A DNA stretch of 64,000 nucleotides from Candidatus Poribacteria bacterium (GTDB lineage: Bacteria > Poribacteria > WGA-4E > JAJDTR01): positions 3,072,001 through 3,136,000 of the forward strand of contig CBDCTK010000002.1 in assembly GCA_965222225.1 (NCBI GenBank). Reading direction: 5' to 3'. The position numbers were made by a program, and so were the translations under genes. Of this stretch, positions 1 to 64,000 are shown one piece after another (position 1 is the first letter of the stretch; every line of letters starts with the position of its first letter). The notes under the pieces are model-generated. The model ran no database searches. It saw nothing but the letters and a program-made list of their open reading frames with translations, and was not told the DNA's origin.

Positions 1-487
1 CCGTTGAGTTATGGGTAACAATGGGGTTTGATTCCGACGAGGTCTCAGATGAACTTTTCCTGTTCATGACTTACAAACGTGGTTCCGATGCTGTATTCCT
101 ACAGTTTGATAATGGCGGGATCGCGCGGATGCGGATAAGAGCACTGGTGCATGGCATAATGCCGATAGTGCCCCACTCAGGTGGAAAATGGGCGATCATC
201 ACCACATGGCGGGGACATGGGGGGCCGACGGCTTGAAACTCTACTTAGACGGTGAACTTAAAGGTGAATCCAATTTCAAAAAGGGACCTACCCTGTTCGC
301 GCAAACCTTTGAGATTAACAATGCTTCTCCGCCCGATCCGGTATTCCCAACGAATTGCGTCGTTGATGGGTTGCGACTCTCCGACCATCAGAAGGAAGTC
401 GATGAATTGGTAATGGACGATCCGGCACCTGTGCAACCAATCGGCAAACTCACAACAACGTGGGCACGGATTAAGCGCGCCAAGTAA
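1..487 (+). pseudogene. LamG/concanavalin-like domain protein, C-terminal part, with TTTWARIK tail; frameshift near 143 (or sequencing error)
   Basis: Frame of ORF 21 (VELWVTMG...RMRIRA) continues in frame of ORF 188 (GAWHNA...HHMAGTWGADGLKLYLDG...VDGLRLSD...PVQPIGKLTTTWARIK); 5' end lies outside the window. Confidence 0.65.
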
Positions 488-789
488 CAATCACTGTGGG
501 GACGCGGGGAATCACACATTCCGGATTCCCGCGCTTGTCCGATTAGATGTGGGAACGCTGTTAGCCTTCTGTGAAGGCAGACAGGGAGGCGGTGGGGATT
601 CGGGAGACATTGATATCGACAATCTGAAGTGCGCAAGTCACAGCATCTGGTCTCTTCATACGTAGGGTTGGCACTGCCCGCCGTCCCAAGCGACGCGGTG
701 TGCCATGTAAGCCTTTCAAGCAACTCCCTACCCCATTTGCGATTTGATGATCGCAGATTGCCATCGGTGCTTTCAAAGGCTGGTGGGCA

Positions 790-1170
790 AGGGATTCCTA
801 TCGCGCTCACTATCCGTTCGTTTAATCGCTCCTAACAAGGACTTATACCTGTGAGGACTTCTATCGCACTCCCTATCCGGTCGCTTGATCCTTTTTCAGT
901 CGCTTGAACTATTCGGTCAGTTGGTCCTTATTCAGTAGCTTGAGAAGATCTCTATCGATCAAGTGAGCGAACAGCGAACGCGATAGCCCATCTTGTTCGC
1001 TATTCGGTTGCTTGATCTATCTGCCCAGTTCACTATTCGCTTGAGGGATTTGCTATCAAGACTTTCTATCGCCTTAGGCTCCCTATCGCGCTAGGATCTC
1101 TATTGGGATTAGCTATCGCGGTCGTTATTCACTCCCTTGATCCTTCGCTATCCGGTCGCGTGATCCCTTG
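790..1170. repeat. Nested cluster of ~36-nt GA-hairpin mini-elements
   Basis: Complete copies at 790-825, 853-888, 959-994 (opposite orientation) and 1105-1140, plus stacked leader (GGA..TATCGC) and tail (TATTC-nn-TC-nn-TTGA) fragments. Confidence 0.85.
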
Positions 1171-1189
1171 AGAACGAGGCAATTAAGAC

Positions 1190-1219
1190 TTGATACTCAG
1201 GTAAGCGTTGGTGTACACT
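1190..1219 (+). promoter_or_regulatory. Putative sigma70 promoter of the TA operon
   Basis: TTGATA-18 nt-TACACT upstream of RBS AAGGAG and the GTG start at 1267. Confidence 0.4.
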
Positions 1220-1266
1220 TTTCCCGTGAGTAGACTAGACTAAGTGTAGCTAATAAGGAGAAGGCG

Positions 1267-1503
1267 GTGAAAATTACCAATATTCATAAAGCCAAGACTC
1301 GATTTTCGCAGCTCATTGAGCGGGCGCAAGCTGGTGAAGAGGTTATCATCGCTAAAGCGGGGGTGCCGGTCGCCAAGCTCATTCGCTACGATGAAGGCGA
1401 CGCTCCCCGCCAGCCGGGGTTCTGGCGCGGAAAGGTGAGGATTGCGGATGATTTCGACGAATTGCCGGAAGCATTTACCACATTTTTCGAGGAGGGAAAC
1501 TAA
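1267..1503 (+). CDS. Phd/YefM-family antitoxin (VapB-like)
   Basis: NIHKAKTRFSQLIERAQAGEEVIIAKAGVPVAKL motif; stop overlaps start of PIN toxin gene. Confidence 0.9.
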   Translation: MKITNIHKAKTRFSQLIERAQAGEEVIIAKAGVPVAKLIRYDEGDAPRQPGFWRGKVRIADDFDELPEAFTTFFEEGN

Positions 1504-1888
1504 TGGTTCTTTCACTCGATACACATGTGCTGCTATGGTGGCTCGCTGATGACGCGGCGCTTTCCCAAACAGTACGTGCGGCGATTTCAGATGGAAGGAA
1601 TCTCGTGTTTGTCAGTGCCGCTGCCGCGTGGGAAATAGTGATTAAAAGCGCGCTGGGTAAGTGGGTAAGCTTGATATACCGTCTGATTTGGAAGCCGCTT
1701 TAACAGCCAATCGATTTCAACCGCTGCCGATAACGATTCCTCATGCCCTAGCCGTTGCAGATCTCCCACATCATCATAATGACCCTTTTGATCGCCTGTT
1801 AATCGCGCAGGCGAAGGTTGAAGGTTTTACACTGGTTACCGCGGATGAGCAAATCAAGAAGTATGATGTTTCCATCATGGAAGCATGA
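1503..1888 (+). pseudogene. vapC: VapC PIN-domain toxin, frameshifted by an 8-bp tandem duplication
   Basis: LDTHVLLWW...SAAAAWEIVIK and HNDPFDRLLIAQA...VTAD lie in different frames; TGGGTAAG is duplicated at 1654-1669. Confidence 0.85.
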
Positions 1889-1892
1889 GCCT

Positions 1893-2119
1893 GTAGGTTG
1901 GATTGATGGGCGTCAACGCCAATAAAATTACCCGCACGGGGTTCGAGGTTCAATACGACTTGAAACTCTCGCGCCCACTGAATCCCAATTTGATAATCAA
2001 CGTTGGGTTGGATTGAGGTGTTGGGTTTCGTTCTGATTCGGTTCAAGTCCGCCTGATTGAAAAGCAAAAGCTCATTGTGATTTACAGTGATTCGCATTTA
2101 ACCACTCAACCCAACCTAC
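1893..2119. repeat. Inverted pair of GTAG-type REP sequences (GTAGGTTGG(G/A)TTGA family)
   Basis: GTAGGTTGGATTGA at left, TCAACCCAACCTAC at right; same family near 8868, 23083, 24023, 24285. Confidence 0.7.
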
Positions 2120-2159
2120 GTCACTGCACAATGAAGCCGCAGTGATTTTGCTCCGCAGG

Positions 2160-2279
2160 GTGAGTGCAGCACGAGAAACGGGAGGTGATGTCGCCGTATT
2201 CGTGCGGTTTGAAGAGGTCTCGGAGGACCTCGTCGGCTACGTTCCAGACGAGGTTAGCGAGTTCTTGGTAGTTTGCCAT
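2160..2279 (-). pseudogene. hsdM: Type I restriction-modification HsdM N-terminal remnant
   Basis: Minus strand from ATG 2279 reads MANYQELANLVWNVADEVLRDLFKPHEYGDI then, after a frameshift, LPFLVL; typical HsdM N-terminus, truncated. Confidence 0.7.
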
Positions 2280-2306
2280 GGGGGTTTTCCTTGAGATTAT
2301 GCTCGA

Positions 2307-5300
2307 TCAATGTACTCTTTCCTCGCGCATCCTTTCCCGTCCAGATTGCGCTTCCAATCCCGCCACAAATTCATCAATCCATCGATTGACATTATCGTCA
2401 TCTTCAATGTCCCTTATCTGAAGTAGCTTCTCTTTTTTCGCTTGTAAGTGCGAGCTAGCAGGGCCAAACGATACTCCAGACAAATAGTTACTCATGAGAC
2501 TGTGTTTTATCTCTTCTTGGCTTCCGTAGCGGACAAGGAACTCTCGCACCAAGGAGGCTTTCCACTTCTTGACCGAGTAGGTTTTGGGCACGACTCTTTC
2601 GGCGAAATACCATGCTCGGTTTTCTGTATCTTCGCCAATCCAGTCCCAGATTAGTTCGTGTGGAATGCGTAATAGGGCAGGTTTAGTTTCTTCCCGCCCC
2701 CAAGAACTTCCTTCTCTAAGCCATTGCTCAAGGGCAAATTTCTTTGAAGAATATTCGTGGTTCTCCAAGAGTCTGCTGACCTGCTTCCAGATTTCAGCAG
2801 GACATTTCTCCGTAATTTCGTCAAGCATTGAACATGTTCGTGAGTAAGGATTTACAATTGAGCCCTTTTCGCCAAAATGGGAAAGCATTAACGTCGCAAG
2901 TTTCAGCTTTTTTTCGGGCTCGAGTTGAAGGAATGCTTTCGAAATCTCTGTCCAATAGTAGTCTCTCATTGTAGAATCAACGCGCGATCCGTCAGTCTCT
3001 TTGAACAGCGCCGGATGTGTGATCAGTCGGAATGTCAATTCAAACGGCAAGGTCGGCTCCGTTTTTTGAAAAACGTGGTAGCGGTGGAAGAGATTCACCG
3101 CAAGCGACACAGAAGTTTTGTCGGTGACGCGCAGTAGAAATGTCATCCATTCCGTGAAGACTTTATCGGAAAGATTGTTGATCTGTTGTCCATACGCAAA
3201 GAATCTAAACTGGCTAATGTCAATGATGTCTCTTTCTGCAAGGTCGAGAATACGTAATCCTGCCCGATCTGTTAGTCCTGAACGGTTGGTAAGTTCTGGA
3301 AGCAACAACCTTAATTTTGCATCATCAATGAGTGCGTCAAGTTGTGTCTCCCATAGGCCTGTGTCCGATTCAAAAAGCGCGCTGTAATAACCGCCGAGAA
3401 AAGCGGTGCTCGCATTTTCACCCGCGTTTCGCTGAGCATCAAGGAGCATTGGCAAAAGGGAGAATCCATCGTCTCTTTTCGCAAGTTCACGTCCAAAATA
3501 GTATCCCTTCTGTGCCTCGGTTGTGACAAGCCAATCTAGTTCTGATTGTAACAGGATTGCATTGTCAAGAGCTCGTTTGGCGAGTTCTTCAATATGTGGT
3601 TGTGCTCGATCTACCTGATTTCCGTCTTCATCGAATTCGTCCTCCAACAAAGCCATACCGACGTACCGTTTCATCATGAATTGAAAGTCAGGTGTAACTA
3701 ATTTATCCATGAGTTGCTCCCACAGCTCTAAGGTTTTGGCAGGTATATCGCTGCCATCGTAGTGTAGGATTTGCTTAACGGTCTCAACAACGTGCCTTTC
3801 GCTTACATATCTTTCTTTTACAATCGTACCGACCGTTTCCACAACCATACCAGCTAAAGCCGGAATTCTTCCAATCTCACGCGCACGTCCGATTAGAATA
3901 GTCGCACCTTCTTTACGCTCGTCTTCGGGTAAACATCTCAACCGTTCTTCTAGTAGCTTCCACACTTTGCGGAGAGCATCCAAAAATTGGCCATATGTCT
4001 TGGGTTCCCATAATTTAGGTTTCTGACGCAGACCTTGATATTCTGGACTTCCAAATCGCGAAAATTCGCTTGATTCTAAAGCTACATCACACGCCTTCAA
4101 TGCCAAGGAACGTTGTGCTTTTGATTCCGAATCAATCGCGCCCTGCAAGATAGGAAATCGTTCTTTTGGAGATGCTTCTGTCGGTGCCACACCGCCAGGT
4201 GCCGGCGAGAAGAACTCGGCAAACTTTCCCTCACCAAGAGCAAGGAGTAATTCTGCAGCGTCCGCAAAATGCTCCTTCCACACAGCAATCTTTTCGAGTG
4301 CTAATACCACGTAAGTACCTTCGACGAATTGCGATAGGGTTTCCCCATCACATGTCCTAACTGTTTTCTTAAGGCATTCTAGGGCGGATTTTGGGTCTGC
4401 TTCAGTCAGTGCCAAGAAAAAGGGGCCGCCGTGACTTGTCTGCAAATAGTTTTGTTGTTGGAAGGGACCGTCTGGGCCGAGAAGGTCCTTGACAGCACTT
4501 AATGCCACGCCCGACCTAGACGCGTACGAAAACATCTCATAGAACCACTCGATTAATTTTGATTCGCAGGGAAAATCTTTAATGAATTCATCTAAGTCAA
4601 AGGTTCTGCCATAGATATCCCACCATTCTGTCCATAACTTGATCTGGAGGGCTTTGGGCGTAATGGCAAGTGTATAATCCCCGTCAAGGATTTTACGTTT
4701 CTTTAGGTTGTCAACGATTTCCTGAAATATCGTCCACGTAATCTGGGGATCCGCCTCCTCAATCTTTTTGGAAACGGCTTCGGCGTCTTCGCCAACAGGA
4801 TTCTCAAAACCGAATTGCTTAAACAGTGCCATGTATCGGAGTACCCGTCTGCGTTGTTCCGTTCTTTCCTGACTTGGATGATCTACTGGGACAATATAAC
4901 GCTCCCAAGTATTGACCGTGCTCAGTGGGGCAAGTGCATCCTTTGGATAATTTGCCAAATTCCAACCAACAACATGTGCTACTCGTGGTGAACCGTTGCA
5001 GAGCTCAACCCATCGCCTATCCCCAAGATCGGGGGCTTTCGTATGTTGTTTGATGATGTTGCTAATCTGGTCGTCGCTTAGACGTTGGGGAACATAGGGC
5101 GAAATATCTCCTGCAGCTTCTTCATGATTGTTATAGATGGTAATGAGTCTGATTTTCGGACTACGATACTTCAGTTTATCCAAAATTTCCGATCGACTAT
5201 GCAGATTGCAATCATCAATTACCACTATCGCGGAATAGTCGTTTTCGTCGTTGCAAAGCTCATCCATCAGAAACTTGTCTTGAAGAAATTGGTCAGCCGG

Positions 5301-6098
5301 GGCGTAAATCACTAGAGGCGCTAGGTCTGTGGCGTTTGTTGCTTCCAAAACAAGCCTCGTCTTGCCGATGCCGGGCCGCCCGGACACTAACATAGGATCC
5401 TTATTATCGGCGCGCCGTAAATCACTCCGAAGATTTTCAATCAATTCATCCTGAGATTCTCCATGAACAAATGGACGTTGCATGCTCGCATCTCGCGACC
5501 AACTGTCATGCGTTTGAAACTTTGCGCTATTGCGTCCATTGACCCACAAAGACAGTGATGGGAACAACTGAAGGAATCGAATAAGGGTATTTTGGGCCCA
5601 CACTTCAACCTTCGCCTTTGGATAACCACACGTTTCTAGGTAATCTTTAATGAGTTTGGAGGCTTTTTTCCGGTTGGGAGGAACAAGACAATCAATTCCA
5701 GTGCAAACTAAAACGTAAATACCACGTTCATCAAGGCAATCCTTGGTGCTTTCTCTTAAGTTCTCTTTTTCAGGGGTTTTAGGAGTTCCTTTCTTGAAGA
5801 GTTCCTTGCGCACATCCCCGTCTCGCCACGGCTTAAAGGCAGTTCCTGATCGGATTTGGTAACCGTTTTTGCCAGGGGCAATTATATCGCTCTGTTTCGC
5901 AAGTAGGTCTGCATCAACGGTAGCATCAATTCCACCATCAGGGATTTTGGTTTCACTCGGCACATTAATCTTGCAGGTTCCCGGGCCAAGTCTGTTCGCT
6001 TCAGCCCATAGCAGTTTGGTGAAGAACTCAACTGCTGTGTCCTCATCTAGTAGGTCAAGATGCTTCTTTTTGGCGGTAAATATTGTCTCGTTATTCAT
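2307..6098 (-). CDS. Large nuclease-like + STAND-type P-loop NTPase + helical-repeat protein (candidate anti-phage sensor)
   Basis: N-terminal PDGGIDA...YQIRSG (PD-(D/E)xK-like), Walker A GRPGIGKT, Walker B VVIDD, GSP motif, long helical C-terminus; visibly more AT-rich than neighbours. Confidence 0.7.
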   Translation of the reverse strand: MNNETIFTAKKKHLDLLDEDTAVEFFTKLLWAEANRLGPGTCKINVPSETKIPDGGIDATVDADLLAKQSDIIAPGKNGYQIRSGTAFKPWRDGDVRKELFKKGTPKTPEKENLRESTKDCLDERGIYVLVCTGIDCLVPPNRKKASKLIKDYLETCGYPKAKVEVWAQNTLIRFLQLFPSLSLWVNGRNSAKFQTHDSWSRDASMQRPFVHGESQDELIENLRSDLRRADNKDPMLVSGRPGIGKTRLVLEATNATDLAPLVIYAPADQFLQDKFLMDELCNDENDYSAIVVIDDCNLHSRSEILDKLKYRSPKIRLITIYNNHEEAAGDISPYVPQRLSDDQISNIIKQHTKAPDLGDRRWVELCNGSPRVAHVVGWNLANYPKDALAPLSTVNTWERYIVPVDHPSQERTEQRRRVLRYMALFKQFGFENPVGEDAEAVSKKIEEADPQITWTIFQEIVDNLKKRKILDGDYTLAITPKALQIKLWTEWWDIYGRTFDLDEFIKDFPCESKLIEWFYEMFSYASRSGVALSAVKDLLGPDGPFQQQNYLQTSHGGPFFLALTEADPKSALECLKKTVRTCDGETLSQFVEGTYVVLALEKIAVWKEHFADAAELLLALGEGKFAEFFSPAPGGVAPTEASPKERFPILQGAIDSESKAQRSLALKACDVALESSEFSRFGSPEYQGLRQKPKLWEPKTYGQFLDALRKVWKLLEERLRCLPEDERKEGATILIGRAREIGRIPALAGMVVETVGTIVKERYVSERHVVETVKQILHYDGSDIPAKTLELWEQLMDKLVTPDFQFMMKRYVGMALLEDEFDEDGNQVDRAQPHIEELAKRALDNAILLQSELDWLVTTEAQKGYYFGRELAKRDDGFSLLPMLLDAQRNAGENASTAFLGGYYSALFESDTGLWETQLDALIDDAKLRLLLPELTNRSGLTDRAGLRILDLAERDIIDISQFRFFAYGQQINNLSDKVFTEWMTFLLRVTDKTSVSLAVNLFHRYHVFQKTEPTLPFELTFRLITHPALFKETDGSRVDSTMRDYYWTEISKAFLQLEPEKKLKLATLMLSHFGEKGSIVNPYSRTCSMLDEITEKCPAEIWKQVSRLLENHEYSSKKFALEQWLREGSSWGREETKPALLRIPHELIWDWIGEDTENRAWYFAERVVPKTYSVKKWKASLVREFLVRYGSQEEIKHSLMSNYLSGVSFGPASSHLQAKKEKLLQIRDIEDDDNVNRWIDEFVAGLEAQSGRERMREERVH

Positions 6099-6475
6099 TG
6101 TTTATTCCAAACCAATTGTCGTTTTCACGAGTAAAGCAAGGCAATCATACAAAATGTCAGCCAGGGAGTCAATACAAACACAAAAGGCGCGACAGGTAAG
6201 AATACCCGCCGCGCCCTCTGTGTAGTTCCATGCAGATTAAACGTGTCTTGTGTAGTTGCGACTTGTTTCGACGTGGCCTGTCGCAAAGTCCAGAGTTGCT
6301 ACGTAAGGAGCGGCTATGTCATGTCCAGTTGCGTTGTCTTGTCGGGTTAAGGGTTAGTTTTAGCGTTATTTTGCACGGAAGTTAATGGATTGTATCACGA
6401 AGCGCGTGAAATCGCAAGCCGAAGATATAAAAAGATGGGAAATCACGATTTGGATATTGTTCGTACAAGGCCCCA

Positions 6476-6676
6476 CACCTGTCGCCATTACAGGGCTTTT
6501 CAAAGGCTGGTGGGCAGTGCCCACCCTACAGTATCCACTGTGTAAGGAGCGCAGACCTACGTTCCCTACGGTGTCGGTCGAAATCGAAAATATCCAGACT
6601 CACGCTTGAAGTTGGGTTTCACCGGGTTCTATGGGATTTCTATCGCGACTGTCGCGAGTGAAACTCGCTCCTACAG
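6476..6676. repeat. REP cluster (CACCTGTCGCC.., CAAAGGCTGGTGGGCAGTGCCCACCCTAC, TCGCGAGTGAAACTCGCTCCTAC)
   Basis: Palindromic units, two ending in CTAC (GTAG on the other strand), recurring across the window. Confidence 0.75.
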
Positions 6677-6697
6677 AGACCTACCGCTGTCACACCG

Positions 6698-7792
6698 CTA
6701 CGAGACCGTGACCGGGGTGCCGGAGCGTCCAGAGTCAATGGCGGCTTGGACGGTGGCGCATATGGCGCGCCCGGCTCGCGCGTCGAGGATGGTGTCGCCA
6801 TCGGTGTCGATTGCCTGAGCGAAGTTCTCGGGTAACCGGAATTCGTTGTCGCCGGCGACGCGTCGAAGGGGATAGTCGGCTCTCGGTTGGCCCCGATAGT
6901 AGACGTAAATCGCGGGACGTGACTCACTGATGACGAGAGCTCCCTTCGAGCCGAGAACATGAGTCTTAATTTCTCCGATGTCGGGGTGGCTCGCGGAACC
7001 GATGCGACCAATACACAGGGATCCGAGGATGTCCTTATCAATCTCCAGCGTAACGGTTGCCAAGTCCTCAATGTCGTTATCCACGCAGGCTTGATGGAAA
7101 TGTGCGGTCGTGCGGGCAAAGACCTTCTTGACAACCGCCCCGGCCAGCACCCGTATAGAGGCGAGTGGATAAATCCCCTCAACCTTTAGTTCTCCCATAG
7201 GGCCAACGCCGCCATCGGATGCGTCCGCATGCGCTCCCATCTGCCGCTCCAGTCGGTTGATGGGAGGCTTCTTGGGCTTGCTCGGATCTTTTGGCGGTCC
7301 TTTGTCCTTGGCGAAATAGAAATCGGCATGGATGGCGTAAGGTTCGCCGATCCTGCCGCTCTCCAACACCTCCTTGGCCTGGATTAGGGCTGGCAGAAAG
7401 TTGCGATTCCAGAGCAGGAACTTCACGCCGTTGCGTTTGACCGCCTCAACCACTCGGTCACACTCGGAAACGCGGTCGGACATGGGTTTATCCTGCACGA
7501 TGTGCAATCCGGCGTCGGCGGCACGGACGCTCAAATCGCAGTGGCGTTCCGCCTCCGAGCTTACCACGGCGACCTGTACGTTATAGTCCGCGATGGCGCG
7601 TTCGACATCACGGACATAGGGAATATTGTAGTCGTCCGCAAACTTCTGGTTGCGTTCATGCACCCAATCGGGCTGATCGGGGTCGTCGGCGGCGACCACA
7701 GGCTCGAAACGGGGGTGTGCCGCCATCGCGACGGGGACATAGGCGTGTTTCACGACGCTTAGCGCGACAAATCGGAACTTAAGCGAGTTCAT
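6698..7792 (-). CDS. Gfo/Idh/MocA-family oxidoreductase (paralog of 8973-10073)
   Basis: HIVQDKPM motif, DIEDLATVTL; very similar to the adjacent copy. Confidence 0.85.
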   Translation of the reverse strand: MNSLKFRFVALSVVKHAYVPVAMAAHPRFEPVVAADDPDQPDWVHERNQKFADDYNIPYVRDVERAIADYNVQVAVVSSEAERHCDLSVRAADAGLHIVQDKPMSDRVSECDRVVEAVKRNGVKFLLWNRNFLPALIQAKEVLESGRIGEPYAIHADFYFAKDKGPPKDPSKPKKPPINRLERQMGAHADASDGGVGPMGELKVEGIYPLASIRVLAGAVVKKVFARTTAHFHQACVDNDIEDLATVTLEIDKDILGSLCIGRIGSASHPDIGEIKTHVLGSKGALVISESRPAIYVYYRGQPRADYPLRRVAGDNEFRLPENFAQAIDTDGDTILDARAGRAICATVQAAIDSGRSGTPVTVS

Positions 7793-7970
7793 ATCTACCT
7801 CCGTTCAATCGTAGAGCCTGTTGAGACTGTAGAGAAGTCACGGCGGCTTGGGCGCGAACAGGCTGGGGATCGGCCATGGCAACAAACGCCGCATTCAGCA
7901 ATCCCGGCGCCACAGTCGTATAGGAGGCGGCGATTACTCCACCGCCAATCAGGGCTAATCTGGTTGTCAA
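7779..7970 (-). pseudogene. Internally deleted copy of the Gfo/Idh/MocA gene 10060-11022
   Basis: N-terminus MTTRLALIGGG...RAQAA is fused directly to C-terminus VTSLQSQQALRLNGGRYELA. Confidence 0.9.
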
Positions 7971-8254
7971 TGGATTTACACCTCCGTGTTAAGGATTTAC
8001 GTCTTCCATAGGAATCGATGTGATGGGTATTCGGATAGGATAACCGCATCTGATTTTAGATTCTTGGAGCGTCTTTCGTAATCGCCCTACTTTTTACAGG
8101 TCAATGCCCTTTGGTTGCCTTCTCCTTTTGGGACCAATGGCGTCATTTTTCGCAGATTAGCAGTTTCGACCCGCCTTATTGTTTACCGCAATACCAAGCC
8201 CCAGCGGGGATCAAACGAACGGATAGTGAGTGCGATAGAAATCCCACAGGTGCG

Positions 8255-8728
8255 TCATGTCTCGGATGCGTCGTCCGAACCAAAGACATATTTCGGATTG
8301 TAGGGGACATTAAAACGCTTCAAAAACTCAAGATATTCCTCTTTGAACGTCTGACGAGCATGATGTGCTTCCTGATTCTTGATATAACGTACAACACCGT
8401 GCAACTGAGCATGAGAATACGAGAACGCCGCGAAACCCGCCTGCCATTCAAATCGTCCGACAACCCATCTCTTTGTGTTAATAAATTTTGACGAATTTGC
8501 CTTGATGTCTCGCACCAGATCAGAGAGAGCAATGTCTGGAGCCATGCCGATGAGGATATGAATGTGATCGGGCATTGAATTAATCTGAATCACCGTCTGC
8601 ATTTTGCCAGTTATAATGCGGGTAATGTACTGGTGTGGCGCCTCTTTATGCTGTTTTGGAATGAGGCATTGTCTGCCTTTTACGGCGAAGACAACGTGCA
8701 GGTAAATTTGGGTGTACGTATCCGCCAT
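8255..8728 (-). mobile_element. tnpA: IS200/IS605-family Y1 HUH transposase TnpA
   Basis: YLHVVFAVKGR, MPDHIHIL (HUH), FEWQAGFAAFS, YIKNQ (catalytic Tyr); flanked by GCCCCAGCGGGG and CCTGTCGCCCCTCCGGGGC hairpins. Confidence 0.9.
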
Positions 8729-8755
8729 AGTGGCTTTCCTTAGAGGAACCGTTTA

Positions 8756-8975
8756 CCTGTCGCCCCTCCGGGGCTTTGGTGTTTGGAGTTTCGGCGTTGC
8801 TATACACCTTCAGGATCTCTATCGCACGGGATTTACTATCGCGCTCCCTTTTCAGTCGCTTGATGGTTCAACCCAACCTACAGGGACCTACACTTGCCGT
8901 CCCGCCGGGGATTTCAAAGGCTGGTAAGAGCTCTATCGCACTCCCTATCCGGTCGCTTGATCGGTGCGCACCCTA
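8756..8975. repeat. Composite REP array carrying 36-nt mini-element insertions
   Basis: CCTGTCGCCCCTCCGGGGCT; nested element at 8828-8863; AACCCAACCTAC; CAAAGGCTGGT[element]GGTGCGCACCCTAC. Confidence 0.8.
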
Positions 8976-10073
8976 CGAGACCGTGACCGGGGTGTCGGAA
9001 CGCCCGGAGTCGATGGCGGCTTGGACGGTGGCGCAGATGGCGCGTCCGGCTCGCGCGTCAAGGATGGTGTCGCCATCGGTGTCGATCGCTTGGGCGAAGT
9101 TCTCGGGGAGCTGGAAGTTGTTGTCGTCGGCGACGCGCTGATGGGGATATTCGGTCGCCAGTTGGCCCCGATAGTAGACGCTGACTTCGGGACGCGCCTC
9201 GCTGATGACGAGCGCGCCCTCCGATCCGAGCACATGAATCTTAATCTCGCCGATGTCCGGGTGGCTGGCGGCGCCGATGCGTCCGATGCACAGCGTTCCG
9301 AGGATGCCCTGATTCATCTCCAGCGTGACGGTCGCCAGGTCCTCAATGTCGTTGTCAACGCAGGCTTGATGGAAGTGCGCGGTGGTGCGGGCAAAAACCT
9401 GCCGAACGTCCACTCCGGTCAGCATGCGTATGTAGGCAAGCGGATAGATTCCCTCAATCTTCAGTTCCCCCATGGGATCGGCGCCCACGCCGCCATCTGA
9501 CCCATCTTTATGAGCATCAATCTGCCGCTCCAGCCAGTTGATGGCAGGCTTTCTGGGCTGGTTCGGATCTTTCGGAGGTCCCGCGTCCTTGGCGAAATAG
9601 AAATCGGCATGGACGGCGTAGGGCTCGCCTATCCTACCACTCTCCAACACCTGCTTGGCTTGGATCACGGCTGGCAGACAGTTGCGATTCCAGAGCAGAA
9701 ATTTCACGCGGTTGCGTTCGACCGCCTCAACGACGCGGTCACACTCGGAAACGCGGTTCGACATGGGTTTATCCTGCACAATGTGCAATCCGGCGTCGGC
9801 GGCACGCACGCTCAAATCGCAGTGGCGTTCCGCCTCCGAGCTTACTACGGCGACCTGCACGTTATAATCGGCGATGGCGCGTTCGACATCACGGACATAG
9901 AGGATATTGTAGTCGTCCGCGAACTTCTGATTCCGTTCATGCACCCAGTCGGGCTGATCGGCATCGTCGGCGACGACCACAGGCTCGAAACGGGGGTGTG
10001 CCGCCATCGCGACAGGGACATAGGCGTGCTTGACGACGCTTAGCGCGACAAATCGAAATTTAGGCGAGTTCAT
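8973..10073 (-). CDS. Gfo/Idh/MocA-family oxidoreductase
   Basis: AGLHIVQDKPM, ESGRIGEPY, DIEDLAT motifs. Confidence 0.88.
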   Translation of the reverse strand: MNSPKFRFVALSVVKHAYVPVAMAAHPRFEPVVVADDADQPDWVHERNQKFADDYNILYVRDVERAIADYNVQVAVVSSEAERHCDLSVRAADAGLHIVQDKPMSNRVSECDRVVEAVERNRVKFLLWNRNCLPAVIQAKQVLESGRIGEPYAVHADFYFAKDAGPPKDPNQPRKPAINWLERQIDAHKDGSDGGVGADPMGELKIEGIYPLAYIRMLTGVDVRQVFARTTAHFHQACVDNDIEDLATVTLEMNQGILGTLCIGRIGAASHPDIGEIKIHVLGSEGALVISEARPEVSVYYRGQLATEYPHQRVADDNNFQLPENFAQAIDTDGDTILDARAGRAICATVQAAIDSGRSDTPVTVS

Positions 10074-11022
10074 AGCTACCTCCGTTCAATCGTAGAGCTT
10101 GTTGGGACTGGAGAGAGGTCACAGCGGCTTCGGCAACTTGGAGCGCGGTTCGGTTTTCCGTGCCGCTAGCCGCGGGTTCGCGCCCGTCCTCAACCGCGGA
10201 CACAAATTCCTCAAGCTGAGCGGCCAACGCGGCTGAACCTTGACCGGTGTCGATGGCGCTCGGATCTCCGCCTTGGAACACGAGGTTACGGTTGTGATGG
10301 TCGTCGGCATAGGCGGCGCCTGTCGATCCGATGAGGGACAGCGAGAGGTAGCCGTCGCCGTAGGGAAGTGTGCGAGCCTCGTCTATCAGAGCCATTCCGC
10401 CATCGGGAAAGCCGAGATGCACTTGGGCGTAACCCGGTCTTCCGACCGCATAGACCTCGGTGGGTAATCCATCGAACAGCCAGATGGCGAGGTCGATTCC
10501 GTTGACAGCCCCTCCCAGCACTATGTCGTCGGCACTATTCGGGCCTGAAGGCTGCGACCAGCGGTGCATACGCAGCAACCCTAGCTCTCCCAGCTTGCCC
10601 TCCGCCAAGGCCTTTTTCACCGCCTGCTGAGACGGCATGAAACGCAGGGAGCTGCTCGCCATGAGCCGCACGCCGGCAGACTGGCAGGCGTCAACGACCT
10701 TTTCGGCATCCTCCACCGACGGGGCGAGGGGCGAGGCGGTCAGGACATGCTTGCCCGCCTCCGCCGCTTGCAAGGCTAGGCTACTTCTGGCATGATTGGA
10801 TTCGGGGATTATCACGGCATCGAATGCTTCCGCGCCCCTCTCTAACAATTTCTCGAGCGAGTTTGCCATGACTGATGCGCCGAGCGAGTCAGCGGCGGCT
10901 TGGGCGCGATCAGGCTGCGGATCGACCACGGCAACAAACGCCACATTCGGCAAACGCGGCGCCACAGTAGCGTAGGTGGCGGCGATTTCTCCACCGCCAA
11001 TCAGGGCTAATCTGGTTGTCAA
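10060..11022 (-). CDS. Gfo/Idh/MocA-family oxidoreductase (degenerate EKP motif)
   Basis: LALIGGG Rossmann start, AGKHVLTASPL, GKLGELG; overlaps start of downstream gene. Confidence 0.8.
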   Translation of the reverse strand: MTTRLALIGGGEIAATYATVAPRLPNVAFVAVVDPQPDRAQAAADSLGASVMANSLEKLLERGAEAFDAVIIPESNHARSSLALQAAEAGKHVLTASPLAPSVEDAEKVVDACQSAGVRLMASSSLRFMPSQQAVKKALAEGKLGELGLLRMHRWSQPSGPNSADDIVLGGAVNGIDLAIWLFDGLPTEVYAVGRPGYAQVHLGFPDGGMALIDEARTLPYGDGYLSLSLIGSTGAAYADDHHNRNLVFQGGDPSAIDTGQGSAALAAQLEEFVSAVEDGREPAASGTENRTALQVAEAAVTSLQSQQALRLNGGSYELA

Positions 11023-11366
11023 AGGATTTGCACCTCCGTGTTAAGGTTTATGTTTTCCACAAGAAACCGATGTGATGGGTTTTCGGACGATTTGTATTGA
11101 TTCAGTTCTGAGATTTTGCTAGAATTCCGGCAGTAAATTTTTGTGGCACATAGTCGTGCGGCGGCGGTTCGCGCATTGAACCCATGTGCCGGCGGTTTCA
11201 GTTTCCAATTGGTAAGTTTGTGCAGGTCGAGATAAGGAGAAGATCGCTATACGAACGCCATCGTCCTCGTTATTTTCTCGGTCGACTCCCCTACAGTATA
11301 CCTGATCCGAATCTGAAAGTGATAGTTTAATTTGTAGGTCTTACGCAGTCTTGACCGGATTGAATA

Positions 11367-12351
11367 ATGCCTTCAGCCACGCTATATGCTATAAATCGCG
11401 AACAACGATTGGTTCACGCAAAATCTGCGCTGCGCGACGCACATTATTCTTGTCCACGCTGCGGGGACGACGTTATCTTGAGACGCGGTGAAATCAAGAT
11501 AGCGCATTTTGCACATAAAGCAGAATCTGCATGCACGTCCGAAACTATTGCCCACAAAACAGCAAAACTCCTTATCTTTCAGGTATTTTCAGATTGGAAA
11601 TTGGGTCAAGGACAGGAGCTAATCGTAGAGGTTGGATGCAATTTCTACGAATTCTGCGATAACACGGTTAAGTATCCCATCCGCGATAAGGTAACCGCGG
11701 CGCGTATTGAATATATCATCGGATCGCATAGAGCCGACGTTATGTTCACAAAGGGCGATGACCCCGTCCTGGCAATCGAAGTCAAGGTGTCTCATGCCGT
11801 AGACGATCACAAAGCTGAATCGCTGCCGATCTACTTCATAGAGGTAGATGCAGAAGACGTGATAAAGGATCCGCGTGTGCTCCGGAATAACCGGCATGAG
11901 CACAATCGGGAATATTTAGCGGATTTAGAGTCCCAACATAACTGGAAAGTCGAACATAGAATTTGCCCTCAATGCGAGAGCAAAATGCGCGAATTTGAAG
12001 ATGCAAAACACCAGATTGCCAGCGCTTGCGGTGTCACCTACGATAGCGAAAAATACAAAGCCGGGATAGATAGTTGCTATACCGGGATAGATAGTTGCTA
12101 TAAATGTAAGAAACCTATTCTCCGATTCAACTGGAGTGATGACGAAAGTTGGAGCACCAAACGTCCGCCTCAGCCTATCCCCCAGACAGTCCAATACAGG
12201 CATAGCCACACCGTAGGACATAAAGTATTGGGCTAACACTTGTCCTTATTGTGGTGCGATTCAAGGTGATTTTTACAGCTACGAGACAGCCTGGGACTTC
12301 ACACACGACTGGTGGTCCCGTATCGTCCACAAGGATTCCGTGAATTTATGA
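11367..12351 (+). pseudogene. CoiA-like zinc-finger/PD-(D/E)xK nuclease-domain protein with C-terminal frameshift
   Basis: YSCPRCG..RRGEIKIAHFAH, SETIAHKTAK, RADV..LAIEVKVSH; C-terminal YWANTCPYCGAIQGDF continues in another frame after ~12222 to TGA 12349-12351. Confidence 0.7.
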
Positions 12352-12459
12352 CAATCGTGGCAATGCAATATTGATGGACTAAGACTCTGTTTGAATGGTC
12401 AGTAGCAAAGCCATTCCTAGTCTTTTGAAGAGGTATTTTCATGTTCTTGTAGTTGCTTG

Positions 12460-12538
12460 CTATATACCTGTCGCCCCGCTGGGGCTAAAGTGCGTGGGGG
12501 TTCGCCGTTTCTATATACCTTCCGCCCCTCCGGGGCTT
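12460..12538. repeat. Tandem pair of CTATA(C/T)ACCT..CGCCCC...GGGGCT repeats
   Basis: Same doublet at 26995-27075 and 44150-44228; matches hairpins flanking tnpA. Confidence 0.8.
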
Positions 12539-12729
12539 ACAGAGACTAGTGTAGGGAGTTTATCTTGATTCACAGTCACGAAAGTAGATTCATACTCGCC
12601 AGTTGATTTTTCGCTTTTGCGAGGAAGGGAAGACCAACGACGGGAGGGGTAGCACAGGGTGTTTATTTAACCCAATAGGGATCTTCGCGAAGTCGTATTC
12701 AACACAAAGAGGAGGCTCTCGTAACGACC

Positions 12730-13515
12730 ATGGATACAAACCTGAGACAGAGCAGCACGGTAACCGAAGCCGAATGGCAGCAATTGGAGGAGGTCGGCTA
12801 TGTGCGGCTGGGCGTGGTAGCGTCGGAGACGCAGATTGACGCGCTTTGCGAGCGAATCAATCAGATCATGCTCGGGAACATTCGCTATGAAAGGATGCAG
12901 ATGCAACTCTGTCCCTCCGCATCGGATGATCGCGAGATGGTGGATTTCAGCCAAAATCACAAGGGCAGTTCGCTGAAGTACCGAAAAATCCAGGAGCTGG
13001 AGATGGACCCGTTGTTCCTCGACTATATCCAGAATCCGCTTTTCAGGGACATCACGCAAAAGAAAATCGGGGATAGGGTTAGCGTCTTCCGGGCAATGTT
13101 CTTCAATAAACCTGCCGAAGGCGGCATATCGAAGAATTGGCACCAGGATTCGGGGTGGGACCTCAGCATTCCCGAAGAGATCACGGTTTACACGGCACTC
13201 GATCCGCAAACCCGAGAAAACGGTTGCTTGATGGTCATCCCCCATTCGCACAAGGAGTGCCCATTCGAGTCGGTCAACACGGACGAGAAGATACGGAAGT
13301 ACGCGCCACCGGAAAGGCGGGCTTTCATGGAGATGGAGAAGGGCGAGGTCGTCCTTTTCAAAAACAAACTGCTGCACTCCTCACTAGTGAATACCACAAA
13401 TCGTCCGCGCCGTGCCTTCAGCGTTGCGTTTGTTCATGCGGACACGGTCAACATGACTTCGGGCAGACGTTTTCCTCAGGTGATGCCGGAGTACCGCCCG
13501 GCAGCAAAGGCATAA
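12730..13515 (+). CDS. Phytanoyl-CoA dioxygenase (PhyH) family Fe(II)/2OG enzyme
   Basis: MFFNKP..WHQD, ENGCLMVIPHSH, LLHSS..N..RRA; RBS GGAGG. Confidence 0.9.
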   Translation: MDTNLRQSSTVTEAEWQQLEEVGYVRLGVVASETQIDALCERINQIMLGNIRYERMQMQLCPSASDDREMVDFSQNHKGSSLKYRKIQELEMDPLFLDYIQNPLFRDITQKKIGDRVSVFRAMFFNKPAEGGISKNWHQDSGWDLSIPEEITVYTALDPQTRENGCLMVIPHSHKECPFESVNTDEKIRKYAPPERRAFMEMEKGEVVLFKNKLLHSSLVNTTNRPRRAFSVAFVHADTVNMTSGRRFPQVMPEYRPAAKA

Positions 13516-13607
13516 TTTCAATGATAATCTCAAACAGTTCGTCAAAAATTCTTTCTCTCGCCAATCGGCTGTGGTCAAGATGGTTCTTGCCCGTTAGTTG
13601 CGCCGTG

Positions 13608-15026
13608 ATGGACATTGGAGGGGGCAGCGCTGTCTTTCGCGGCGACCCTCAACAGATTGGCAATACGACGCAGTTGTTCGTTGATGACCTCCTGATTCAT
13701 CGCAGGGAGGGAGTTACTCGCCGCGTCCAACAGGCAACCAAGATGGATAAACCTGTGTTGGCGCCCGAGCATCCGTGGGAGTTTGCGTATCATCCGGGGG
13801 AAGATGGGGTCGGTAGACACATCTACATCTATGGCACCGTGTTTTTCGACCCGCTCCAGAACCGGTACCGCATGTGGTACATGAGTCGCATGAGCGGCGG
13901 GCACGATTACGCTATCCCGGAATTGGAAATCCCGGGCGGTAATATCCACTGCGACTTGACACTATACGCAACGAGCAAGGACGGCATCCACTGGGAGCGG
14001 CCCAGTTTGGGGCTGTGCCACCTCAATCGCCTATCGGGAGGCGGGGAGAGCATCGTTGGCGACACTCAGAACAACATCATGCTCGACCTTCACGGCGCCA
14101 GCGTATTTCTTGACGAGGAGGATCCCGACCCGCAACCCGTAGTAGATCGGCGTAACGAAGGGAGTTTCAACGCTTGTTACGTTTCCGGGCTTGGTTATTA
14201 CGTGGCAGGGAGTCTCAATCGGTCAAACGATCCGCGCTACGAGTACATTAGTCACGAGGGGCAACGCGCCCGGAAACGGGTTGTCACGGCACTCATCAGT
14301 GACGGACGAGATCTGGAGCGTTGGGAGGAGACGATGGTCATCTACCCCGACGAACAGGACCCGCCCAGCACGCAGTTTTACGGGATGACGCCGTTTACCT
14401 ACGGCGATAGTGGGATTATCTTCGGGTTTCTCCACGTGTTCGATTACATAGGTCCCGGGCCCACCAATGACGATGGTCCCATCGACGCGCAGTTGGTGTA
14501 CAGCCGCGATGGCAGGTCGTGGCACCGAATGGAAGATCGAAGCCCGGTTATCCCGTTGGGTCCCAAGGGCGCTTTTGATGGCGGGATGATAATCATGACG
14601 GCGGTCGGCACATCCATGCACGATGACGAACTGGTCGCGTACTATACCGGAAGAAACATGGGGCACGGAGGGCCGAATAAGGATAGTTACTTCACCATCG
14701 CGAGAGCGAGTTGGCGGCGCGATCGGCTGGTGGCTCTGCAAGCGGACGCCGAGCGAGGCGTGGTGGAAACCGTGCCGCTGCAGGCATTAGGAAGCGGATT
14801 GGAAATCAACGCCGATGCAAAGGGTGGGGGGATCGCAGTGCAGGTGCTCGACGCGGAAGGGAACGTGCAACCGGGGTATTCAAGCGAGGCGTGCGATGCT
14901 ATCGACGATAACAACCTCGCGCATCAGGTTCGCTGGGAGGGCAGAGATTTGTCGGGTATCCGGCGTCCTTTCCGGTTGAGGTTCCTGATGCACAACGCGA
15001 AGTTGTATGCGTTCAGAATCAAGTAA
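13608..15026 (+). CDS. Beta-propeller glycoside hydrolase-like protein (start uncertain; probable internal deletion)
   Basis: QLFVDD, YRMWY, YATSKDGIHWERP, YSRDGRSW, C-terminal RLRFLMHNAKLYAFR; ORF-track start at 13137 overlaps the PhyH gene. Confidence 0.7.
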   Translation: MDIGGGSAVFRGDPQQIGNTTQLFVDDLLIHRREGVTRRVQQATKMDKPVLAPEHPWEFAYHPGEDGVGRHIYIYGTVFFDPLQNRYRMWYMSRMSGGHDYAIPELEIPGGNIHCDLTLYATSKDGIHWERPSLGLCHLNRLSGGGESIVGDTQNNIMLDLHGASVFLDEEDPDPQPVVDRRNEGSFNACYVSGLGYYVAGSLNRSNDPRYEYISHEGQRARKRVVTALISDGRDLERWEETMVIYPDEQDPPSTQFYGMTPFTYGDSGIIFGFLHVFDYIGPGPTNDDGPIDAQLVYSRDGRSWHRMEDRSPVIPLGPKGAFDGGMIIMTAVGTSMHDDELVAYYTGRNMGHGGPNKDSYFTIARASWRRDRLVALQADAERGVVETVPLQALGSGLEINADAKGGGIAVQVLDAEGNVQPGYSSEACDAIDDNNLAHQVRWEGRDLSGIRRPFRLRFLMHNAKLYAFRIK

Positions 15027-15150
15027 CGCATCAAGTATGCAGTCTGGATTTGTCAATCCAGAACGAGCAGGTGGGGAGCGTGCCGAATCGCGAGTAAAAC
15101 TCGCTCCTACAGACAGAAGACGTGCAGTAGATAATGGATTGCTGGTGCTG

Positions 15151-16746
15151 ATGATGAATACTGAAGGATTGCTAAGCGAAACGCTTTACAACGGGATTGA
15201 ATTGCCCGTGGGATGGCCCCCAAACTACGGTGAGCCAACCGGCGAACCGATGCCGGTTCCCTATCTGGAGAACCCGCCGGATGTCATTTCGATTGACCTC
15301 GGTCGGCAACTGTTCGTGGACGATTTCCTGATTGAGGACACGACTTTGAATCGGACGTTCCATTCGGCGAGGATGTACCCCGGCAATCCGGTACTCAACG
15401 TTCCCACCTACAGCGGCGGTATCTGGTACGATTCGTACGAAGGCGTTTTCAAGAATTGGCACAATCTCGGACGCGACGGGATAGGCTATGCCACGTCCCA
15501 AGACGGCATTCACTGGGAGAAACCGGCGCTTGATGTCGTGGAGGGCACCAATATAGTTCTGGAACACACCGATCCGTGGGCGCCGAGCCAACGCTATAAC
15601 TGCGACACAACCAGCGTTTGGATTGATTACGAAGAGACCGACCCGGACAGGCGTTACAAAGCCTTCCTAACCTATCTGTGGCCCAACAACATCAACGATT
15701 TCTTTTTCTCTCTGCGTAATTCGGATGACGGCATCCACTGGAGCGAGCCGGCGGTCACCTCATGGCGCCACGTCGGCGACCATACGAATGCCCACTACAA
15801 TCCGTTTCGGAAGATGTGGGTGGCGAACATCAGATACCATTGGGGGAGCGACGGGCGTTGCCGAGCGTACCTCGAAAACCGAGATCCGGAGAAGCTGACG
15901 TGGGCGTCAAGCGAGGCGAGAGAAGGGGGAATTGTGCCGTGGTTGGCGGCTGACCGCCTGGATCCGCACCACCCCAAGTCGGAGTTTAGCGGAATCCGAC
16001 CTCAACTCTATCATTTCGACGCCATCGCCTACGAGAGCCTTATGTTGGGATTCTTCAGCGTGCATCAGGGACCGCCCAACGAGGAATGCCACAGATTGCG
16101 TATCCCAAAACGGAACGAAGTCCTACCCGGGTATAGCCGCGACGGTTTCCATTTTCACCGACCGAATCGGACGCCGCTGTTCGGAGCGAATGAGGAACGG
16201 GGCGCCTGGAATTGGGGAAATGTGCAGTCTGTCGGGGGCGGCTGCCTCGTCGTCGGGGACGAACTCTACCTGTACTGTAACGGGATAAGCCGGGTCGAGG
16301 ACGGCGAAAAAAGCGGACGCACCACGGGGTTGGGGGTTCTGCGGCGTGACGGCTTCGCTTCCATGGGGTCGTTCCGGGATGAAGAGAGTCTGACCACTCG
16401 ACCGGTGCGGTTCAGCGGCAAATACCTATTCGTTAACGCGGACTGCGATCAGGGCGAGTTGCGGGTCGAGGTGCTTGACAAGAATGGAAACGTCATCGCG
16501 CCCTTTACGAGAGAAAACTGTGAGCCGATTCGGGGCGACGAAACGTTGCGGCGGGTGAATTGGAAAGGCGTACCAGATATCGGCAGATTGGCTGGAGAGC
16601 CGGTGAGGTTCAGGTTTTATCTCAGATTGGGTGAATTGTACGCGTTTTGGGTAAGCCCGGATGAATCGGGCGCCAGCCACGGGTATATCGGGGCGGGTGG
16701 ACCTGGTTATACGGGTTTTGTGGATACGGTTGGATCAACCGGCTGA
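15151..16746 (+). CDS. Beta-propeller glycoside hydrolase-like protein
   Basis: GRQLFVDDFLI, YATSQDGIHWEKP, SDDGIHW, LRRDGFAS, RFRFYLRLGELYAFW. Confidence 0.78.
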   Translation: MMNTEGLLSETLYNGIELPVGWPPNYGEPTGEPMPVPYLENPPDVISIDLGRQLFVDDFLIEDTTLNRTFHSARMYPGNPVLNVPTYSGGIWYDSYEGVFKNWHNLGRDGIGYATSQDGIHWEKPALDVVEGTNIVLEHTDPWAPSQRYNCDTTSVWIDYEETDPDRRYKAFLTYLWPNNINDFFFSLRNSDDGIHWSEPAVTSWRHVGDHTNAHYNPFRKMWVANIRYHWGSDGRCRAYLENRDPEKLTWASSEAREGGIVPWLAADRLDPHHPKSEFSGIRPQLYHFDAIAYESLMLGFFSVHQGPPNEECHRLRIPKRNEVLPGYSRDGFHFHRPNRTPLFGANEERGAWNWGNVQSVGGGCLVVGDELYLYCNGISRVEDGEKSGRTTGLGVLRRDGFASMGSFRDEESLTTRPVRFSGKYLFVNADCDQGELRVEVLDKNGNVIAPFTRENCEPIRGDETLRRVNWKGVPDIGRLAGEPVRFRFYLRLGELYAFWVSPDESGASHGYIGAGGPGYTGFVDTVGSTG

Positions 16747-16751
16747 ATCCT

Positions 16752-16775
16752 GTAGGAGCGATCTCCAGGTCGCGA
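16752..16775 (+). repeat. GTAG-type REP upstream of RAYT
   Basis: GTAGGAGCGATCTCCAGGTCGCGA; inverted copy at 17515-17538; further copies near 24122, 25570, 37501. Confidence 0.85.
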
Positions 16776-16876
16776 TTCTTTCGTTTTCCTGACCATTTGG
16801 CAAGCGTGTGGCGAACTGGAAAGGATTCAATCTGCTATTAAACAATCGAATATGGATCCTACTAACAATAAAAACT

Positions 16877-17350
16877 ATGCAAGACATTCCAAACCGAGGA
16901 TACCGTCAATTGCGGAAAGGTAGACGCTCCATACCGGACACCTACTACTCCCTTACGCTTACCACAATTGACAGAAAACCGCTTCTTGCAAACGCGGAGG
17001 TTGCAGACGTTATATTCGAAGCCTTTGATTAGCTCGAAACCAATAAATGGTGCAGATGGTTTTGTCTCGTCGTAATGCCAGATCATATCCATTCCGTCAT
17101 TCAACTGGCGGGTAACAAGACCCTTTCGAGACTCATTCAATCCTTCAAAAGTTTCACAGCGAGACGGATTAACACCCACTTGGGACGCAGCGGTTCGCTC
17201 TGGCAAGCGGCTTATCATGACCACGGCATTCGGCACGACGAGTCATTGAATGCGATTATTCGATACTGTTACGAGAATCCTGTGAGGAGCGGATTGGTGA
17301 AGGAGGCGAGGGATTATCCGTATTGGCGGTCTAAATTCGAGATGGGGTGA
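16877..17350 (+). pseudogene. REP-associated tyrosine transposase (RAYT) with in-frame TAG at 17030-17032
   Basis: RQLRKGRRS..YYSLTLTT, VVMPDHIH, SFKSFTAR, WQAAYHDHGIR, YCYENPVRSGLV..YPYW; both ORF pieces are in the same frame. Confidence 0.88.
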
Positions 17351-17400
17351 GGAGGGTACAATGCCCTCTGAGCGCAATCTCCCGCCGGCTCCTTTTTCCA

Positions 17401-17538
17401 TAGGAGCGATGAAGCGAGCGGGAATTTCTATCGCCCTCGTTGTTCACTCGGTTGATCGATAGAGATCCTCTCAAGGTCGCGATTCTTTCGTTTTCCGTCG
17501 TTTTGGCCAAGGAGTCGCGACCTAGAGATCGCTCCTAC
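17401..17538. repeat. REP doublet downstream of RAYT; first REP split by nested mini-elements
   Basis: TAGGAGCGA|insert 17410-17468|TCTCAAGGTCGCGA, then TCGCGACCTAGAGATCGCTCCTAC. Confidence 0.8.
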
Positions 17539-17589
17539 AGTAGCGTATCGTGTAATCCAGCTTTTTGACTGGAACATGCAACCGCATAG

Positions 17590-18378
17590 ATGGAAACAAT
17601 GACTATGGCGTTGATAGATGAACAAAAGCGGGAATTTGACGAGAACGGTTATGTTATCGTTCGCAACCTCCTCACGCGCGAGGAAGTGCAGGCGGTCGGG
17701 GGTCGCGCCGATCAGATTGCCGTGGGCGAAATCGCGCAGCCGGTGTCTGCCGTCCAAGTTGAACCGGCAATTAAACGCAAAGAAGAGACGGCAAAATCGA
17801 AAATCGACTCTATCCGCAAGCTGAGTAGCGTGGTTCGCACAGATCCGATTATGCTCGCGCACGCGACGAATGCCAAAATTTTGGACATCTTGGAAGGCTT
17901 AATCGGTCCCGATATCAAACTATTCGACGATCAGCTATTCATGAAATCGTCCGCGCACGGATCGCGCAAGAATTATCACCAGGATTCCAATTCGAGCGTG
18001 ATGTCGCAGTATGTACCCCATAGCCTCGTGAGTTGCTGGGCGGCATTGGATGACGCGACAGTAGAAAACGGTTGTCTGTGGTTTATTCCGGGGAGTCACA
18101 AATGGGGACGCATCGCCGTTGAACGTGAGCGGGAGATTGAAAGGTGGGCGCTTGCCGGTGCGTTGGAAAACGAGGTGCCTATTGAACTGAAAGCCGGCGA
18201 TTGTAGCTTTCATCATAGCCTTTTGTTGCACTGCAGTCAAGCCAATCGTTCGACGACCCGGCGTCGGGGGTATGCCACGCAGTACATGAGTTCGAAAACG
18301 AAGTATACGGGTGAAGGCACTCCGTTTAGGTGCAATTTCCTCTTGCTGCGCGGCGAAGAATTTCCGGGATGTGTATAG
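17590..18378 (+). CDS. PhyH-family dioxygenase
   Basis: QLFMK..YHQD, ENGCLWFIPGSH, HHSLLLH. Confidence 0.9.
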   Translation: METMTMALIDEQKREFDENGYVIVRNLLTREEVQAVGGRADQIAVGEIAQPVSAVQVEPAIKRKEETAKSKIDSIRKLSSVVRTDPIMLAHATNAKILDILEGLIGPDIKLFDDQLFMKSSAHGSRKNYHQDSNSSVMSQYVPHSLVSCWAALDDATVENGCLWFIPGSHKWGRIAVEREREIERWALAGALENEVPIELKAGDCSFHHSLLLHCSQANRSTTRRRGYATQYMSSKTKYTGEGTPFRCNFLLLRGEEFPGCV

Positions 18379-18410
18379 GCGGATCGAACGGTTCGCGGGT
18401 CGGGCTAGAA

Positions 18411-18650
18411 GGGATTTCTATCGCGGTCACTATCCATTCCCTTGATCGCACGGGATTTTCTATCGCCTTCGTTAATCACTCAGTTGATCGTTATTCACTC
18501 GTTTGATTGTTCGCTTGATTTCACTCTGGGGCTTTGGTGCTTAGGGCATCGGTGCTACTATACACCTGTCGCCCTTATAGGGCTTTCAAAGGCTGGTAAG
18601 AGCTCTATCGCGCTCCCTATCCGGTCACTTGATCGCAGTGCGCACCCTAC
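18411..18650. repeat. Nested 36-nt mini-elements plus REP composite
   Basis: Inner copy 18452-18487 sits within outer copy TCGC-AC|TC-GT-TATTC-AC-TC-GT-TTGA; another copy lies inside CAAAGGCTGGT..GCAGTGCGCACCCTAC. Confidence 0.85.
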
Positions 18651-18681
18651 AACTGATACATGAAACCAAAAAAAGGAGACA

Positions 18682-19458
18682 ATGATTATGGCATTGACAG
18701 ATGAACAAAAGCAGGAATTTGACGAGAACGGTTATATTATCGTTCGCAACCTACTGACCGACGAAGAGGTACGCGCGGTCGGGGGTCGAGCCGATCAGAT
18801 TTCCGTAGGGGAAGTTGTCCCGGAGGAGGGGTTTGGCATCCAAGTTGAACCGGCAATTCAGCGCAAGGAAGAGGTTGCAGAATCGAGACTTGAATCTATC
18901 CGCAAACTCGGCGGGTTGGTCCGCAAAGATCCGGTCATGCACGCGCACGCTACTAACCCGAAGATTTTGGATGTCTTGCAAGACCTAATTGGTCCCGATA
19001 TCAAGCTGTTCGGCGATCAACTGTTTATGAAATCGTCCGCGCACGGATCGCGCAAGAACTATCACCAGGATTCCAATTCGTGGAGACCGTATGTTCCGTA
19101 TAGTCTCGTGAGTTGCTGGGCGGCACTGGACGACGCTACGGTAGAAAATGGTTGTCTGTGGTTTATTCCCGGGAGCCACAAATGGGGGCTGCTCGACGTT
19201 GAACGTGAGCGAGAGATTGAGAAGAAGGCGCTTGCGGGACCGCTGGAAAATGAGGTGCCGATTGAACTGAAAGCCGGCGATTGCAGTTTTCATCACAGCC
19301 TTACGTTGCACTGCAGCCATACAAATCGATCGAAGACCCGGCGTCGCGGGTATGCCACGCACTACATGAGCGCGAAAACGAAGTATACGGGTGAAGGTAC
19401 TCCGTCCAAGTCCAATCATCTGTTGCTGCGCGGTCAGGAATTTCCGGGGTATGTTTAG
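18682..19458 (+). CDS. PhyH-family dioxygenase (tandem paralog)
   Basis: Highly similar to 17590-18378; YHQD and distal His conserved. Confidence 0.9.
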   Translation: MIMALTDEQKQEFDENGYIIVRNLLTDEEVRAVGGRADQISVGEVVPEEGFGIQVEPAIQRKEEVAESRLESIRKLGGLVRKDPVMHAHATNPKILDVLQDLIGPDIKLFGDQLFMKSSAHGSRKNYHQDSNSWRPYVPYSLVSCWAALDDATVENGCLWFIPGSHKWGLLDVEREREIEKKALAGPLENEVPIELKAGDCSFHHSLTLHCSHTNRSKTRRRGYATHYMSAKTKYTGEGTPSKSNHLLLRGQEFPGYV

Positions 19459-19647
19459 AGTCAGGTTGAATAAGGGTGGCAAAGCCGTTTTTGGTCCTTT
19501 GAGTTGCTACATATCTTGAAGATTCTTCTGCGATTTGATGATTGCTGATTGTGCACCATAAGGAGAGGTGGGCGGTGCCCACCCTACAAAGTAAATTGAG
19601 ATCTTGAGGCGCACTTTTTACAAACTGACGTAACGAAAGGCATTCGT

Positions 19648-21066
19648 ATGAACCAAGCAATGAATTTTCCGGATCCAAATTTTCCACTTGTTCAACTACC
19701 GACGCAATTCCGCGCCCAGCGGCACACGATGGTGGATAGGCAGGTGGCGATAGGAGAAACCAAAGAGGTATTTCGGGCACAGGGTCCCGGGTGTGTGAGG
19801 CACATCTGGATTGTTCCAAATCCGATCTCGGACACCCGTTTTACCGAGGATTATATAGACAATTCCAATACCAACGCTATCATCAAAATCTACGTCGATG
19901 ACGAATCGCGGCCGTCAGTGAATATGGATCTGAAGCGGCTGTGCGGCGTGCTGCTCGATCAATCTCCGTATCGTGTCGACAACGCCGGGTTCGCAATTTT
20001 GCCCAGAAAAATGGGGTCGGTGCACGGCGACTGCTACAACATTTATTTACCAATTCCGTTCGCCAAGTCGTGCCGTATCACGATGGAGCCGTTGATGGAT
20101 CAGGTGATACGTATAATGGCGGACTGGCAACAGTTCCCCGAGGGTACGGACATCACCCCTTACCGTTTTCACGCGGTATATAGAAGTGAATACCCCGCGA
20201 GTCATCACTCATCCTTTCTCATGGCTGATTTATCGGGAAAGGGTTTTATCGCGGGTATCGTCAAAGGCATCAGACAGCGCGAGCACAGCGACATGATCTA
20301 TCATACCGGCGGGCAGGTGTGGATGATCGATGGGGAGAGCGATCCTCACGTCATGCGGGGGATCAACGAGGAGGATGATTTCGGATTCGGCTGGGGCTAT
20401 CACCCGGTGATGACACGCTGGATCGGTTGCCCGTATCACCGCTATGCGACCCGTACCGACCAGGACGGGGTTATCTACCGTTTGTTCGGCATGAATCCGG
20501 TAACGTTCGACTCCTCGCTGCTACTCCGTTGCGGGTCTCGCGCGGACGACACGGAGACCGTGGTGTACTACTACCGGGTGCCGGAAAGCCAAGCGCATCC
20601 GGTCACTTCGCCCGAATCGTGGGAAATTGCGGGGCCATTCGGATGCGGCAACTACGAGCAGTTCCTACAATCGGAAATCCCGGAGGAGGTAACTGGCGCC
20701 TGGACGGGACAGTTTCAAGAGGGCGAAGTGGAGTTCTCGGTACACTCCGCCAAAACGGAACACACATGGATTGACTTGTCAACCTACTGCCGTTCCGGCT
20801 CTCAGCGCCAATTGGATCGTTCCGCTTATGCCCGCACCACCATTGAGTCTGAGGAGGAGCGGTCAATCCAAATTCGGATCGGATTCGACGATTGGTTGAC
20901 CGTGTGGCTAAACGGTGAGAAGTTGGGAACCTTTCGCCATGACCACGGTTTCGCGGCGATTAACGTCCCCGCGCGTTTGAAGAAGGGCGCCAATAAACTG
21001 ATGGTCAAGCTCAGCAACTTTGAAAACATCACGCATGGGTGTTGGGCGATGAGTTGCTCACTATAG
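19648..21066 (+). CDS. DUF2961-family (GH172-like) protein with C-terminal beta-sandwich
   Basis: GPGCVRHIW, IKIYVDDE, YNIYLPIPFAKSCRI, FHAVYR, G..EDDFGFGW; C-terminal FDDWLTVWLNG...LKKGANKLMVK. Confidence 0.7.
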   Translation: MNQAMNFPDPNFPLVQLPTQFRAQRHTMVDRQVAIGETKEVFRAQGPGCVRHIWIVPNPISDTRFTEDYIDNSNTNAIIKIYVDDESRPSVNMDLKRLCGVLLDQSPYRVDNAGFAILPRKMGSVHGDCYNIYLPIPFAKSCRITMEPLMDQVIRIMADWQQFPEGTDITPYRFHAVYRSEYPASHHSSFLMADLSGKGFIAGIVKGIRQREHSDMIYHTGGQVWMIDGESDPHVMRGINEEDDFGFGWGYHPVMTRWIGCPYHRYATRTDQDGVIYRLFGMNPVTFDSSLLLRCGSRADDTETVVYYYRVPESQAHPVTSPESWEIAGPFGCGNYEQFLQSEIPEEVTGAWTGQFQEGEVEFSVHSAKTEHTWIDLSTYCRSGSQRQLDRSAYARTTIESEEERSIQIRIGFDDWLTVWLNGEKLGTFRHDHGFAAINVPARLKKGANKLMVKLSNFENITHGCWAMSCSL

Positions 21067-21247
21067 TCATTGCAACTAAGAATTACACATGTGTTTATAA
21101 CATACCCAATTTCCCACCCATTCCCATTGAGCGGGTCGGGCTTCCAGCCCGACCCGCTCAATGGGAAACGTTGCAAACCAGGAGATTGTGAGCTACGTCG
21201 AGCCAATCAACGCTCATATGTGTAAATATAAATGCAAATGACTATAG
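21061..21247. mobile_element. MITE with terminal inverted repeats and an internal perfect hairpin
   Basis: CTATAGTCATTGCAACTAAGAATTACACAT ... ATGTGTAAATATAAATGCAAATGACTATAG; internal TTCCCATTGAGCGGGTCGGGCT-tcc-AGCCCGACCCGCTCAATGGGAA. Confidence 0.7.
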
Positions 21248-21316
21248 AGAACCTGGATTAGGTTTTGTTGACATTTTTCCGAGGCGTGTCTGTAATTCGC
21301 CCAGAAATACCTAATT

Positions 21317-21343
21317 GTAGGGGCGAGGTGACCTCGCCCCTAC
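21317..21343. repeat. GTAG-type palindromic REP
   Basis: GTAGGGGCGAGGTGACCTCGCCCCTAC. Confidence 0.75.
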
Positions 21344-21481
21344 AATATAGGGTCACGTAACGCGCCGGAATCTTGCAATTATCCCAAATCGCCTCAAGGC
21401 GCATATGGAGATAGGTTCAGTTTGTCAAATGTCAACAGAACTTAGGCATTCTGTAAAGAGAAGGATTAGACAGAGCAAGCT

Positions 21482-22336
21482 ATGGGAACAAGATTGGAAG
21501 GCAAAGTAGCTATCATTACCGGTGCAACGCTGGGACTCGGGAAAGCGGCGGCATTGCTGTTCGCCAGAGAGGGCGCTTCGGTTGCCGTCTGCGACCGGGG
21601 TCGAACACCGGAAAACGCCCAAAAGCTGCTTGATGCGGCGGTAGGGCTCCCCGGCGAAATCGCCTACAAGAAGTGCGATGTCATGGATAAGGATGACATC
21701 GCCGCGCTTGTGGAATTCACTCAGGCGCGGTACGGGAGGATTGACGTGATGGTGAACAACGCCATTATCGACAATCCCGGCGGGAGGCTGGAGGATGTCA
21801 CGGTTGAAGATTGGGAAGACGGGTTGTTCTGTCATTTGAGGGCACCGCTAGTTTTCTGTAAGGCGGTGGTGCCGCTGATGATTGAGCAGGGCGGCGGGAG
21901 CATTATCAATGTCTCATCGGGCAATGCGCTGTTCGGAAGTCCCAGTATCTCATCGTACGGTCCAGCCAAGGCGGGCATGATTAACTTCACGAAGAGTTTA
22001 GCGGTTACCTACGGACCTTACGGGATTCGCGCCAACGCGCTGACGCCCGCGCGAATGCTGACTGAGAAAAAACTCGAAATGCTTGAAGGCAATCCGGCAG
22101 AGGTCAGAAGACAGAAATTTCTCTATCCGCGGGGCAATCCGGCGCAGCCGGAGGAGGTGGCGGAGGTCATGCTGTTCTTGGCTTCGGATGAGTCGTCCGC
22201 CGTCACCGGGCACAGCTTGGTTGCGGATTGCGGGGCGTCGGCGTTCAATCCGCTGAGTATTCCGGGGCGACTGGAACGGAATATCCGAGAGGAGTTGGAA
22301 GCGCAAGGCTCGGAATGGCTGCATGGCGAGAAGTAA
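21482..22336 (+). CDS. Short-chain dehydrogenase/reductase
   Basis: TGATLGLG, VNNA, YGPAK, IRANALTP. Confidence 0.92.
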   Translation: MGTRLEGKVAIITGATLGLGKAAALLFAREGASVAVCDRGRTPENAQKLLDAAVGLPGEIAYKKCDVMDKDDIAALVEFTQARYGRIDVMVNNAIIDNPGGRLEDVTVEDWEDGLFCHLRAPLVFCKAVVPLMIEQGGGSIINVSSGNALFGSPSISSYGPAKAGMINFTKSLAVTYGPYGIRANALTPARMLTEKKLEMLEGNPAEVRRQKFLYPRGNPAQPEEVAEVMLFLASDESSAVTGHSLVADCGASAFNPLSIPGRLERNIREELEAQGSEWLHGEK

Positions 22337-22441
22337 ATATCAATCGAGCGAGTGAATAACGACCGATCAAAGGAAGGATCAAGGAAGCGAATAGCGAGCG
22401 CGATAGTGATCCACTTGCCACTGTGTCTAGGGAGGATTTCT

Positions 22442-23077
22442 GTGGAATATATTCCTATATTTCAACTATTTCAACCTTATGAGTTTGGCGAGAGGGAGAA
22501 AGCTTCGCTGGACAGAGACGGACCCTTTCTCCTGCCCGGCATTCTGACGCCGGGGGCTTGCGAGCGGTTGACGGCGTCGCTGTCGCACATTGAAGACCTG
22601 ATGCCCTCCGCCGTCAAAGGGCAAGAGCCTAGCAGCTTTGCCGCGGAGTACGACTCCTATCTGGAGAGCCTCATCCTGCATCCACAGATGTGTGATTTAG
22701 TACGCGGAATTCTGGGTGAAGAGATTCGATTTGACCACTGCGTGACGCTCAACCGCCCGGGCGGAAACGGGGGTTTGCATTGGCACAGCCACGAATACGC
22801 GGATGATGATCCGAGCTTAGGTTTTTTGCGCATCTTCTTCTACGTCAACGGGTTTGAGGCTGGCGACGGCGGCTTGAAAGCCGTGCCGGGCAGCGTCGTC
22901 TTGATGTGGACGCACGCCGCGCACGCGGTCAGTCCGAGACGCGCGAGCAGCGATATGCGATGGACGGTGGTGTACGCCTACCGAAATCCGGGCAGCCCCA
23001 CTCTGGCGCGTTGGCTTACGCCGGAATTTGAACAAAAGCAGATTCACGGCGCCAAGCGTCTCATGAACCTATATTGA
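22442..23077 (+). CDS. PhyH-family dioxygenase with a 44-aa in-frame deletion (possibly inactive)
   Basis: GTG start after GGAGG; WHSH; AVPGS joins VVLMWTH directly, unlike paralog 23259-24017. Confidence 0.75.
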   Translation: MEYIPIFQLFQPYEFGEREKASLDRDGPFLLPGILTPGACERLTASLSHIEDLMPSAVKGQEPSSFAAEYDSYLESLILHPQMCDLVRGILGEEIRFDHCVTLNRPGGNGGLHWHSHEYADDDPSLGFLRIFFYVNGFEAGDGGLKAVPGSVVLMWTHAAHAVSPRRASSDMRWTVVYAYRNPGSPTLARWLTPEFEQKQIHGAKRLMNLY

Positions 23078-23258
23078 GTCATGTAGGTTGAGTTGAACAG
23101 AAACCGCATAGTTCATCGGTAGAATCGATACTGCCTCTTTCTAAGTGAATGAGAAAGCGAGATAGCAACGGTGAAACCCAACTCTCAAGCCGGTCGCGTG
23201 TAACGCTTTGCTGACCACTAATCACTAGCCACTGGTCACTGATTTTCAGAGGATTCCC

Positions 23259-24017
23259 GTGGAACATATCCCCATATTTCTACCTTACGAGTTTGGCGAG
23301 AAAGAGAAAGCCCTATTGGACAAAGACGGGCACTTTCTCCTGCCCGGCATCCTGACGCCGCAGGCTTGTGAGCGACTGAAGGCGTCGTTGTCGCACATTC
23401 AAGACTTGACCCCGTCCGCTGTCGAAGGTCACAAGCCCAACCATTTTGCGGCGGAATACGACTCCTATCTGGAGGGCCTCCTCTCGCATCCGCAGATGCT
23501 CGACTTGGCGCGGAGAATTCTCGGTGAGGAGATCCGATTTGACCACTGTGTGACGCTCAACCGCCCGGGCGGCAACCGAGGCTCGCATTGGCACAGTCAT
23601 GAATACGCGGATGACAACCCTAGCTTGGGTTTTGTTCGCATCTTCTTCTACGTCAACGGTTTTGAGGTTGATGATGGCGGCTTGGAAGCGGTGCCGGGCA
23701 GCCACCACTACCGGGACGCAAAAATCAAGGCAGAAACGGACGAGGCGCTAAAGACGGGATGGATGGCGGGAAAGACGCACCCCTTGACGGGGGAACCGTT
23801 GGAGATACAGGATTTGACCGCTCCGGCGAGAACAGTCGTCTTGATGTGGACACACGCCGCGCACGCAGTCAGTCCGAGACGCGCATGCAGCGATACGCGA
23901 TGGACCGTGGTATACGGTTACCGAAATCCGGGCTGCCCATCGGCTCCGCGTTGGATTACCCCGGAATTTGAAGCGAAACGGATTCCCGGCGCCGAGGGGT
24001 TGATGGGCCTCTATTGA
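23259..24017 (+). CDS. PhyH-family dioxygenase
   Basis: HWHSHE, GGLEAVPGSH, WTHAAHAV. Confidence 0.8.
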   Translation: MEHIPIFLPYEFGEKEKALLDKDGHFLLPGILTPQACERLKASLSHIQDLTPSAVEGHKPNHFAAEYDSYLEGLLSHPQMLDLARRILGEEIRFDHCVTLNRPGGNRGSHWHSHEYADDNPSLGFVRIFFYVNGFEVDDGGLEAVPGSHHYRDAKIKAETDEALKTGWMAGKTHPLTGEPLEIQDLTAPARTVVLMWTHAAHAVSPRRACSDTRWTVVYGYRNPGCPSAPRWITPEFEAKRIPGAEGLMGLY

Positions 24018-24341
24018 GCCATGTAGGTTGGGTTGAACAAGAAATATCATATAAAAGCAAATAGCGTGCTATTTCTCAAGTAAACTGGCGTGCGAGACAG
24101 TAATAGTGAAACCCAACACTGTAGGAGCGATCTCCGAATCGCGACCTTTTAGAAATCAGTGCTGTAGGGAGGAATCAGCGATTAAGCGAGTGAACAACGA
24201 GGAATAAAGCGACTGGTCAAGGAGCAGGATTTTCTATCGCCTTCCTTATCCAGTCAGTTAATCGCTCACTATCCGCTCGCTTGATCCCAACCTACGGGCT
24301 ATTCACCCCATAGCCCTAATACCAATCAGGAGTGATTTTCA

Positions 24342-25490
24342 ATGGCAGACCCAAAGATAACGAAAATCGAAGTTGTGGTTTACGAACACGAGATCCAGGA
24401 CATGGGAACCGATTACAACGGGTTCAACACGGTCTACGAGAAGGGAAGCATTCTCAAGATGCGGCCCTCAATTCTTCGGATTCATACGAACACCGGGATC
24501 ATCGGCGAATCGGACGGCGGGCGGTTGTCCGACAATGTCGTGCGCTATCTACTGGGCAAGAATCCGTTTCATCGCGAGAAAATCTACAACGATCTGAAAC
24601 GTGGGCTGCGCCACACGGACCGCACGGCTATCAGTTCGGTTGATGTCGCGTTGTGGGATTTTGCGGGAAAGGCGCTCGGCGCCCCGATTTACCAACTTCT
24701 CGGCGGTTACAAGAAAACCATCCCCGCCTACGCAAGCACCTATCACGGCGATGAGAACGGCGGGCTTAGCACGCCAGAAGCCTTCGCCGATTTCGCGGAA
24801 CAGTGCAGCGAGTTAGGGTACTGCGCCTTCAAGATTCACGGTTGGGGGAATGCGCCGATTGAGCGCGAGGTGGCAAATGTTCTCGAGGTCGGGAAGCGCG
24901 TGGGGGATCGGATGGACCTGATGCTCGATCCGGCGTGTGAATTGGAAACTTGGGCGGACGCGCTCAAGGTGGGGAAAGCGTGCGATGCGGCAAACTTTTT
25001 CTGGCTGGAGGATGCTTATCGAGACGGCGGCGTGTCGATATTCGGGCATCGGAAACTGCGCGAGTTAATCAACACGCCACTGCTGCAGACAGAGCACGTT
25101 TTCGGACTGGAGCAGCACGTCGACTTTATCGTGAACGGCGGTACGGATTTCGTGCGCACGGGCACCTACGAAGATGGCGGGATTACCGGCGCCATGAAGG
25201 TCGCACACGCGGCAGAAGGTTTTGGTTTGGATGTGGAGTTCCACGGCGGAGGCCTGGCGCATCGGCACTGCATCGCTGCCGTCCGAAACACCAACTATTA
25301 TGAACTGGGGCTGTTGCACCCGTTGATTCATCAGACGAAGCCGCCAATCCGCCCGCCCGAATTTACCGACGAATTCGAGAATATTGACGAAAACGGTCAT
25401 GTGCCGGTGCCGCAGGGGCCCGGAATCGGGGTGGAGATGGATTGGGATTATATTGAACATCACCGGGTTGATGGCGTTGTCTACGAATGA
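24342..25490 (+). CDS. Mandelate racemase/muconate lactonizing enzyme family protein
   Basis: VDVALWDFAGKALGAPIYQLLGG, FKIH, LMLD, WLED, PQGPGIG. Confidence 0.9.
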   Translation: MADPKITKIEVVVYEHEIQDMGTDYNGFNTVYEKGSILKMRPSILRIHTNTGIIGESDGGRLSDNVVRYLLGKNPFHREKIYNDLKRGLRHTDRTAISSVDVALWDFAGKALGAPIYQLLGGYKKTIPAYASTYHGDENGGLSTPEAFADFAEQCSELGYCAFKIHGWGNAPIEREVANVLEVGKRVGDRMDLMLDPACELETWADALKVGKACDAANFFWLEDAYRDGGVSIFGHRKLRELINTPLLQTEHVFGLEQHVDFIVNGGTDFVRTGTYEDGGITGAMKVAHAAEGFGLDVEFHGGGLAHRHCIAAVRNTNYYELGLLHPLIHQTKPPIRPPEFTDEFENIDENGHVPVPQGPGIGVEMDWDYIEHHRVDGVVYE

Positions 25491-25762
25491 TCGCGGATGT
25501 GTGGATTCGTAGTCAGGACCAGCAAGCAGAGGAGGGAAACTGGGGATTTGACTATCGCAACCATCCTCTGTAGGAGCGACCTCCCGGTCGCGATTATCCT
25601 TTTGTGGATACCTTGATGTCCAGTTTCGCGAGCAGGAGAAGTTCTCTATCGCACTCGCTATGCGCTCGCTCGATCTCCTACAGAAGACGTGCAGTAACGG
25701 AATTTCTATCGAATCTCTATGGGAGTTCTATCGCGTTCCCTATCCGGTCACTTGATCCCAGA

Positions 25763-25791
25763 TTTACATTTCCCGCGAGATTTGCTATAAT
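25763..25791 (+). promoter_or_regulatory. Sigma70-like promoter
   Basis: TTTACA-17 nt-TATAAT with extended -10 TG, upstream of GGAGG and ATG 25850. Confidence 0.7.
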
Positions 25792-25849
25792 CCGTTTGAA
25801 AGCAGTAAAGACTACTACGTATTTCAACGCAACCGGGAGGAGCACTCAT

Positions 25850-26908
25850 ATGAAGATATTAATTACAGGTGGGACGGGAAGGATTGGGGGGAATCTTGCC
25901 AAACGTTTGCTGGAAAAGGGGCACGACATCCGCAGTTTCGTCTACCCCGCCGATGCCAGCCGCGTGGATAAACTTGACGAGTATGACCGCGTCGAAACGG
26001 TTGTCGGGGATTTGCGCAACTTCGACGATGTGAAACGCGCCGTGAATGGGGTGGACGCCATCTATCATCTCGCCGCGGCATTTGTCGGACCTTTCGACAA
26101 TCTGCAATATCTAAACATCAACGGCATGGGAACGCTCAACATTTTGGAGTGTATTCGCACGGATTGTCCCAATCTGCACCGTTTCGTTTATGCCTGCACC
26201 GAGGCGATTTATTGGCGCCTGGGGGAAAAGGGGCGCTATTTCGAGGAACCGATTACCGAGGATATGGTCAGCCGCTACAAGCAGATGCCGTACTTCTTGA
26301 CCAAATGGGTTGGCGAGGAGTTGAGCATGAGCTATCACCTTCAGTATGGCGTTCCGACGACCGTCTTCCGTTTCGCTACCGTGATTGAGCCGGGCGAGTT
26401 TCTAAACAAAGATGGTTTGCCGGGGCTTTTCCTATTCAGTCCGGCTTATAATCGCGTCAAAGACGAATCGAGAGAGGATGCGGACGAGCGGGAGATTATT
26501 GAGACCCTCAAATCGCTTTGGACGGGCGAGGAAAAGTTCCTGCTAACCCGCAACCCGAACGGGACGCCGTACAAACAGGAATTTACGGATGTACGCGACA
26601 TTGTGCAGGGACTGGTTTTGGGGATTGAGAAAGATGAGGCGCTCGGCGAGGAGTTCACGCTTGGCGGGGCGGCGCTGTTTAAGTGGGAGGAGGCTGTGCC
26701 CTACCTCTCCGAGCGATATAACTTGGACTATGTCGATGCGAGAGTGCTGAGTTCCAACCATTTCGAGTTCGATCTCACCAAGATTAAGGCATTGCTGGGA
26801 TATCAGCCCCAACACGATTTGGAAAGCGTTCTTGATACCGCCGAAGCGATACGGCGCGGCGAAGAGGTAGGTATTATTCCGACGGGCATCCGATGGGGGA
26901 AGGCGTGA
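25850..26908 (+). CDS. NAD-dependent epimerase/dehydratase
   Basis: MKILITGGTGRIG, IYHLAA, YFLTK; ORF-track upstream extension is repeat DNA. Confidence 0.9.
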   Translation: MKILITGGTGRIGGNLAKRLLEKGHDIRSFVYPADASRVDKLDEYDRVETVVGDLRNFDDVKRAVNGVDAIYHLAAAFVGPFDNLQYLNINGMGTLNILECIRTDCPNLHRFVYACTEAIYWRLGEKGRYFEEPITEDMVSRYKQMPYFLTKWVGEELSMSYHLQYGVPTTVFRFATVIEPGEFLNKDGLPGLFLFSPAYNRVKDESREDADEREIIETLKSLWTGEEKFLLTRNPNGTPYKQEFTDVRDIVQGLVLGIEKDEALGEEFTLGGAALFKWEEAVPYLSERYNLDYVDARVLSSNHFEFDLTKIKALLGYQPQHDLESVLDTAEAIRRGEEVGIIPTGIRWGKA

Positions 26909-26915
26909 ATCGCAA

Positions 26916-27160
26916 GAGCTTGTTTGACAAATAGGTGGCAAAACAATTTTCGGACACCTGGGCCAGGGCTTTTATCATGTTTTTGTTGCCGCCCCCTATA
27001 CACCTGTCGCCCCGCTGGGGCTTGAGTGCGCAGGATTTTGCGGTTTCTATAAACCTTTCGCCCCTCCAGGGCTTTCAAAGACTGGTGCAGGGGTTTTATC
27101 TTAATCAAAGATTAGTTTCAGGGCAGTGGCTCTGCTCGAAATAAGTTTTCAAACAGGTTC
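26916..27160. mobile_element. IS5-type MITE enclosing a REP doublet
   Basis: GAGCTTGTTTGACAAA ... TTTTCAAACAGGTTC resemble the ends of the IS5 element at 60210-61096. Confidence 0.7.
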
Positions 27161-27175
27161 TAATGGAGTCCACGA

Positions 27176-28348
27176 ATGAGTATGAATGCAGAAAATTATC
27201 CGCGAGACATCAGAATAACGAAGATTGAACAGGTGACGTTGCAGGTGGATCGCCCCGAAATCGGGACTAACTCGCGGGCAGAAGAGATAATCTATCCCGA
27301 GCCGAGCTGGAAGTGGGATGAAGGCGTCATCCGTATCTACACTAGCGACGGCACGCTGGGATGGGGCGTCGGACGCGCCGATGCGGAACTCGCGCGACGC
27401 GCCTTGAATCGTAGTCCATTCGATCTACTCAACCCGGCAACGGGCGTCACGGACGAATTCAGAGGGCTTGAAAACGCCCTGTGGGACACTATTGGCAAGA
27501 TACTCGGGGTACCGGTGTATCAGCTCATCAGCGACCAAAGTTATGCGGATTGGCTGCCGGTTTACGATAGCACCATCTACTTCAACGATCTCCTGTACGA
27601 CTCGAAAGAGGCGGGGCTGAAACGGATAGCGGAAGATGCGGAAAGCAGCGTAAGGAACGGCTTTCGGGCGTGCAAGATGAAGATTGGGCGCGGTTGTTTC
27701 CTCATGGATCACGACGAAGGTTTGAAGCGGGACATCGAGGTTGTCAAAATCATGCGCAAGATTGCCGGCGAGGATTTCAATATCCACGTCGATGCGAATA
27801 ACGGCTACACGTATGACGAGACGGTCGCCTTCTTGGACGCGACAAGCGATGTCGGCGTTTTCTGGATAGAGGAGATGTTTGACGAGGAGGTTGAGGCATA
27901 CCGCAATCTGAAAGCGGCTATCAAGAAACGAAACCTGAAGACGTTTATCGCCGATGGCGAGACCCGAACGCGCGAGCCGCTGGAGTTCTACGACCCGTTC
28001 TTTCGGGAGGGCGTGCTGGATGTCATTCAGCACGACATTCGCGGGCTTGGCATCACCGGCTGGCGGCGGCTTGCCAAGATGGCGGGCGAACACGGCGTGA
28101 AGTGCGCGCCGCACAACTGGTCATCGTTGCTCGGGCTTTTTTTGAGCTTTCAGTTTGGCAAGGCGATCCCGAATTTCCTCTACGGGGAATGCGCGACCCT
28201 CACCAGCGATGTCATCGATACCTCGGGATATATCTTCAAGGACGGCGCTTTCAGCGTTCCCGACACCCCGGGACTCGGTTTGGAATTGAATCAGCGGGTT
28301 TATTATGAGCGGTACGCCGGGCGCGAGACGTGGGTGTTGGAGTGTTGA
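27176..28348 (+). CDS. Mandelate racemase/muconate lactonizing enzyme family protein
   Basis: ENALWDTIGKILGVPVYQL, KMKIG, VDANNG, WIEE, DGE, PHNW, PGLG. Confidence 0.9.
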   Translation: MSMNAENYPRDIRITKIEQVTLQVDRPEIGTNSRAEEIIYPEPSWKWDEGVIRIYTSDGTLGWGVGRADAELARRALNRSPFDLLNPATGVTDEFRGLENALWDTIGKILGVPVYQLISDQSYADWLPVYDSTIYFNDLLYDSKEAGLKRIAEDAESSVRNGFRACKMKIGRGCFLMDHDEGLKRDIEVVKIMRKIAGEDFNIHVDANNGYTYDETVAFLDATSDVGVFWIEEMFDEEVEAYRNLKAAIKKRNLKTFIADGETRTREPLEFYDPFFREGVLDVIQHDIRGLGITGWRRLAKMAGEHGVKCAPHNWSSLLGLFLSFQFGKAIPNFLYGECATLTSDVIDTSGYIFKDGAFSVPDTPGLGLELNQRVYYERYAGRETWVLEC

Positions 28349-28665
28349 GGATTCGCAGAAGCGGGAATTGGTGATTTGATAATTGAAGATTGCATGCTAG
28401 CGCTCCCAAAGGCTGGTGAGATCTCTATCGCGGTCGTTATTCACTTCCTTAATCGCAGTGCGCACCCTACAGGAATTGTATCGCAGAGGGAGGGAATAAA
28501 CCGCCCTACCACAGTGCCTCTAGTAGGTTGGCTTGAACGATCTCGCTCGATCCTTGCCAGAGCGCCATCTTGGATCGTCCTAGCTAAAACAAACCTTTCA
28601 ACACCAAACAAGAGGTAGCGGTTAGACGGAGTGTTTTAGGGTACATATTGCACGGAGTCCTCGGT

Positions 28666-28950
28666 ATGGACATCGGGTCTGTATGGGACCAAGAGCAGTA
28701 TAAAGAGGTGCAGAAGAATCACCACCTCCAGTTTTATGAGGTGGTTTCTGCATTCGATGATCCGAACGGATACGAGGTGGCTGATCCTGCCGGGCATGAA
28801 GACCGATGGATGTGGATTGGGCGGTCGGCGCACGGTCGGGTATTGGCAGTCGTCTATGCCGAGGAAGATGTACGGCTCTATCGTCTAATTACAGCATTCG
28901 ACGCGGAGAGGAGATTTCGCGATGAATACGACAACCAAGGCGGAATTTGA
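28666..28950 (+). CDS. BrnT-like toxin
   Basis: WD..KEVQKNHHLQFYEVVSAFDDP..HEDRWMWIG..VLAVVYAE..RLITAF. Confidence 0.7.
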   Translation: MDIGSVWDQEQYKEVQKNHHLQFYEVVSAFDDPNGYEVADPAGHEDRWMWIGRSAHGRVLAVVYAEEDVRLYRLITAFDAERRFRDEYDNQGGI

Positions 28951-30166
28951 TTATCAAGCCTATCTCAATGAGCAGGCGCCGGATCTAAGCGAAATTCATC
29001 GCGGGCCTCAGGCACGCCAAAGGCGGCGGAGAGCCGCTGTCCACAATAATCGCGGTCTCGCGTACCATGAAAATGCCCATTATGACCGCGCCGTCAAAGC
29101 TTTTACCAAAGCCATCGGCCTAAGACCAGATTTTGCTTTAGCCTATCGCAATCGAGGTCTAGCCTACCGGAGCACGGGCGAGGTGGACCGTGCGATTGGA
29201 GACTTTGACACGGCGATAGAACTGAACCCGGATTGTCCCGAAGCCTATTACAATCGCGGAATGGCTTATTACGAAAGGCGCGACTTCGAGTCTACTATTA
29301 GAGACCAAAGTAGGGCGATAGCGCAGAAACGGGATTACCCCGACGCTTATACCAGCCGCGGGAACGCTTACCGCCATATCGGGGACATCGACCGCGCTCT
29401 TGCAGACTATAACACGGCGATAGAGCTTAGCCCAGATGATGCCGGCGCTTACAATAATCGCGGCGTAGCTTACGCGAAACAGTGCGAGTATGACAGCGCC
29501 GTCGAGGACTTCTCCACAGCGATAGCGTTGAAATCTGACGATTCCGACGCCTACAATAATCGCGGGAATGCCTACAGCGACAAAGGCGATTTTGACCGCG
29601 CCATCCAAGATTACACCAAAGCGATAAACCTCAATCCGAATGATGCCGTAGCCTATAGCAATCGCGGGGGCGCTTACCGCAACAAGGGCGAGGTGGACCG
29701 CGCTATAGAAGATTGTAATACGGCGATACAACTAACGCCAGACTATGCGGACGCCTATACGAATCGCGGCGCAGCTCACCGCAACAAAGGAGAGGTTGAT
29801 CGTGCCATTGAAGACTATAACACGGCGATAAACTTAAAACCCGATTTCGTCGAAGCCTATTACAACCGCGGCGTGGCTTACATCAACAAGGGGCATTACG
29901 ACCGCGCCATCGAAGACTTCACCAAAGCGATAGGTTTGAAGCCCGACCTTGCCGTAGCCTATCACAGCCGCGGCGAATCGTGGTTACGCCTGAAAGTGTG
30001 GGAGAAAGCCAGGTTAGACTTGACGGTTGCTGTGGCGATGGGCGTAAATATCATCAACGAGTTTCGTGACGACAAAGGGGGCTCCCTGGATTTGGACGGG
30101 AAAAACGGTGTTCAGTTACCGGAGGATATCGCTGAACTGCTGAGATGGCAAGGGTACGAGGGATGA
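28922..30166 (+). CDS. TPR-repeat protein with short antitoxin-like N-terminus
   Basis: About ten 34-aa repeats AY(N/Y)NRG.AY..KG..DRAI.D...AI.L.P; overlaps the toxin stop. Confidence 0.88.
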   Translation: MNTTTKAEFDYQAYLNEQAPDLSEIHRGPQARQRRRRAAVHNNRGLAYHENAHYDRAVKAFTKAIGLRPDFALAYRNRGLAYRSTGEVDRAIGDFDTAIELNPDCPEAYYNRGMAYYERRDFESTIRDQSRAIAQKRDYPDAYTSRGNAYRHIGDIDRALADYNTAIELSPDDAGAYNNRGVAYAKQCEYDSAVEDFSTAIALKSDDSDAYNNRGNAYSDKGDFDRAIQDYTKAINLNPNDAVAYSNRGGAYRNKGEVDRAIEDCNTAIQLTPDYADAYTNRGAAHRNKGEVDRAIEDYNTAINLKPDFVEAYYNRGVAYINKGHYDRAIEDFTKAIGLKPDLAVAYHSRGESWLRLKVWEKARLDLTVAVAMGVNIINEFRDDKGGSLDLDGKNGVQLPEDIAELLRWQGYEG

Positions 30167-30317
30167 TGAATTGGTATTGCGGTCAAATTATTGTAGGGGC
30201 CGTATCAGCAGATGAGGTGTATTTCCAGTAATTCCAGGCGTTAAAATCTGACCAAAACTAGTCGGAGTTTATTCCGTAAACCTCCTTGATTTCTGTCAAA
30301 AGGATGGAGGTAAGTTC

Positions 30318-31349
30318 ATGAAAAATCTTAAAAATACAGTTCTAATGCTAGGATTAGCGTTTCTCCTGGCTACTCCTTGTATACCCGCTTCTCATCCACG
30401 AGAGGTTAACTCAGCGTATGTAATTGACGGGATTCGACATCATCTCTCTCTTTTACAATCTGGGCAGGTAAGGATCGAGAAAAGACGATACTATACAGAA
30501 TATGGTGAACGAAGTATGCTTGATACGCAGGAAGCGCTGAGAAAAGACAACGCGACGATGGCTCTGACCCAAGATAATCAGGATGCGCTATTTATTTTCG
30601 ATCGTCGCAAGATCTATTTTGAGGTTCAACACATCGGGACTAGTCTTTCCGGGCCTTACATTCCTGGTATCGCGCCGGGTTTGCCCGGCAAATATAGTGA
30701 AAACCTGTTCTTCAATGGAGAAATTACGACACAGGTTGTGGATGATCTTAGAGGTAATAAAAGTCATCAAGCGTGGGCACATATCTGGCCGGGCTATCGA
30801 CGTGATGAACTCGGCTTTCCTTACCTTGACCCGCGGAAGTGGTCAGATATGTTTTGGTATGTCTCCTTTGGAACGCACCTTGGTGAAAACGCACTTGGAG
30901 TTGATGGGAACCTTGCGGAGAAGATGACAGATGTCGATTTCTTGCTGCGCGGCATGCAACAAGTAAATGGCGCTGATTGCTATCAACTTGAGTTAACTTT
31001 TTCCAAGAACAAGGGCCGGCACGTCTGGGTAATATCCATCAATCCAGATAAGGGGTTTTGGCCCGAACAGATTGAGTTTTACGACTTTTTTTCGAAAACC
31101 ACAGAGCGCACGCTTATTCGAAGAGCAATATACCACCTCCTGCAATCACCAAAGGGAATTTGGCATCCGGAGAAGATTGTCTACATCTTCTATGAAGATA
31201 GTATACCCGTGTGGGAAGATCATGTGCGTTTTTTTGATTTCGATATAAATGTTGACGTGTCGGATAAATTGCGCATTCACATCCCCTCCGGAACTCCTAT
31301 AGTGGATCATCGTCTTGGCGAAGGGCAGCCCAAGGTGTTAGCTCCTTAA
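30318..31349 (+). CDS. Secreted hypothetical protein (possibly LolA-like fold)
   Basis: RBS GGAGG, N-terminal signal-like segment, VNGADCYQL..VWVISINPDKGFWP, GIWHP. Confidence 0.6.
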   Translation: MKNLKNTVLMLGLAFLLATPCIPASHPREVNSAYVIDGIRHHLSLLQSGQVRIEKRRYYTEYGERSMLDTQEALRKDNATMALTQDNQDALFIFDRRKIYFEVQHIGTSLSGPYIPGIAPGLPGKYSENLFFNGEITTQVVDDLRGNKSHQAWAHIWPGYRRDELGFPYLDPRKWSDMFWYVSFGTHLGENALGVDGNLAEKMTDVDFLLRGMQQVNGADCYQLELTFSKNKGRHVWVISINPDKGFWPEQIEFYDFFSKTTERTLIRRAIYHLLQSPKGIWHPEKIVYIFYEDSIPVWEDHVRFFDFDINVDVSDKLRIHIPSGTPIVDHRLGEGQPKVLAP

Positions 31350-31452
31350 TGAGCCCTAGAGCGCAACAAAGCGGCGGCACTTTATATAATTTTCGAAGAA
31401 GCGGCCGGTGGGCAGTAAGAGGGGAAATCGACGATGTGACAATCTCACCCCC

Positions 31453-31747
31453 ATAGAGATCAAGTTAAGCGTTTTAGGGTGCAAGTCACGCGGTTTCAAT
31501 GTCTTAAACCGTTAATCTCCATGTAGACTTGGGCGAGGGGATACCAATTCATTCATTGATGGGTCCGCCACAGAAGATGACTCATGGCGCTCGTTTCCGT
31601 AGGGGGCGGGGCTGGGTGCGGTTGGAAACCGCACCTACCGTATGAGGTGCGATAGAGATTTCTCCCCGCCCAATGCGGACTAAGTAAAGGGGCTTGCGTC
31701 GGAGAACCCCACCAATACTTGACGAACTCCCTTAACTCGATCCCTAT
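31453..31747. mobile_element. MITE-like element with inverted ends, flanked by a 20-bp direct repeat
   Basis: ATAGAGATCAAGTTAAG ... CTTAACTCGATCCCTAT; CGATGTGACAATCTCACCCC at 31432 and 31749; internal GTAG REP. Confidence 0.55.
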
Positions 31748-31857
31748 GCGATGTGACAATCTCACCCCTACCTATTCCTAGCCGCTTTGGGCGGGGGTTG
31801 CGATAGGTGTATAGCATAACCAGAATGTTACTCAGAAGATTAAAGGAGGCAGGGTTT

Positions 31858-33360
31858 ATGGTTGGCGCATTTCTCTTATGGACGAGCGCCGCTTGCGGAG
31901 AAGAGTTACTTCCAATCGGTCTACAGAAGCAACTGTTGGTGGACGATTACGTCGTCTCCGAAAAACGGAACGTCTCCCGATCGTTGGGAAAGGTTACAAA
32001 GCATGGCGTCGTCCTCGAACCCTCCCTTCCTACCGATTATGACGACAACGATCCACACGGCAATCCCGTGTCGCTTGACTTCGGTTTCATGACGTCCGTC
32101 CTTTGGAACGAGGATGCGGAGAAATTCCAGATGTGGTATATGGCATGGCGTCACGCCGGCACCGGCTACGCCGAGTCGACGGACGGAATTCACTGGACAA
32201 AACCGTCGATCGGCGTCGGAGTCACCGATGAAGAACCGGGGAACATCATCAAGCGCGCCCAGTCCTTTAGTTGTGTGATTGACCCGACCGTGCCGTGGGG
32301 GCATCCCGAAAAGTTCAAAGCCGGATTGGAGAGCAACTTGGACGACGTGTGTCAGGCGGATCTGGCTTATTCGGCGGACGGGATACACTGGAACGACTAC
32401 AACAACGACGCGCCGGTCACGGGGAGAGCCGCGGATTTTGACAACCAAATCCTGTGGGACCCCATCAAAGGCAAATACCGCCTTATGACCCGCACCGATA
32501 TGGGCGCCATCGGGGGACCGAAGGAGTACCGAGCGTTTCGCATTATGTACCACCGCACGAATGACCTGATGAACGATCCCACGAACTGGGAGACGGTAGC
32601 CGACCGGATTGTGGTCGACGACCCCCCGGGTGAACTCACTCCGGATGGCGTGCCCCGGCTGCAATTTCACTGGGTGACGAATTGGATCTACGAAGGGATT
32701 TATTTCAACCTGATAAGCCTCTACACGGAAGATCCTCTGGGCATGGATTCCCCAACGTGCGATGAGGCAATAGATTTCTATATCGGCACCGGTCGGGACG
32801 AGGTCAACTTCGATCGGAGCTGGATCTATGAGCGTAAACCCTTTATCCCGCGGGGTGGAACCGGAGCGTTCGACCTCGACCGGGTACTACAAGCCTCGGA
32901 GATATTGACCGTCGGCGACGAGCACCGGATTTACTACACCGGCAGAAACGAACACCCGACTCCCGGCGTCTGCGAGAGCTGGCAGAGCAACCAGATCGGG
33001 CTGGCAACGTTGCCGTTGGACAGATTTATTTGCTTTGAGGCTGGCGACGAGTGGGGTCACGTCACAACCAAGCCGTTCAGGCTTGACGGCGACACGCTCG
33101 AAGTCAACATCGACGCATCGGAGGGCGGGTTCCTCGTCGAAATCCTTGACGCGGACAATCAGCCCTATGTGGATAGCGCGAAAAAATTGGAATTTGACTG
33201 GGATAACAACCGAATATACCGAAACGTGGACGGCTTGCGGCTACAGCCCCGCTGGAGGGGCGACCGAAATCTAGAATCGTTGGTGGGGAAAATCGTCAGG
33301 CTAAGATTCCGTCTTCGCAACGCGAAGCTGTATGCGTTCCAGATTAAATCGGAAGATTGA
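31858..33360 (+). CDS. Secreted beta-propeller glycoside hydrolase-like protein
   Basis: RBS GGAGG, signal-like N-terminus, KQLLVDD, YAESTDGIHWTKP, LRFRLRNAKLYAFQ. Confidence 0.78.
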   Translation: MVGAFLLWTSAACGEELLPIGLQKQLLVDDYVVSEKRNVSRSLGKVTKHGVVLEPSLPTDYDDNDPHGNPVSLDFGFMTSVLWNEDAEKFQMWYMAWRHAGTGYAESTDGIHWTKPSIGVGVTDEEPGNIIKRAQSFSCVIDPTVPWGHPEKFKAGLESNLDDVCQADLAYSADGIHWNDYNNDAPVTGRAADFDNQILWDPIKGKYRLMTRTDMGAIGGPKEYRAFRIMYHRTNDLMNDPTNWETVADRIVVDDPPGELTPDGVPRLQFHWVTNWIYEGIYFNLISLYTEDPLGMDSPTCDEAIDFYIGTGRDEVNFDRSWIYERKPFIPRGGTGAFDLDRVLQASEILTVGDEHRIYYTGRNEHPTPGVCESWQSNQIGLATLPLDRFICFEAGDEWGHVTTKPFRLDGDTLEVNIDASEGGFLVEILDADNQPYVDSAKKLEFDWDNNRIYRNVDGLRLQPRWRGDRNLESLVGKIVRLRFRLRNAKLYAFQIKSED

Positions 33361-33585
33361 ACCCCTGCGATGTGCAGAATCTGACGCTTCCTACTGTGGG
33401 CGGGAATCAAGCGAGTGAAAAGCGAGCGCGATAGAAATCCTGTCTTGCCCCGCCATGCGCATACGATCACGCTCGGACAATCGCTCGCTTAATCTATCCG
33501 CACGGCTGATCGATGGAAATTCTATAAAACTTCCCAAGATATAACGCATCTACCTATGTGCAATTGCTCCCGGAAATAAAGTCAA

Positions 33586-35130
33586 ATGTTCACTCGACGA
33601 GAACTGCTGAAAACCCTTGGAGGTGCAGCTATGGCATCAGCGCTTGCGCCGTACTCTGCGGCGGCTGTTGATGAGAGGCAAGACAAACCGAATATCGTAC
33701 TAATTGTCGCGGACGACATGGGCTGGTCGGACGCGGGATGCTACGGCGGTGAAATAAACACGCCGAGTATCGACAGCCTAGCCAGCGACGGGTTGCGATT
33801 CAACCAGTTTTACGTGAATCCCGTCTGTGCCCCCTCTCGCGCGGCGTTAATGACCGGCTTGTATCCTCGCAATTACAAGGGATCGACGAGCGCGCTAACC
33901 CCGAACATGGTGACCGTGGCACAGGCATTGCGTTCCGCAGGATATCGCACCTCGATTAGCGGCAAGTGGAATTGTCAGCGCCAGAACCCGAACACTCCCT
34001 TGGCGTGGGGTTTTGAGGAGTTCTACGGTTTTCCCGATATGCCGTCGAACTATTTCAATCCGGCGCTGGAAGACATGAAATTCGGCGGTTTCCGCCCGCC
34101 GTTCGAGCATAACGGCGAAGCGATTTGGGAGTTTCCGGACGACTTTTACGTGACCGATGCGATCAATAATCATGCCGTGGACATGATTAAACGGTACAGC
34201 GAGGGTTCGGACCCGTTTTGCGCTTATGTGGCGCATTTGGCGCCGCACAATCCGCTCCAAGCCAGACCGGAAGATATTGAACGATACCGTGGCAAATTCA
34301 TGGATGGCTGGGATGCGTTGCGCCATGAACGCCATGAACGCCAACTAAAAATGGGATTGGTGGACCCGGAATGGGGTTTGCTCGATTACGGCGACAATTC
34401 CGGCACCACGCCGTGGGCGAATGCGGAACATAAGGAGTGGCAGGACTTGCGGATGGCGGTTTACGCCGCTATGATTGACTGCATGGATAGGGGTATTGGC
34501 CGCATTCTACAGGCGCTCAGGGATTGCGGCGCGGATCGCAACACAATTGTTCTGTTTTTGTCGGACAACGGCGGCGATGCGGGCAACATGAGGTGGGATA
34601 GTCCGGACATTCCCCCCGGCGGCGTTGATACGTACTGTGCGTGCGGCACCGAGTGGGGGATCATGCACAACACTCCATTGCGTGGTTCCAAAGCCGGAGT
34701 CCATGAGGGCGGCATTGCTACACCGCTCATTGTGCGTTGGCACGATGCGATTCAAACGGGCGGTGAAATCACGAACCAAGTCGGTCATGTGATGGATCTT
34801 CTGCCTACGTTCTGCGATGTCGCCGGCGTTCAGTATCCCGACGAATACAACGGAGAAGAGATTATTCCCTGTGAAGGATTGAGCCTTCTTCCTATCTTCC
34901 AAGGGCAGCAGCGCGACGCCCACGAATGGCTGTTCTGGGAGCATAACGGCAAGAAGGCTGTCCGCCACGGAGACTGGAAATTAGTTGGACGCGACGGCCC
35001 TGCGAATTGGGAATTGTACGGCCTTGAATCCGACCGTACGGAGTTGAGGAACGTGGCGGAGAAGGAGCCAGAGCGCGTGAAGTTGATGGCGCAGGCATGG
35101 TCAGACTGGGCGGATCGGACGAACGGATGA
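33586..35130 (+). CDS. Arylsulfatase with Tat signal peptide
   Basis: TRRELLK, PNIVLIVADDMG, CAPSRAALMTG (CxPxR), GKW, SDNG. Confidence 0.93.
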   Translation: MFTRRELLKTLGGAAMASALAPYSAAAVDERQDKPNIVLIVADDMGWSDAGCYGGEINTPSIDSLASDGLRFNQFYVNPVCAPSRAALMTGLYPRNYKGSTSALTPNMVTVAQALRSAGYRTSISGKWNCQRQNPNTPLAWGFEEFYGFPDMPSNYFNPALEDMKFGGFRPPFEHNGEAIWEFPDDFYVTDAINNHAVDMIKRYSEGSDPFCAYVAHLAPHNPLQARPEDIERYRGKFMDGWDALRHERHERQLKMGLVDPEWGLLDYGDNSGTTPWANAEHKEWQDLRMAVYAAMIDCMDRGIGRILQALRDCGADRNTIVLFLSDNGGDAGNMRWDSPDIPPGGVDTYCACGTEWGIMHNTPLRGSKAGVHEGGIATPLIVRWHDAIQTGGEITNQVGHVMDLLPTFCDVAGVQYPDEYNGEEIIPCEGLSLLPIFQGQQRDAHEWLFWEHNGKKAVRHGDWKLVGRDGPANWELYGLESDRTELRNVAEKEPERVKLMAQAWSDWADRTNG

Positions 35131-35184
35131 GGAATTAGGTTAATCGGGAATTAGGAGGCAACAGTCAGCACTGTCGCTGATCCG

Positions 35185-35499
35185 CTACGACGGGTTATCC
35201 CTTGCTTCTATCGAAAATCTGAACCCTAATCCAGGCAAAATTTTGCCCATTGTATTGAGTTGCGGGTTTCCATTCTCGGAAAGGGCTTTATAGAGTCCTT
35301 CACGGGTTAGGTCGACACGATTAGCCAACTTGGACATGCCACCCTGCGCTTCCGCCACATCACGCACTGCGAGCAGGAATGCTTCTATATCTTCGTCTTT
35401 CTCATAATCCTCAAGCGCAACGGAAAGGTATATCTTTGCGTCCTCCGGATCTCGTAATTGCTCAATATGTAAGTCTTTGAAACGTCTATAATTGCTCAT
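35185..35499 (-). CDS. HTH addiction-module antidote protein (no partner toxin visible)
   Basis: AFLLAVRDVAEAQGGMSKLA..LTREGLYKALSENGNPQL. Confidence 0.85.
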   Translation of the reverse strand: MSNYRRFKDLHIEQLRDPEDAKIYLSVALEDYEKDEDIEAFLLAVRDVAEAQGGMSKLANRVDLTREGLYKALSENGNPQLNTMGKILPGLGFRFSIEARDNPS

Positions 35500-35602
35500 G
35501 TTCTAACTCCCTTGCCCGATGTTCCTTCTAGGCTGGAGTTTACAAAGGCTGGTGAGCAGTGCCCACCCTACAAAGCCATAGTTCTAGAGATAAAAAGGGT
35601 TT

Positions 35603-36733
35603 TTACACGAAAACGCGGGGCAACAGGGGATTGATCCGGGTGACTATCTCATAAACGACCGTATCTATTTTCTCCGCAAGTTCTTCGGCGGTTATCTGCT
35701 CCTCGCCCGCTCCCCCAAGGAGCACCACCTCATCGCCGAGGCGCGCCTCGGGAACCCCTGACACGTTGACGACGGTTTGGTTCATACATACGCGCCCCAC
35801 TACGGGACAGCGCACCCCTTGAATCAGCACTTCCGCTTTGTTTGAGAGCCCGCGGTCATACCCGTCGAAATGGCCTATCGGCAGAATTGCCAAGGTTTCC
35901 TCACGTCTTGTACGATAGGTGCCGCCATAACTCACCAATGAGCCTTTGGGCACTCGCTTGACCTGCACGATTCGAGTTTTCCACGTGAGCGCCGGTTGAA
36001 GCGAAAACTCGGGATGGCGTATTTCCATCTGTGCGCGGCAGTGGCTGGAGGGGTACAATCCGTATAGAGAGATACCGATGCGGCAGGCGTTGCCGAGGAG
36101 ATTCTCGCGCATACTGCCTGCCGAGTTATACAGATGATGCAGGGGTATGGAGATTCCGCGCTCGCTTAATTGGTCTTGCAGCGTTCTAAAACGCGATTCT
36201 TGTACCTCCGTGAAACCGCTCTCCTCATCCGCTGTCCCAAGATGCGAAAACAGCCCTTGGATGGTTATTGCGGGCGTTTTTCGGGCTACCTCGATAAATT
36301 CAAGCGCCTCGGTTTCAAGCACCCCAAACCGCCGCATACCGGTATCTACTTTGATATGAATTCGCGCGGTGCGATTCGTCTCGGCGGCGGCGGCTTGAAG
36401 CGCGCCCAGCATCTCTAGGTTATATACCGAAAGTTCAAGCCCCTTTTCTAGTGCCTCCTTGAGCAACCTTTCATCCCCGCAATCCACGTTACCCATTATC
36501 AGCAGTTTTTGATTGATTCCATTCTTCCGTAACTCCAGCCCCTCCTCAATTGACGAGATTGCCATATAGGCAACCTCGCCCTTAATCGCCTCTGCCACGC
36601 CGGACATTCCGTGACCGTACGCATTCGCCTTGATGACGGCGATAGGCGTGAATTCAGGGGGGAGAATCGCCTTTAGCTGACCGAGGTTATGTTTGAGCGC
36701 TTTTTTGGATACTTCAACTGTGGCGAGCGGCAT
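35603..36733 (-). CDS. alr: Alanine racemase
   Basis: VIKANAYGHG PLP lysine motif, HIKVDTGMRRFG, VSYGG, GRVCM. Confidence 0.93.
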   Translation of the reverse strand: MPLATVEVSKKALKHNLGQLKAILPPEFTPIAVIKANAYGHGMSGVAEAIKGEVAYMAISSIEEGLELRKNGINQKLLIMGNVDCGDERLLKEALEKGLELSVYNLEMLGALQAAAAETNRTARIHIKVDTGMRRFGVLETEALEFIEVARKTPAITIQGLFSHLGTADEESGFTEVQESRFRTLQDQLSERGISIPLHHLYNSAGSMRENLLGNACRIGISLYGLYPSSHCRAQMEIRHPEFSLQPALTWKTRIVQVKRVPKGSLVSYGGTYRTRREETLAILPIGHFDGYDRGLSNKAEVLIQGVRCPVVGRVCMNQTVVNVSGVPEARLGDEVVLLGGAGEEQITAEELAEKIDTVVYEIVTRINPLLPRVFV

Positions 36734-36856
36734 TTGTCTCAACTAGGAGGGGATGGGTACGAGAGAACGGAGCGGGATAAAGGGAGATCAAACAAGCGGA
36801 TAGCGAGCAAGATTTTCTATCGCCCTCCCTGTCCGGTCGGTTGATCCTCGCCGCTA

Positions 36857-37315
36857 CTAGTTGATCCAGTCGAGTGCAACTTTGACGACGACTTTGTGAA
36901 CGACTTCGTCCGTTCCCATCGGCGCGTGCGCGTCTTCCGGGAAGAAGATAACAAAATTGCCTGCGGGCACCGTTGTCCATCTCGACGGCGGATTTGAAAA
37001 CAACGTGGCATCGGATTCAGGCATATAGCCGTTCTCATCCGGTTCGCAGACCGCGAGATCTTCCCAAGCGATATCGTCATAGCCCGCGACCGTAAACTGT
37101 ATGTCGATAAACTGCCTGTGCGATTCAAATTTCGCCGCGGCTTTTCCCTTCCCTTTGGCTCTCATCACCATGGCATGCAACTGTTCGCCTGCGATTTCGT
37201 TTCTGCCGTCGGGGATTTCGGCGAGATCGCCGCGTTTCAGAAATTGAAAGGCGGCCTCAAAGCCGGGGTGCAGGGGAAAATAGCGGGATGCGTTCTCAAG
37301 ACTATCTAATATCAT
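36857..37315 (-). CDS. YhcH/YjgK/YiaL (DUF386) family protein
   Basis: FESHRQFIDIQ, FVIFFPEDAHAP, KVVVKV. Confidence 0.9.
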   Translation of the reverse strand: MILDSLENASRYFPLHPGFEAAFQFLKRGDLAEIPDGRNEIAGEQLHAMVMRAKGKGKAAAKFESHRQFIDIQFTVAGYDDIAWEDLAVCEPDENGYMPESDATLFSNPPSRWTTVPAGNFVIFFPEDAHAPMGTDEVVHKVVVKVALDWIN

Positions 37316-37620
37316 CTGATGCTCCTTCGGTAGTGGCGGTCACAAAATCTATGTTGTTTTCGCGGCTAACTATCCTGATTCGTTGTCGGCGATTCTACTA
37401 TCTTTCGAGATTATGGTCAATAGAAAACGGAATTCCACGACCCAAGCACCAGTTTTTGTAGGGTGCGCATGGCGCACCAGCCTTTCGCTCTTGGTTTCTT
37501 GTAGGAGCGAGTTGTACTCGCGATTCCTCTCTAGGTGCAATCTCCTGGTCGCGAGCTGGAGAGAGAGATCTATCGCCCTCACTATTCGTTCGGTTGATCG
37601 CTCCTACATGCTCACGGGAA

Positions 37621-39006
37621 TTATCTTATCCGGAACGCGTAGAGTTTTGCGTTGCGGAGCTGAAATCTAAGGCGAACCTTCTTGCCTCGGAGCCGATCCA
37701 AATCTCGGCTCTCCGCCCATTTCACGGGGGAGTCCGTGACCGTGGCACCAACAGGTTCACTGACGGCTTGCTGTTCGCCCGCCTCATCCAGAATTGCCAC
37801 GCGAATTTCCCCGTCATCCCTCACATCGGCGGTTATGCCGACGATTTCTCCGTCAAAGTCTAACGCCTCGGTTGTTATGAGAGCTTCGGTCCCCGCTGAG
37901 ACGGGTTCGTAGCCTGCCCAGCCATCCGGTCGGAGTGTGGCAAGCGCAAGGTATCCTTTGCGCCAGTCGAAAAAGTACCAATCGCAGGCGCCGTAATAAA
38001 TCCGAATCTCATCCCCCAAGAAAATCGGTGCGGAGGCGAAGATAGTTCCCCAGTCATACGGCATCTCCCCATAGCGTGCAGCACCTCCCGGGGTGTTCCC
38101 GATAAGCGGCACACCTTCTTGGATGCGATGCCATGTGAAGGTGTCTGGACTCCATGCCAATTCGACGTGCTGCTTCACACCGGCGGCGGAATCTTTCGGG
38201 TCTTCTGGGTACGTCATCATCCCCAACAATCCGATATAGATGCCGTGTGTCGGAAACACAATCATATCGTGAGCTTGAAGACGCGAGTTGGGGCCCACAA
38301 GAACCGTTTTATCTTCGGTCCACTTCACAAAATCGGGAGACTCCGCCCGCGTGACCAGTCGAATCCCATCCGCGTGTTGGCGCGTGATGCCCACATATTT
38401 GCCCAGACTTGGCGCCCAGAAGGCGTTGGCATGGGTGCCGTGCGCCTCAATCTCCGCAATCGGGATGGGATCATCCCAATGCAAGCCGTCCGCCGAAAAC
38501 ACCACTTCCATTTGCGGATTACCGCAATGGAACATTTTATAGCGCCTCGCCGGATCGGTCTCGCGATAGTCCTTGAAGACACCGGCACCGTGAATCTCGC
38601 GCACGAGGAGATTGTTCCGTTTGTCCCCATCAAACTCAACCAGACCGATATCGGGTTTGTCCCAACGGATGCCGTCGGTTGAGACCGCGTAGCAAAGCCC
38701 CAGTTCCCGATGGTCGGGTTTGACATCCGAGTAGTTGAGCGACTCGGGATTGCGCTTCTCCGGCGGTACACAGGTCACCCGCTCGTCAATGATGAACGGA
38801 TTGTACCAACACTTGTAGATTTCATCGTCTTCATCATAAATGACGTTGGCGTACACATTGTCGAAACGGGGTTCCCACGGTTTATCCTCGGCGAAAAGCG
38901 GGTTCTGCGGGTGCTTGGAAACTTCACCAACGGTGAGTTTTGCGTCCACGGTCTCGTCAATGATGCGAGAATCCAGCACTAGGTGCCGGGTTTGTTCGGT
39001 ACTCAT
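37621..39006 (-). CDS. Beta-propeller glycoside hydrolase-like protein
   Basis: YKCWY, YAVSTDGIRWDKP, SADGLHW, LRPDGWAG, LRFQLRNAKLYAFR. Confidence 0.8.
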   Translation of the reverse strand: MSTEQTRHLVLDSRIIDETVDAKLTVGEVSKHPQNPLFAEDKPWEPRFDNVYANVIYDEDDEIYKCWYNPFIIDERVTCVPPEKRNPESLNYSDVKPDHRELGLCYAVSTDGIRWDKPDIGLVEFDGDKRNNLLVREIHGAGVFKDYRETDPARRYKMFHCGNPQMEVVFSADGLHWDDPIPIAEIEAHGTHANAFWAPSLGKYVGITRQHADGIRLVTRAESPDFVKWTEDKTVLVGPNSRLQAHDMIVFPTHGIYIGLLGMMTYPEDPKDSAAGVKQHVELAWSPDTFTWHRIQEGVPLIGNTPGGAARYGEMPYDWGTIFASAPIFLGDEIRIYYGACDWYFFDWRKGYLALATLRPDGWAGYEPVSAGTEALITTEALDFDGEIVGITADVRDDGEIRVAILDEAGEQQAVSEPVGATVTDSPVKWAESRDLDRLRGKKVRLRFQLRNAKLYAFRIR

Positions 39007-39092
39007 ATATCTTCTCCTTGATGCTGTAATACCATTTTCCTATATTTGCAATGCATTAAGAGTGTCAATCAAGTCTTTCCAATGCGGGGCAA

Positions 39093-39237
39093 GGGGATCT
39101 CTATCGATCAACTGAGATCAAGCGAATGAATAGTGAGCGCGATAGAGATCTTATAGCGAAGGCGATAGCAAATCCTGCTCACTATCCCTTAATCCCACGC
39201 CGGGGCCTCAAAGGCTGGTGGGCAGTGCCCACCCTAC
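39093..39237. repeat. Triple-nested mini-elements adjoining REPs
   Basis: Minus copy 39118-39153 inside another minus copy, inside a split plus copy; followed by CAAAGGCTGGTGGGCAGTGCCCACCCTAC. Confidence 0.75.
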
Positions 39238-39311
39238 AAATGTACTTTGCGGATTGAGTTTGGCAGTCGGTTACAACTAGCCCTAAACCGCGAAATCGCG
39301 CCTGTGAAGGA

Positions 39312-39980
39312 TTACCACGTAAGCATCTCTCTGGGGAGATGGGAGATTCTGTGCAGGTAGCGTAACTGCGCACCTTCTCGGGTTTTTCGGATTTTACTAA
39401 ACGCTCCATTGCGGTGAGGGAATCGGTCGGGATCGTCATTGGGCGGCAGGTCGAAAAATGCGCCAACCATCGTCGCCAGAAATCCGCCGTGGGAGACCAC
39501 CGCCACCCGCTCATCGGATTCGCCGTGGATCGTTTCCGCCTGTTGAATGAACGCGCCCGCATCGCGATATGAACGCCGGAGCATCAATTCGACGTTCTCC
39601 CATTCCGAAAATAACCACCCCTCATCCGTGACTTCCGGAGGCAGAATCACATTCGGACAAAACTCCCTCATTTGCGTTCGGGTAAGACCGGGAAGTGTAG
39701 CGCCGTATCTGCCGACACTCGCCTCCCATATACCGTCCCATTCGTGAAGTCCAACGTAGACGTGGGGCGGAAGCGTGAGAATTCGCCCAAGAATCTCGGC
39801 GGTCTGCAAGGCTCTCAGCATCGGGCTGCAGTAAAGTCGGCGAATGCCTTTTTCTCGGAGGGCTTTGCCGACACAACCCGCTTGTCCCCGACCTAGGTTT
39901 GTCAGTGCCGGATCCGGTTCGAGGGCGCCGGGCGAGGCATTGTTAACGGATTGTCCGTGGCGGACGAGGTAGAATTCCAT
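39312..39980 (-). CDS. Histidine phosphatase family protein
   Basis: LVRHGQS, SPMLRALQTA, VSHGG. Confidence 0.92.
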   Translation of the reverse strand: MEFYLVRHGQSVNNASPGALEPDPALTNLGRGQAGCVGKALREKGIRRLYCSPMLRALQTAEILGRILTLPPHVYVGLHEWDGIWEASVGRYGATLPGLTRTQMREFCPNVILPPEVTDEGWLFSEWENVELMLRRSYRDAGAFIQQAETIHGESDERVAVVSHGGFLATMVGAFFDLPPNDDPDRFPHRNGAFSKIRKTREGAQLRYLHRISHLPREMLTW

Positions 39981-40004
39981 AGTCTTCTTCAGGCGGTCTT
40001 GAGT

Positions 40005-41096
40005 TCAATTCTCCAACCCAGCCAACTCGTTGAAGAACCGTTCCAAGTCGGGTGACTCGCGCAGCGGGAGCGCGACCTTCTGCTTTTTCCATGATGACAC
40101 GTAGCCGGCATTGGATATCTCTGTCGTCTTTCTTCCATCTTCACCGGTTATCATCGGCGCCTTTCCATTGATGATGCAGTCGCAAAAGTGCTCCATCTCC
40201 TTGAGAAAGTGGTTGGTGCGTGTTAGCGTATCATCGATGTTGTCCAGAATCTTGGGCGTCACATCTTCGACCATGCGCTCGCGCCGATACAGTTTCATGT
40301 CAAACGGCAAGGGTGACGTATAGCTCCACAGCCCTTCAACGCGCATCTGTAACGTGGCTTCCGTGCCGAAAATGGTGTACTCCTCCAGCAACGGCTTATG
40401 AAACACGAGGGAGACGGAGTGGACGCTCACCTGCCCGTCGACATGACGTAGCGTCATTACCGATTGATCGTCTACCTCTCTGCCCTTCCACCCGATAGAC
40501 ACCTCGGCGCTCACGGTTTCCACTTCCCCCAGCCACCATCGGGACAAGTCTATGGTGTGACTGCCAAATCCCAGACATGCCAGCCCCAGTGTGCGATGCT
40601 TCATGTAGGCGGCATCCGTGCCTTGGGCATAGGTGTCCCACTGGGTGCGCACTTGGGCGACATCGCCCAGCGTTCCGTCCTTAATCATCCGGTTCGCTAG
40701 TTGAAAGCACCAGTTGAACCGCTTCATGTGCGCCGGCATCAGGATAACGCCGTTTCTATCGCAGGCTTCAATCATGCGGTCACACTCATCGATTGTCCGC
40801 GCCATCGGTTTCTCGCAGAGCACGTGCTTTCCCGCTTCGGCAATCTTGACCACATGCTCCGCGTGCAGATAATGGGGTGTGGCGACAATCACGCCATCTA
40901 TGTCCGCATCAAGGAGCATTTCGTCAATATCGGTATAGATGCGCTTCGCGCCATACACATCGCGCGCTTTTTCGGCTTTTTCCTTGACGATGTCGATAGC
41001 CGCTATGAACTCGCCGTCCCCCAAGTACCTGAACATCGGGGCATACATCGCCATAGATTGTTCACAACCCAAAACTGCTATGCCTGCCTCTGTCAT
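40005..41096 (-). CDS. Gfo/Idh/MocA-family oxidoreductase
   Basis: VATPHYLH, GKHVLCEKPMA. Confidence 0.9.
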   Translation of the reverse strand: MTEAGIAVLGCEQSMAMYAPMFRYLGDGEFIAAIDIVKEKAEKARDVYGAKRIYTDIDEMLLDADIDGVIVATPHYLHAEHVVKIAEAGKHVLCEKPMARTIDECDRMIEACDRNGVILMPAHMKRFNWCFQLANRMIKDGTLGDVAQVRTQWDTYAQGTDAAYMKHRTLGLACLGFGSHTIDLSRWWLGEVETVSAEVSIGWKGREVDDQSVMTLRHVDGQVSVHSVSLVFHKPLLEEYTIFGTEATLQMRVEGLWSYTSPLPFDMKLYRRERMVEDVTPKILDNIDDTLTRTNHFLKEMEHFCDCIINGKAPMITGEDGRKTTEISNAGYVSSWKKQKVALPLRESPDLERFFNELAGLEN

Positions 41097-41475
41097 TTAC
41101 CTCGCCTCCCGGACGAGATGTTGAATCGCGTACCTGTTGTATTGGTTTTTTCAAGATATAGCCCCGTTTTCGTGATGCCGTAGGGCGCTTTTTCGCTTTG
41201 ATTATAACCGCTTGACAAGTCGGAGATCCACGTTAATCGGGTGTTAAGTTAAATCGGGGTAATGACACCGATTGGATAGGCATAGGATTGGAAGGGTGGA
41301 AGATTTACTTGAAGGGTTTACGTTGTGGGAGGAGGGCTCAGCGAGACGATGAGAAACAGATGATGTACCCTCCGAGCGGGAAGGGCTAAGTCCGACGCCT
41401 GCTGTTTCGGAAGTGCCGCATTTCTAGCGCTAGGCGTATTGTGTTTTCGAGTCTAAGGACAAGGTAAAGAGAAGA

Positions 41476-42239
41476 TTATCTCCGCGACGACTTCTTTATT
41501 TCTCCCCAAGTCGTAGTCAGATGTGTTTTACGATTAACGCTATGAGGCCCGCCAATGTTTGGTATGTCAGGTCCCGTGATGGCAACGTCATCAAGATGAA
41601 CAAGCATCTCACTTAACGTCTCAAATCTCACGGTACCAGGTGCTGCCGTTTCATCTTTATATTTGCTTACGCGATTGCCGTTAAAATGAAACTCAAAATT
41701 ACTCGCCTCCGCTACGATTTTTATTTGGTGCCATCGCCGTAATTTAATCACTCCTTCAAAGTGTCCTCAAAGAATAGTACCTTCTATCCCCTTGGGGGCG
41801 ATTTTGACATCAGGTGAGATGGTCACCGCAGCTACAAGATCTTTCCTAGGAAGAATCAACATCCGTTGCTCAGCCGTCACATCAAAAAGTCCCTCTCTAC
41901 TTCGAACAGAGGCACTGAAAACTGGGCTATAATTCTGCGACACTTCTTTAATTCTAACTCGACATGTTAGTGTATAAGAGTTCCAGTCTTCCGCATTTTC
42001 TGTTCTTAATTCCAAGGACACAACTTTAAAAACCCCTTCAGGTAGCTCTTTTTTTCAATCGTTGTGTCCATGACTAGATATCCATTTTTTAACGCGACAG
42101 GGAGGGCAATTCCGGGAGGGTGTTTTGAAAGATGCCACCCGTCAAGATTTCTATCATGAAAAACGTCCAAAAACGTACCGGAATGCGCTACGCTTGTAGG
42201 CGATATAGCGATTAGCAAAGCTATCAGTAACCATTTCAT
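41476..42239 (-). pseudogene. Secreted beta-sandwich protein with TTTWGEIK tail, split into three frames
   Basis: MKWLLIALL signal..GTFLDVF; WNSYTLTCRVRI; WHQIKIVA..HLDDVAITGPDIP..LTTTWGEIK. Confidence 0.65.
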
Positions 42240-42399
42240 TGGAATTCCATCCATACAAGAAACGTTGCCTTTAACGTCGTCCCTTACACTCACGAATAAA
42301 CGACGGAAATCTCGCATGAGTTCACCCTCTTCTGGATTTAACCTGCGTCAATCTATAAGCCATATTTAGGGTGGAACGAACATGGATGGAAATCTCGCT

Positions 42400-44040
42400 T
42401 CATTGACCGTCCTCAAACTGGAAGGCGTACAAGCTCGCCTGATGGAGATGGAACCGGAGTCGGCACGGCTTGTTCCACAGATTCCTCAAATCTGCATCGG
42501 CATTCCACCGCACCGTGTGCCAAATCTGATTGGGATTATCCGAACAGACGGGGACACAATCTTCAGCAGCGAATCCGGCGTACGGCTTGAAGTCGGGATC
42601 GAGAATCTCCACGCGAATGTAGCCGCCGTAACAGTCCGCATTGATATTCAGGCGATTGCCCTCGAATACAAACTGCCTAGCATAAACCTTGCCATACTCA
42701 TAGGTCGGCTTCAACTCCGCCCATCCGTCTTCCCGCAGGATAAGCGCGCCGACCGAGCGGCGCCGTCTCGGGTAGCCACCCATAACCGCTCCCAACTTCT
42801 CCCAATCCGCTTTGCCGGCTTCGAAGGCGGCTTCGGGCACCATTAACGCGGGCGGTGGATAACTGTACCATTCCTGTTTGTCAGGAATCGCCAAGTACGG
42901 AATATGGAGTTTGCCGTCGTAGACGAGCTGACCGGTAGAAGTATAGCAGACGTAGCCGTAGTCGATGCTCCCCGGATCGCGGTTGTCGACCCATGCACCG
43001 GGTCCGCCGACCCGTACCCAACGTTTGCCGTCACGGCTCGTGTATAGACCCAGCCTGACAAACGCCAGATCTCGCCAGTTCGCCCCGTCTCTGGAGCACC
43101 AGATCGGCTCAGCCATGAACTCGCCGGGGATGCCGATATATTGCCCGCCGACCTTGCGAACCGACATTTCGTGAAACTCCAGATTCGGGGGCAAGTCCGG
43201 CTCCCAATCAACCGATATCACCACCTCCTTGGGCGACCAGTTGATGAAGTCCTCGCTCTCCTGCCGCCCAATCTGCCGTTTGCGATGCAGGAAGTTCTGG
43301 TGATGCGAATACTGACTGTAAGCAACCCACTTTTCTATAGATTCATCCCAGATGATTCTAGGCTCGTGATGATGGCGGTAGGTGCTGTAATCGCTGACGG
43401 TCGTCCAGCGCAGTCCGTCCGGCGACGCCTTCACCGTGGATGTGAGGGGTTCGCCTCTCTCGCGTGCAAAGCCGTAGCGGCTGAAGAGCATCAGAAACTT
43501 CCGGTCGGGGTCGCTCTGATCGTGGTTGAGCACCACCGTTACGCCCGCGGTGTCCTGTTCCACGATGTTGGTCTCCGTGTAATTCTCGTATGGCAAACAT
43601 TTGTCGCTGAGGGGCTTTTCCCAATGGATACAGTTGGTCGATTCGGCATAGCACAACACTTGACCCGTGTTGAACGGGTCGCCGGACAGGGATTGGATGT
43701 ACCATATCTTGAATTTGCCGTCGTCCGGGTCTTGGATCGCACCGGACGGAAAAGGGTTGTAGTATCGCTCCCAGGGCAGGTCGCCGACCTCAAGAATCGG
43801 CTCTGCGGGACGGTACGGTTCGGGGAACACTCTTTCCACATCCTCAAGGTGATCGATGATAAAATTGTCCAAGAACAACTGTTTCTGCGTACCGATGTGG
43901 AGAAACGGAATCTCGTAATCGGGCATAAAGTGAGGATACTTCCTGCTTTCAATCGGGCGCCTGCCCGCCAGCGTGTCTTCGATGTTGCGCTGAATATCCA
44001 GCGGTTCGGTGAGGCTTCTTTTTTCGGGGATATCCGTCAT
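42400..44040 (-). CDS. Beta-propeller glycoside hydrolase-like protein
   Basis: KQLFLDN, YAESTNCIHWEKP, SPDGLRW, LREDGW, LRFHLHQASLYAFQ. Confidence 0.8.
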   Translation of the reverse strand: MTDIPEKRSLTEPLDIQRNIEDTLAGRRPIESRKYPHFMPDYEIPFLHIGTQKQLFLDNFIIDHLEDVERVFPEPYRPAEPILEVGDLPWERYYNPFPSGAIQDPDDGKFKIWYIQSLSGDPFNTGQVLCYAESTNCIHWEKPLSDKCLPYENYTETNIVEQDTAGVTVVLNHDQSDPDRKFLMLFSRYGFARERGEPLTSTVKASPDGLRWTTVSDYSTYRHHHEPRIIWDESIEKWVAYSQYSHHQNFLHRKRQIGRQESEDFINWSPKEVVISVDWEPDLPPNLEFHEMSVRKVGGQYIGIPGEFMAEPIWCSRDGANWRDLAFVRLGLYTSRDGKRWVRVGGPGAWVDNRDPGSIDYGYVCYTSTGQLVYDGKLHIPYLAIPDKQEWYSYPPPALMVPEAAFEAGKADWEKLGAVMGGYPRRRRSVGALILREDGWAELKPTYEYGKVYARQFVFEGNRLNINADCYGGYIRVEILDPDFKPYAGFAAEDCVPVCSDNPNQIWHTVRWNADADLRNLWNKPCRLRFHLHQASLYAFQFEDGQ

Positions 44041-44149
44041 GGGGGTTTGGTTCTCCTATTGGGGGGCTTTAGAGCCTGATTGGATAACGGGTAGTAAAGT
44101 TATTTCCGATACTTTGAGGCTGGGTGTTTTCACGTTTTTGCAGTAGCCT

Positions 44150-44340
44150 GCTATGTACCTGTCGCCCCGCTGGGGCTTAGGTGCGTGAGGTATCGGCGTT
44201 CTATACACCTGTCGCCCCTCTAGGGCTATTAGAAGTTGGTGGAATTCTATGGGGACTTTATCGCGTAGGATTTACTAACGGGATTTGCTATCGCGCTCAT
44301 TATGCATTCGCTTGATCCCTCGTTATTCACTCCGTTGATA
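44150..44340. repeat. REP doublet followed by stacked/nested mini-elements
   Basis: Several leaders (GGAATTCTAT, GGGGACTTTATCGC, GGATTTACTA), a complete copy at 44280-44315, then a tail. Confidence 0.75.
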
Positions 44341-44352
44341 GGTTTCGTCGGC

Positions 44353-45945
44353 TCAATTCTCAGGCGGGAGGAGGCGAAAGCTGTAGAGTTTTGCGCCTTT
44401 CAGACGAAAGCGAAGGCGGCACGGTTGTTCCGCTTGATTCAAGCCGCGGTCCCCCCAGCGAACAGAATGGCGCACGTGGTCACCCCGTATAGGCGTGCAG
44501 GTTTCCGCCGAGAATCCGGGCTGCACCTGCCCGTCAGGGGACAGCACCTCGACGGCAAGGCTGCCGCCGCTCGCGTCGACGTTCACTTCGAACCTGCCAT
44601 CTGGCAGTTGCAGGGGAACGGTTTCAACCACGCCGTCATCCGCATCGAGCGAGACAAAGCCGTCCAACCGCCAACTGGCTCTACCGATGGACATCACTTT
44701 GTCCTTGAGCAGCTCGCCGTGCGTCTGCGTGCTGCCGGTGTAGTACCAGTGTATCCCGTCATCCTCCACCAAGGGTTCTTTGGCGGTGAAGAGAATCATG
44801 CCCGAATCGAATTCGCCTCCCTTCCCGCGCGGGAGAATCGGGGTTCGGTCTTCAAAATGGCGCCAGTTTACGCCGTCTCGGCTGTAGATGAGTTGCGCAT
44901 CAATCGGACCATCGACGGCTGCCTGCCCGGGCACGGTATTCACGATGTCCTCGGTGACGTATAAGACGCCCAAGAGACCGATATAGATGCTGGGGATCTC
45001 TATCGCACGAGAATTTCTATCGCCCTCGCTATTCACTCGGTTGATCCCTATTCGGTCGTTTGGTCGATAGGGAAAGCCGGACATGTTGTGAAACTCCGCG
45101 CGGATAGCGCCGTAGCGCTCCTTGCCGAGCGCGTCGTCTTCCGGATTTGGTTCCAGGATGGGCGTTATCTCCGACCACCCGCTTTCCAATCTCTTGCTCT
45201 CGCTGTATTCGATGTGACGACGCTCCCCTCCCCTCCCGACCAGCATATAAGAGAGGTAGCGGTCAGCCCTTTCATCGCATACCACATTCGTAGGTCCCTC
45301 ATTTGCGCGCTCTATCACCGGCTGTTTCAATCCCTCATCGCTCCAACGGATGCCGTCGGGCGACGTAATTAGGAAGATGTTCCGGTAGCGGCGGCAAAAA
45401 CCGATCGCTTTGTAACGCTCCCTTTCGTCCCGCGGGTCATCCTCAAGAAAAACGCTGGCGCCGTGCAAGTCCCAAACGATGTTGTTATTCGGGCTTTCGT
45501 CAAAATCGAATATCCCCAGATTCGGTTTGGTCCACGTCAGCCCATCATCGCTCTCGGCATAGCAGAGCAGGTCGCCGATGTCGCTGCCCCGGAAATGCCT
45601 TCCGTCATCGTCGGTGCGGCGTCCCATGTACCGGGTAGCGTCTCCAGCGCCGGTGCGGGGCACATATAAGCCGGGAATGCGGTGTCCGTGATCCGGATCC
45701 ATGCGAGCCATATACCACATCTGGAATTTGTTCGTCCGATTGTCGTGCAGCACGGTTCCCAAGAGATTGACCCGCTTGGTTCTCTCGGGACCGTCATTTT
45801 CCCACGGCTTGTCGGGTTCCGGTGCTATGACCGGATGCGGTGTTTTGGTCGCCGGATGGAGCGTGCGGGTGACGCCGCGCTTCGTCTCAATGAGTGCATC
45901 GTCTACAAATAATTCTGTGCCGTAACCGAGTTCGTGTGGTTTCAT
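44353..45945 (-). CDS. Beta-propeller glycoside hydrolase-like protein carrying a 24-aa in-frame mini-element insertion
   Basis: ELFVDD, YAESDDGLTWTKP, YSRDGVNW, LRFRLKGAKLYSF; insert PNDRIGINRVNSEGDRNSRAIEIP between FPYR and SIYIG. Confidence 0.82.
   Translation of the reverse strand: MKPHELGYGTELFVDDALIETKRGVTRTLHPATKTPHPVIAPEPDKPWENDGPERTKRVNLLGTVLHDNRTNKFQMWYMARMDPDHGHRIPGLYVPRTGAGDATRYMGRRTDDDGRHFRGSDIGDLLCYAESDDGLTWTKPNLGIFDFDESPNNNIVWDLHGASVFLEDDPRDERERYKAIGFCRRYRNIFLITSPDGIRWSDEGLKQPVIERANEGPTNVVCDERADRYLSYMLVGRGGERRHIEYSESKRLESGWSEITPILEPNPEDDALGKERYGAIRAEFHNMSGFPYRPNDRIGINRVNSEGDRNSRAIEIPSIYIGLLGVLYVTEDIVNTVPGQAAVDGPIDAQLIYSRDGVNWRHFEDRTPILPRGKGGEFDSGMILFTAKEPLVEDDGIHWYYTGSTQTHGELLKDKVMSIGRASWRLDGFVSLDADDGVVETVPLQLPDGRFEVNVDASGGSLAVEVLSPDGQVQPGFSAETCTPIRGDHVRHSVRWGDRGLNQAEQPCRLRFRLKGAKLYSFRLLPPEN
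44992..45063. mobile_element. Two nested 36-nt mini-elements inside a CDS
   Basis: Inner 45009-45044; outer 44992-45008 + 45045-45063; removal restores FPYRSIYIG. Confidence 0.9.
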
Positions 45946-45991
45946 ATTTTTCTGATGTTCAAGACTTAAGCACGTTGCCTTGATTATATAA

Positions 45992-47240
45992 CGGAATTAG
46001 TAGCTTGTAGCTTTTAGACTGACGACAAACATAAAACTTGGTACCCTGTCGTAAATCTTTTCGTCACACGTAGATGTCCATAGTGACTATTCTTCTCGTA
46101 GGAGTTTGCTATGGACATTTTGAATCTTATGAAAGAGTTTCCAAATCAAGAATCTTGTCTCAGATTTATAGAGGAAAAACGTTGGAAGGACGGTGTTTGC
46201 TGTATCCACTGTGGCAGTGAAAAAGTTGGACGCAAGAACAGAAACGACATTACTACTGGTTGGAATTGCTACGATTGTGAATCTAGCTTTTCGGCTACAG
46301 CAGGAACCATCTTCCATGGTACCAAGATACCTCTCCAGAAATGGTTTTTGGCTATCTCAATCCTTTCCAATGCCAAGAAAAACATATCGAGTTGTCAGCT
46401 TGCTCGTGACTTGGACATGAATCAAAAGTCCGCTTGGTATATGGCAATGCGCCTCCGTGAGAAAATGAGTGATAGTGATGAATTGCTGAAAGGGATAGTT
46501 GAAGCAGACGAAACCTATGTCGGCGGCAAACCCAGAGCAAAATCTAAGAGAGGTAGAGGCACAAATAAATCTCCCGTCATCGGCGTAGTCGAGAGAGGCG
46601 GTCGGGTGGTTGCTAAATTCATGAAGGTTCTATCTGGTGAAAATATCAGAGAATTCATCCTTAGCAATGTCTCACCCGATGAGTCTATTCTTATGACTGA
46701 TGAATTTCGCTCTTACAATAGTCTGGACGAAGATATCGAAAGACATGTTATCCATCACCAAGAGAGATATGTTTCTGAGGACGGCGTAACTCACACCAAT
46801 ACCATCGAGTCGGTTTGGGCTTGTGTCAAGAGGTCATTCTACGGAACGCATCATCACTACAGCAAGAAGTGGCTGCCACTGTATATCATGGAGTCTTGCT
46901 GGAAATATAATCGCAGAAAAGATGATGAGATTTTCATAAGATTTTTTGATGAATGCTTCACCTGAGCCACATGAATTGTTTGGCTATCGGTATATTCTGT
47001 CAACGACAGCATCATGGTATGATGTAAATCCCATAGTGTTGGAAATTAAAATCCCGCAGATAACCCGCAATGCTCCCGCGAGCATGTACAAACGCTTGGT
47101 CAACATGATATGCCTCCATTTCTCTCTTATAGAGATGTATTTTAGTGTGAATCAAGATTCCGAACACTGTCTAAAGTTATTGTACATTAAGAAAAGAAAA
47201 GCAAGCAAATCAACCAAAAAGCAGTTAACTACTAAGTCCC
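45992..47240 (+). mobile_element. IS1595-family insertion sequence
   Basis: Imperfect inverted ends CGGAATTAGTAGCT / AACTACTAAGTCCC; AT-rich; contains transposase 46111-46965. Confidence 0.75.
46111..46965 (+). CDS. IS1595-family (ISXO2-like) DDE transposase
   Basis: Zn ribbon CIHCG..CYDC, VEADETYVGG, MTDE, HTNTIESVW. Confidence 0.93.
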   Translation: MDILNLMKEFPNQESCLRFIEEKRWKDGVCCIHCGSEKVGRKNRNDITTGWNCYDCESSFSATAGTIFHGTKIPLQKWFLAISILSNAKKNISSCQLARDLDMNQKSAWYMAMRLREKMSDSDELLKGIVEADETYVGGKPRAKSKRGRGTNKSPVIGVVERGGRVVAKFMKVLSGENIREFILSNVSPDESILMTDEFRSYNSLDEDIERHVIHHQERYVSEDGVTHTNTIESVWACVKRSFYGTHHHYSKKWLPLYIMESCWKYNRRKDDEIFIRFFDECFT

Positions 47241-47487
47241 ATTCTTTATAGTAGTAGCCGATGAAAGGGCCCGCGTCAGGGTTCTGCAACCATCTGAGTC
47301 TCCGGGCGACTTCGAGCGCATCAGGCGGTATCCACCCGAAAGCGGCGTCCGCGTCTACGATTTCACGCTTGGCGTCTTCATCGGTCTCCGCCATAACAAT
47401 ACGATATTGCGACAGAGTTTCCTTCATACGTGCCGCCCAATCGCGCTTCATCTCGTCCAGTGGTGGCATCATCACAAACTTTAACAA
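47241..47487 (-). pseudogene. D-2-hydroxyacid dehydrogenase N-terminal fragment truncated by IS1595
   Basis: REIVDADAAFGWIPP..RRLRWLQNPDAG then reads into the IS end; remainder absent. Confidence 0.7.
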
Positions 47488-47792
47488 TGTTCTTCTCCTA
47501 GGGTTGCGGTATTGTTAGAGCCTGGTTGAAAATTCATTCAAGCGGGAATACGGCGTACGGTGCCGTCTGATCCAGATCGCTTGAAGCGCCCGGGCTCATC
47601 ATGTATTCCTTGAACTGCGAATCGAGCCAAGATTAATAATCTGAAAAATATGTGACGTTGGTAGGTGAAGTTGCTACTAGCACATCCACCTCACACCTGC
47701 GCATAAACTCTATTGCTCGATTGCTGTTGAAAAGCATGAGATGATTCCTTTGGGTAGAATTATCTTGTCAAGCGCTTATCGCTTCCCTGTGC

Positions 47793-48758
47793 CTAGACCT
47801 GAGGGATCGAGACGTTATCAAGCTCTTCCCGCACGTCATCGGGGAGCGACCATCCAACGGCACCAATGATATCCGGAATCTCATCGGTGCTGTCGCAGCC
47901 TACAATTGTAGTTGTGATTTCCGAATGCGAAAGAATCCATGCTAACGCCAATTGTGCGGGTGTCTTGTCCAATTCGGAGGCACGCATTTTGAGGACATTT
48001 ATGATTTTACCGGGCGTTCCCTGCACCGCGGCATCGAACTCTGACACCTTCCGCTCCGCCCATAGCGATCCGCGTGGTGGCGGTTTGCCCGGAGAATAGA
48101 CGCCACCGAGAAGACCAACTGCCAACGGGCTGTATGCCATGACACCCAGCCCAGTGTCCCGTACGAGCCCGAACATTTCGCGCTCGAGCGCCCGATTCAA
48201 CAGGCTGTACGGATTCTGAACGCAGATATATGGGGTTGCGTTGATTGCATCGGCAATCCATAGTGCATTGCAGACTTGCCAAGCGGCGTAGTTGCAACAG
48301 CCAATGTAAAGGACTTTGCCGGAGCGAACCAAATCGTCTAATGCGCGAATAGTCTCAGCGAGCGGCGTGGATTCATCGAAATTGTGCACGAGGTAAACGT
48401 CAATATGGTCCGTGTTCAGTCGTATGAGCGATTGTTCGACTTCGCGCAGGATGTGGTATCGAGACAGTCCTCGGTCGTTCGGGCCGGGCCCGGTGGTACT
48501 CCAGACTTTCGAGGTGATGACCACATCGTCCCGTTTTCCACGGAGCGCCCTGCCAAGAATCATTTCCGACTGTCCAGAGTTGTCATGCGCATCTGTGAGG
48601 CAGTAGCTGTTCGCACAATCTATGAGGTTAATCCCCAGATCGATGGCGTGTTCAATGATTCTCTGTCCAGATGCGACATCAGATACTCCCCTGAATCCGA
48701 GGCCGAGAGCCACTCGACTGATTTTGAGCCCTGCTGTTCCGAAATTGACGTATTCCAT
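47793..48758 (-). CDS. Aldo/keto reductase
   Basis: IDCANSY, ITSKV, LNTDHIDVYLVH, GKVLYIG, YSPLAVGLL. Confidence 0.92.
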   Translation of the reverse strand: MEYVNFGTAGLKISRVALGLGFRGVSDVASGQRIIEHAIDLGINLIDCANSYCLTDAHDNSGQSEMILGRALRGKRDDVVITSKVWSTTGPGPNDRGLSRYHILREVEQSLIRLNTDHIDVYLVHNFDESTPLAETIRALDDLVRSGKVLYIGCCNYAAWQVCNALWIADAINATPYICVQNPYSLLNRALEREMFGLVRDTGLGVMAYSPLAVGLLGGVYSPGKPPPRGSLWAERKVSEFDAAVQGTPGKIINVLKMRASELDKTPAQLALAWILSHSEITTTIVGCDSTDEIPDIIGAVGWSLPDDVREELDNVSIPQV

Positions 48759-48828
48759 TACGCTCCTCTCGTTTCCTTTGACCTCAATAGCGAAATGCCG
48801 CGAATGCGATGTCTTCCTATTTCAGTTG

Positions 48829-49886
48829 TCAGCGTAAACCCCCGTAGAACTCACTGTCGCGCCGGCAAAACAAGTCGAGGAAATTCCTGGGGTAGGGATG
48901 GGGTGGTTCACTGACCTCTCTCAATTCATTCACTTCATCGTCAGAAAGCTGAAGACGTAGCGATTCCAAAAGGTTTGAATACTGCTCTAGCCGGGATCCT
49001 CCCAAGAGAACGACATCAGAGGTGCCTGCCTGAATCATCCAGCGTGTGGCAACATTCGGAATTGTGTTGTCATAGCGCTCGGCGATGCGGGCAAGTACAT
49101 CCAACGTTGCCCAATTCCTCTCAATGGCAAGGTTCTCCCAGGAGGAACTTTCGCTCGGCTTCATCTGCTCGAACCGGCTGCCTGGAACTGGCTCTTCGAC
49201 ACCTCTGCGGTATCGACCTGTAAGAAAGCCCTGAGCCATCCCCATGCGATGGTAGATACCTTGGCATCCCGGCACGCCGGGATGATGGAGTGCTCAGCAC
49301 CCCTGTCTGCAAGGTTGTACCAGATCTGGTTGGAGATGGGAGCGGTTAAGTTTGTAAATCTGGCAATGGTGCTCGCCTTCATAACATGCCAACCATCCCA
49401 GTTGCTAACGCCTATGTAGCGAATCTTCCCTGCCCTGACAAAGTCATCCAACACCCGCAGCGTTTCTTCCAAGGGCGTGTAGAAATCCCACGCATGGCAC
49501 TGATAAAGATCGATATAATCTGTATTCAAGCGATTGAGACTATTCTCGATTTCTTTGGTAAGATAGGTACGAGAAAGTCCAACGCTGCTTGGCCGAACTT
49601 CATCTTCCATTAACCAATACCCTTTGGTCGCAATAACAAATTTTTCCCGCTTGCCTGCGACCATTTTTCCCACGGTCATTTCTGAAGTTCCGGCCATGGC
49701 GGTATTGGTTCCTCTAAACCCGCCGCCATACAGATTCGACGTGTCTATCAGATTGCCGCCTGCCTCCTGATACATGTCCACGATTCCCTGCGAGGTTTTT
49801 TCATCAAGCGTGGTGCCGAAGGGAATCGCCCCTAACCCAAGGCGCGCTACTTGCAATCCTGAGTTGCCTAAAAAGCAATACTCCAT
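48829..49886 (-). pseudogene. Aldo/keto reductase with a frameshift near 49240
   Basis: IDTSNLY..LNTDYIDLYQCH..IAWG, then MAQGFLTGRY in another frame. Confidence 0.8.
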
Positions 49887-50997
49887 TTCGTGTCTCCTTA
49901 TCAAGCAGAGGGCTTGTGAACTTGGTAAGGTCTTGTTTCAGCAGTTAGCAACCTGACAAAACACGAACAAGCTACTGGCTGGCACTGAGAATCCTGTGTA
50001 CATTCGTGGAGGTGCATTCACAGGGTGCATCGGGTAAAACGGAGACCCATTTTATCCCTTTTTCGCCGTTTCGTCAACAATAATCCCCCGTTTCTTCGGC
50101 TTCGTCGTTGACCTGATTCTGTGCTTCGTCAAAGCAAGATATAGCGAAGTGAGCCGCATAGGGCGGGTCCTCGCTCTTCCTCAATTATCGTGGGAATGTG
50201 GCCCCGGTTACAGAGCGCACAACGTTACGGGTAGGTCGCACTATTGCGCGTTGCTCTGACCCGTTTGCGACATTGGCCACTTTTGGACTCACGGCGATGA
50301 GTATTCGGATGCCGTAGGTAAGAAGCGAAGGAAGTCTGTATTCGGTGTAATCCCGATGGCTTCGTCGCCGCGCCACGTGATACGGAAATCAATGCCGTTG
50401 GTACATTCGTCAACCGTCTGAACCGGGAGATCGTACAGAATTTAGATATGCCCAAGCGGATCTGGCGCCGACACAATCAGGAAGGGGCGGATCCACAACA
50501 GGTTGTGCGGCCGACCATGCACCGTACTCTTCAGGCAATAGCCGCTACTGTCCCACCCACTACGGGTAACGTATAGCACATCCTGGATAAAACGTCTTGA
50601 GTGGTTTTATTGCTAAAAACATATGGTATAGGACTTACGCGTTTTTGACTCTTGAAGCGAATGCAATTTTCGGAAGAAATCGAGTTTTCAAGAAAAAAGG
50701 GGACGCTATAACAGTCATTATCCATTCCCTTAATCGGTTTCGAGGCACAAGTCCCATAAGCATTATCTACTTAAAGAGTATGCCACTTAGATTGCTTACC
50801 TTGACCCGCAGTGTAGTTTTCACTCACAGGCGTATCTGATAGCGCCCCTACCTAGGCAACGCTAGACAGGGAAACGAATCCTTGGTTCGCGAGCTTGTAA
50901 ATCTCTTGATTCCTGTTTCAGTAGTCAACGACTTGGCAGAATTTGAATAACTCACGCGCCCGCTCCGAAAAACCCTCGTATGTTTTAGGTGGTACTT

Positions 50998-51621
50998 TCA
51001 TTTGGTGCCCGATGTCAATCCAAGACAGCCCATAGCCGACGGAAAATCGACCCGCGTCAGCACCTTGTCGTACAGGTTCTGCAAGTCGGGATTAGCGATG
51101 TATTGAGTAGAAGGGAGCATTTCAACGCTGCTATTCTCCTCGGAAGTATCCACGAGCGGAAACTTGATGCCCAGTATCGGACACGTATCAAGACCGACAT
51201 GCGGAATCTCGCCGGGCAGCGGCGTGTCTCGGTGCCAGTGCTGGTACTCACTCCCCGGGTAAGGGTTGTTTGAATGAAAGCATTTGATGTAGAACTCCTC
51301 TTTTCCCCAATAGCGCTTGAGAAACTTGAGAATAACGGGATTTTCATAAACCTCGGGGTCGGAGAACGGGGACACCCACGGAATCGTCATCGTCTAGCGG
51401 TTGACATTCTGTTGGCGGCCGAAGCCTGTTCCCAGGCCGCCCCATTCTCTGTCAGCGATGCCGGTTTCCCGCTTCCTGATATGTTCAAGCATCGGCAGAA
51501 ACGCTGCCCGGATCCGATCCGCCGTGCTGACTGAAAAGACGTCCTCCAATACGGCGTATCCGTTAATCCTGAATTCGGCAATACTTAAGTCGAAGTCTAC
51601 GTCTTCACATCGTGCAGTCAT
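50998..51621 (-). pseudogene. PhyH-family dioxygenase, disrupted and truncated
   Basis: FRINGYAVLEDVF..; stop/frameshift at ~51394; QHWHRD..EENSSVEMLPSTQ. Confidence 0.7.
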
Positions 51622-51899
51622 TGATTCCTCCGGTGTCGACTGGATTGTTCAGATTATCGCAACAGTTTTGCTCATCAATCTATGGCACTCAAATTGGTTG
51701 AGAAATTCATCGAATTGTCAAATCCAACCGTGCGATCTGTCCCTGATAAATCGGGCATCATAAACCCGCGCGCCGGACATGCAATGAAAAGGGCGGAAAT
51801 CGGCGATTTGATAATCGAAACTCTCCTCGACAAACCGAACTGGGTAAGTTCTAAACTTAATACCAAACTGCCTTATCCACAATATTGCGCAACGCGCGA

Positions 51900-52888
51900 C
51901 GGACGACTGGCGACACATCACGCAGTCGGATGACATTGGTCCGGTCGATATTGTCACGCCAAACAACGCCAATGCGGAGATTGCCATCGACGCGGCTCGG
52001 CACCGCAAGCATGTCTACTGCGAAAAGCCACTCGCCAACAACGCGGCTTCTGCGCGTCAAATGTATGAGGCAGCCCGTTCGGCCGGTTGCGTCCACGCGG
52101 TGTCGTTTGTGTACCGGCTGTGGCCTGACGTGGCGTTTGCGAAGCGGCTCATCCATGAGGGCAGAATCGGGAGGGTGCTTCAGTCTCAAGCCCGGTTTCT
52201 GCACGAGTTCCCCCTGGACCCGCGAACTCCGCTGACACGGAGGCTGGACGCGGAGAGGGCCGGCAGCGGCAGCATCGGCGACATCGGGTCTCATGTGATC
52301 GACGTAGCACGGTACCTAGTGGGCGAGATCGTGCGCGTCTGTGCTAGGATGCGGACATTTATCGATCAGCGTCTAGTTCCGTCTGGCTTGGGCGCCGCAC
52401 GGCAACGTGGTTTCGGGACGGAGGTCAGAGCAGAGTCATCCGAGTGTGGCGCAGTGCGGGTCGATGATGCGACCTTACTGATGGTCGAGTTCGAAGACGG
52501 CACGGTGAGTACTATTGAAACCAACTGGATGGCGGCGGGCCATAACAACGAACTGAGCTTTGAGATCAGCGGTGAGCACGGTGCGATTCGGTTCAATTGG
52601 GATCATTGCACTGACCTGCTCGTTCGGCTGGCGGACGACCCTTCCGAACTGGCCGGTTTCCGGACGATCCCGATTGGCCCGAAGCATCCGGAGGCAGCGC
52701 CCTATGGGTCCATACCGGGCTTCGGGATGCCGCAAAGGGATGCTTTTTGTATCACGGTGCACGAAGTCCTTGACGCGATTGCGAACAATCGGCCGGCGCG
52801 CCTAGATTTTTTCGATGAGCTGCGCGCGTGTGAGGTGATTAACGCGGCAAAATGCTCGTCGGAGTCGGGGTCGTGGCAAAGCGTCTAG
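51900..52888 (+). pseudogene. Gfo/Idh/MocA oxidoreductase lacking its N-terminus
   Basis: Upstream of ATG 52061 reads VDIVTPN..KHVYCEKPLA; GSIGDIGSHVID; Rossmann start missing. Confidence 0.7.
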
Positions 52889-53032
52889 GTCAAGAGACCG
52901 ACGGCATTCGGAGCCGCAAACAATCGGATGAAGCCGACATGTTTCGCTAGTCTTTCCTTAGTCGTCGCTCGCCACCTTGGCACGCTATACTTTCTCGGGC
53001 GGATTCTGTGCCGTTGCCGCACGCGGAATTAA

Positions 53033-53161
53033 GAGCCCGTTTGAATAATTCAAATCGATCGCCGAGAGCTGCCATTTTATGAGCAAATGCCTTCAATATC
53101 GGACGATTTTGCCTCCAAGATGGTAGAAAATAACCCTTCCACTTACTTGTCAAACAGGATC
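53033..53161. mobile_element. IS5-type MITE
   Basis: TAA|GAGCCCGTTTGAA ... GTCAAACAGGATC|TTA. Confidence 0.7.
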
Positions 53162-53674
53162 TTAAGCGTCACTCCAGTCAAATTGATGTGCCTCTTGCGA
53201 CCCAGTGCTGAATTCGTTAAGCTCAAGCAGGTTGCCATCTGGATCATAGAAAAAGAGCACATGCCACTCACCTTCTCCGCTGAAATGAACGGGTGGGGAG
53301 ACAAACTCCACGCCCGCTGCGTTCAACCGTTCGTACGTGGCCTGAACATCCTCGACGCCGAAACAGATATGCGCGCTCGGCACATGGTTGAGGGGATATC
53401 GCTCCACAGGACTAGGGGGATTGAGCCACTGGATAAGATCGAAGGTGAAGCCCGGACCATCGTTTCGGGTGTGACCGTGGATACCTCCCGGCGCCCGCAG
53501 CCGGTATTCGCGCATGTGGACCTTGGGCATGGCAGTCATTTCAGAGATTGGACCGTCTATGTGCTCCTCGGGAGACACGACCTCCAATCCTAGCAGGTCA
53601 CGATAGAAATGCAATGATTTTTCTAAATCGCTCACCATAACGGCGACGTGATCAATTTTAATAGAGGTACTCAT
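53162..53674 (-). CDS. VOC/glyoxalase family protein
   Basis: IDHVAVMVSDLEKSLHFYRDLLGL, HICFGVED, FYDPDGNLLEL. Confidence 0.92.
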   Translation of the reverse strand: MSTSIKIDHVAVMVSDLEKSLHFYRDLLGLEVVSPEEHIDGPISEMTAMPKVHMREYRLRAPGGIHGHTRNDGPGFTFDLIQWLNPPSPVERYPLNHVPSAHICFGVEDVQATYERLNAAGVEFVSPPVHFSGEGEWHVLFFYDPDGNLLELNEFSTGSQEAHQFDWSDA

Positions 53675-53994
53675 CGCGTAACTCCTTTCTCGACAGACTC
53701 ATTGTTATACCATTTCTCTATATTGGCAGTGCATTAGTAGCGTTAATCAAATCTTATCAGTGCGGGGCAAGATGCCCCGCCTACGGGCTTGGTGTGCGGG
53801 GTATGGTTGGTATCGATCTTTTCATAATAGTATAATTGGGGAACATTATATGCACTATTATTCAAGCGAAATGGTATTAGTATCTCTCGCTATCATCCAA
53901 CGTAGGAAAACCCCATTCACTTGTTTGCATGCCATGTTTCAGCCGCTGCATTCCAAGGGAACGCCAGTTCCAATAACCGCGTGCGTACAATCCC

Positions 53995-54978
53995 TCAATC
54001 CACGCGGTACAGCGGCTCTAATCCAGCGGCTATCCGATCCACATTCTCTGCCGCCGCCTGTGCCCGTTTCCGCGACGTACCATCGGTGTTACCGGAGACA
54101 TGAGGTGTTGCAATTACATTTGGCAAGCTGAAAATCCGCGATGTCAAATCTGGCGGCTCCTGGCTGAAAGCATCCAACCCGGCGCCACCAATCTGCCCTT
54201 CCGCCAACGCCTTTTCCAGCGCGGCTTCGTCCACCAATGCTCCGCGAGCGACATTGATCAAAAACGCTGTCGATTTCATTAAACCCAGGCGGCGTGCATT
54301 GATAGTGTGTCGTGTCTCGTCGTTGAGATGCAGATGCAACGACACGATATCCGACTCGGCGAGGACTTTATCCAACACCTCTGGTTTCCCAACAAACTCT
54401 AGGCCAAACTCGTGCACCTCATCTTCCCCGACATCGCGGATATCAATAGCGGAAATCCTGATGCCAAATGGCCTTGCTCGATGCGCCAACTCCATCCCGC
54501 TGGCGCCAAAACCGACAATGCCCAATTTTAATCCCTGAAGTTCCAGCCCTGTGGGCCTATACATCTCCCCCGCTTTAAGATTCGTCTGCGTCATAGGATA
54601 CTCTCGCGCAAGCATCAGAATGAACATCATCGAACATTCTGCCAGTGCCACAGCGCTGAAAGGTCCTGGACAATTCGCCACGGGAATCTTCTTGGACCGC
54701 CAGTAATCCATATCGAAATGGTCAAGCCCCGTGCCAAGAATCTGCCATAGACGAACCTTTCCTGCGGCTAAATCTGCCATTTCTCTAGTCCCCGCGGAAC
54801 CGCCGTGGTCAATCACCACATCAACCTCTTCAAACCACGGCGCGATGGGTTGGTCATAGTCCAAGATATGCAGATTGTGGCGGCTACCGATGGCAGCCAC
54901 TACATCCTCGCCCCAAGGTTTAAACATTAACGGGGTGAGGGGATGGGGTAAAAACAAAACAGTCAATTTTTCAGGCAT
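53995..54978 (-). CDS. D-isomer-specific 2-hydroxyacid dehydrogenase
   Basis: GIVGFGASG, INVARGALVDE, GLDAFSQEP, TPHVSG. Confidence 0.92.
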   Translation of the reverse strand: MPEKLTVLFLPHPLTPLMFKPWGEDVVAAIGSRHNLHILDYDQPIAPWFEEVDVVIDHGGSAGTREMADLAAGKVRLWQILGTGLDHFDMDYWRSKKIPVANCPGPFSAVALAECSMMFILMLAREYPMTQTNLKAGEMYRPTGLELQGLKLGIVGFGASGMELAHRARPFGIRISAIDIRDVGEDEVHEFGLEFVGKPEVLDKVLAESDIVSLHLHLNDETRHTINARRLGLMKSTAFLINVARGALVDEAALEKALAEGQIGGAGLDAFSQEPPDLTSRIFSLPNVIATPHVSGNTDGTSRKRAQAAAENVDRIAAGLEPLYRVD

Positions 54979-55117
54979 TATTACCTCGTCGCTAATCTGC
55001 GATAAAGGCGGCTAAGGGATAACACTTTCCCCGCAACAACAACTCAGATTGCCGTATGCATAAGCTGACGGGTGCAGATAACACTTTTCCATTTAGGGAA
55101 ACCCCGCCTGATGCGAG

Positions 55118-55340
55118 TTATTCTCGGGGTTTCTCGTGTAGGAGGGGCATCGTAATCATCCATACATCACCCAAGACGTTTCTTGCCATATCGTAGAGCC
55201 TGAAGACATTGCGTGAGTGACTGCCATCGGGACTTAATCCTTTACAGGTATGGTTGGCATCGTCACGCGAAATATCATCTCCATGCAGATAGTGCTGGGC
55301 GGCCAGTTTTCTACGCGCAGCCTTTTCCAACTTCGCTTCG
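55118..55340 (-). pseudogene. Degraded FGE-sulfatase (SUMF1-like) domain fragment
   Basis: TEAKLEKAAR and NVFRLYDMARNV resemble TEAEWEKAAR / NGFGLYDMAGNV. Confidence 0.55.
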
Positions 55341-55407
55341 GTGCGGAATTGTTTCATTACCCATATCGACGTTAAACTCATTGGCACGCCATTTGTCGAT
55401 CGAGGCG

Positions 55408-56160
55408 CTACTTCGTGGTGTACCCGCCATCGACAACCATAACTGAGCCGGTTACATATGACGACTCATCACTCGCCAAGAACAGTGCGGCATACGCGAC
55501 TTCAATCGGTTCAGCAAAACGTTCCAATAGGTTCGCCTTTCGATACGGTGCAAGGTGTTCCTCGGGGATGTTTGCTGCCATGGGTGTGTTCATCGATCCG
55601 GGGCAGATTGCGTTGACCCGGACGTTCTCTTGGGCGTGATCGCATGCCATGCATCTAACAAGCCCGATGACACCGTGCTTGGAGGCATTGTAAGATGCTT
55701 GGTTCGGTTGGCCGACCAGCCCCGAGATTGAGGAGATACAGATAATACTCCCACTGCCTTGCCGGCACATCTGCGGTATGACAGCCTTGGAACAGAGAAA
55801 AGTTCCCTTGAGGTTTACCCCTAGAACATAGTCCCACTCCGCCTCAGTCGTGTCAGGCACGTTCTTTTCGACTTGGACGCCCGCATTGTTGACCAAGACA
55901 TTGACACCGCCATAAGCATCGACAGCGTCGCCAATCAAGAGGGTAGCGTCGTCCGGGTTCGAGACATCTCCCCGAACAAAAATCGCCTCGCCCCCTTGCT
56001 CGCGAACTTGACTGACCGTTTCTCGCCCCGCCATCTCATTGATGTCAAAAATGACTACCCTGGCACCTTCACGGCTAAACAGTAGCGCCATCTCCTGGCC
56101 CAGCCCCATACCTGATCCCGTAATGACGGCAATCTTGTCTTTCAGTCGTGCCATTGGCAA
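55408..56160 (-). CDS. Short-chain dehydrogenase/reductase
   Basis: TGSGMGLG, VNNAG, YNASK, VNAICPG, VDGG. Confidence 0.93.
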   Translation of the reverse strand: MPMARLKDKIAVITGSGMGLGQEMALLFSREGARVVIFDINEMAGRETVSQVREQGGEAIFVRGDVSNPDDATLLIGDAVDAYGGVNVLVNNAGVQVEKNVPDTTEAEWDYVLGVNLKGTFLCSKAVIPQMCRQGSGSIICISSISGLVGQPNQASYNASKHGVIGLVRCMACDHAQENVRVNAICPGSMNTPMAANIPEEHLAPYRKANLLERFAEPIEVAYAALFLASDESSYVTGSVMVVDGGYTTK

Positions 56161-56220
56161 CTACCTCCTTAACGTAGCTGTGGCTTTGTTGAAATTTTCC
56201 TCGGCTGAGTTATTGTCCCG

Positions 56221-57015
56221 CTAACGTGGCGGGACTTCTTGGGCCACGTGATTTACCCCTTTGAAATTAAAACATCCCGGTGCGAACTCCCGCATACGAT
56301 GTATCCACGCTTCACGCTTGGGGTTCCCTCTGGAATTCGCTACCCAAGATGTGTAGTCGACCGCGTTGCCGATAAGCTGTTTCCGGCAGGCTTCTTCCGC
56401 TTCCGGTGTCTTGGGGTTATTGTAGTAGCAGAGGACGCACATGCGGCGGTCAATTGAACCACCCCAACTGGCATGCCAGCAGCGGAGGTCGAAAGCGACA
56501 ACATCGCCCGGCCTCGATTCACACACATAGGCTGGAACCTCGGGAATGCTTAACCCGCATCGGTCCAGATTCCGCCGAAGTTCGTTGTGGAGGGGCTGTC
56601 TATGCGACCCTGGAATCACCCGAAGCGCGCCGCCTTCTGCACCCATTGGCTGCAAATAGTAGGCGAATTTGACGCCGTAGTGATGCTGCACACTACCCGT
56701 GTCGGGATGCCAGCCCGTGTCCCCCACATATCGGTTAATATTGGAAATAGTAGCCAAGACGTCTTCGCCGTAGAGTTGCTCGGCTATTTCGCAGAATCGC
56801 GGGTCTTCCAGCAACGAGGAAAAGAAGGGGGTGCGCGGTCCCATCGTCAACAGGCGATGCCTACGCGTTCCATCAAATGGTGCATGACAAAACTCGGACT
56901 CCATTGCACCCTCGAATTCAGCGTTGATAGTCCGCAGTTCGTCCGGACCGAACAACTCCCGGAAGATCAGAAATCCGAAAGTTTGAAACTGAATGAGTTG
57001 TTGTTCCGTGAGCAT
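56221..57015 (-). CDS. PhyH-family dioxygenase
   Basis: FQTFGFL, WHPD, ALRVIPGSH, PGDVVAFD..WHAS. Confidence 0.88.
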   Translation of the reverse strand: MLTEQQLIQFQTFGFLIFRELFGPDELRTINAEFEGAMESEFCHAPFDGTRRHRLLTMGPRTPFFSSLLEDPRFCEIAEQLYGEDVLATISNINRYVGDTGWHPDTGSVQHHYGVKFAYYLQPMGAEGGALRVIPGSHRQPLHNELRRNLDRCGLSIPEVPAYVCESRPGDVVAFDLRCWHASWGGSIDRRMCVLCYYNNPKTPEAEEACRKQLIGNAVDYTSWVANSRGNPKREAWIHRMREFAPGCFNFKGVNHVAQEVPPR

Positions 57016-57154
57016 GATGTTCCTCCTCTTTCACACAAGTTTTTTATTCGGCGAACAGCGGTTGACGGTTAGGGAATGCCTGCACTCCCTCCGCTAGCGA
57101 GTACAAACACGACACATCGTGTTTCTAATGCTGGCCTTTCAGGTTTGAAGGGGA

Positions 57155-57904
57155 TCAAAGGAGCCCAGGGGCCAGCTCTCGCATCTGATTTATCCAGCGT
57201 TGGCGTTTTGGATGAGCTTCGGAATTCGCAACCCAAGGTGTGTAGTCAATCTCATTAAGGACAAGCCGTTCCCGGGTAGCTTCTTTCGCTTCTGGCGTCT
57301 TGGGATTGTTGTAGTAAACCATGACACACATGCGACGGTCGTTCGAGCCTCCGCAACTGGCATGCCAGCAGCGGAGGTCGAAGGCAACTACATCGCCCGG
57401 CTCGGATTTGCACACGTAGGCCGGCACGTCGGGGATGCTCAACTCGGACTTGTCCAGATTCCGCCGCAGCTCATCGTGAAGAGGCTGCTTATGCGACCCT
57501 GGAATCACCCGAAGCGCGCCGCTTTCTGCACCAATCGGTTCCAGATAGTATGCGAATTTTACACCGTACTGATTCTGCACACTTCCCGTATCGGGATGCC
57601 AGCCCGTGTCCCCAACATAACGGTTGATATCAGAAGCAATTCCGAAGACGTCTTCGCCGTAGAGCTGCTCGGCTACTCCACAGAATCGCGAGTCTTCCAG
57701 CAACGAGGTGAAGAAGGGAGTCTGTGGTCCCATTGTCACCAGCCAATGCCGACGCGTTCCATCGAACGGGTCATCCTGAAACGCAGCTTCCATCGTTTCC
57801 ATGAACTCAACGTTGATGGTTTCGAGTTCGTCTGGACTAAACAAACTCCGTAAGGTCACGAATCCGAAGGTTTGAAAGTGAATGAATTGCTGTTCCGTGA
57901 GCAT
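57155..57904 (-). CDS. PhyH-family dioxygenase (tandem paralog)
   Basis: Highly similar to 56221-57015. Confidence 0.88.
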   Translation of the reverse strand: MLTEQQFIHFQTFGFVTLRSLFSPDELETINVEFMETMEAAFQDDPFDGTRRHWLVTMGPQTPFFTSLLEDSRFCGVAEQLYGEDVFGIASDINRYVGDTGWHPDTGSVQNQYGVKFAYYLEPIGAESGALRVIPGSHKQPLHDELRRNLDKSELSIPDVPAYVCKSEPGDVVAFDLRCWHASCGGSNDRRMCVMVYYNNPKTPEAKEATRERLVLNEIDYTPWVANSEAHPKRQRWINQMRELAPGLL

Positions 57905-58514
57905 GATGTTCCCCCTTATCCACAGAATTGCCCGAGCCTATTTACACCACAGAATCCCGGTAGGCATTGCAATTCTCTTTTCTAAAAATCTGGTCTTGAC
58001 AAGATCATAAGTACCAAGACATGATTAAATCAATATTTGGACTTCCGAAGTCTTGGCGTGCGCCTATAAAAATGATCGTGTCCATGTACCGCAAGTATTC
58101 CAATATGACGGCAGGAGACCAATACTGGATGAACGATTGGTTATATATTACTATACTGTGAAACGATTTATCAAGAGAAATTAGTTAATCGGCGGTTACA
58201 CTACCGGATCACAGTCCGGCTAGCGTTGCAATCAATTGTTCGCTGCATCATTGAATAGCAGGGCGATATGCGGCTTTGGAAAAGTCTTGAAAAGTGTTAC
58301 GGTAATATATCAAGCCTAAATTGATCTCGATTTCGAACTTGCCTCCGGTATATTGGATATGGGCCAATCTGTGCCCCAGGTCAATTCATACTAGCCCCGG
58401 GGGGCGAATTCAGTGATAGAAAGAGTTTAGGGCATATTGACCTTTCGTCCCTGCCCACTTTCTTCCGTGCTCCTTTATTAAGTTTTGAAAGGCAGAAATT
58501 ACTCATTACGCTTT

Positions 58515-59690
58515 CTAACCCCAACTAGCAATAAAGTCTTCGACATCGAAATTGGATGGCATCTCGTAAAAACAGTATTTCATCGGGCCCGACTGAAAGC
58601 CGGGAACATACTGCTCTGTATCTAATTGCAGTTTTGCATCCAGCGGTACAAATCGGGCCCAGAGTGCTTCGAGTTCTTCAGAAGAGAAGTATTGGGCAAT
58701 TTGCTTATATCTTTTCAGATCGCCTCCATAACTTGTTGGTTCAAATCGCATCTTGTATGCTAATTTGGATAACAGTATGACGCACACGATACGTCTGTTC
58801 TCACCGGGATGGAGCGCAGCGAGTCCGACGCGGAAAGCGTCAGCGTCCTTGTTGATGATTGCTTTGAACACTGATACAACGCAATGACACTCTTGGTGGA
58901 ACACCGTTTCAAACCGTTCAAACATCTTCCGTATCGAAAGTGAGAGGTGTTTGGTGAAGTCTAAATCCCAATAGAAATGCGGAACATGGGGATAAACCAA
59001 TCCACCAAAGGGGCGGTAGCCCAAGTGAATCGTTCGCCGTAACTTCGTATTATAGTTGCTGCCCCAGTGGAGGATGGTATTCGTATAGGCAACACCATCG
59101 CCCGCTTTCAATTCTACCGGGACACTATTCGGTAGTGGCAGCTTCGGATCTTCTAGCAGTTGACGATCTTCCGGTCCAGTATTGGGACGACGATGGCTAC
59201 CCGGAACCACCCAAAGCACATCATCATCGTAAAGCGGGATGTTCCACTGTATCAGTCCCGGAGCATTTTCTAGCAGGTCCATCTGCAAGCCGGTCAAGGG
59301 CGCCTGATCAATGGGATGTATATCACGGTGCCAGTTTGCCGGACCATGATCGCGCACGGGGCTACACATCAAGAACAGCGCCGTAACTGCTGCGTCGGAG
59401 GCACACATTAGTTGGCGGCTAACGCCCATTGTATTTTGGTGCAAGCAAAACTCGACAGTGTTGTCGGTGGTTTCATCAACGACGGTATCGAACCACAACC
59501 GTGGTTGAGCGGAGGTTTCCCATACGCCGCCCGGCGGGTCATCAGGATTGCGCTCACGCTCCCAAATTGCCTTCTGTCGTTCAACAAGCACTTCAAAGCT
59601 ATATCGCAGCGGGTTTAATTGTTCCGGCGGGACACACTCCCGTATAATCAGATAGCCATCGTCAATTAATTGTCCACGATTGACTTTCAT
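58515..59690 (-). CDS. PhyH-family dioxygenase with C-terminal extension
   Basis: DGYLIIR, WHRD, LWVVPGSH, LKAGDG..LHWGS..RRT. Confidence 0.85.
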   Translation of the reverse strand: MKVNRGQLIDDGYLIIRECVPPEQLNPLRYSFEVLVERQKAIWERERNPDDPPGGVWETSAQPRLWFDTVVDETTDNTVEFCLHQNTMGVSRQLMCASDAAVTALFLMCSPVRDHGPANWHRDIHPIDQAPLTGLQMDLLENAPGLIQWNIPLYDDDVLWVVPGSHRRPNTGPEDRQLLEDPKLPLPNSVPVELKAGDGVAYTNTILHWGSNYNTKLRRTIHLGYRPFGGLVYPHVPHFYWDLDFTKHLSLSIRKMFERFETVFHQECHCVVSVFKAIINKDADAFRVGLAALHPGENRRIVCVILLSKLAYKMRFEPTSYGGDLKRYKQIAQYFSSEELEALWARFVPLDAKLQLDTEQYVPGFQSGPMKYCFYEMPSNFDVEDFIASWG

Positions 59691-59964
59691 GGTTGGTTCC
59701 TTTCGTTAACCGTAATGTCGCTGTCCAGTTCTTCCCCATTCCACTAAATCTGTTTCGCGGACACTGACTTCCAGCTTGCTCCACCCGGTAAAGCTCCGGA
59801 GCAGGCCAGACTCAAAGGCCGTTCCAAACCAAGGTTCAGGGGTCGACAGGTAGAACGCAAAAGCACCTAATGAGGTGTGGATGCTTAAGAACCTGTTTGA
59901 ATAATCGGTGGCAAAGCCATTTTTGGTCATTTGTAGAAAGTTTTTTCATGTTTTCATTGTTGGC

Positions 59965-60092
59965 TGCTACATACCTGTGGGATCCCTATCGCACTCGTTA
60001 TCCACTCGCTTGATCGCTGCTGGCGCTTTCAAAGGCTGGTGCGCAGGGGATCTCTATCGCAGTCATTATTCATTCCTTTGATCGCACCCTAC
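59965..60092. repeat. Two REPs, each interrupted by a mini-element
   Basis: ATACCTG|59978-60013|TCGC.. and CAAAGGCTGGTGCGCAG|element|CGCACCCTAC. Confidence 0.8.
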
Positions 60093-60209
60093 AAACTATG
60101 TCATCGTCCGCGGCGGTTAGAAACCAGCAATCTTTACGCTTCCATTGCCATATTGCCTCACATAATGTCACATAATGTCACAATTTTTTAATTTATCTTA
60201 TCGCGATAA

Positions 60210-61096
60210 GATCCTGTTTGAAAAAGAAGAAAGTTGTCTGAAGGGTTGATGATTACGTTTACTCATTGGAGCAGTTAATTCTGAACCAATGAAAGGAGTA
60301 AACATCAACCGCACGAGTTATCCCAGTGATTTGACCGATACACAGTGGGAGAAACTGTTACCATTTCTGCCAACACCTCAACCCTTAGGCAGACCTCTCA
60401 AGTGGGAGATGTGTTTAATCATCAACGCCATCTTTTATGTCGTCAAGTCCGGTTGTCAGTGGCGAATGCTACCCCATGATATGCCACCGTGGCAAACCGT
60501 CTACTACCGTTTCAGAAAGTGGAAAGCCGACGATACATGGCTCTTGATTCATCAGGCACTTCACGAACAAACACGTTGCGATGCTGGCAAAGAACCATCA
60601 CCGACAGCAGCTATCATCGACAGCCAATCCGTTAAGACGACGGAATTAGCGGCGACTAGAGGATTTGATGGTCACAAGAGAGTCAAAGGACGCAAACGAC
60701 ATCTAGTAACTGATACGATAGGTGTTCCATTGATAGTCAAAGTCACTGACGCCAATGTCAGTGACAATCAGATAGCTATTGAATTACTAACAGAAGTGTT
60801 TAGCTGGTACATAACAATTCAGTTGGTGTGTGCCGATGCTGCCTATCGCGGAGAATTGGAAGACTGGTTATATCTTGCTCATCAGTGTCAACTGGAGATT
60901 GCATCTACGCTAGGGCAGCAGGGATTTGAAGTTGTCCCGTTACGATGGATTGTTGAGCGCACATTTTCTTGGCTTGGTTGGTTTCGTCGATTGATTTTGG
61001 ATTATGAACGCTATCCTAAGACTGCTGAGACTATGGTGTACATCGCTTCCATTTACTTGATGCGAAACCGAATCAAATGACTTTTCAAACAGGCTC
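60210..61096 (+). mobile_element. IS5-family insertion sequence with TAA target duplication
   Basis: TAA|GATCCTGTTTGAAAA ... TTTTCAAACAGGCTC|TAA. Confidence 0.9.
60289..61080 (+). CDS. IS5-family transposase
   Basis: YPSDLTDTQW, GCQWRMLPHD, IIDSQSVK, KGRKRH, ADAAY, RWIVERTFSW. Confidence 0.95.
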   Translation: MKGVNINRTSYPSDLTDTQWEKLLPFLPTPQPLGRPLKWEMCLIINAIFYVVKSGCQWRMLPHDMPPWQTVYYRFRKWKADDTWLLIHQALHEQTRCDAGKEPSPTAAIIDSQSVKTTELAATRGFDGHKRVKGRKRHLVTDTIGVPLIVKVTDANVSDNQIAIELLTEVFSWYITIQLVCADAAYRGELEDWLYLAHQCQLEIASTLGQQGFEVVPLRWIVERTFSWLGWFRRLILDYERYPKTAETMVYIASIYLMRNRIK

Positions 61097-61818
61097 TAAG
61101 ACGTACAAGGTAATAGAAAACAAAACTGTCCTACCACATCGGGCCCTGCACATTGACCTCGCCAAGCGAACTCTGGACTGACACCCGCGGGCTTGTACCC
61201 CGTGCAAAAACGAGAAAACCTAAATTGTGTATCGGCCCAATTTCTCTGAAGATGCACTTATTGCGCACAAGTGCCTGGATTCCCAAATCCATTGTGCTGA
61301 GATTTACCACTGCATCGCTAATGTTGGCGATGACAATTTGCGAGAATGCTTCTGCTAACGGCGGCTTGGGACGTTCAAACGCGACCTTGATTTCAAAGTA
61401 ACTTATAGACGTTTTCCCTTTATAGGGCTCGAATAACAGTTCTAATCGTGTTGAAGATGCATTCAGATTTGAGTGGAGCACGCCATCAATTCGTGTAGGC
61501 GCGGGGAAATGTCTCACAGATTTCACGTTTGACCGAGGACCGGGCTGATGATGCCCGATATAACCGCCCTGGAACTAATATATACTCGTATAAACTCGCA
61601 GACATACGATACTGATTGTTCGTTGTGTTCGCGCCGGTTCACTGCCAGAGCCGGTTGTGGTAGACGGATGCCGTCTCTTTCTTCCCGCCACTGGAATCTA
61701 TTGTAGATGGGCGTCTCGGCGCTCAACCCACGTTTTGTGCGTTGGATGAAAGGCATAATCTACATTGCGCCATTTTCCGGCGTGCCATCGTGAGCAACCA
61801 CGTAATAGTTCATCTACT

Positions 61819-63018
61819 TTACTGCAACGACGGGCCCTGTTCACGGTAAGTCGGCGGCTTTGGCGTCAGCCATTCCACGATGGCGTCTTTCACGGTGAAG
61901 GCGAAGAAGTGATTGCCTCTGGGGTTGTAATGGCCGATGTAATAACGGTCGACATATTCCTCCGGAGAGCAGTGGAAATGTTTGAAATCTTCGACATGTG
62001 CCTGGAGAGAATCGAAGAAGCGAAACTCCTTTTCGTTCAGGTAATTGATCAATATCTGGTCAAAGCGTTGGCGTTCTTGACAGGCGTGAATAACGTCCGG
62101 CGCCGGATAGCTCAATAGAACCATGAACTCCTTTGCATCTGCTGCTGCGAAAGCCCGAGCCTTGTCTACAATATACATACTTGAATGCAATGCACACGTT
62201 TGAAGTAAACTGCGTGCAGTTGCGGAGGTGGCTTCTGGTGAACTGAAGTCCGTGGATATCTCCAACGCATCAGCATTCGTTTGCAATACTTCAAGGTTGA
62301 GGTCAGTTGCCCCCTGTTGTGCAAGGCGAGCTTGAACGTCAAAGTCATCTTTGAAAGTTTGATAGATGTGCTCGCTGTCGCAGAGGTAGTAAAGCGACTC
62401 GGGCGTCGGATAGGGGTTTTCACATTCTTCAAATTTCGCAGTCTCCGGATTCAAACGTACATGCGCCCACGGGTTGGCGTTAAACAAAAATGCCGTGGTT
62501 TCTGATAAGGCGCTCCTTTGAAAAAGCTGTGAGCTTCCTGGCAAATGAAGCATTCGCCACTTGTAGATGCTTCGAAAATGATCGTCTGAAAAAATGTTGA
62601 GCACGAGGTATTTGGCTGACGCATTGGTCTTTTCCTCCCGACGCATCCGTCTGTAGGCTTGATAGACTCCGTGGCCGCCGACCCCAAAATTGCGAATCGG
62701 TTCGCCAAGGTGGGCGGCGAGATACTCTTGCCAGGTTTCGCCATCACTGACCTGATCGCATTGTGTAAAACTATCTCCATACGTGTTTATCCGACAGGGC
62801 TGATCCGCGAAGTTTAAGGTCAACCGCTCACCGAATACGCCATAGCGAGATATGGTGTGGCTTTCGTCGATACCGTCCTTAAGCACAGAGTTCTTACAAA
62901 TATACCCCAACTCCGGGTCAAAAGCATTGCAGTTGTGGGCACCAGCATCGAGAAACCTGTCGATGTGTTCCCGTGTCAATGTTGATGCTTCTAAAAATTC
63001 GCGTGTTGTGATGCTCAT
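61819..63018 (-). CDS. SGNH/GDSL-like hypothetical protein
   Basis: YGDSFT, NFGVGGHG, GHYN; likely start MSITT. Confidence 0.6.
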   Translation of the reverse strand: MSITTREFLEASTLTREHIDRFLDAGAHNCNAFDPELGYICKNSVLKDGIDESHTISRYGVFGERLTLNFADQPCRINTYGDSFTQCDQVSDGETWQEYLAAHLGEPIRNFGVGGHGVYQAYRRMRREEKTNASAKYLVLNIFSDDHFRSIYKWRMLHLPGSSQLFQRSALSETTAFLFNANPWAHVRLNPETAKFEECENPYPTPESLYYLCDSEHIYQTFKDDFDVQARLAQQGATDLNLEVLQTNADALEISTDFSSPEATSATARSLLQTCALHSSMYIVDKARAFAAADAKEFMVLLSYPAPDVIHACQERQRFDQILINYLNEKEFRFFDSLQAHVEDFKHFHCSPEEYVDRYYIGHYNPRGNHFFAFTVKDAIVEWLTPKPPTYREQGPSLQ

Positions 63019-63819
63019 ATTCGTTATTTTCCCTTCAGGCCAAAGCGATCTCAATAAAGTAGCGAATGACAAACGGATAGACCAACTCGGATGCTCAATG
63101 CCCTGTCCGGATTCTCGCTACTTCCGAGGCCAATTTCCCGTATTCCCCACGAACGGCTTCTGACTTATACCTCGATCTTAACATCAAGGCTGATAGCTCA
63201 AGTCGCCCCAAAGACGACTAAAACCACCTCTTCTGTGGGCTTTCAACCTACGTGGACTATGATGCTGAACTTCAACTCAAGGCGGAAATGGCGTCATCAT
63301 GGGCATTTGTGCCCAAGTGTCTACCTCCTGAACAAACCAGGGGCTGGATATTTTAAGCGAAACCAAATCGGTCACCGGGTCACTCGGTCAGACTCTTTTG
63401 TGACTCTGTTCACCAGACGAGAATGCCCCCGAAATGAAATGGTCTTGCGACATCTTGACGAGAAAAAACTCCTCTAGACGCGGGATCCGAGACTGGTACG
63501 GCAGATTATCCACTAGTCTTCAAGCCTTCGTGTAAAATTGCCGGTTCTTCGCTAGGGAAGACCGGTAGTTGTTCACCATCTGAGTACAGAATACTTCCAC
63601 AGCCTCGGGCGTGTCGAGATTGGCGTGATAAACCAGTTCCATCATGCGACGACGGGTACCGCAGCGAAAGACGCGCGCTAGAGTTGCAACTTGGAGACTT
63701 GGGTATGCTCTGGCCCGGACTCAAAGACGTACGCCGGTTGTTTTTCGTGGAACTCCAAAGACCGGTTTGGTATCTGCTGTTATGTTGTTTTGGATCCGCT
63801 GGGAAGCTTAGGAAGCGGT

Positions 63820-64000
63820 AGCTCGGGAACCGGGGACTGAGCCGCCCATATCGAAAAGAACTGGGCACCCATCTCGGCAGCCAGATCTATGCTCTGCCTC
63901 GCCTACTCGATTCCCCTTCTGCGCGCCTCCTCATTAGTGCTGGCAATGTCCCGAACCTCTCGACTATGGTTATAGGCCCGGGCGCCCAATAACTCCGGCA
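63820..64000 (-). pseudogene. Sugar-phosphate isomerase/epimerase (TIM barrel) fragment with in-frame stop
   Basis: Minus strand reads DIASTNEEARRRGIE*ARQSIDLAAEMGAQ. Confidence 0.5.

Follow-up and report, generated by a model that had tools for sequence, protein, structure and literature searches.

A hairpin-forming mobile DNA of about 35 nucleotides, present in roughly a thousand copies in a Candidatus Poribacteria genome

The stretch of DNA analysed here (64,000 nucleotides, hereafter the window) belongs to a Candidatus Poribacteria MAG from a sponge symbiont, and holds one of the five Y1 loci of this genome together with many copies of a short repeat, here called the mini-element (Table 1). 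A preliminary description of the window had claimed more than 20 copies; its strict pattern finds 24, spanning positions 799 to 60081, with the TATCGC motif on the plus strand in 19 and on the minus strand in 5, and has no match in 100 dinucleotide-preserving shuffles of the window (0 expected). Genome-wide, the same pattern yields 834 copies, and a relaxed search tolerating up to 3 skeleton substitutions yields 1073, versus 0 in a reversed-sequence control.

Table 1. Mini-element copies and neighbouring features of the window. In mini-element rows, the strand given is that of the folded strand, F.
Feature	Position	Strand	Remarks
Mini-element copy, 35-nt unit	792..826	-	
Mini-element copy	855..889	-	partial half-modules TATYC-nn-TC-nn-TTGA then at 880-945
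Mini-element copy	958..992	+	
Degenerate mini-element copy	988..1016	-	4 skeleton substitutions
Mini-element copy	1107..1141	-	
Mini-element copy	8210..8244	+	inside hairpin repeat just downstream of Y1 gene, CACCTGT[unit]CCCGCTGGGGC
Y1/HUH transposase gene P0001, 157 aa	8255..8728	-	DHIH, WQ, YIKNQEAHH = subclass 1.2
P hairpin AAGCCCCGGAGGGGCGACAGGT	8755..8776	-	directly upstream of Y1 gene; conserved cognate flank of its family
Mini-element copy	8830..8864	-	truncated copy precedes at 8807-8822
Mini-element copy	8927..8961	-	inserted in AAAGGCTGGT^CGGTGCGCACC repeat
Mini-element copy	17422..17456	-	
Mini-element copy	18412..18446	-	
Mini-element copy	18454..18488	-	
Mini-element copy	18599..18633	-	
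Mini-element copy	22378..22412	+	
Mini-element copy	24228..24262	-	
Mini-element copy	25640..25674	-	2 skeleton substitutions
Mini-element copy	25722..25756	-	
Mini-element copy	28419..28453	-	
Mini-element copy	33406..33440	+	
Mini-element copy	36811..36845	-	
Mini-element copy	37564..37598	-	
Mini-element copy	39117..39151	+	
Mini-element copy	44282..44316	-	degenerate neighbour at 44311-44339
Mini-element copy	45011..45045	-	
Degenerate mini-element copy	50706..50734	-	3 skeleton substitutions
Mini-element copy	59980..60014	-	
Mini-element copy	60048..60082	-	

The small repeat that had been put at ~36 nt has a conserved unit of about 35 nt, and whole inserts measure 34-37 nt, with a mode of 35-36. 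On the folded strand, F, the unit reads ATCAA-nn-GA-nn-GRATA-nn-GA-nn-GCGATAGARATCC, and about 20 of its 35 positions are nearly invariant. The mini-element is a REP-like hairpin repeat and matches no Rfam family and no description that was found: the Rfam 15 covariance models, a search proposed in the preliminary description, gave 0 matches at gathering score across the whole window and 0 at an E of 10 or less across positions 700-1300, which hold at least 4 copies, and no published account was found in the literature.

The hairpin shows as covariation between the first and last variable dinucleotides (n1 and n4) and between the two inner ones (n2 and n3), the pairing that had been proposed. 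The four predicted pairs are the top four column pairs by mutual information (1.24, 1.09, 0.83 and 0.46 bits; the next-best pair within the mini-element reaches 0.25 bits). A set of 62 distinct copies, drawn from the window and from four congeners, has 97.0% of its pair cells paired on F and 93 cells with double-sided changes, versus 21.6 in shuffles, none of which reaches 93 in 500 attempts; slid-register controls are only 21-48% paired. The stem dinucleotides quoted in the preliminary description are present at the TATCGC cores at 1114, 17429, 18461, 24235, 25729, 36818, 37571, 44289 and 60055, as are its examples of A.C mismatches at cores 862, 18419, 45018 and 59987. On the TATCGC strand, 10-13% of cells are A.C mismatches and 0.8-7.5% are G.T mismatches; an A.C on this strand is a G.T on F, and the excess of A.C therefore marks the complement, F, as the wobble-tolerant strand, in agreement with the strand originally proposed to fold. 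Stem variation is compensatory as claimed, but each predicted pair draws on only 2-3 of the 4 Watson-Crick types, and the 33 of 54 Watson-Crick stem combinations seen are far from independent assortment, forming sub-families. The further claim of selection on structure, not sequence, was right about structure and overstated in its second half, because the strong sequence conservation of the skeleton points to selection on both. Each 35-nt unit contains one hairpin, not two ends, and its G.A pairs are probably sheared. By DNA nearest-neighbour energy the hairpin is of marginal stability, with a mean of about -1.3 kcal/mol versus -1.7 for shuffles.

Paralogous empty sites, each occurring 3-55 times in the genome, were found for 36 copies. 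At these 36 resolved sites the insert is a whole unit of 34-37 nt, and a target duplication is present at none. In one example, 35 nt separate TGCGCACTGCG from CACCAGCCTTT, and the 22-mer without the insert has 36 occurrences genome-wide. The targets include the GGTGCGCAGTGCGCACC palindrome, the GTAG REP, the P hairpin, and other mini-element copies, resulting in self-nesting; tandem arrays of 36-nt and 23-nt sub-units are also present. The insertion point on F lies directly 3' of ..WGCG or ..CGA, and of the 1006 flanks 5' of F, 904 carry G at position -1, 874 carry S at -2, and 779 carry W at -4. Congeners whose genes are 82-94% identical have only a minority of mini-element sites in common. 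Congener G005 carries a copy at the same place and on the same strand as copy 18412..18446, with a different inner stem and the pairing kept, and the segment with copy 33406..33440 is missing from the same place in congeners G005 and G003. The whole-unit filled and empty paralogs, the lack of duplication, the nesting and the turnover between congeners bear out the proposal of a small non-coding mobile element: the mini-element is a real, hairpin-forming mobile DNA of about 35 bases with about a thousand genomic copies. Few known mobile DNAs are as small.

Intergenic positions account for 1008 of 1073 copies in a genome that is ~79% coding according to a crude ad hoc ORF caller, and copy density per kb is alike in convergent, divergent, and co-directional gaps. 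The orientation of the mini-element tracks replication, much more than transcription. With dnaA at the cumulative-skew minimum, F lies on the C-rich strand, the leading-strand template, in 696 of 1020 copies (p = 7e-32); relative to co-directional neighbour genes, the association is weak, with 401 copies sense and 325 antisense. This replication-linked bias fits a single-strand DNA mechanism. In the same genome, the GTAG strand of canonical REPs is biased like F (101/160), as are the P-hairpin strand (47/77) and its neighbouring motif (53/73). Metatranscriptome contigs span mini-element copies, a coverage that is uninformative because the libraries may hold DNA and the contigs are without strand.

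Within the sequences searched, the mini-element was found only in Poribacteria, and only two genera of that group have high copy numbers. Most Poribacteria genera are without it, including family f2 (0/100 genomes).

Taken together, most of these observations argue for a mobile single-strand hairpin element, a reading to which we give a probability of about 0.75; the marginal stability of the hairpin as DNA and the presence of one hairpin, not two ends, speak against it. The working form would be a single-stranded hairpin on F, in which two 2-bp Watson-Crick or wobble steps surround a tandem G.A step, with a G..A-closed loop on top, possibly a fixed ATC/GAT step below the stem, and an 8-nt tail after the hairpin. 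The unit enters whole and strand-specifically, without duplication, directly 3' of its short target, frequently in other hairpin repeats or mini-element copies. Any copy that still folds could seed new ones, and in this way, with G.T pairs as intermediates, the stems would have split into many sub-families, while the positions that are read stayed fixed.

Among known systems, the REP, BIME and REPIN repeats of Enterobacteria and Pseudomonas, partners of the REP-associated tyrosine transposases (RAYTs) of the Y1/HUH type, also called TnpA-REP, are similar: they too are small imperfect hairpins that lie between genes in hundreds of copies, non-coding and strand-specific, with sub-families, and the GTAG REPs of this genome have a strand bias in the same direction. 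As in REPtrons, Y1 genes with inverted hairpin repeats at their flanks are also present in the genome. According to passages of PMC6006769, REPs have a conserved 5' GT[AG]G tetranucleotide beside the hairpin, whereas F of the mini-element starts with ATCAA after a ..WGSG flank and GTAG is absent from both strands of the unit. Further differences are a stem of just 2+2 bp around tandem G.A and inserts that can be seen to have entered other repeats as whole units, and no RAYT emerged as the cognate of the mini-element. Furthermore, neighbouring copies less than 100 bp apart have the same orientation in 178 cases and opposite orientations in 31, and so are not REPIN doublets. Elements of the IS200/IS605 family leave the target unduplicated and enter on the 3' side of a fixed tetra- or pentanucleotide, and the mini-element is like IS608, ISDra2 and their gene-less derivatives in inserting duplication-free 3' of a short fixed sequence and in having one active strand that carries the hairpin. 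In IS608 the active strand is on the lagging-strand template, the reverse of the orientation seen here. The mini-element also differs in its unit of 35 nt, not hundreds, and in having a single hairpin where these elements have separate left and right ends; IS200/IS605 elements have subterminal hairpins at both ends, according to PMC6006769.

The small dispersed repeats SDR1-8 of the Nostocaceae, reportedly described by Elhai et al. 2008 (Genome Res 18:1484), are also very small mobile repeats whose hairpin is kept by compensatory changes, and both they and the mini-element use other repeats as insertion sites and occur nested in copies of themselves. Compared by description, not by sequence, the two differ in that SDRs are 21-27 nt long and, in a passage of PMC5861425, reported only from Nostocaceae, whereas the mini-element is 34-37 nt long and, in our searches, restricted to Poribacteria. 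The attC sites of integrons are similar as folded single-strand DNA sites with structure over sequence and non-Watson-Crick features, but they are longer, lie in gene-cassette arrays, and require an integron integrase. Terminal inverted repeats and target-site duplication are the hallmarks of MITEs, a class rejected for the mini-element because its ends, ATCAA.. and ..ATCC, are not inverted copies and its 36 resolved sites have no duplication.

One question raised by a mobile hairpin of this size is which enzyme moves it. A Y1/HUH single-strand-DNA transposase acting in trans is the most likely mover, and the full reading of a REP-like, non-autonomous hairpin element mobilised in this way has slightly better than even odds. 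The Y1 protein of the window matches PF01797 at 83.7 bits and the NCBIfam IS200/IS605 family model at 65.8 bits (cut-off 55), scores 30.6 with the NCBIfam RAYT model, below the cut-off of 80, and has ISDra2-type transposases as its closest solved relatives (E about 1e-5). Subclass 1.2 of the Y1 proteins is characterised, in the relevant part of Quentin et al. 2018 (PMC6006769), by the HuH motif DH[IV]H, by WQ and Y---Q--HH, and by a length of ~148 aa; the window protein, at 157 aa, has this motif set. Mini-element copies lie on both sides of the gene, inverted and oriented like the hairpins that flank it, and one Y1 gene of genome G015 is likewise flanked on both sides by inverted copies. The preliminary description's appeal to a Y1/HUH mover finds no backing in the wider distribution of the window gene, whose conserved flanks are another hairpin and which also occurs in element-free genera. 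Of 42 Poribacteria loci with the subclass-1.2 gene, 34 have the P hairpin, GCCCC-nnn-GGGGC-GAMAGGT, at its flanks. The gene is present in genera without the mini-element (g6, 7/7; g3, 5/10), and a 400-kb sample of a g6 genome contained the P hairpin 36 times and no family of tandem-GA hairpins. Two g4 genomes have about 215 mini-element copies each and no subclass-1.2 gene, the subclass-1.2 gene tree does not join g1 and g4, and class-2 RAYT relatives bring their own GTAG REPs. The subclass-1.2 gene of the window is the best candidate for the mobilising enzyme, albeit a weak and doubtful one.

That no Y1 gene co-varies with the mini-element across genomes could also mean that it is mobile by another enzyme or a host process, such as an unrecognised nuclease or ligase, an attC-style folded-strand recombinase, or template switching at the replication fork. 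The recombining attC strand in chromosomal integrons tends to lie on the leading-strand template, as F does, and the tandem sub-unit arrays could come from slippage. However, duplication-free insertion 3' of a short fixed target is the hallmark of Y1 single-strand transposition, the strand bias agrees with that of the GTAG REPs, and no cassette-like gene arrays were noticed beside mini-element copies, and we consider a mover outside the Y1/HUH group unlikely.

An element that works as RNA, either as a structured motif of the host or as a mobile DNA with an RNA intermediate, as was reportedly proposed for the spread of the cyanobacterial small dispersed repeats, is more improbable still. The wobble asymmetry could reflect G.U pairs, the genome has one weak reverse-transcriptase match, and F shows a slight excess of sense over antisense copies. 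Moreover, all four pairs are present in the minimum-energy structure of 626 of 834 F strands and 145 of 834 complements when RNA parameters are used, versus only 26 of 834 F strands with DNA parameters. Against an RNA role, the fold energy is not better than that of shuffles (-4.5 against -3.9), orientation is tied far more to replication than to transcription, copies are equally dense in divergent gaps, where promoters lie, and in convergent gaps, and no Rfam family matched in the 700-1300 interval. The working molecule is probably DNA, not RNA. Least probable, if by little, is a host-selected site kept in place, such as a binding site for nucleoid, replication or repair proteins or, as has been suggested for REPs, an obstacle to mRNA decay, since the near-invariant skeleton, the replication-linked orientation, and the pairing-preserving differences between copy 18412 and its G005 counterpart are set against sites mostly not common to congeners, whole-unit filled and empty paralogs, self-nesting, absence from most Poribacteria genera, and amplification of sub-families. 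A host role in addition to mobility may exist.

For the mobile single-strand hairpin element, the most specific proposal, and a tentative one that we hold to be distinctly less than an even bet, is that it is a trans-mobilised substrate of uncharacterised subclass-1.2 Y1/HUH enzymes, a subclass that is entered without associated repeats in the portion of the Y1 classification paper that lists it. Such an enzyme would read the non-Watson-Crick features of the hairpin, the tandem G.A and the G..A-closed loop, along with a short tail, and would leave the four base pairs free to vary. If this is true, IS200/IS605 and RAYT-REP would be joined by a third kind of partnership between Y1 enzymes and repeats, and one small protein and one oligonucleotide could be enough to reconstitute a 35-nt mobile DNA.

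Within the window (3072001-3136000 of contig C2), the pattern by which a preliminary description had defined a short structured repeat has 24 matches, spanning 799-60081, and 100 shuffles gave none. The strict form matches 834 times across the genome (5.70 Mb on two contigs), which belongs to Poribacteria, a lineage of sponge symbionts. Allowing up to three substitutions in the skeleton raises the genome-wide number to 1073, with no match in a reversed-sequence control. Conservation extends from 8 nt 5' of TATCGC to approximately 30 nt past its start, and on the complementary strand, hereafter F, the consensus reads ATCAA-nn-GA-nn-GRATA-nn-GA-nn-GCGATAGARATCC. By the calls of our own crude ORF-based gene caller (79% coding), 1008 of the 1073 copies of this mini-element are wholly intergenic, at similar densities per kb whether the genes bordering the gap converge (139 copies in 134 kb), diverge (175 in 233 kb), or run in one direction (726 in 797 kb).

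The four base pairs that had been read from the variable positions gave the four highest mutual-information values (1.24, 1.09, 0.83, and 0.46 bits) when every pairing of columns between -12 and +38 was compared. In an alignment of 62 distinct copies, drawn from the window and from four congeners (other genomes of its genus, g1), 97.0% of cells pair and 93 cells carry double-sided changes, against 21.6 in shuffles, a value reached by none of 500 shuffles; sliding the partner by 1-3 columns lowers pairing to 21-48%. The choice of folded strand in the preliminary description also held, because A.C is the main mismatch on the TATCGC strand (10-13% of cells) and G.T is rare there (0.8-7.5%), making F the wobble-tolerant strand. 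The mini-element is a unit of fixed length, 35 nt, whose hairpin covaries and is specific to one strand. Beneath the stem, an ATC/GAT step is invariant except for five C:G to U:G changes, so that covariation neither supports nor refutes pairing there.

Each stem position draws on a restricted alphabet of pairs: C:G, G:C, G:T, and A:T at the outer pair, where T:A is absent, C:G, T:A, and G:C at the second, G:C, A:T, and C:G at the pair 3' of the first GA, and only C:G, T:A, and T:G at the pair closing the loop. Consequently, A hardly ever precedes a GA and T hardly ever follows one, and the Y-GA-R context, which favours sheared tandem G.A pairs, is present in roughly three quarters of copies. 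When 834 copies were folded with RNA parameters, all four pairs formed in 626 F strands versus 145 complements. Under DNA parameters the number of F strands that do so falls to 26, and the mean energy is -1.3 kcal/mol; as modelled, the hairpin would be marginal in bare DNA and would need either a special stability of the G.A pairs that lies outside the parameter set, or a protein.

Orthologous filled and empty sites could not serve as evidence of mobility, as the congeners share no more than 82-94% identity in their genes and align poorly between them, and paralogous empty sites were used instead. For 36 copies, the flanks joined without the unit recur 3-55 times elsewhere in the genome; the piece missing from the empty sites is 34-37 nt long, mainly 35 or 36, and no target duplication was found at these 36 copies. 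The best family, TGCGCACTGCG^ATCAA...GATCC^CACCAGCCTTT, has six filled copies and an empty 22-mer present 36 times, and leaves the ends of the unit unambiguous. The targets are other repeats, including the GGTGCGCAGTGCGCACC palindrome, a REP that carries GTAG, the P hairpin (a distinct hairpin flanking a Y1 transposase gene in the window), and other mini-elements, in which copies are nested. Of 1006 copies, 904 have G at position -1 of the flank preceding the unit on F; position -2 is C or G in 874 of them all, and position -4 is A or T in 779. The unit therefore inserts whole, after a short target and without duplication. Among 11 copies in the 17-37 kb region of the window, most are without a partner at the same place and on the same strand in each of four congeners. 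An extra segment at 33407 was considered as a clean insertion and set aside, being approximately 72 nt long with an imperfect 15-nt duplication. The window also holds, at approximately 31449-31749, a repeat of about 300 bp; the congeners G001, G005, and G009 have dozens of copies that are 76-94% identical to it.

Mini-elements also form tandem arrays with a 36-nt period and sub-unit repeats of 23 nt, and neighbours less than 100 bp apart share orientation in 178 cases versus 31 in opposite orientation. Stem variants are not independent of one another: the 523 strictest copies include 304 that are all Watson-Crick, and among these 33 of 54 combinations are present, some of them strongly amplified (53 observed against 7.7 expected), an outcome that amplification from many source lineages would give.

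The orientation of the mini-element is tied to replication. Of 1020 copies, 696 have F on the C-rich strand (p = 7e-32). Orientation agrees strongly with regional GC skew (68% at the 100 kb scale), and this persists inside every class of gene direction; the bias relative to co-directional neighbouring genes is weak (401 sense, 325 antisense). The composition of the element would push the skew the opposite way, and so is not the cause of the strand bias. The dnaA gene, at 2.61 Mb, coincides with the minimum of cumulative skew. A bias in the same direction is seen in this genome for the GTAG-bearing strand of an ordinary REP family (101 of 160), for the P-hairpin strand (47 of 77), and for a motif adjoining the P hairpin (53 of 73). 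The orientation of IS608 relative to replication is the reverse of that found for F, and one reading, offered here as a proposal, would be that excision, and hence loss, is more frequent for copies with F on the lagging-strand template. Along contig C2, which holds the window, GC skew changes sign about eight times, with dnaA still at the global cumulative minimum, suggesting several large inversions or unequal replichores.

Across 151 Poribacteria genomes, high copy numbers are confined to two genera. All nine g1 genomes, the window's included, have 604-1309 copies each (610-1316 in a separate set of ten g1 genomes), and all four genomes of g4, a genus of another family, have 207-216. Family f2 yielded no copy in 100 genomes, and a 400-kb sample of G018, from genus g6, no variant element; among the matches listed from a scan of species-representative genomes, 80 of 80 are from Poribacteria. 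Two apparent occurrences outside g1 and g4 were rejected, the 21 copies of G133 on four contigs (C72, C83, C91, and C116) and the few of G010, mostly on small contigs. Copy density on these contigs is like that of g1, and they are likely mis-binned contaminants.

Five Y1_Tnp loci are encoded in the window's genome, the best of which lies within the window (see the table). Its protein matches PF01797 at 83.7 bits, and scores above the NCBIfam cut-off for IS200/IS605 transposases (65.8 vs 55) and below that for REP-associated tyrosine transposases, or RAYTs (30.6 vs 80). The motifs DHIH, WQ, and YIKNQEAHH fit subclass 1.2 of Quentin et al. 2018 (PMC6006769), which, in the sections of that work dealing with it, is a low-copy group of Cyanobacteria and Bacteroidetes scored 'no' for REPs. 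The gene has mini-elements to either side: upstream, F is on the same strand as the gene, and downstream it is on the other. The flanks of its relatives have a different inverted, inward-facing hairpin, AA-GCCCC-nnn-GGGGC-GAMAGGT, the P hairpin, consisting of a 5-bp stem and a 3-nt loop followed by GAMAGGT. At Poribacteria subclass-1.2 loci it is found on at least one side in 34 of 42 cases and on both in 26 of 42, against 2 and 4 for wrong-polarity controls, and it also accompanies relatives in Acidobacteriota and Verrucomicrobiota.

Y1 genes, RAYT-related genes, and their flanking repeats
Feature	Location	Strand	Remarks
Subclass-1.2 Y1 gene	window 8255-8728	-	best of five Y1_Tnp loci
P hairpin and Y1 gene flanks	window 8255-8776 and 8195-8250; loci L056-L101		hairpin flank survey
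Class-2 RAYT-like gene (DHIH, YCYENP) with in-frame TAG	window 16880-17350	+	inverted GTAG REPs at 16752-16765 and 17525-17538
Class-2 RAYT C-terminal remnant (YIKNNP)	contig C2, 3560268-3560543		tightly bracketed by inverted mini-elements

The subclass-1.2 enzyme is a candidate for moving the mini-element, because mini-elements have the polarity and the strand bias of its hairpins, because they insert into those hairpins, and because the bases adjoining the two stems are weakly alike (AA before, GCGAYAG after). The downstream copy lies inside a P hairpin in the window's genome and in G001 and G005, and the hairpin is uninterrupted in G002. The mini-element tail, GCGATAGNAA, can be aligned with the sequence downstream of the P hairpin (GCGACAGG.., ..TATAGNAAC) in two alternative ways at about 6 of 10 matches, a similarity in sequence that may be taken as a weak lead. 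Against a tight link between gene and element, the gene is also common in genera that lack the element (7 of 7 g6 genomes and 5 of 10 in g3), and two g4 genomes have the element and lack the gene. Copies of the P hairpin number about 77 in the window's genome; a 400-kb sample of a g6 genome held 36 of them and no tandem-GA hairpin. Co-transfer of gene and element was rejected, as a tree of 33 proteins does not unite g1 and g4; it places the G015 protein with one from g6 (support 99/90) and leaves the position of G012 unsupported. G015 has a different Y1 gene with inverted mini-elements on its flanks, which is without a counterpart among the five loci of the window's genome.

Class-2 RAYTs were also considered as the cognate enzyme and rejected, since full-length relatives in seven congeners carry their own GTAG REPs, and no mini-element was found within 400 nt of them. 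At the RAYT remnant, the upstream mini-element breaks the RAYT's own REP. The RAYT-like gene in the window, between GTAG REPs of sequence GTAGGAGCGATCTC..., is probably a decaying REPtron. Another GTAG REP (GTAGGGGCGAGGTGACCTCGCCCCTAC), at 21316-21343, seems to be polymorphic between strains; a 37-nt skip at 21296-21334 in RNA-run contigs from two runs of another study was examined as a mini-element and proved to be this REP.

An identity as DNA-uptake or polar (KOPS-like) sequences was rejected for the mini-element, since neither class consists of covarying hairpins restricted to the gaps between genes. A comparison of three metatranscriptome runs and one DNA run with window 17300-26000 is uninformative on transcription, because the run data are contigs that carry neither strand nor ends and break at repeats. 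A 679-aa open frame elsewhere on contig C2 (4500547-4501089) has a single weak match to RVT_1, a reverse-transcriptase family, at 27.5 bits. For the mini-element, we favour movement as single-stranded DNA, in which an HUH/Y1 enzyme would read the fixed bases together with the shape of the hairpin. Copies whose stems pair, G.T included, would remain sources, and would so generate both the sub-families and the compensatory diversity.

The mini-element behaves much like a REP, differing in the absence of GTAG and of inverted doublets (REPINs), and like an IS200/IS605-type end, differing in its single hairpin. Nearest in behaviour, by description only, are the small dispersed repeats of cyanobacteria, which PMC5861425, in the parts that treat their distribution, gives as unknown outside Nostocaceae. 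The Rfam search proposed in the preliminary description found no match in Rfam 15, and thus no prior motif there, and in literature on Poribacteria structured RNAs, REPs, and transposase-linked hairpins or repeats we found no description of the element. Poribacteria are not mentioned in the main text of PMC5737381, and likeness to any Poribacteria motif of that study is judged here from the Rfam searches.

At 34-37 nt, the mini-element is among the smallest DNA units that visibly insert whole. Each genome has about 1000 copies, with compensatory stem variants by the dozen, and these provide a natural mutational map of what the mobilising machinery reads, in which the G.A steps, the loop, and the tail stay fixed and four base pairs are free to change. 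The mini-element also makes a simple system in which an uncharacterised Y1/HUH subclass could be studied in vitro. REP-like systems that lack a GTAG tag, and whose stems are too short for palindrome finders, can escape detection. For annotation, the mini-element accounts for much of the intergenic repeat content of Poribacteria, and for many assembly breaks as well.

Follow-up and report, generated by a model that had tools for sequence, protein, structure and literature searches.

A 36-nucleotide hairpin element inserted twice, one copy inside the other, in a gene of a Candidatus Poribacteria bacterium

The stretch of Candidatus Poribacteria DNA analyzed here (the window, 64,000 nt) contains a gene of 530 aa whose reading frame is uninterrupted despite an insert of 72 bases (Table 1). 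A Pfam search of the protein returned 0 families. Its AF2 model (mean pLDDT 76.2, pTM 0.80) and a Foldseek search of the PDB, in which beta-1,2-mannoside phosphorylases were the best matches (E 5.5e-11), followed by GH43 and GH32 enzymes, lead us to predict a five-bladed beta-propeller with a beta-sandwich, similar to glycoside hydrolases and phosphorylases. The insert (44992-45063) is in frame and codes for residues 295 to 318 of the protein, PNDRIGINRVNSEGDRNSRAIEIP. Elsewhere in the window are two Y1 (HUH) genes, a second nested cluster, the inner copy of which (18452-18487) adjoins another copy at 18410-18445, and a paralogue of the host gene without the insert, which does read FPTHGIYIG, as stated in the initial annotation of this DNA.

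Table 1. Coordinates of features in the window.
Feature	Position	Strand	Remarks
Intact RAYT-type Y1 (HUH) gene, 157 aa	8255..8728	-	
Second Y1 gene, TAG-broken	16808..17350	+	36-nt copy at 17420-17455
Second nested cluster	18399..18506	+	Copy 18452-18487 in another copy at AC^TC
Paralogue without insert, FPTHGIYIG	37621..39006	-	Spacing reference of the initial annotation
Host gene, 530 aa	44353..45945	-	Open reading frame; no Pfam match
Outer copy, 5' part: tail GGGGATCT, motif CTATCGC, first variable pair AC	44992..45008	+	Consensus orientation
Inner copy, 36 nt, between AC and TC of the outer copy	45009..45044	+	PWM 56.5 bits
Outer copy, 3' part: TC CC TATTC GG TC GT TTGG	45045..45063	+	
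TC dinucleotide after the outer copy	45064..45065	+	T 96%, C 90% conserved in the census

The 72 bases are confirmed to be two copies of one 35/36-nt hairpin element, the second inserted into the first. The nested 36-nt copy that had been proposed from the letters scores 56.5 bits on the family matrix, and the outer copy, once rejoined (44992-45008 plus 45045-45063), is a full copy scoring 49.8 bits. As had also been claimed, removal of the inner copy restores a fully paired outer one: its variable dinucleotides (AC, CC / GG, GT) form 4/4 Watson-Crick pairs. Those of the inner copy are CC, GC / AC, GG, with one C.A that is a G.T wobble on the opposite strand. In the predicted beta-propeller enzyme both copies would sit in a loop-forming turn, where they appear to be tolerated as 12 + 12 extra residues.

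The site, in a conserved gene, has a naturally occurring allelic series: empty, single, and double. Orthologues from 10 related genomes are empty in nine cases (G001 and G003 to G009, all in the same genus, and G010, in the same family) and hold a single copy in one (G002), compared to two copies in the window. There are 0 bases between the flanks in the nine empty alleles and exactly 36 in G002, whose copy reads GGAAGT precisely where the outer copy of the window is split; it displays the uninterrupted counterpart of the outer copy's 5' part, and the inner copy is missing from it as well as from the nine empty alleles. The series of 0, 36, and 72 nt therefore means that both steps had a net gain of 36 nt and duplicated no target bases. 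The orthologue alignment that the initial annotation had proposed as a check thus upholds its central claim of two nested events of one family, each adding 36 nt in frame, i.e., 12 aa, without duplication. The empty allele that it predicted (ATGCT joined to TCGATA, translated as FPYRSIYIG) is not carried by the relatives, which have on the coding strand, for example, TATGGCAGCATT, and in the protein FPYGSIYIG, VPYDGIYVG, and others. Its rule that the element inserts just before TC, 3' of GA on the structured strand, holds for the inner event, for which the outer copy supplies the TC, but fails at the outer site, where GA occurs in 0/9 of the empty orthologous alleles and GC, GT, or AC is found instead; the T at 45064 stands where most relatives have G. 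No homology is evident between the insertion site in the gene and the element. In Logan contigs from four public runs (two of them RNA libraries), no joint skips 36 or 72 nt, and on either side pieces continue out of the insert into the gene; these contigs break at the repeat and are uninformative on transcription and rare alleles.

The copies belong to a family that is mobile and inserts as a single unit without target duplication. The plus-strand consensus reads GGGATYT-CTATCGC-NN-TC-NN-TATYC-NN-TC-NN-TTGA, followed by TC, with a tail of 7 or 8 nt; the unit is 35 or 36 nt long and has one hairpin and no coding capacity. The genome holds about 1,100 to 1,200 copies (1,067 with <=3 mismatches; 1,136 by PWM), and the reversed genome, used as a control for the latter count, gave 0 matches above 15 bits. 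The element is a small hairpin defined by compensatory covariation. The four variable pairs are Watson-Crick in 70 to 92% of genome copies, compared to the 30 to 49% expected, and among the 25 copies in the window 98.3% of cells are paired, compared to 77.2% in shuffles (reached in 0/500), with 41 double-sided changes as opposed to 10. The complement of the plus consensus, which we call the S strand, is predicted to fold into a 3-bp stem followed by 2 bp, a GA/GA mismatch, another 2 bp, and a GRATA loop of 5 nt. This strand is fully paired, wobbles included, in 880 of the 1,067 copies versus 572 for the plus strand, and it is on the strand bearing GA that the non-Watson-Crick pairs take the form of G.T wobbles. 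When the 36-nt and 72-nt stretches were folded as DNA with ViennaRNA, they did not exceed shuffles (z +0.6 to +1.4), because its energy rules assign no stability to GA/GA; we count these folds neither for nor against the hairpin. GGGATYT at one end and TTGA at the other do not form inverted repeats, and the terminal inverted repeats and target duplication of MITEs are absent. The consensus also lacks an unpaired GTAG or CGTC tag, the nearest motif being GATAG within GCGATAG on the S strand.

Most copies are extragenic. Of 1,229 census rows, among them outer copies that peeling restored, 52 are spanned by long open reading frames, a crude criterion, versus 706 of 1,200 random sites; this count had been suggested at the outset as a check on intragenic copies. 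The element occurs in 10/10 genomes of the genus (545 to 1,216 copies each) and in 4/4 genomes of one genus in another family (184 to 205 copies). G010, of the same family, has 3 copies, and the remaining 26 genomes searched in the order have 0. Rfam recognized 0 known RNA families in the window, and a plasmid collection yielded no match to contig C1. The two 12-mers of the element appeared in no paper searched, and the 10-mer matches were unrelated primers; among the matches listed for literature on REP, MITE, and IS200, no paper naming Poribacteria was found.

Other REP hairpins and its own copies are the preferred targets of the element: four repeat families, its own among them, have 580 of the 1,083 copies within or next to them, and its nesting points, in its own hairpin as in those of three other REP families, are defined. 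Peeling the 1,083 copies re-creates 134 + 11 + 1 full copies, and the number of self-nested events ranges from 146 (peeling) to 257 (flexible search). Among these 257, gains of 36 nt (134 events) and 35 nt (33 events) stand out, and the AC^TC nesting point of the gene insert recurs 35 times elsewhere in the genome. The base after the element is T in 96% of cases, followed by C in 90%, and the known pre-insertion states are G-C, A-C, T-C, and CG-C. From nested classes and paralogous "empty sites," the latter not being true ancestors, the target reads G and then C (in most cases), A, or T. The A (T on the plus strand) is present only after insertion, and 0 to 2 further target bases can be lost. 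The sole feature that targets share is the G (90%); the base after it is either turned into A or lost. No tetra- or pentanucleotide was found to be conserved as a target, and the information content 5' of plus-strand copies is close to 0 beyond position -8. Junctions are fuzzy by 0 to 3 nt and fall into heterogeneous classes, one large class losing two bases. Among intragenic cases, that at 3909956 is a clean +36, and two others are complex, one a net +30 at ATCCCG (3738219) and one a replacement of a 132-nt segment. Single junction rules (36 nt before TC; 36 nt placed between G and C; 37 gained and 1 lost) were tried, and none fits all classes. A guide-like code was likewise rejected: the mutual information between the variable dinucleotides and the flanks is only 0.03 to 0.05 bit and probably stems from amplified composites. 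In folding energy, the reconstructed targets of 732 isolated copies barely surpass random 44-mers (-3.89 versus -3.72 kcal/mol), and G002, with ~85% identity in genes, is too diverged for intergenic insertion sites to be aligned by synteny.

The orientation of a copy agrees with local, replication-linked GC skew in 736 of 1,083 cases, as is expected from a single-strand mechanism; it does so in both ++ and -- gene contexts, and gene direction has no effect. The plus consensus lies on the G-rich strand in those 736 copies. The wobble-marked S strand is the complement of the G-rich strand and hence not the lagging-strand template, the strand employed by IS608 and ISDra2.

We found five Y1 HUH genes or remnants in the genome and no TnpB. 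In the three RAYT-type families, surveyed in this genome and its relatives, no Y1 gene is flanked by the 36-nt element as its own repeat. Each of these families is flanked by another classical REP of its own, and adjoining 36-nt copies interrupt those REPs. The intact gene in the window seemed a candidate cognate RAYT, as inverted copies flank it; its own flanking repeat, however, is of the CACCTGTCGCCCC-NNN-GGGGC family, interrupted downstream by the 36-nt copy at 8211-8246, and homologues in four genera, one of which has 0 copies of the element, are flanked by another REP. The TAG-broken gene was set aside because its relatives' genes are flanked by other, GTAG-tagged REPs, and the remnant at C2:1545573-1545899 because its family is flanked by other REPs. 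A further remnant (C2:3560325-3560519) lies between inverted copies here, but its intact relatives do not. Within 900 nt of the fourth Y1 type, 8 relatives have no 36-nt copy, there is none near the Y1 matches L022 and L024 in this genome, and a scan of open reading frames in 148 intervals between inverted copies gave no further candidate.

We propose that the element is an untagged, non-autonomous, REP-like unit that is moved in trans, as single-stranded DNA, by a HUH nuclease of the RAYT or IS200 type, and we give this reading a probability of about one half. Cleavage of the S strand by the nuclease would fall immediately 5' of A-TCAA, and the 5' end so made would be joined to the 3'-OH of a G, possibly that of a nascent strand paused at a hairpin, with the opposite junction made less exactly. 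A model with one exact and one inexact junction would explain why the base after G always becomes A, why between 0 and 2 target bases disappear, and how the tail comes to be either 7 or 8 nt long. Against this reading stand the failure to find a Y1 gene flanked by the element as its own repeat, the position of the S strand opposite the lagging-strand template, the heterogeneous junction classes, and the near-random folding of reconstructed targets. A more specific version, which we offer tentatively and consider doubtful, is that the element is a "parasite of parasites": a HUH nuclease made for classical REPs may cut it and join it to a free 3'-OH after G, for instance on a nascent strand stalled at a hairpin (REPs and its own copies included), and not to a cleaved target. 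If true, transposition would follow a route that leaves one junction exact and the other sloppy, single REP-like units would be replicators in addition to REPIN doublets, and the proteins of these sponge-associated bacteria would receive a steady supply of 12-aa loop insertions.

The initial annotation saw in the locus the signature of IS200/IS605 peel and paste. In the classical form of this pathway, the plus strand would be active on the lagging-strand template and move as a single-stranded circle, which a dimeric TnpA would insert 3' of a fixed short target. The absence of target duplication, the hairpin with its covariation, the plus consensus on the G-rich strand (736 of 1,083 copies), and the existence of Y1 genes in the genome all agree with this, and the plus strand ends in TTGAT, the pentanucleotide that, according to PMC2806898, precedes ISDra2 insertions, which we take as a lead only. 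We nonetheless think the classical pathway unlikely. A single hairpin takes the place of distinct left and right ends, plus-strand copies have no conserved motif 5' of them, the wobbles favor the opposite strand, and target bases are replaced or lost, which a precise HUH cut-and-join does not predict; nor is there an associated transposase gene or TnpB. With one hairpin, no fixed target, no flanked transposase, and no TnpB, the signature is therefore a resemblance and not membership.

Spread without any transposase, through template switching, slipped replication at hairpins, or gene conversion via microhomology (ATC, GATC, ATCCC), would account for the fuzzy junctions, for the lack of a dedicated enzyme, and for targets that often match a few end bases (CTATCGC in self-nesting, GATCGC in one GTAG-REP, ATCCCG at 3738219). 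It is rendered improbable by the dominance of unit-length gains (36 nt in 134 and 35 nt in 33 of the 257 events), by the gene site, where homology to the element is not evident, and by the strong selection for a paired stem, which suggests recognition by a protein. Even less probable, to the point of being hardly credible, is an RNA-templated, target-primed route in which a reverse transcriptase copies an element transcript onto a 3'-OH: it would fit a pair of junctions of which one is precise and the other variable, along with the extra variable base (n), but the genome has a single weak RVT_1 match (E 6.1e-6, 27.5 bits), orientation is independent of the direction of flanking genes, and the window contains no known Rfam family. 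A non-mobile origin, as a lineage-specific 24-aa loop that resembles the repeat by chance or as a local tandem duplication, is suggested at first glance by two halves that look like duplicated 17- to 18-nt blocks and is refuted by more than 1,000 genomic copies versus 0 in the control, by the intermediate single-copy allele and the nine empty ones, and by the 35 recurrences of the identical nesting point.

The orthologous alleles and about 250 self-nested copies, for which the consensus gives the sequence before insertion, together fix the unit at 35/36 nt without duplication. They likewise establish G as the base after which the element prefers to land, identify the base that it brings along, and set its bias toward one replication strand. 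Both the enzyme and its chemistry are thereby constrained in concrete, testable ways. Such elements can add 12-aa loops to working proteins, and they can seriously confuse gene calling and assembly, as seen in the public-run contigs that break at the repeat.

The element is like IS200/IS605 elements such as IS608 and ISDra2 (Pasternak et al. 2010, PMC2806898; PMC3479197) in that target duplication is absent, in depending on folded single strands, in replication-orientation bias, and in the presence of Y1 HUH enzymes. It differs in having no fixed 4- to 5-nt target, with target bases replaced or lost, and in having one hairpin and no internal or adjacent tnpA or tnpB. IS200/IS605 elements are also about 20 to 40 times larger. 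The small dispersed repeats of Elhai et al. 2008 (SDRs), from filamentous and heterocystous cyanobacteria, are reportedly 21 to 27 nt long, apparently mobile, nested, and without a known transposase; the 36-nt element comes from another phylum and has another sequence, and the likeness is a lead and not a test. The comparison with Rickettsia palindromic elements, drawn in the initial annotation, holds for the in-frame peptide effect and not otherwise: both are palindromic and lie in frame in protein genes, adding peptides, whereas the 36-nt element lacks the CGTC tag. RPE-1 is several times longer than the 36-nt element. Short RPE-4 and RPE-6 are CGTC-tagged REPs according to PMC3733652.

Closest are the REPs themselves, above all the untagged or CGTC-type families that lack a transposase of their own. 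REPIN-RAYT systems, according to Bertels & Rainey 2011 (PMC3116915), consist of non-autonomous repeats that single-copy Y1 transposases are thought to move in trans; the authors argue that the REPIN doublet is what moves and that singlets are dead remnants. The genome studied here likewise has RAYT genes with their REPs, but the 36-nt units were inserted singly, twice in one gene, and not as inverted doublets, and no RAYT is flanked by them; a cognate RAYT between inverted repeat copies, the feature of REPtrons, is thus not seen. How REPs multiply "remains unclear" according to Messing et al. 2012 (PMC3479197). According to Di Nocera et al. 2013 (PMC3733652), REP families are 20 to 40 nt long, have hundreds to thousands of copies, form an imperfect stem-loop with G.T pairs, and are mostly extragenic; some REPs are intragenic and in frame, with dimers coding for 20 to 30 aa, and some families flank no transposase gene. 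Supplementary files, among them Additional file 3 of that paper, on intragenic REPs, may hold comparable cases. The 36-nt element is like these families in length, in its more than 100 copies, in its compensated stem-loop, in its extragenic bias, and in flanking no transposase. It differs from them in lacking a GTAG or CGTC tag, in the conserved GA/GA mismatches that break its stem into 3 + 2 + 2 bp, in nesting at defined points of hairpins, and in orthologous alleles of 0, 1, and 2 copies that define its ends.

We conclude that the repeat found twice in the host gene, one copy inside the other, is a mobile, single-unit, REP-like element, a statement that is well supported, and we infer that it is moved in trans by an HUH (Y1) enzyme, the single-strand-acting transposase type tied to REP repeats. 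Taken jointly, we give these two statements a probability of about one half; the HUH cut-and-join chemistry by itself deserves less.

The strongest evidence comes from orthologues of the host gene. A search of its protein against 41 related genomes returned two kinds. In eight genomes of the same genus (G001 and G003 to G009) and one of the same family (G010), the match is split into residues 1-293 and 319-530, which abut in the DNA, whereas in G002, also of the genus, it is continuous. In the DNA alignment, the flanks are separated by 0 bases in these nine genomes, which carry an empty site, by exactly 36 in G002, and by 72 in the window. The single copy of G002 encodes SNDQIGSAIEIP and is unbroken (GGAAGT, coding strand) at the position that the inner copy occupies in the window's outer copy. 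Because of this and the allele lengths, both steps represent a net gain of 36 nt without repeated target bases; the protein alignment agrees, and the two 36-nt insertions without target duplication originally proposed are thereby borne out. The nesting claimed from the sequence, a complete copy between AC and TC of another, also holds, as a position matrix built from genomic copies scores the inner copy at 56.5 bits and, with the inner 36 nt removed, the outer copy at 49.8 bits. The outer copy's pairing (AC/CC/GG/GT) and the FPTHGIYIG motif in the paralogue at 37621-39006 were likewise described correctly.

Repeat copies, genes and repeat blocks in the window
Feature	Position	Strand	Description
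Host ORF	44353..45945	-	530 aa
Inner copy	45009-45044	+	Complete 36-nt copy
Outer copy	Two parts within 44992-45063	+	Cut between first variable pair AC and following TC
Intact Y1 gene	8255..8728		Flanked by inverted 36-nt copies
Broken Y1 gene	16808..17350		Interrupted by an in-frame TAG; Y1 region also given as 16937-17269
IS1595-family transposase ORF	46111-46965		284 aa; DDE_Tnp_IS1595 (E 2.1e-36) and zinc ribbon; just upstream of host gene
REP of intact RAYT, TATACACCTGTCGCCCC-NNN-GGGGCT (D11, D15, D17)	8740-8800, 12460-12550, 18558-18597, 26996-27086, 44152-44240		Flanks the Y1 (RAYT) gene at 8255..8728 and its homologues in four genera; often tandem pairs, ~51 nt apart
GTAG-tagged palindrome (reverse strand TGTAGGGTGGGCACTGCCCACC, D12)	6497-6530, 35539-35572, 39205-39238		
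GTAG-tagged palindrome, interrupted	18618-18651, 28438-28471, 60026-60094		
102-nt period repeat (D1)	29034-29973		Five copies of a 226-nt reference, 61-71% identity, spacing 102; probably a repetitive protein-coding segment
Duplicated blocks (D5-D10, D13, D14, D20)	6698-11087, 17592-19388, 22467-24039, 56276-57464		140-300 nt, 76-86% identical, 0.8-3 kb spacing; fit tandemly duplicated paralogous genes

The history of the site is less straightforward. In a tree of this single gene, the window's genome (G000) is sister to the other nine of the genus, G002 is nested in a clade whose other members have the empty site, and a clade of G000 with G002 is rejected (AU test, p = 0.005). Yet the two copies share a position and a subfamily (AC.CC, 28 of 1,067 copies), each with one to three private departures from the consensus. 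Two explanations remain, namely that the site was hit twice independently or that a copy present in the ancestor underwent precise loss on four or more occasions. There may also have been a short conversion tract, as the first dozen bases on one side of the G002 insert resemble those of the window. Collinearity with G002 ends at 45945, the end of the host gene (among the blastn matches listed), before the IS1595 ORF. Four public runs hold the region, all stored as contigs and two from RNA libraries. Contigs join the insert to the gene on either side (e.g., X15 record 8, 45019-45500; X17 record 15, 44965-45046; X3 records 17 and 24), and in these runs, where every contig breaks at the repeat, none skips 36 or 72 nt across the insert. 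They are compatible with retention of the insert, the breaks limiting what they say about transcription and other alleles.

The host protein belongs to a family with 46 matches in the genome, and a Pfam search of it returned no family. In its AlphaFold model (mean pLDDT 76.2), residues 296-318 have pLDDT below 50 and lie between strands 282-293 and 320-330; the insert is thus predicted to be the turn of a beta hairpin in a propeller-type fold. The nearest solved structural relatives of the model are beta-1,2-mannoside phosphorylases and GH43/GH32 enzymes.

The element, first seen as about 20 alike 40-nt stretches in the window (repeat families D2 and D3), has in + orientation the shared order GGGATYT, CTATCGC, NN, TC, NN, TATYC, NN, TC, NN, TTGA, then TC. 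Across the 5.70-Mb genome (two contigs), the core pattern has 489 exact matches and 1,067 at up to three mismatches on both strands, and the position matrix locates 1,136 chromosomal sites scoring over 15 bits, compared with none in the reversed sequence. Conservation starts seven bases 5' of CTATCGC, ends with the TC that follows TTGA, and is absent outside these limits. The four pairs of variable dinucleotides are Watson-Crick in 70, 90, 92 and 83% of cases, compared with 30-49% expected under independence. In the 25 uninterrupted window copies, 98.3% of cells are paired against 77.2% in shuffles (none of 500 reaches the observed value), double-sided changes number 41 versus 10, and slid controls give 21-49%. 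The non-Watson-Crick pairs are nearly all A.C on the + strand and therefore G.T on the complementary strand (S), on which all four pairs are satisfied in 880 of 1,067 copies, against 572 on +. The two conserved TC become GA opposite GA on S, an arrangement that can form tandem sheared pairs, here inferred rather than computed; standard folding of the element gave no significant energy.

Copies avoid genes: of 1,229 census rows, a count that takes in outer copies recovered by peeling, 52 are spanned by long ORFs, compared with 706 of 1,200 random sites. One intragenic copy (G000:C2:2965619-2965654, locus L107) encodes SNERIASAIEIS at a place occupied in G003 and G005 (L124, L125) by an unrelated coding segment of 132 nt. 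That segment is faintly like the element at its right end, and this case may be a replacement or deletion, not a simple insertion. All ten genomes of the genus carry the pattern (545-1,216 matches at up to one mismatch), as do all four of one genus in another family (184-205); G010 holds three copies, and the pattern was not found in the other 26 genomes searched in the order. A scan of the species collection yielded at least 101 stretches, all Candidatus Poribacteria among the matches listed, and Rfam held no matching family.

Nesting recurs throughout the genome. Peeling off the 1,083 best copies at 36 nt each re-creates 134, then 11, then 1 full copies. The junction lies between the first variable pair and TC, as in the host gene, in 35 events, in the loop before YC in 20, inside CTATCGC in 47, and after CTATCG in opposite orientation in 31. 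With variable removed length there are 257 events, at net 36 (134), 34 (66), 35 (33) and other lengths (24), a spread due in part to two tail forms, GGGATYT (7 nt) and GGGATTTN (8 nt). Sorting the 1,083 copies by motifs in their flanks assigns 295 to sites in or beside another copy and 139, 79 and 67 to three further repeat families; the remaining 503 lie elsewhere. Near-identical versions of one 72-nt composite, in which an inner CT.GT copy sits in the loop of an outer AC.AC copy, occur at 16 places (e.g., C2 3896073, 5050605 and 5627955), and some nested pairs may therefore be amplified as units. Of two paralogous, apparently IS-associated ORFs at G000:C2:2517039 and 4078932, one carries a single copy and the other a nested pair at the same site, giving a second series of one against two copies.

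The base behind the element on the + strand is T in 96% of copies, followed by C in 90%, and in cases that allow the pre-insertion state to be reconstructed, this T is usually new. On the coding strand, filled alleles of the host gene show GA at the position at which the nine empty ones show GC, GT or AC; paralogous empty sites (flanks 92-100% identical) read G-C, A-C, T-C or CG-C; and in the two large nested classes a GC of the outer consensus now reads TC (+), or GA on S. Of the events in the 30 commonest same-orientation classes (a total of 122), 46 keep every outer base and 35 are one base short. The S-strand common denominator is therefore a 5' end A-TCAA after G, with the base following that G replaced or lost and a far junction varying by one or two bases. 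The rule first proposed, insertion before a pre-existing TC, accounts for the inner event and for classes in which the TC struck is the element's own, but fails for the outer event in the host gene.

Five Y1 matches occur in the genome, two of them in the window. The intact gene was rejected as the element's own transposase, as its homologues in four genera, one of them lacking 36-nt copies, all have another hairpin at their flanks, CACCTGTCGCCCC-NNN-GGGGC. A 36-nt copy interrupts this hairpin in the window, G001 and G005, and it is intact in G002, G004 and G009. The broken gene, bounded by a direct repeat AGGTCGCGATTCTTTCGTTTTCC, has intact relatives, and its family is flanked by GTAG-tagged REPs instead. 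Also rejected was a remnant at C2:1545573-1545899, whose intact relatives are flanked by another GTAG REP, GGTGSGCA-N-TGCSCACC, often interrupted by 36-nt copies. The element often targets the D12 palindrome, a repeat that in relatives lies at the flanks of a third RAYT family. Around a fourth Y1 type, no 36-nt copy lies within 900 nt in eight relatives, and no TnpB-type domain was found in the genome. Since three Y1 families are flanked by other REPs and the fourth type has no copy nearby, no transposase evidently belongs to the element, which acts like a secondary invader of REP hairpins.

Orientation follows replication-related asymmetry. For 736 of 1,083 copies, the + consensus is carried by whichever strand has a positive local GC skew (±50 kb), and concordance is 197/300 in skew-positive and 282/382 in skew-negative regions, alike where both neighbouring genes are + and where both are -. 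The skew flips sign many times along C2, the chromosome contig (200-kb bins), which suggests numerous inversions, rearrangements or assembly joins, and orientation tracks these patches. This independence of gene direction points to a replication-linked process at the DNA level, not to selection on transcripts. A tension is left, however: S, marked as folded by the wobbles, complements the G-rich strand and so has the sequence of the nascent lagging strand, whereas IS608 and ISDra2 use the lagging-strand template.

In the mechanism we propose, an HUH nuclease in trans would cut S between G and A-TCAA and again after the tail, and the freed 5' end would be joined to a 3'-OH ending in G. If the acceptor is a nascent strand paused at a hairpin, one would expect the 5' junction to be exact, the A to be imported, the opposite junction to lose a few bases, REPs and the element's own copies to be preferred, and S to lie on the nascent lagging strand. 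Classical peel-and-paste, with which the lack of a target duplication in any junction class agrees, is an unlikely alternative. Template switching or gene conversion is less probable still. RNA-templated spread, for which the genome offers one weak reverse transcriptase match, is very improbable.

Several features of the element have counterparts elsewhere. Published cases include REPs lying in frame within genes, REP dimers that code for 20-30 aa, REP families to which no dedicated transposase belongs, and stem-loop families that carry no tag (Di Nocera et al. 2013, PMC3733652). According to REPIN theory, mobility belongs to doublets, singlets being remnants (Bertels & Rainey 2011, PMC3116915); the single-unit insertions in the host gene do not fit doublet-only movement. 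ISDra2 inserts 3' of TTGAT (Pasternak et al. 2010, PMC2806898), and these five bases also end the + strand of the element, a parallel that serves only as a lead. The literature searched contained neither of the element's two 12-mers. The closest precedent for mobile repeats this small and nested may be the cyanobacterial small dispersed repeats reportedly described by Elhai et al. in 2008. Overall, the element is an untagged REP-like sequence whose hairpin is unusual in being interrupted, which nests in itself at defined points, and whose junctions depart from the standard Y1 scheme.
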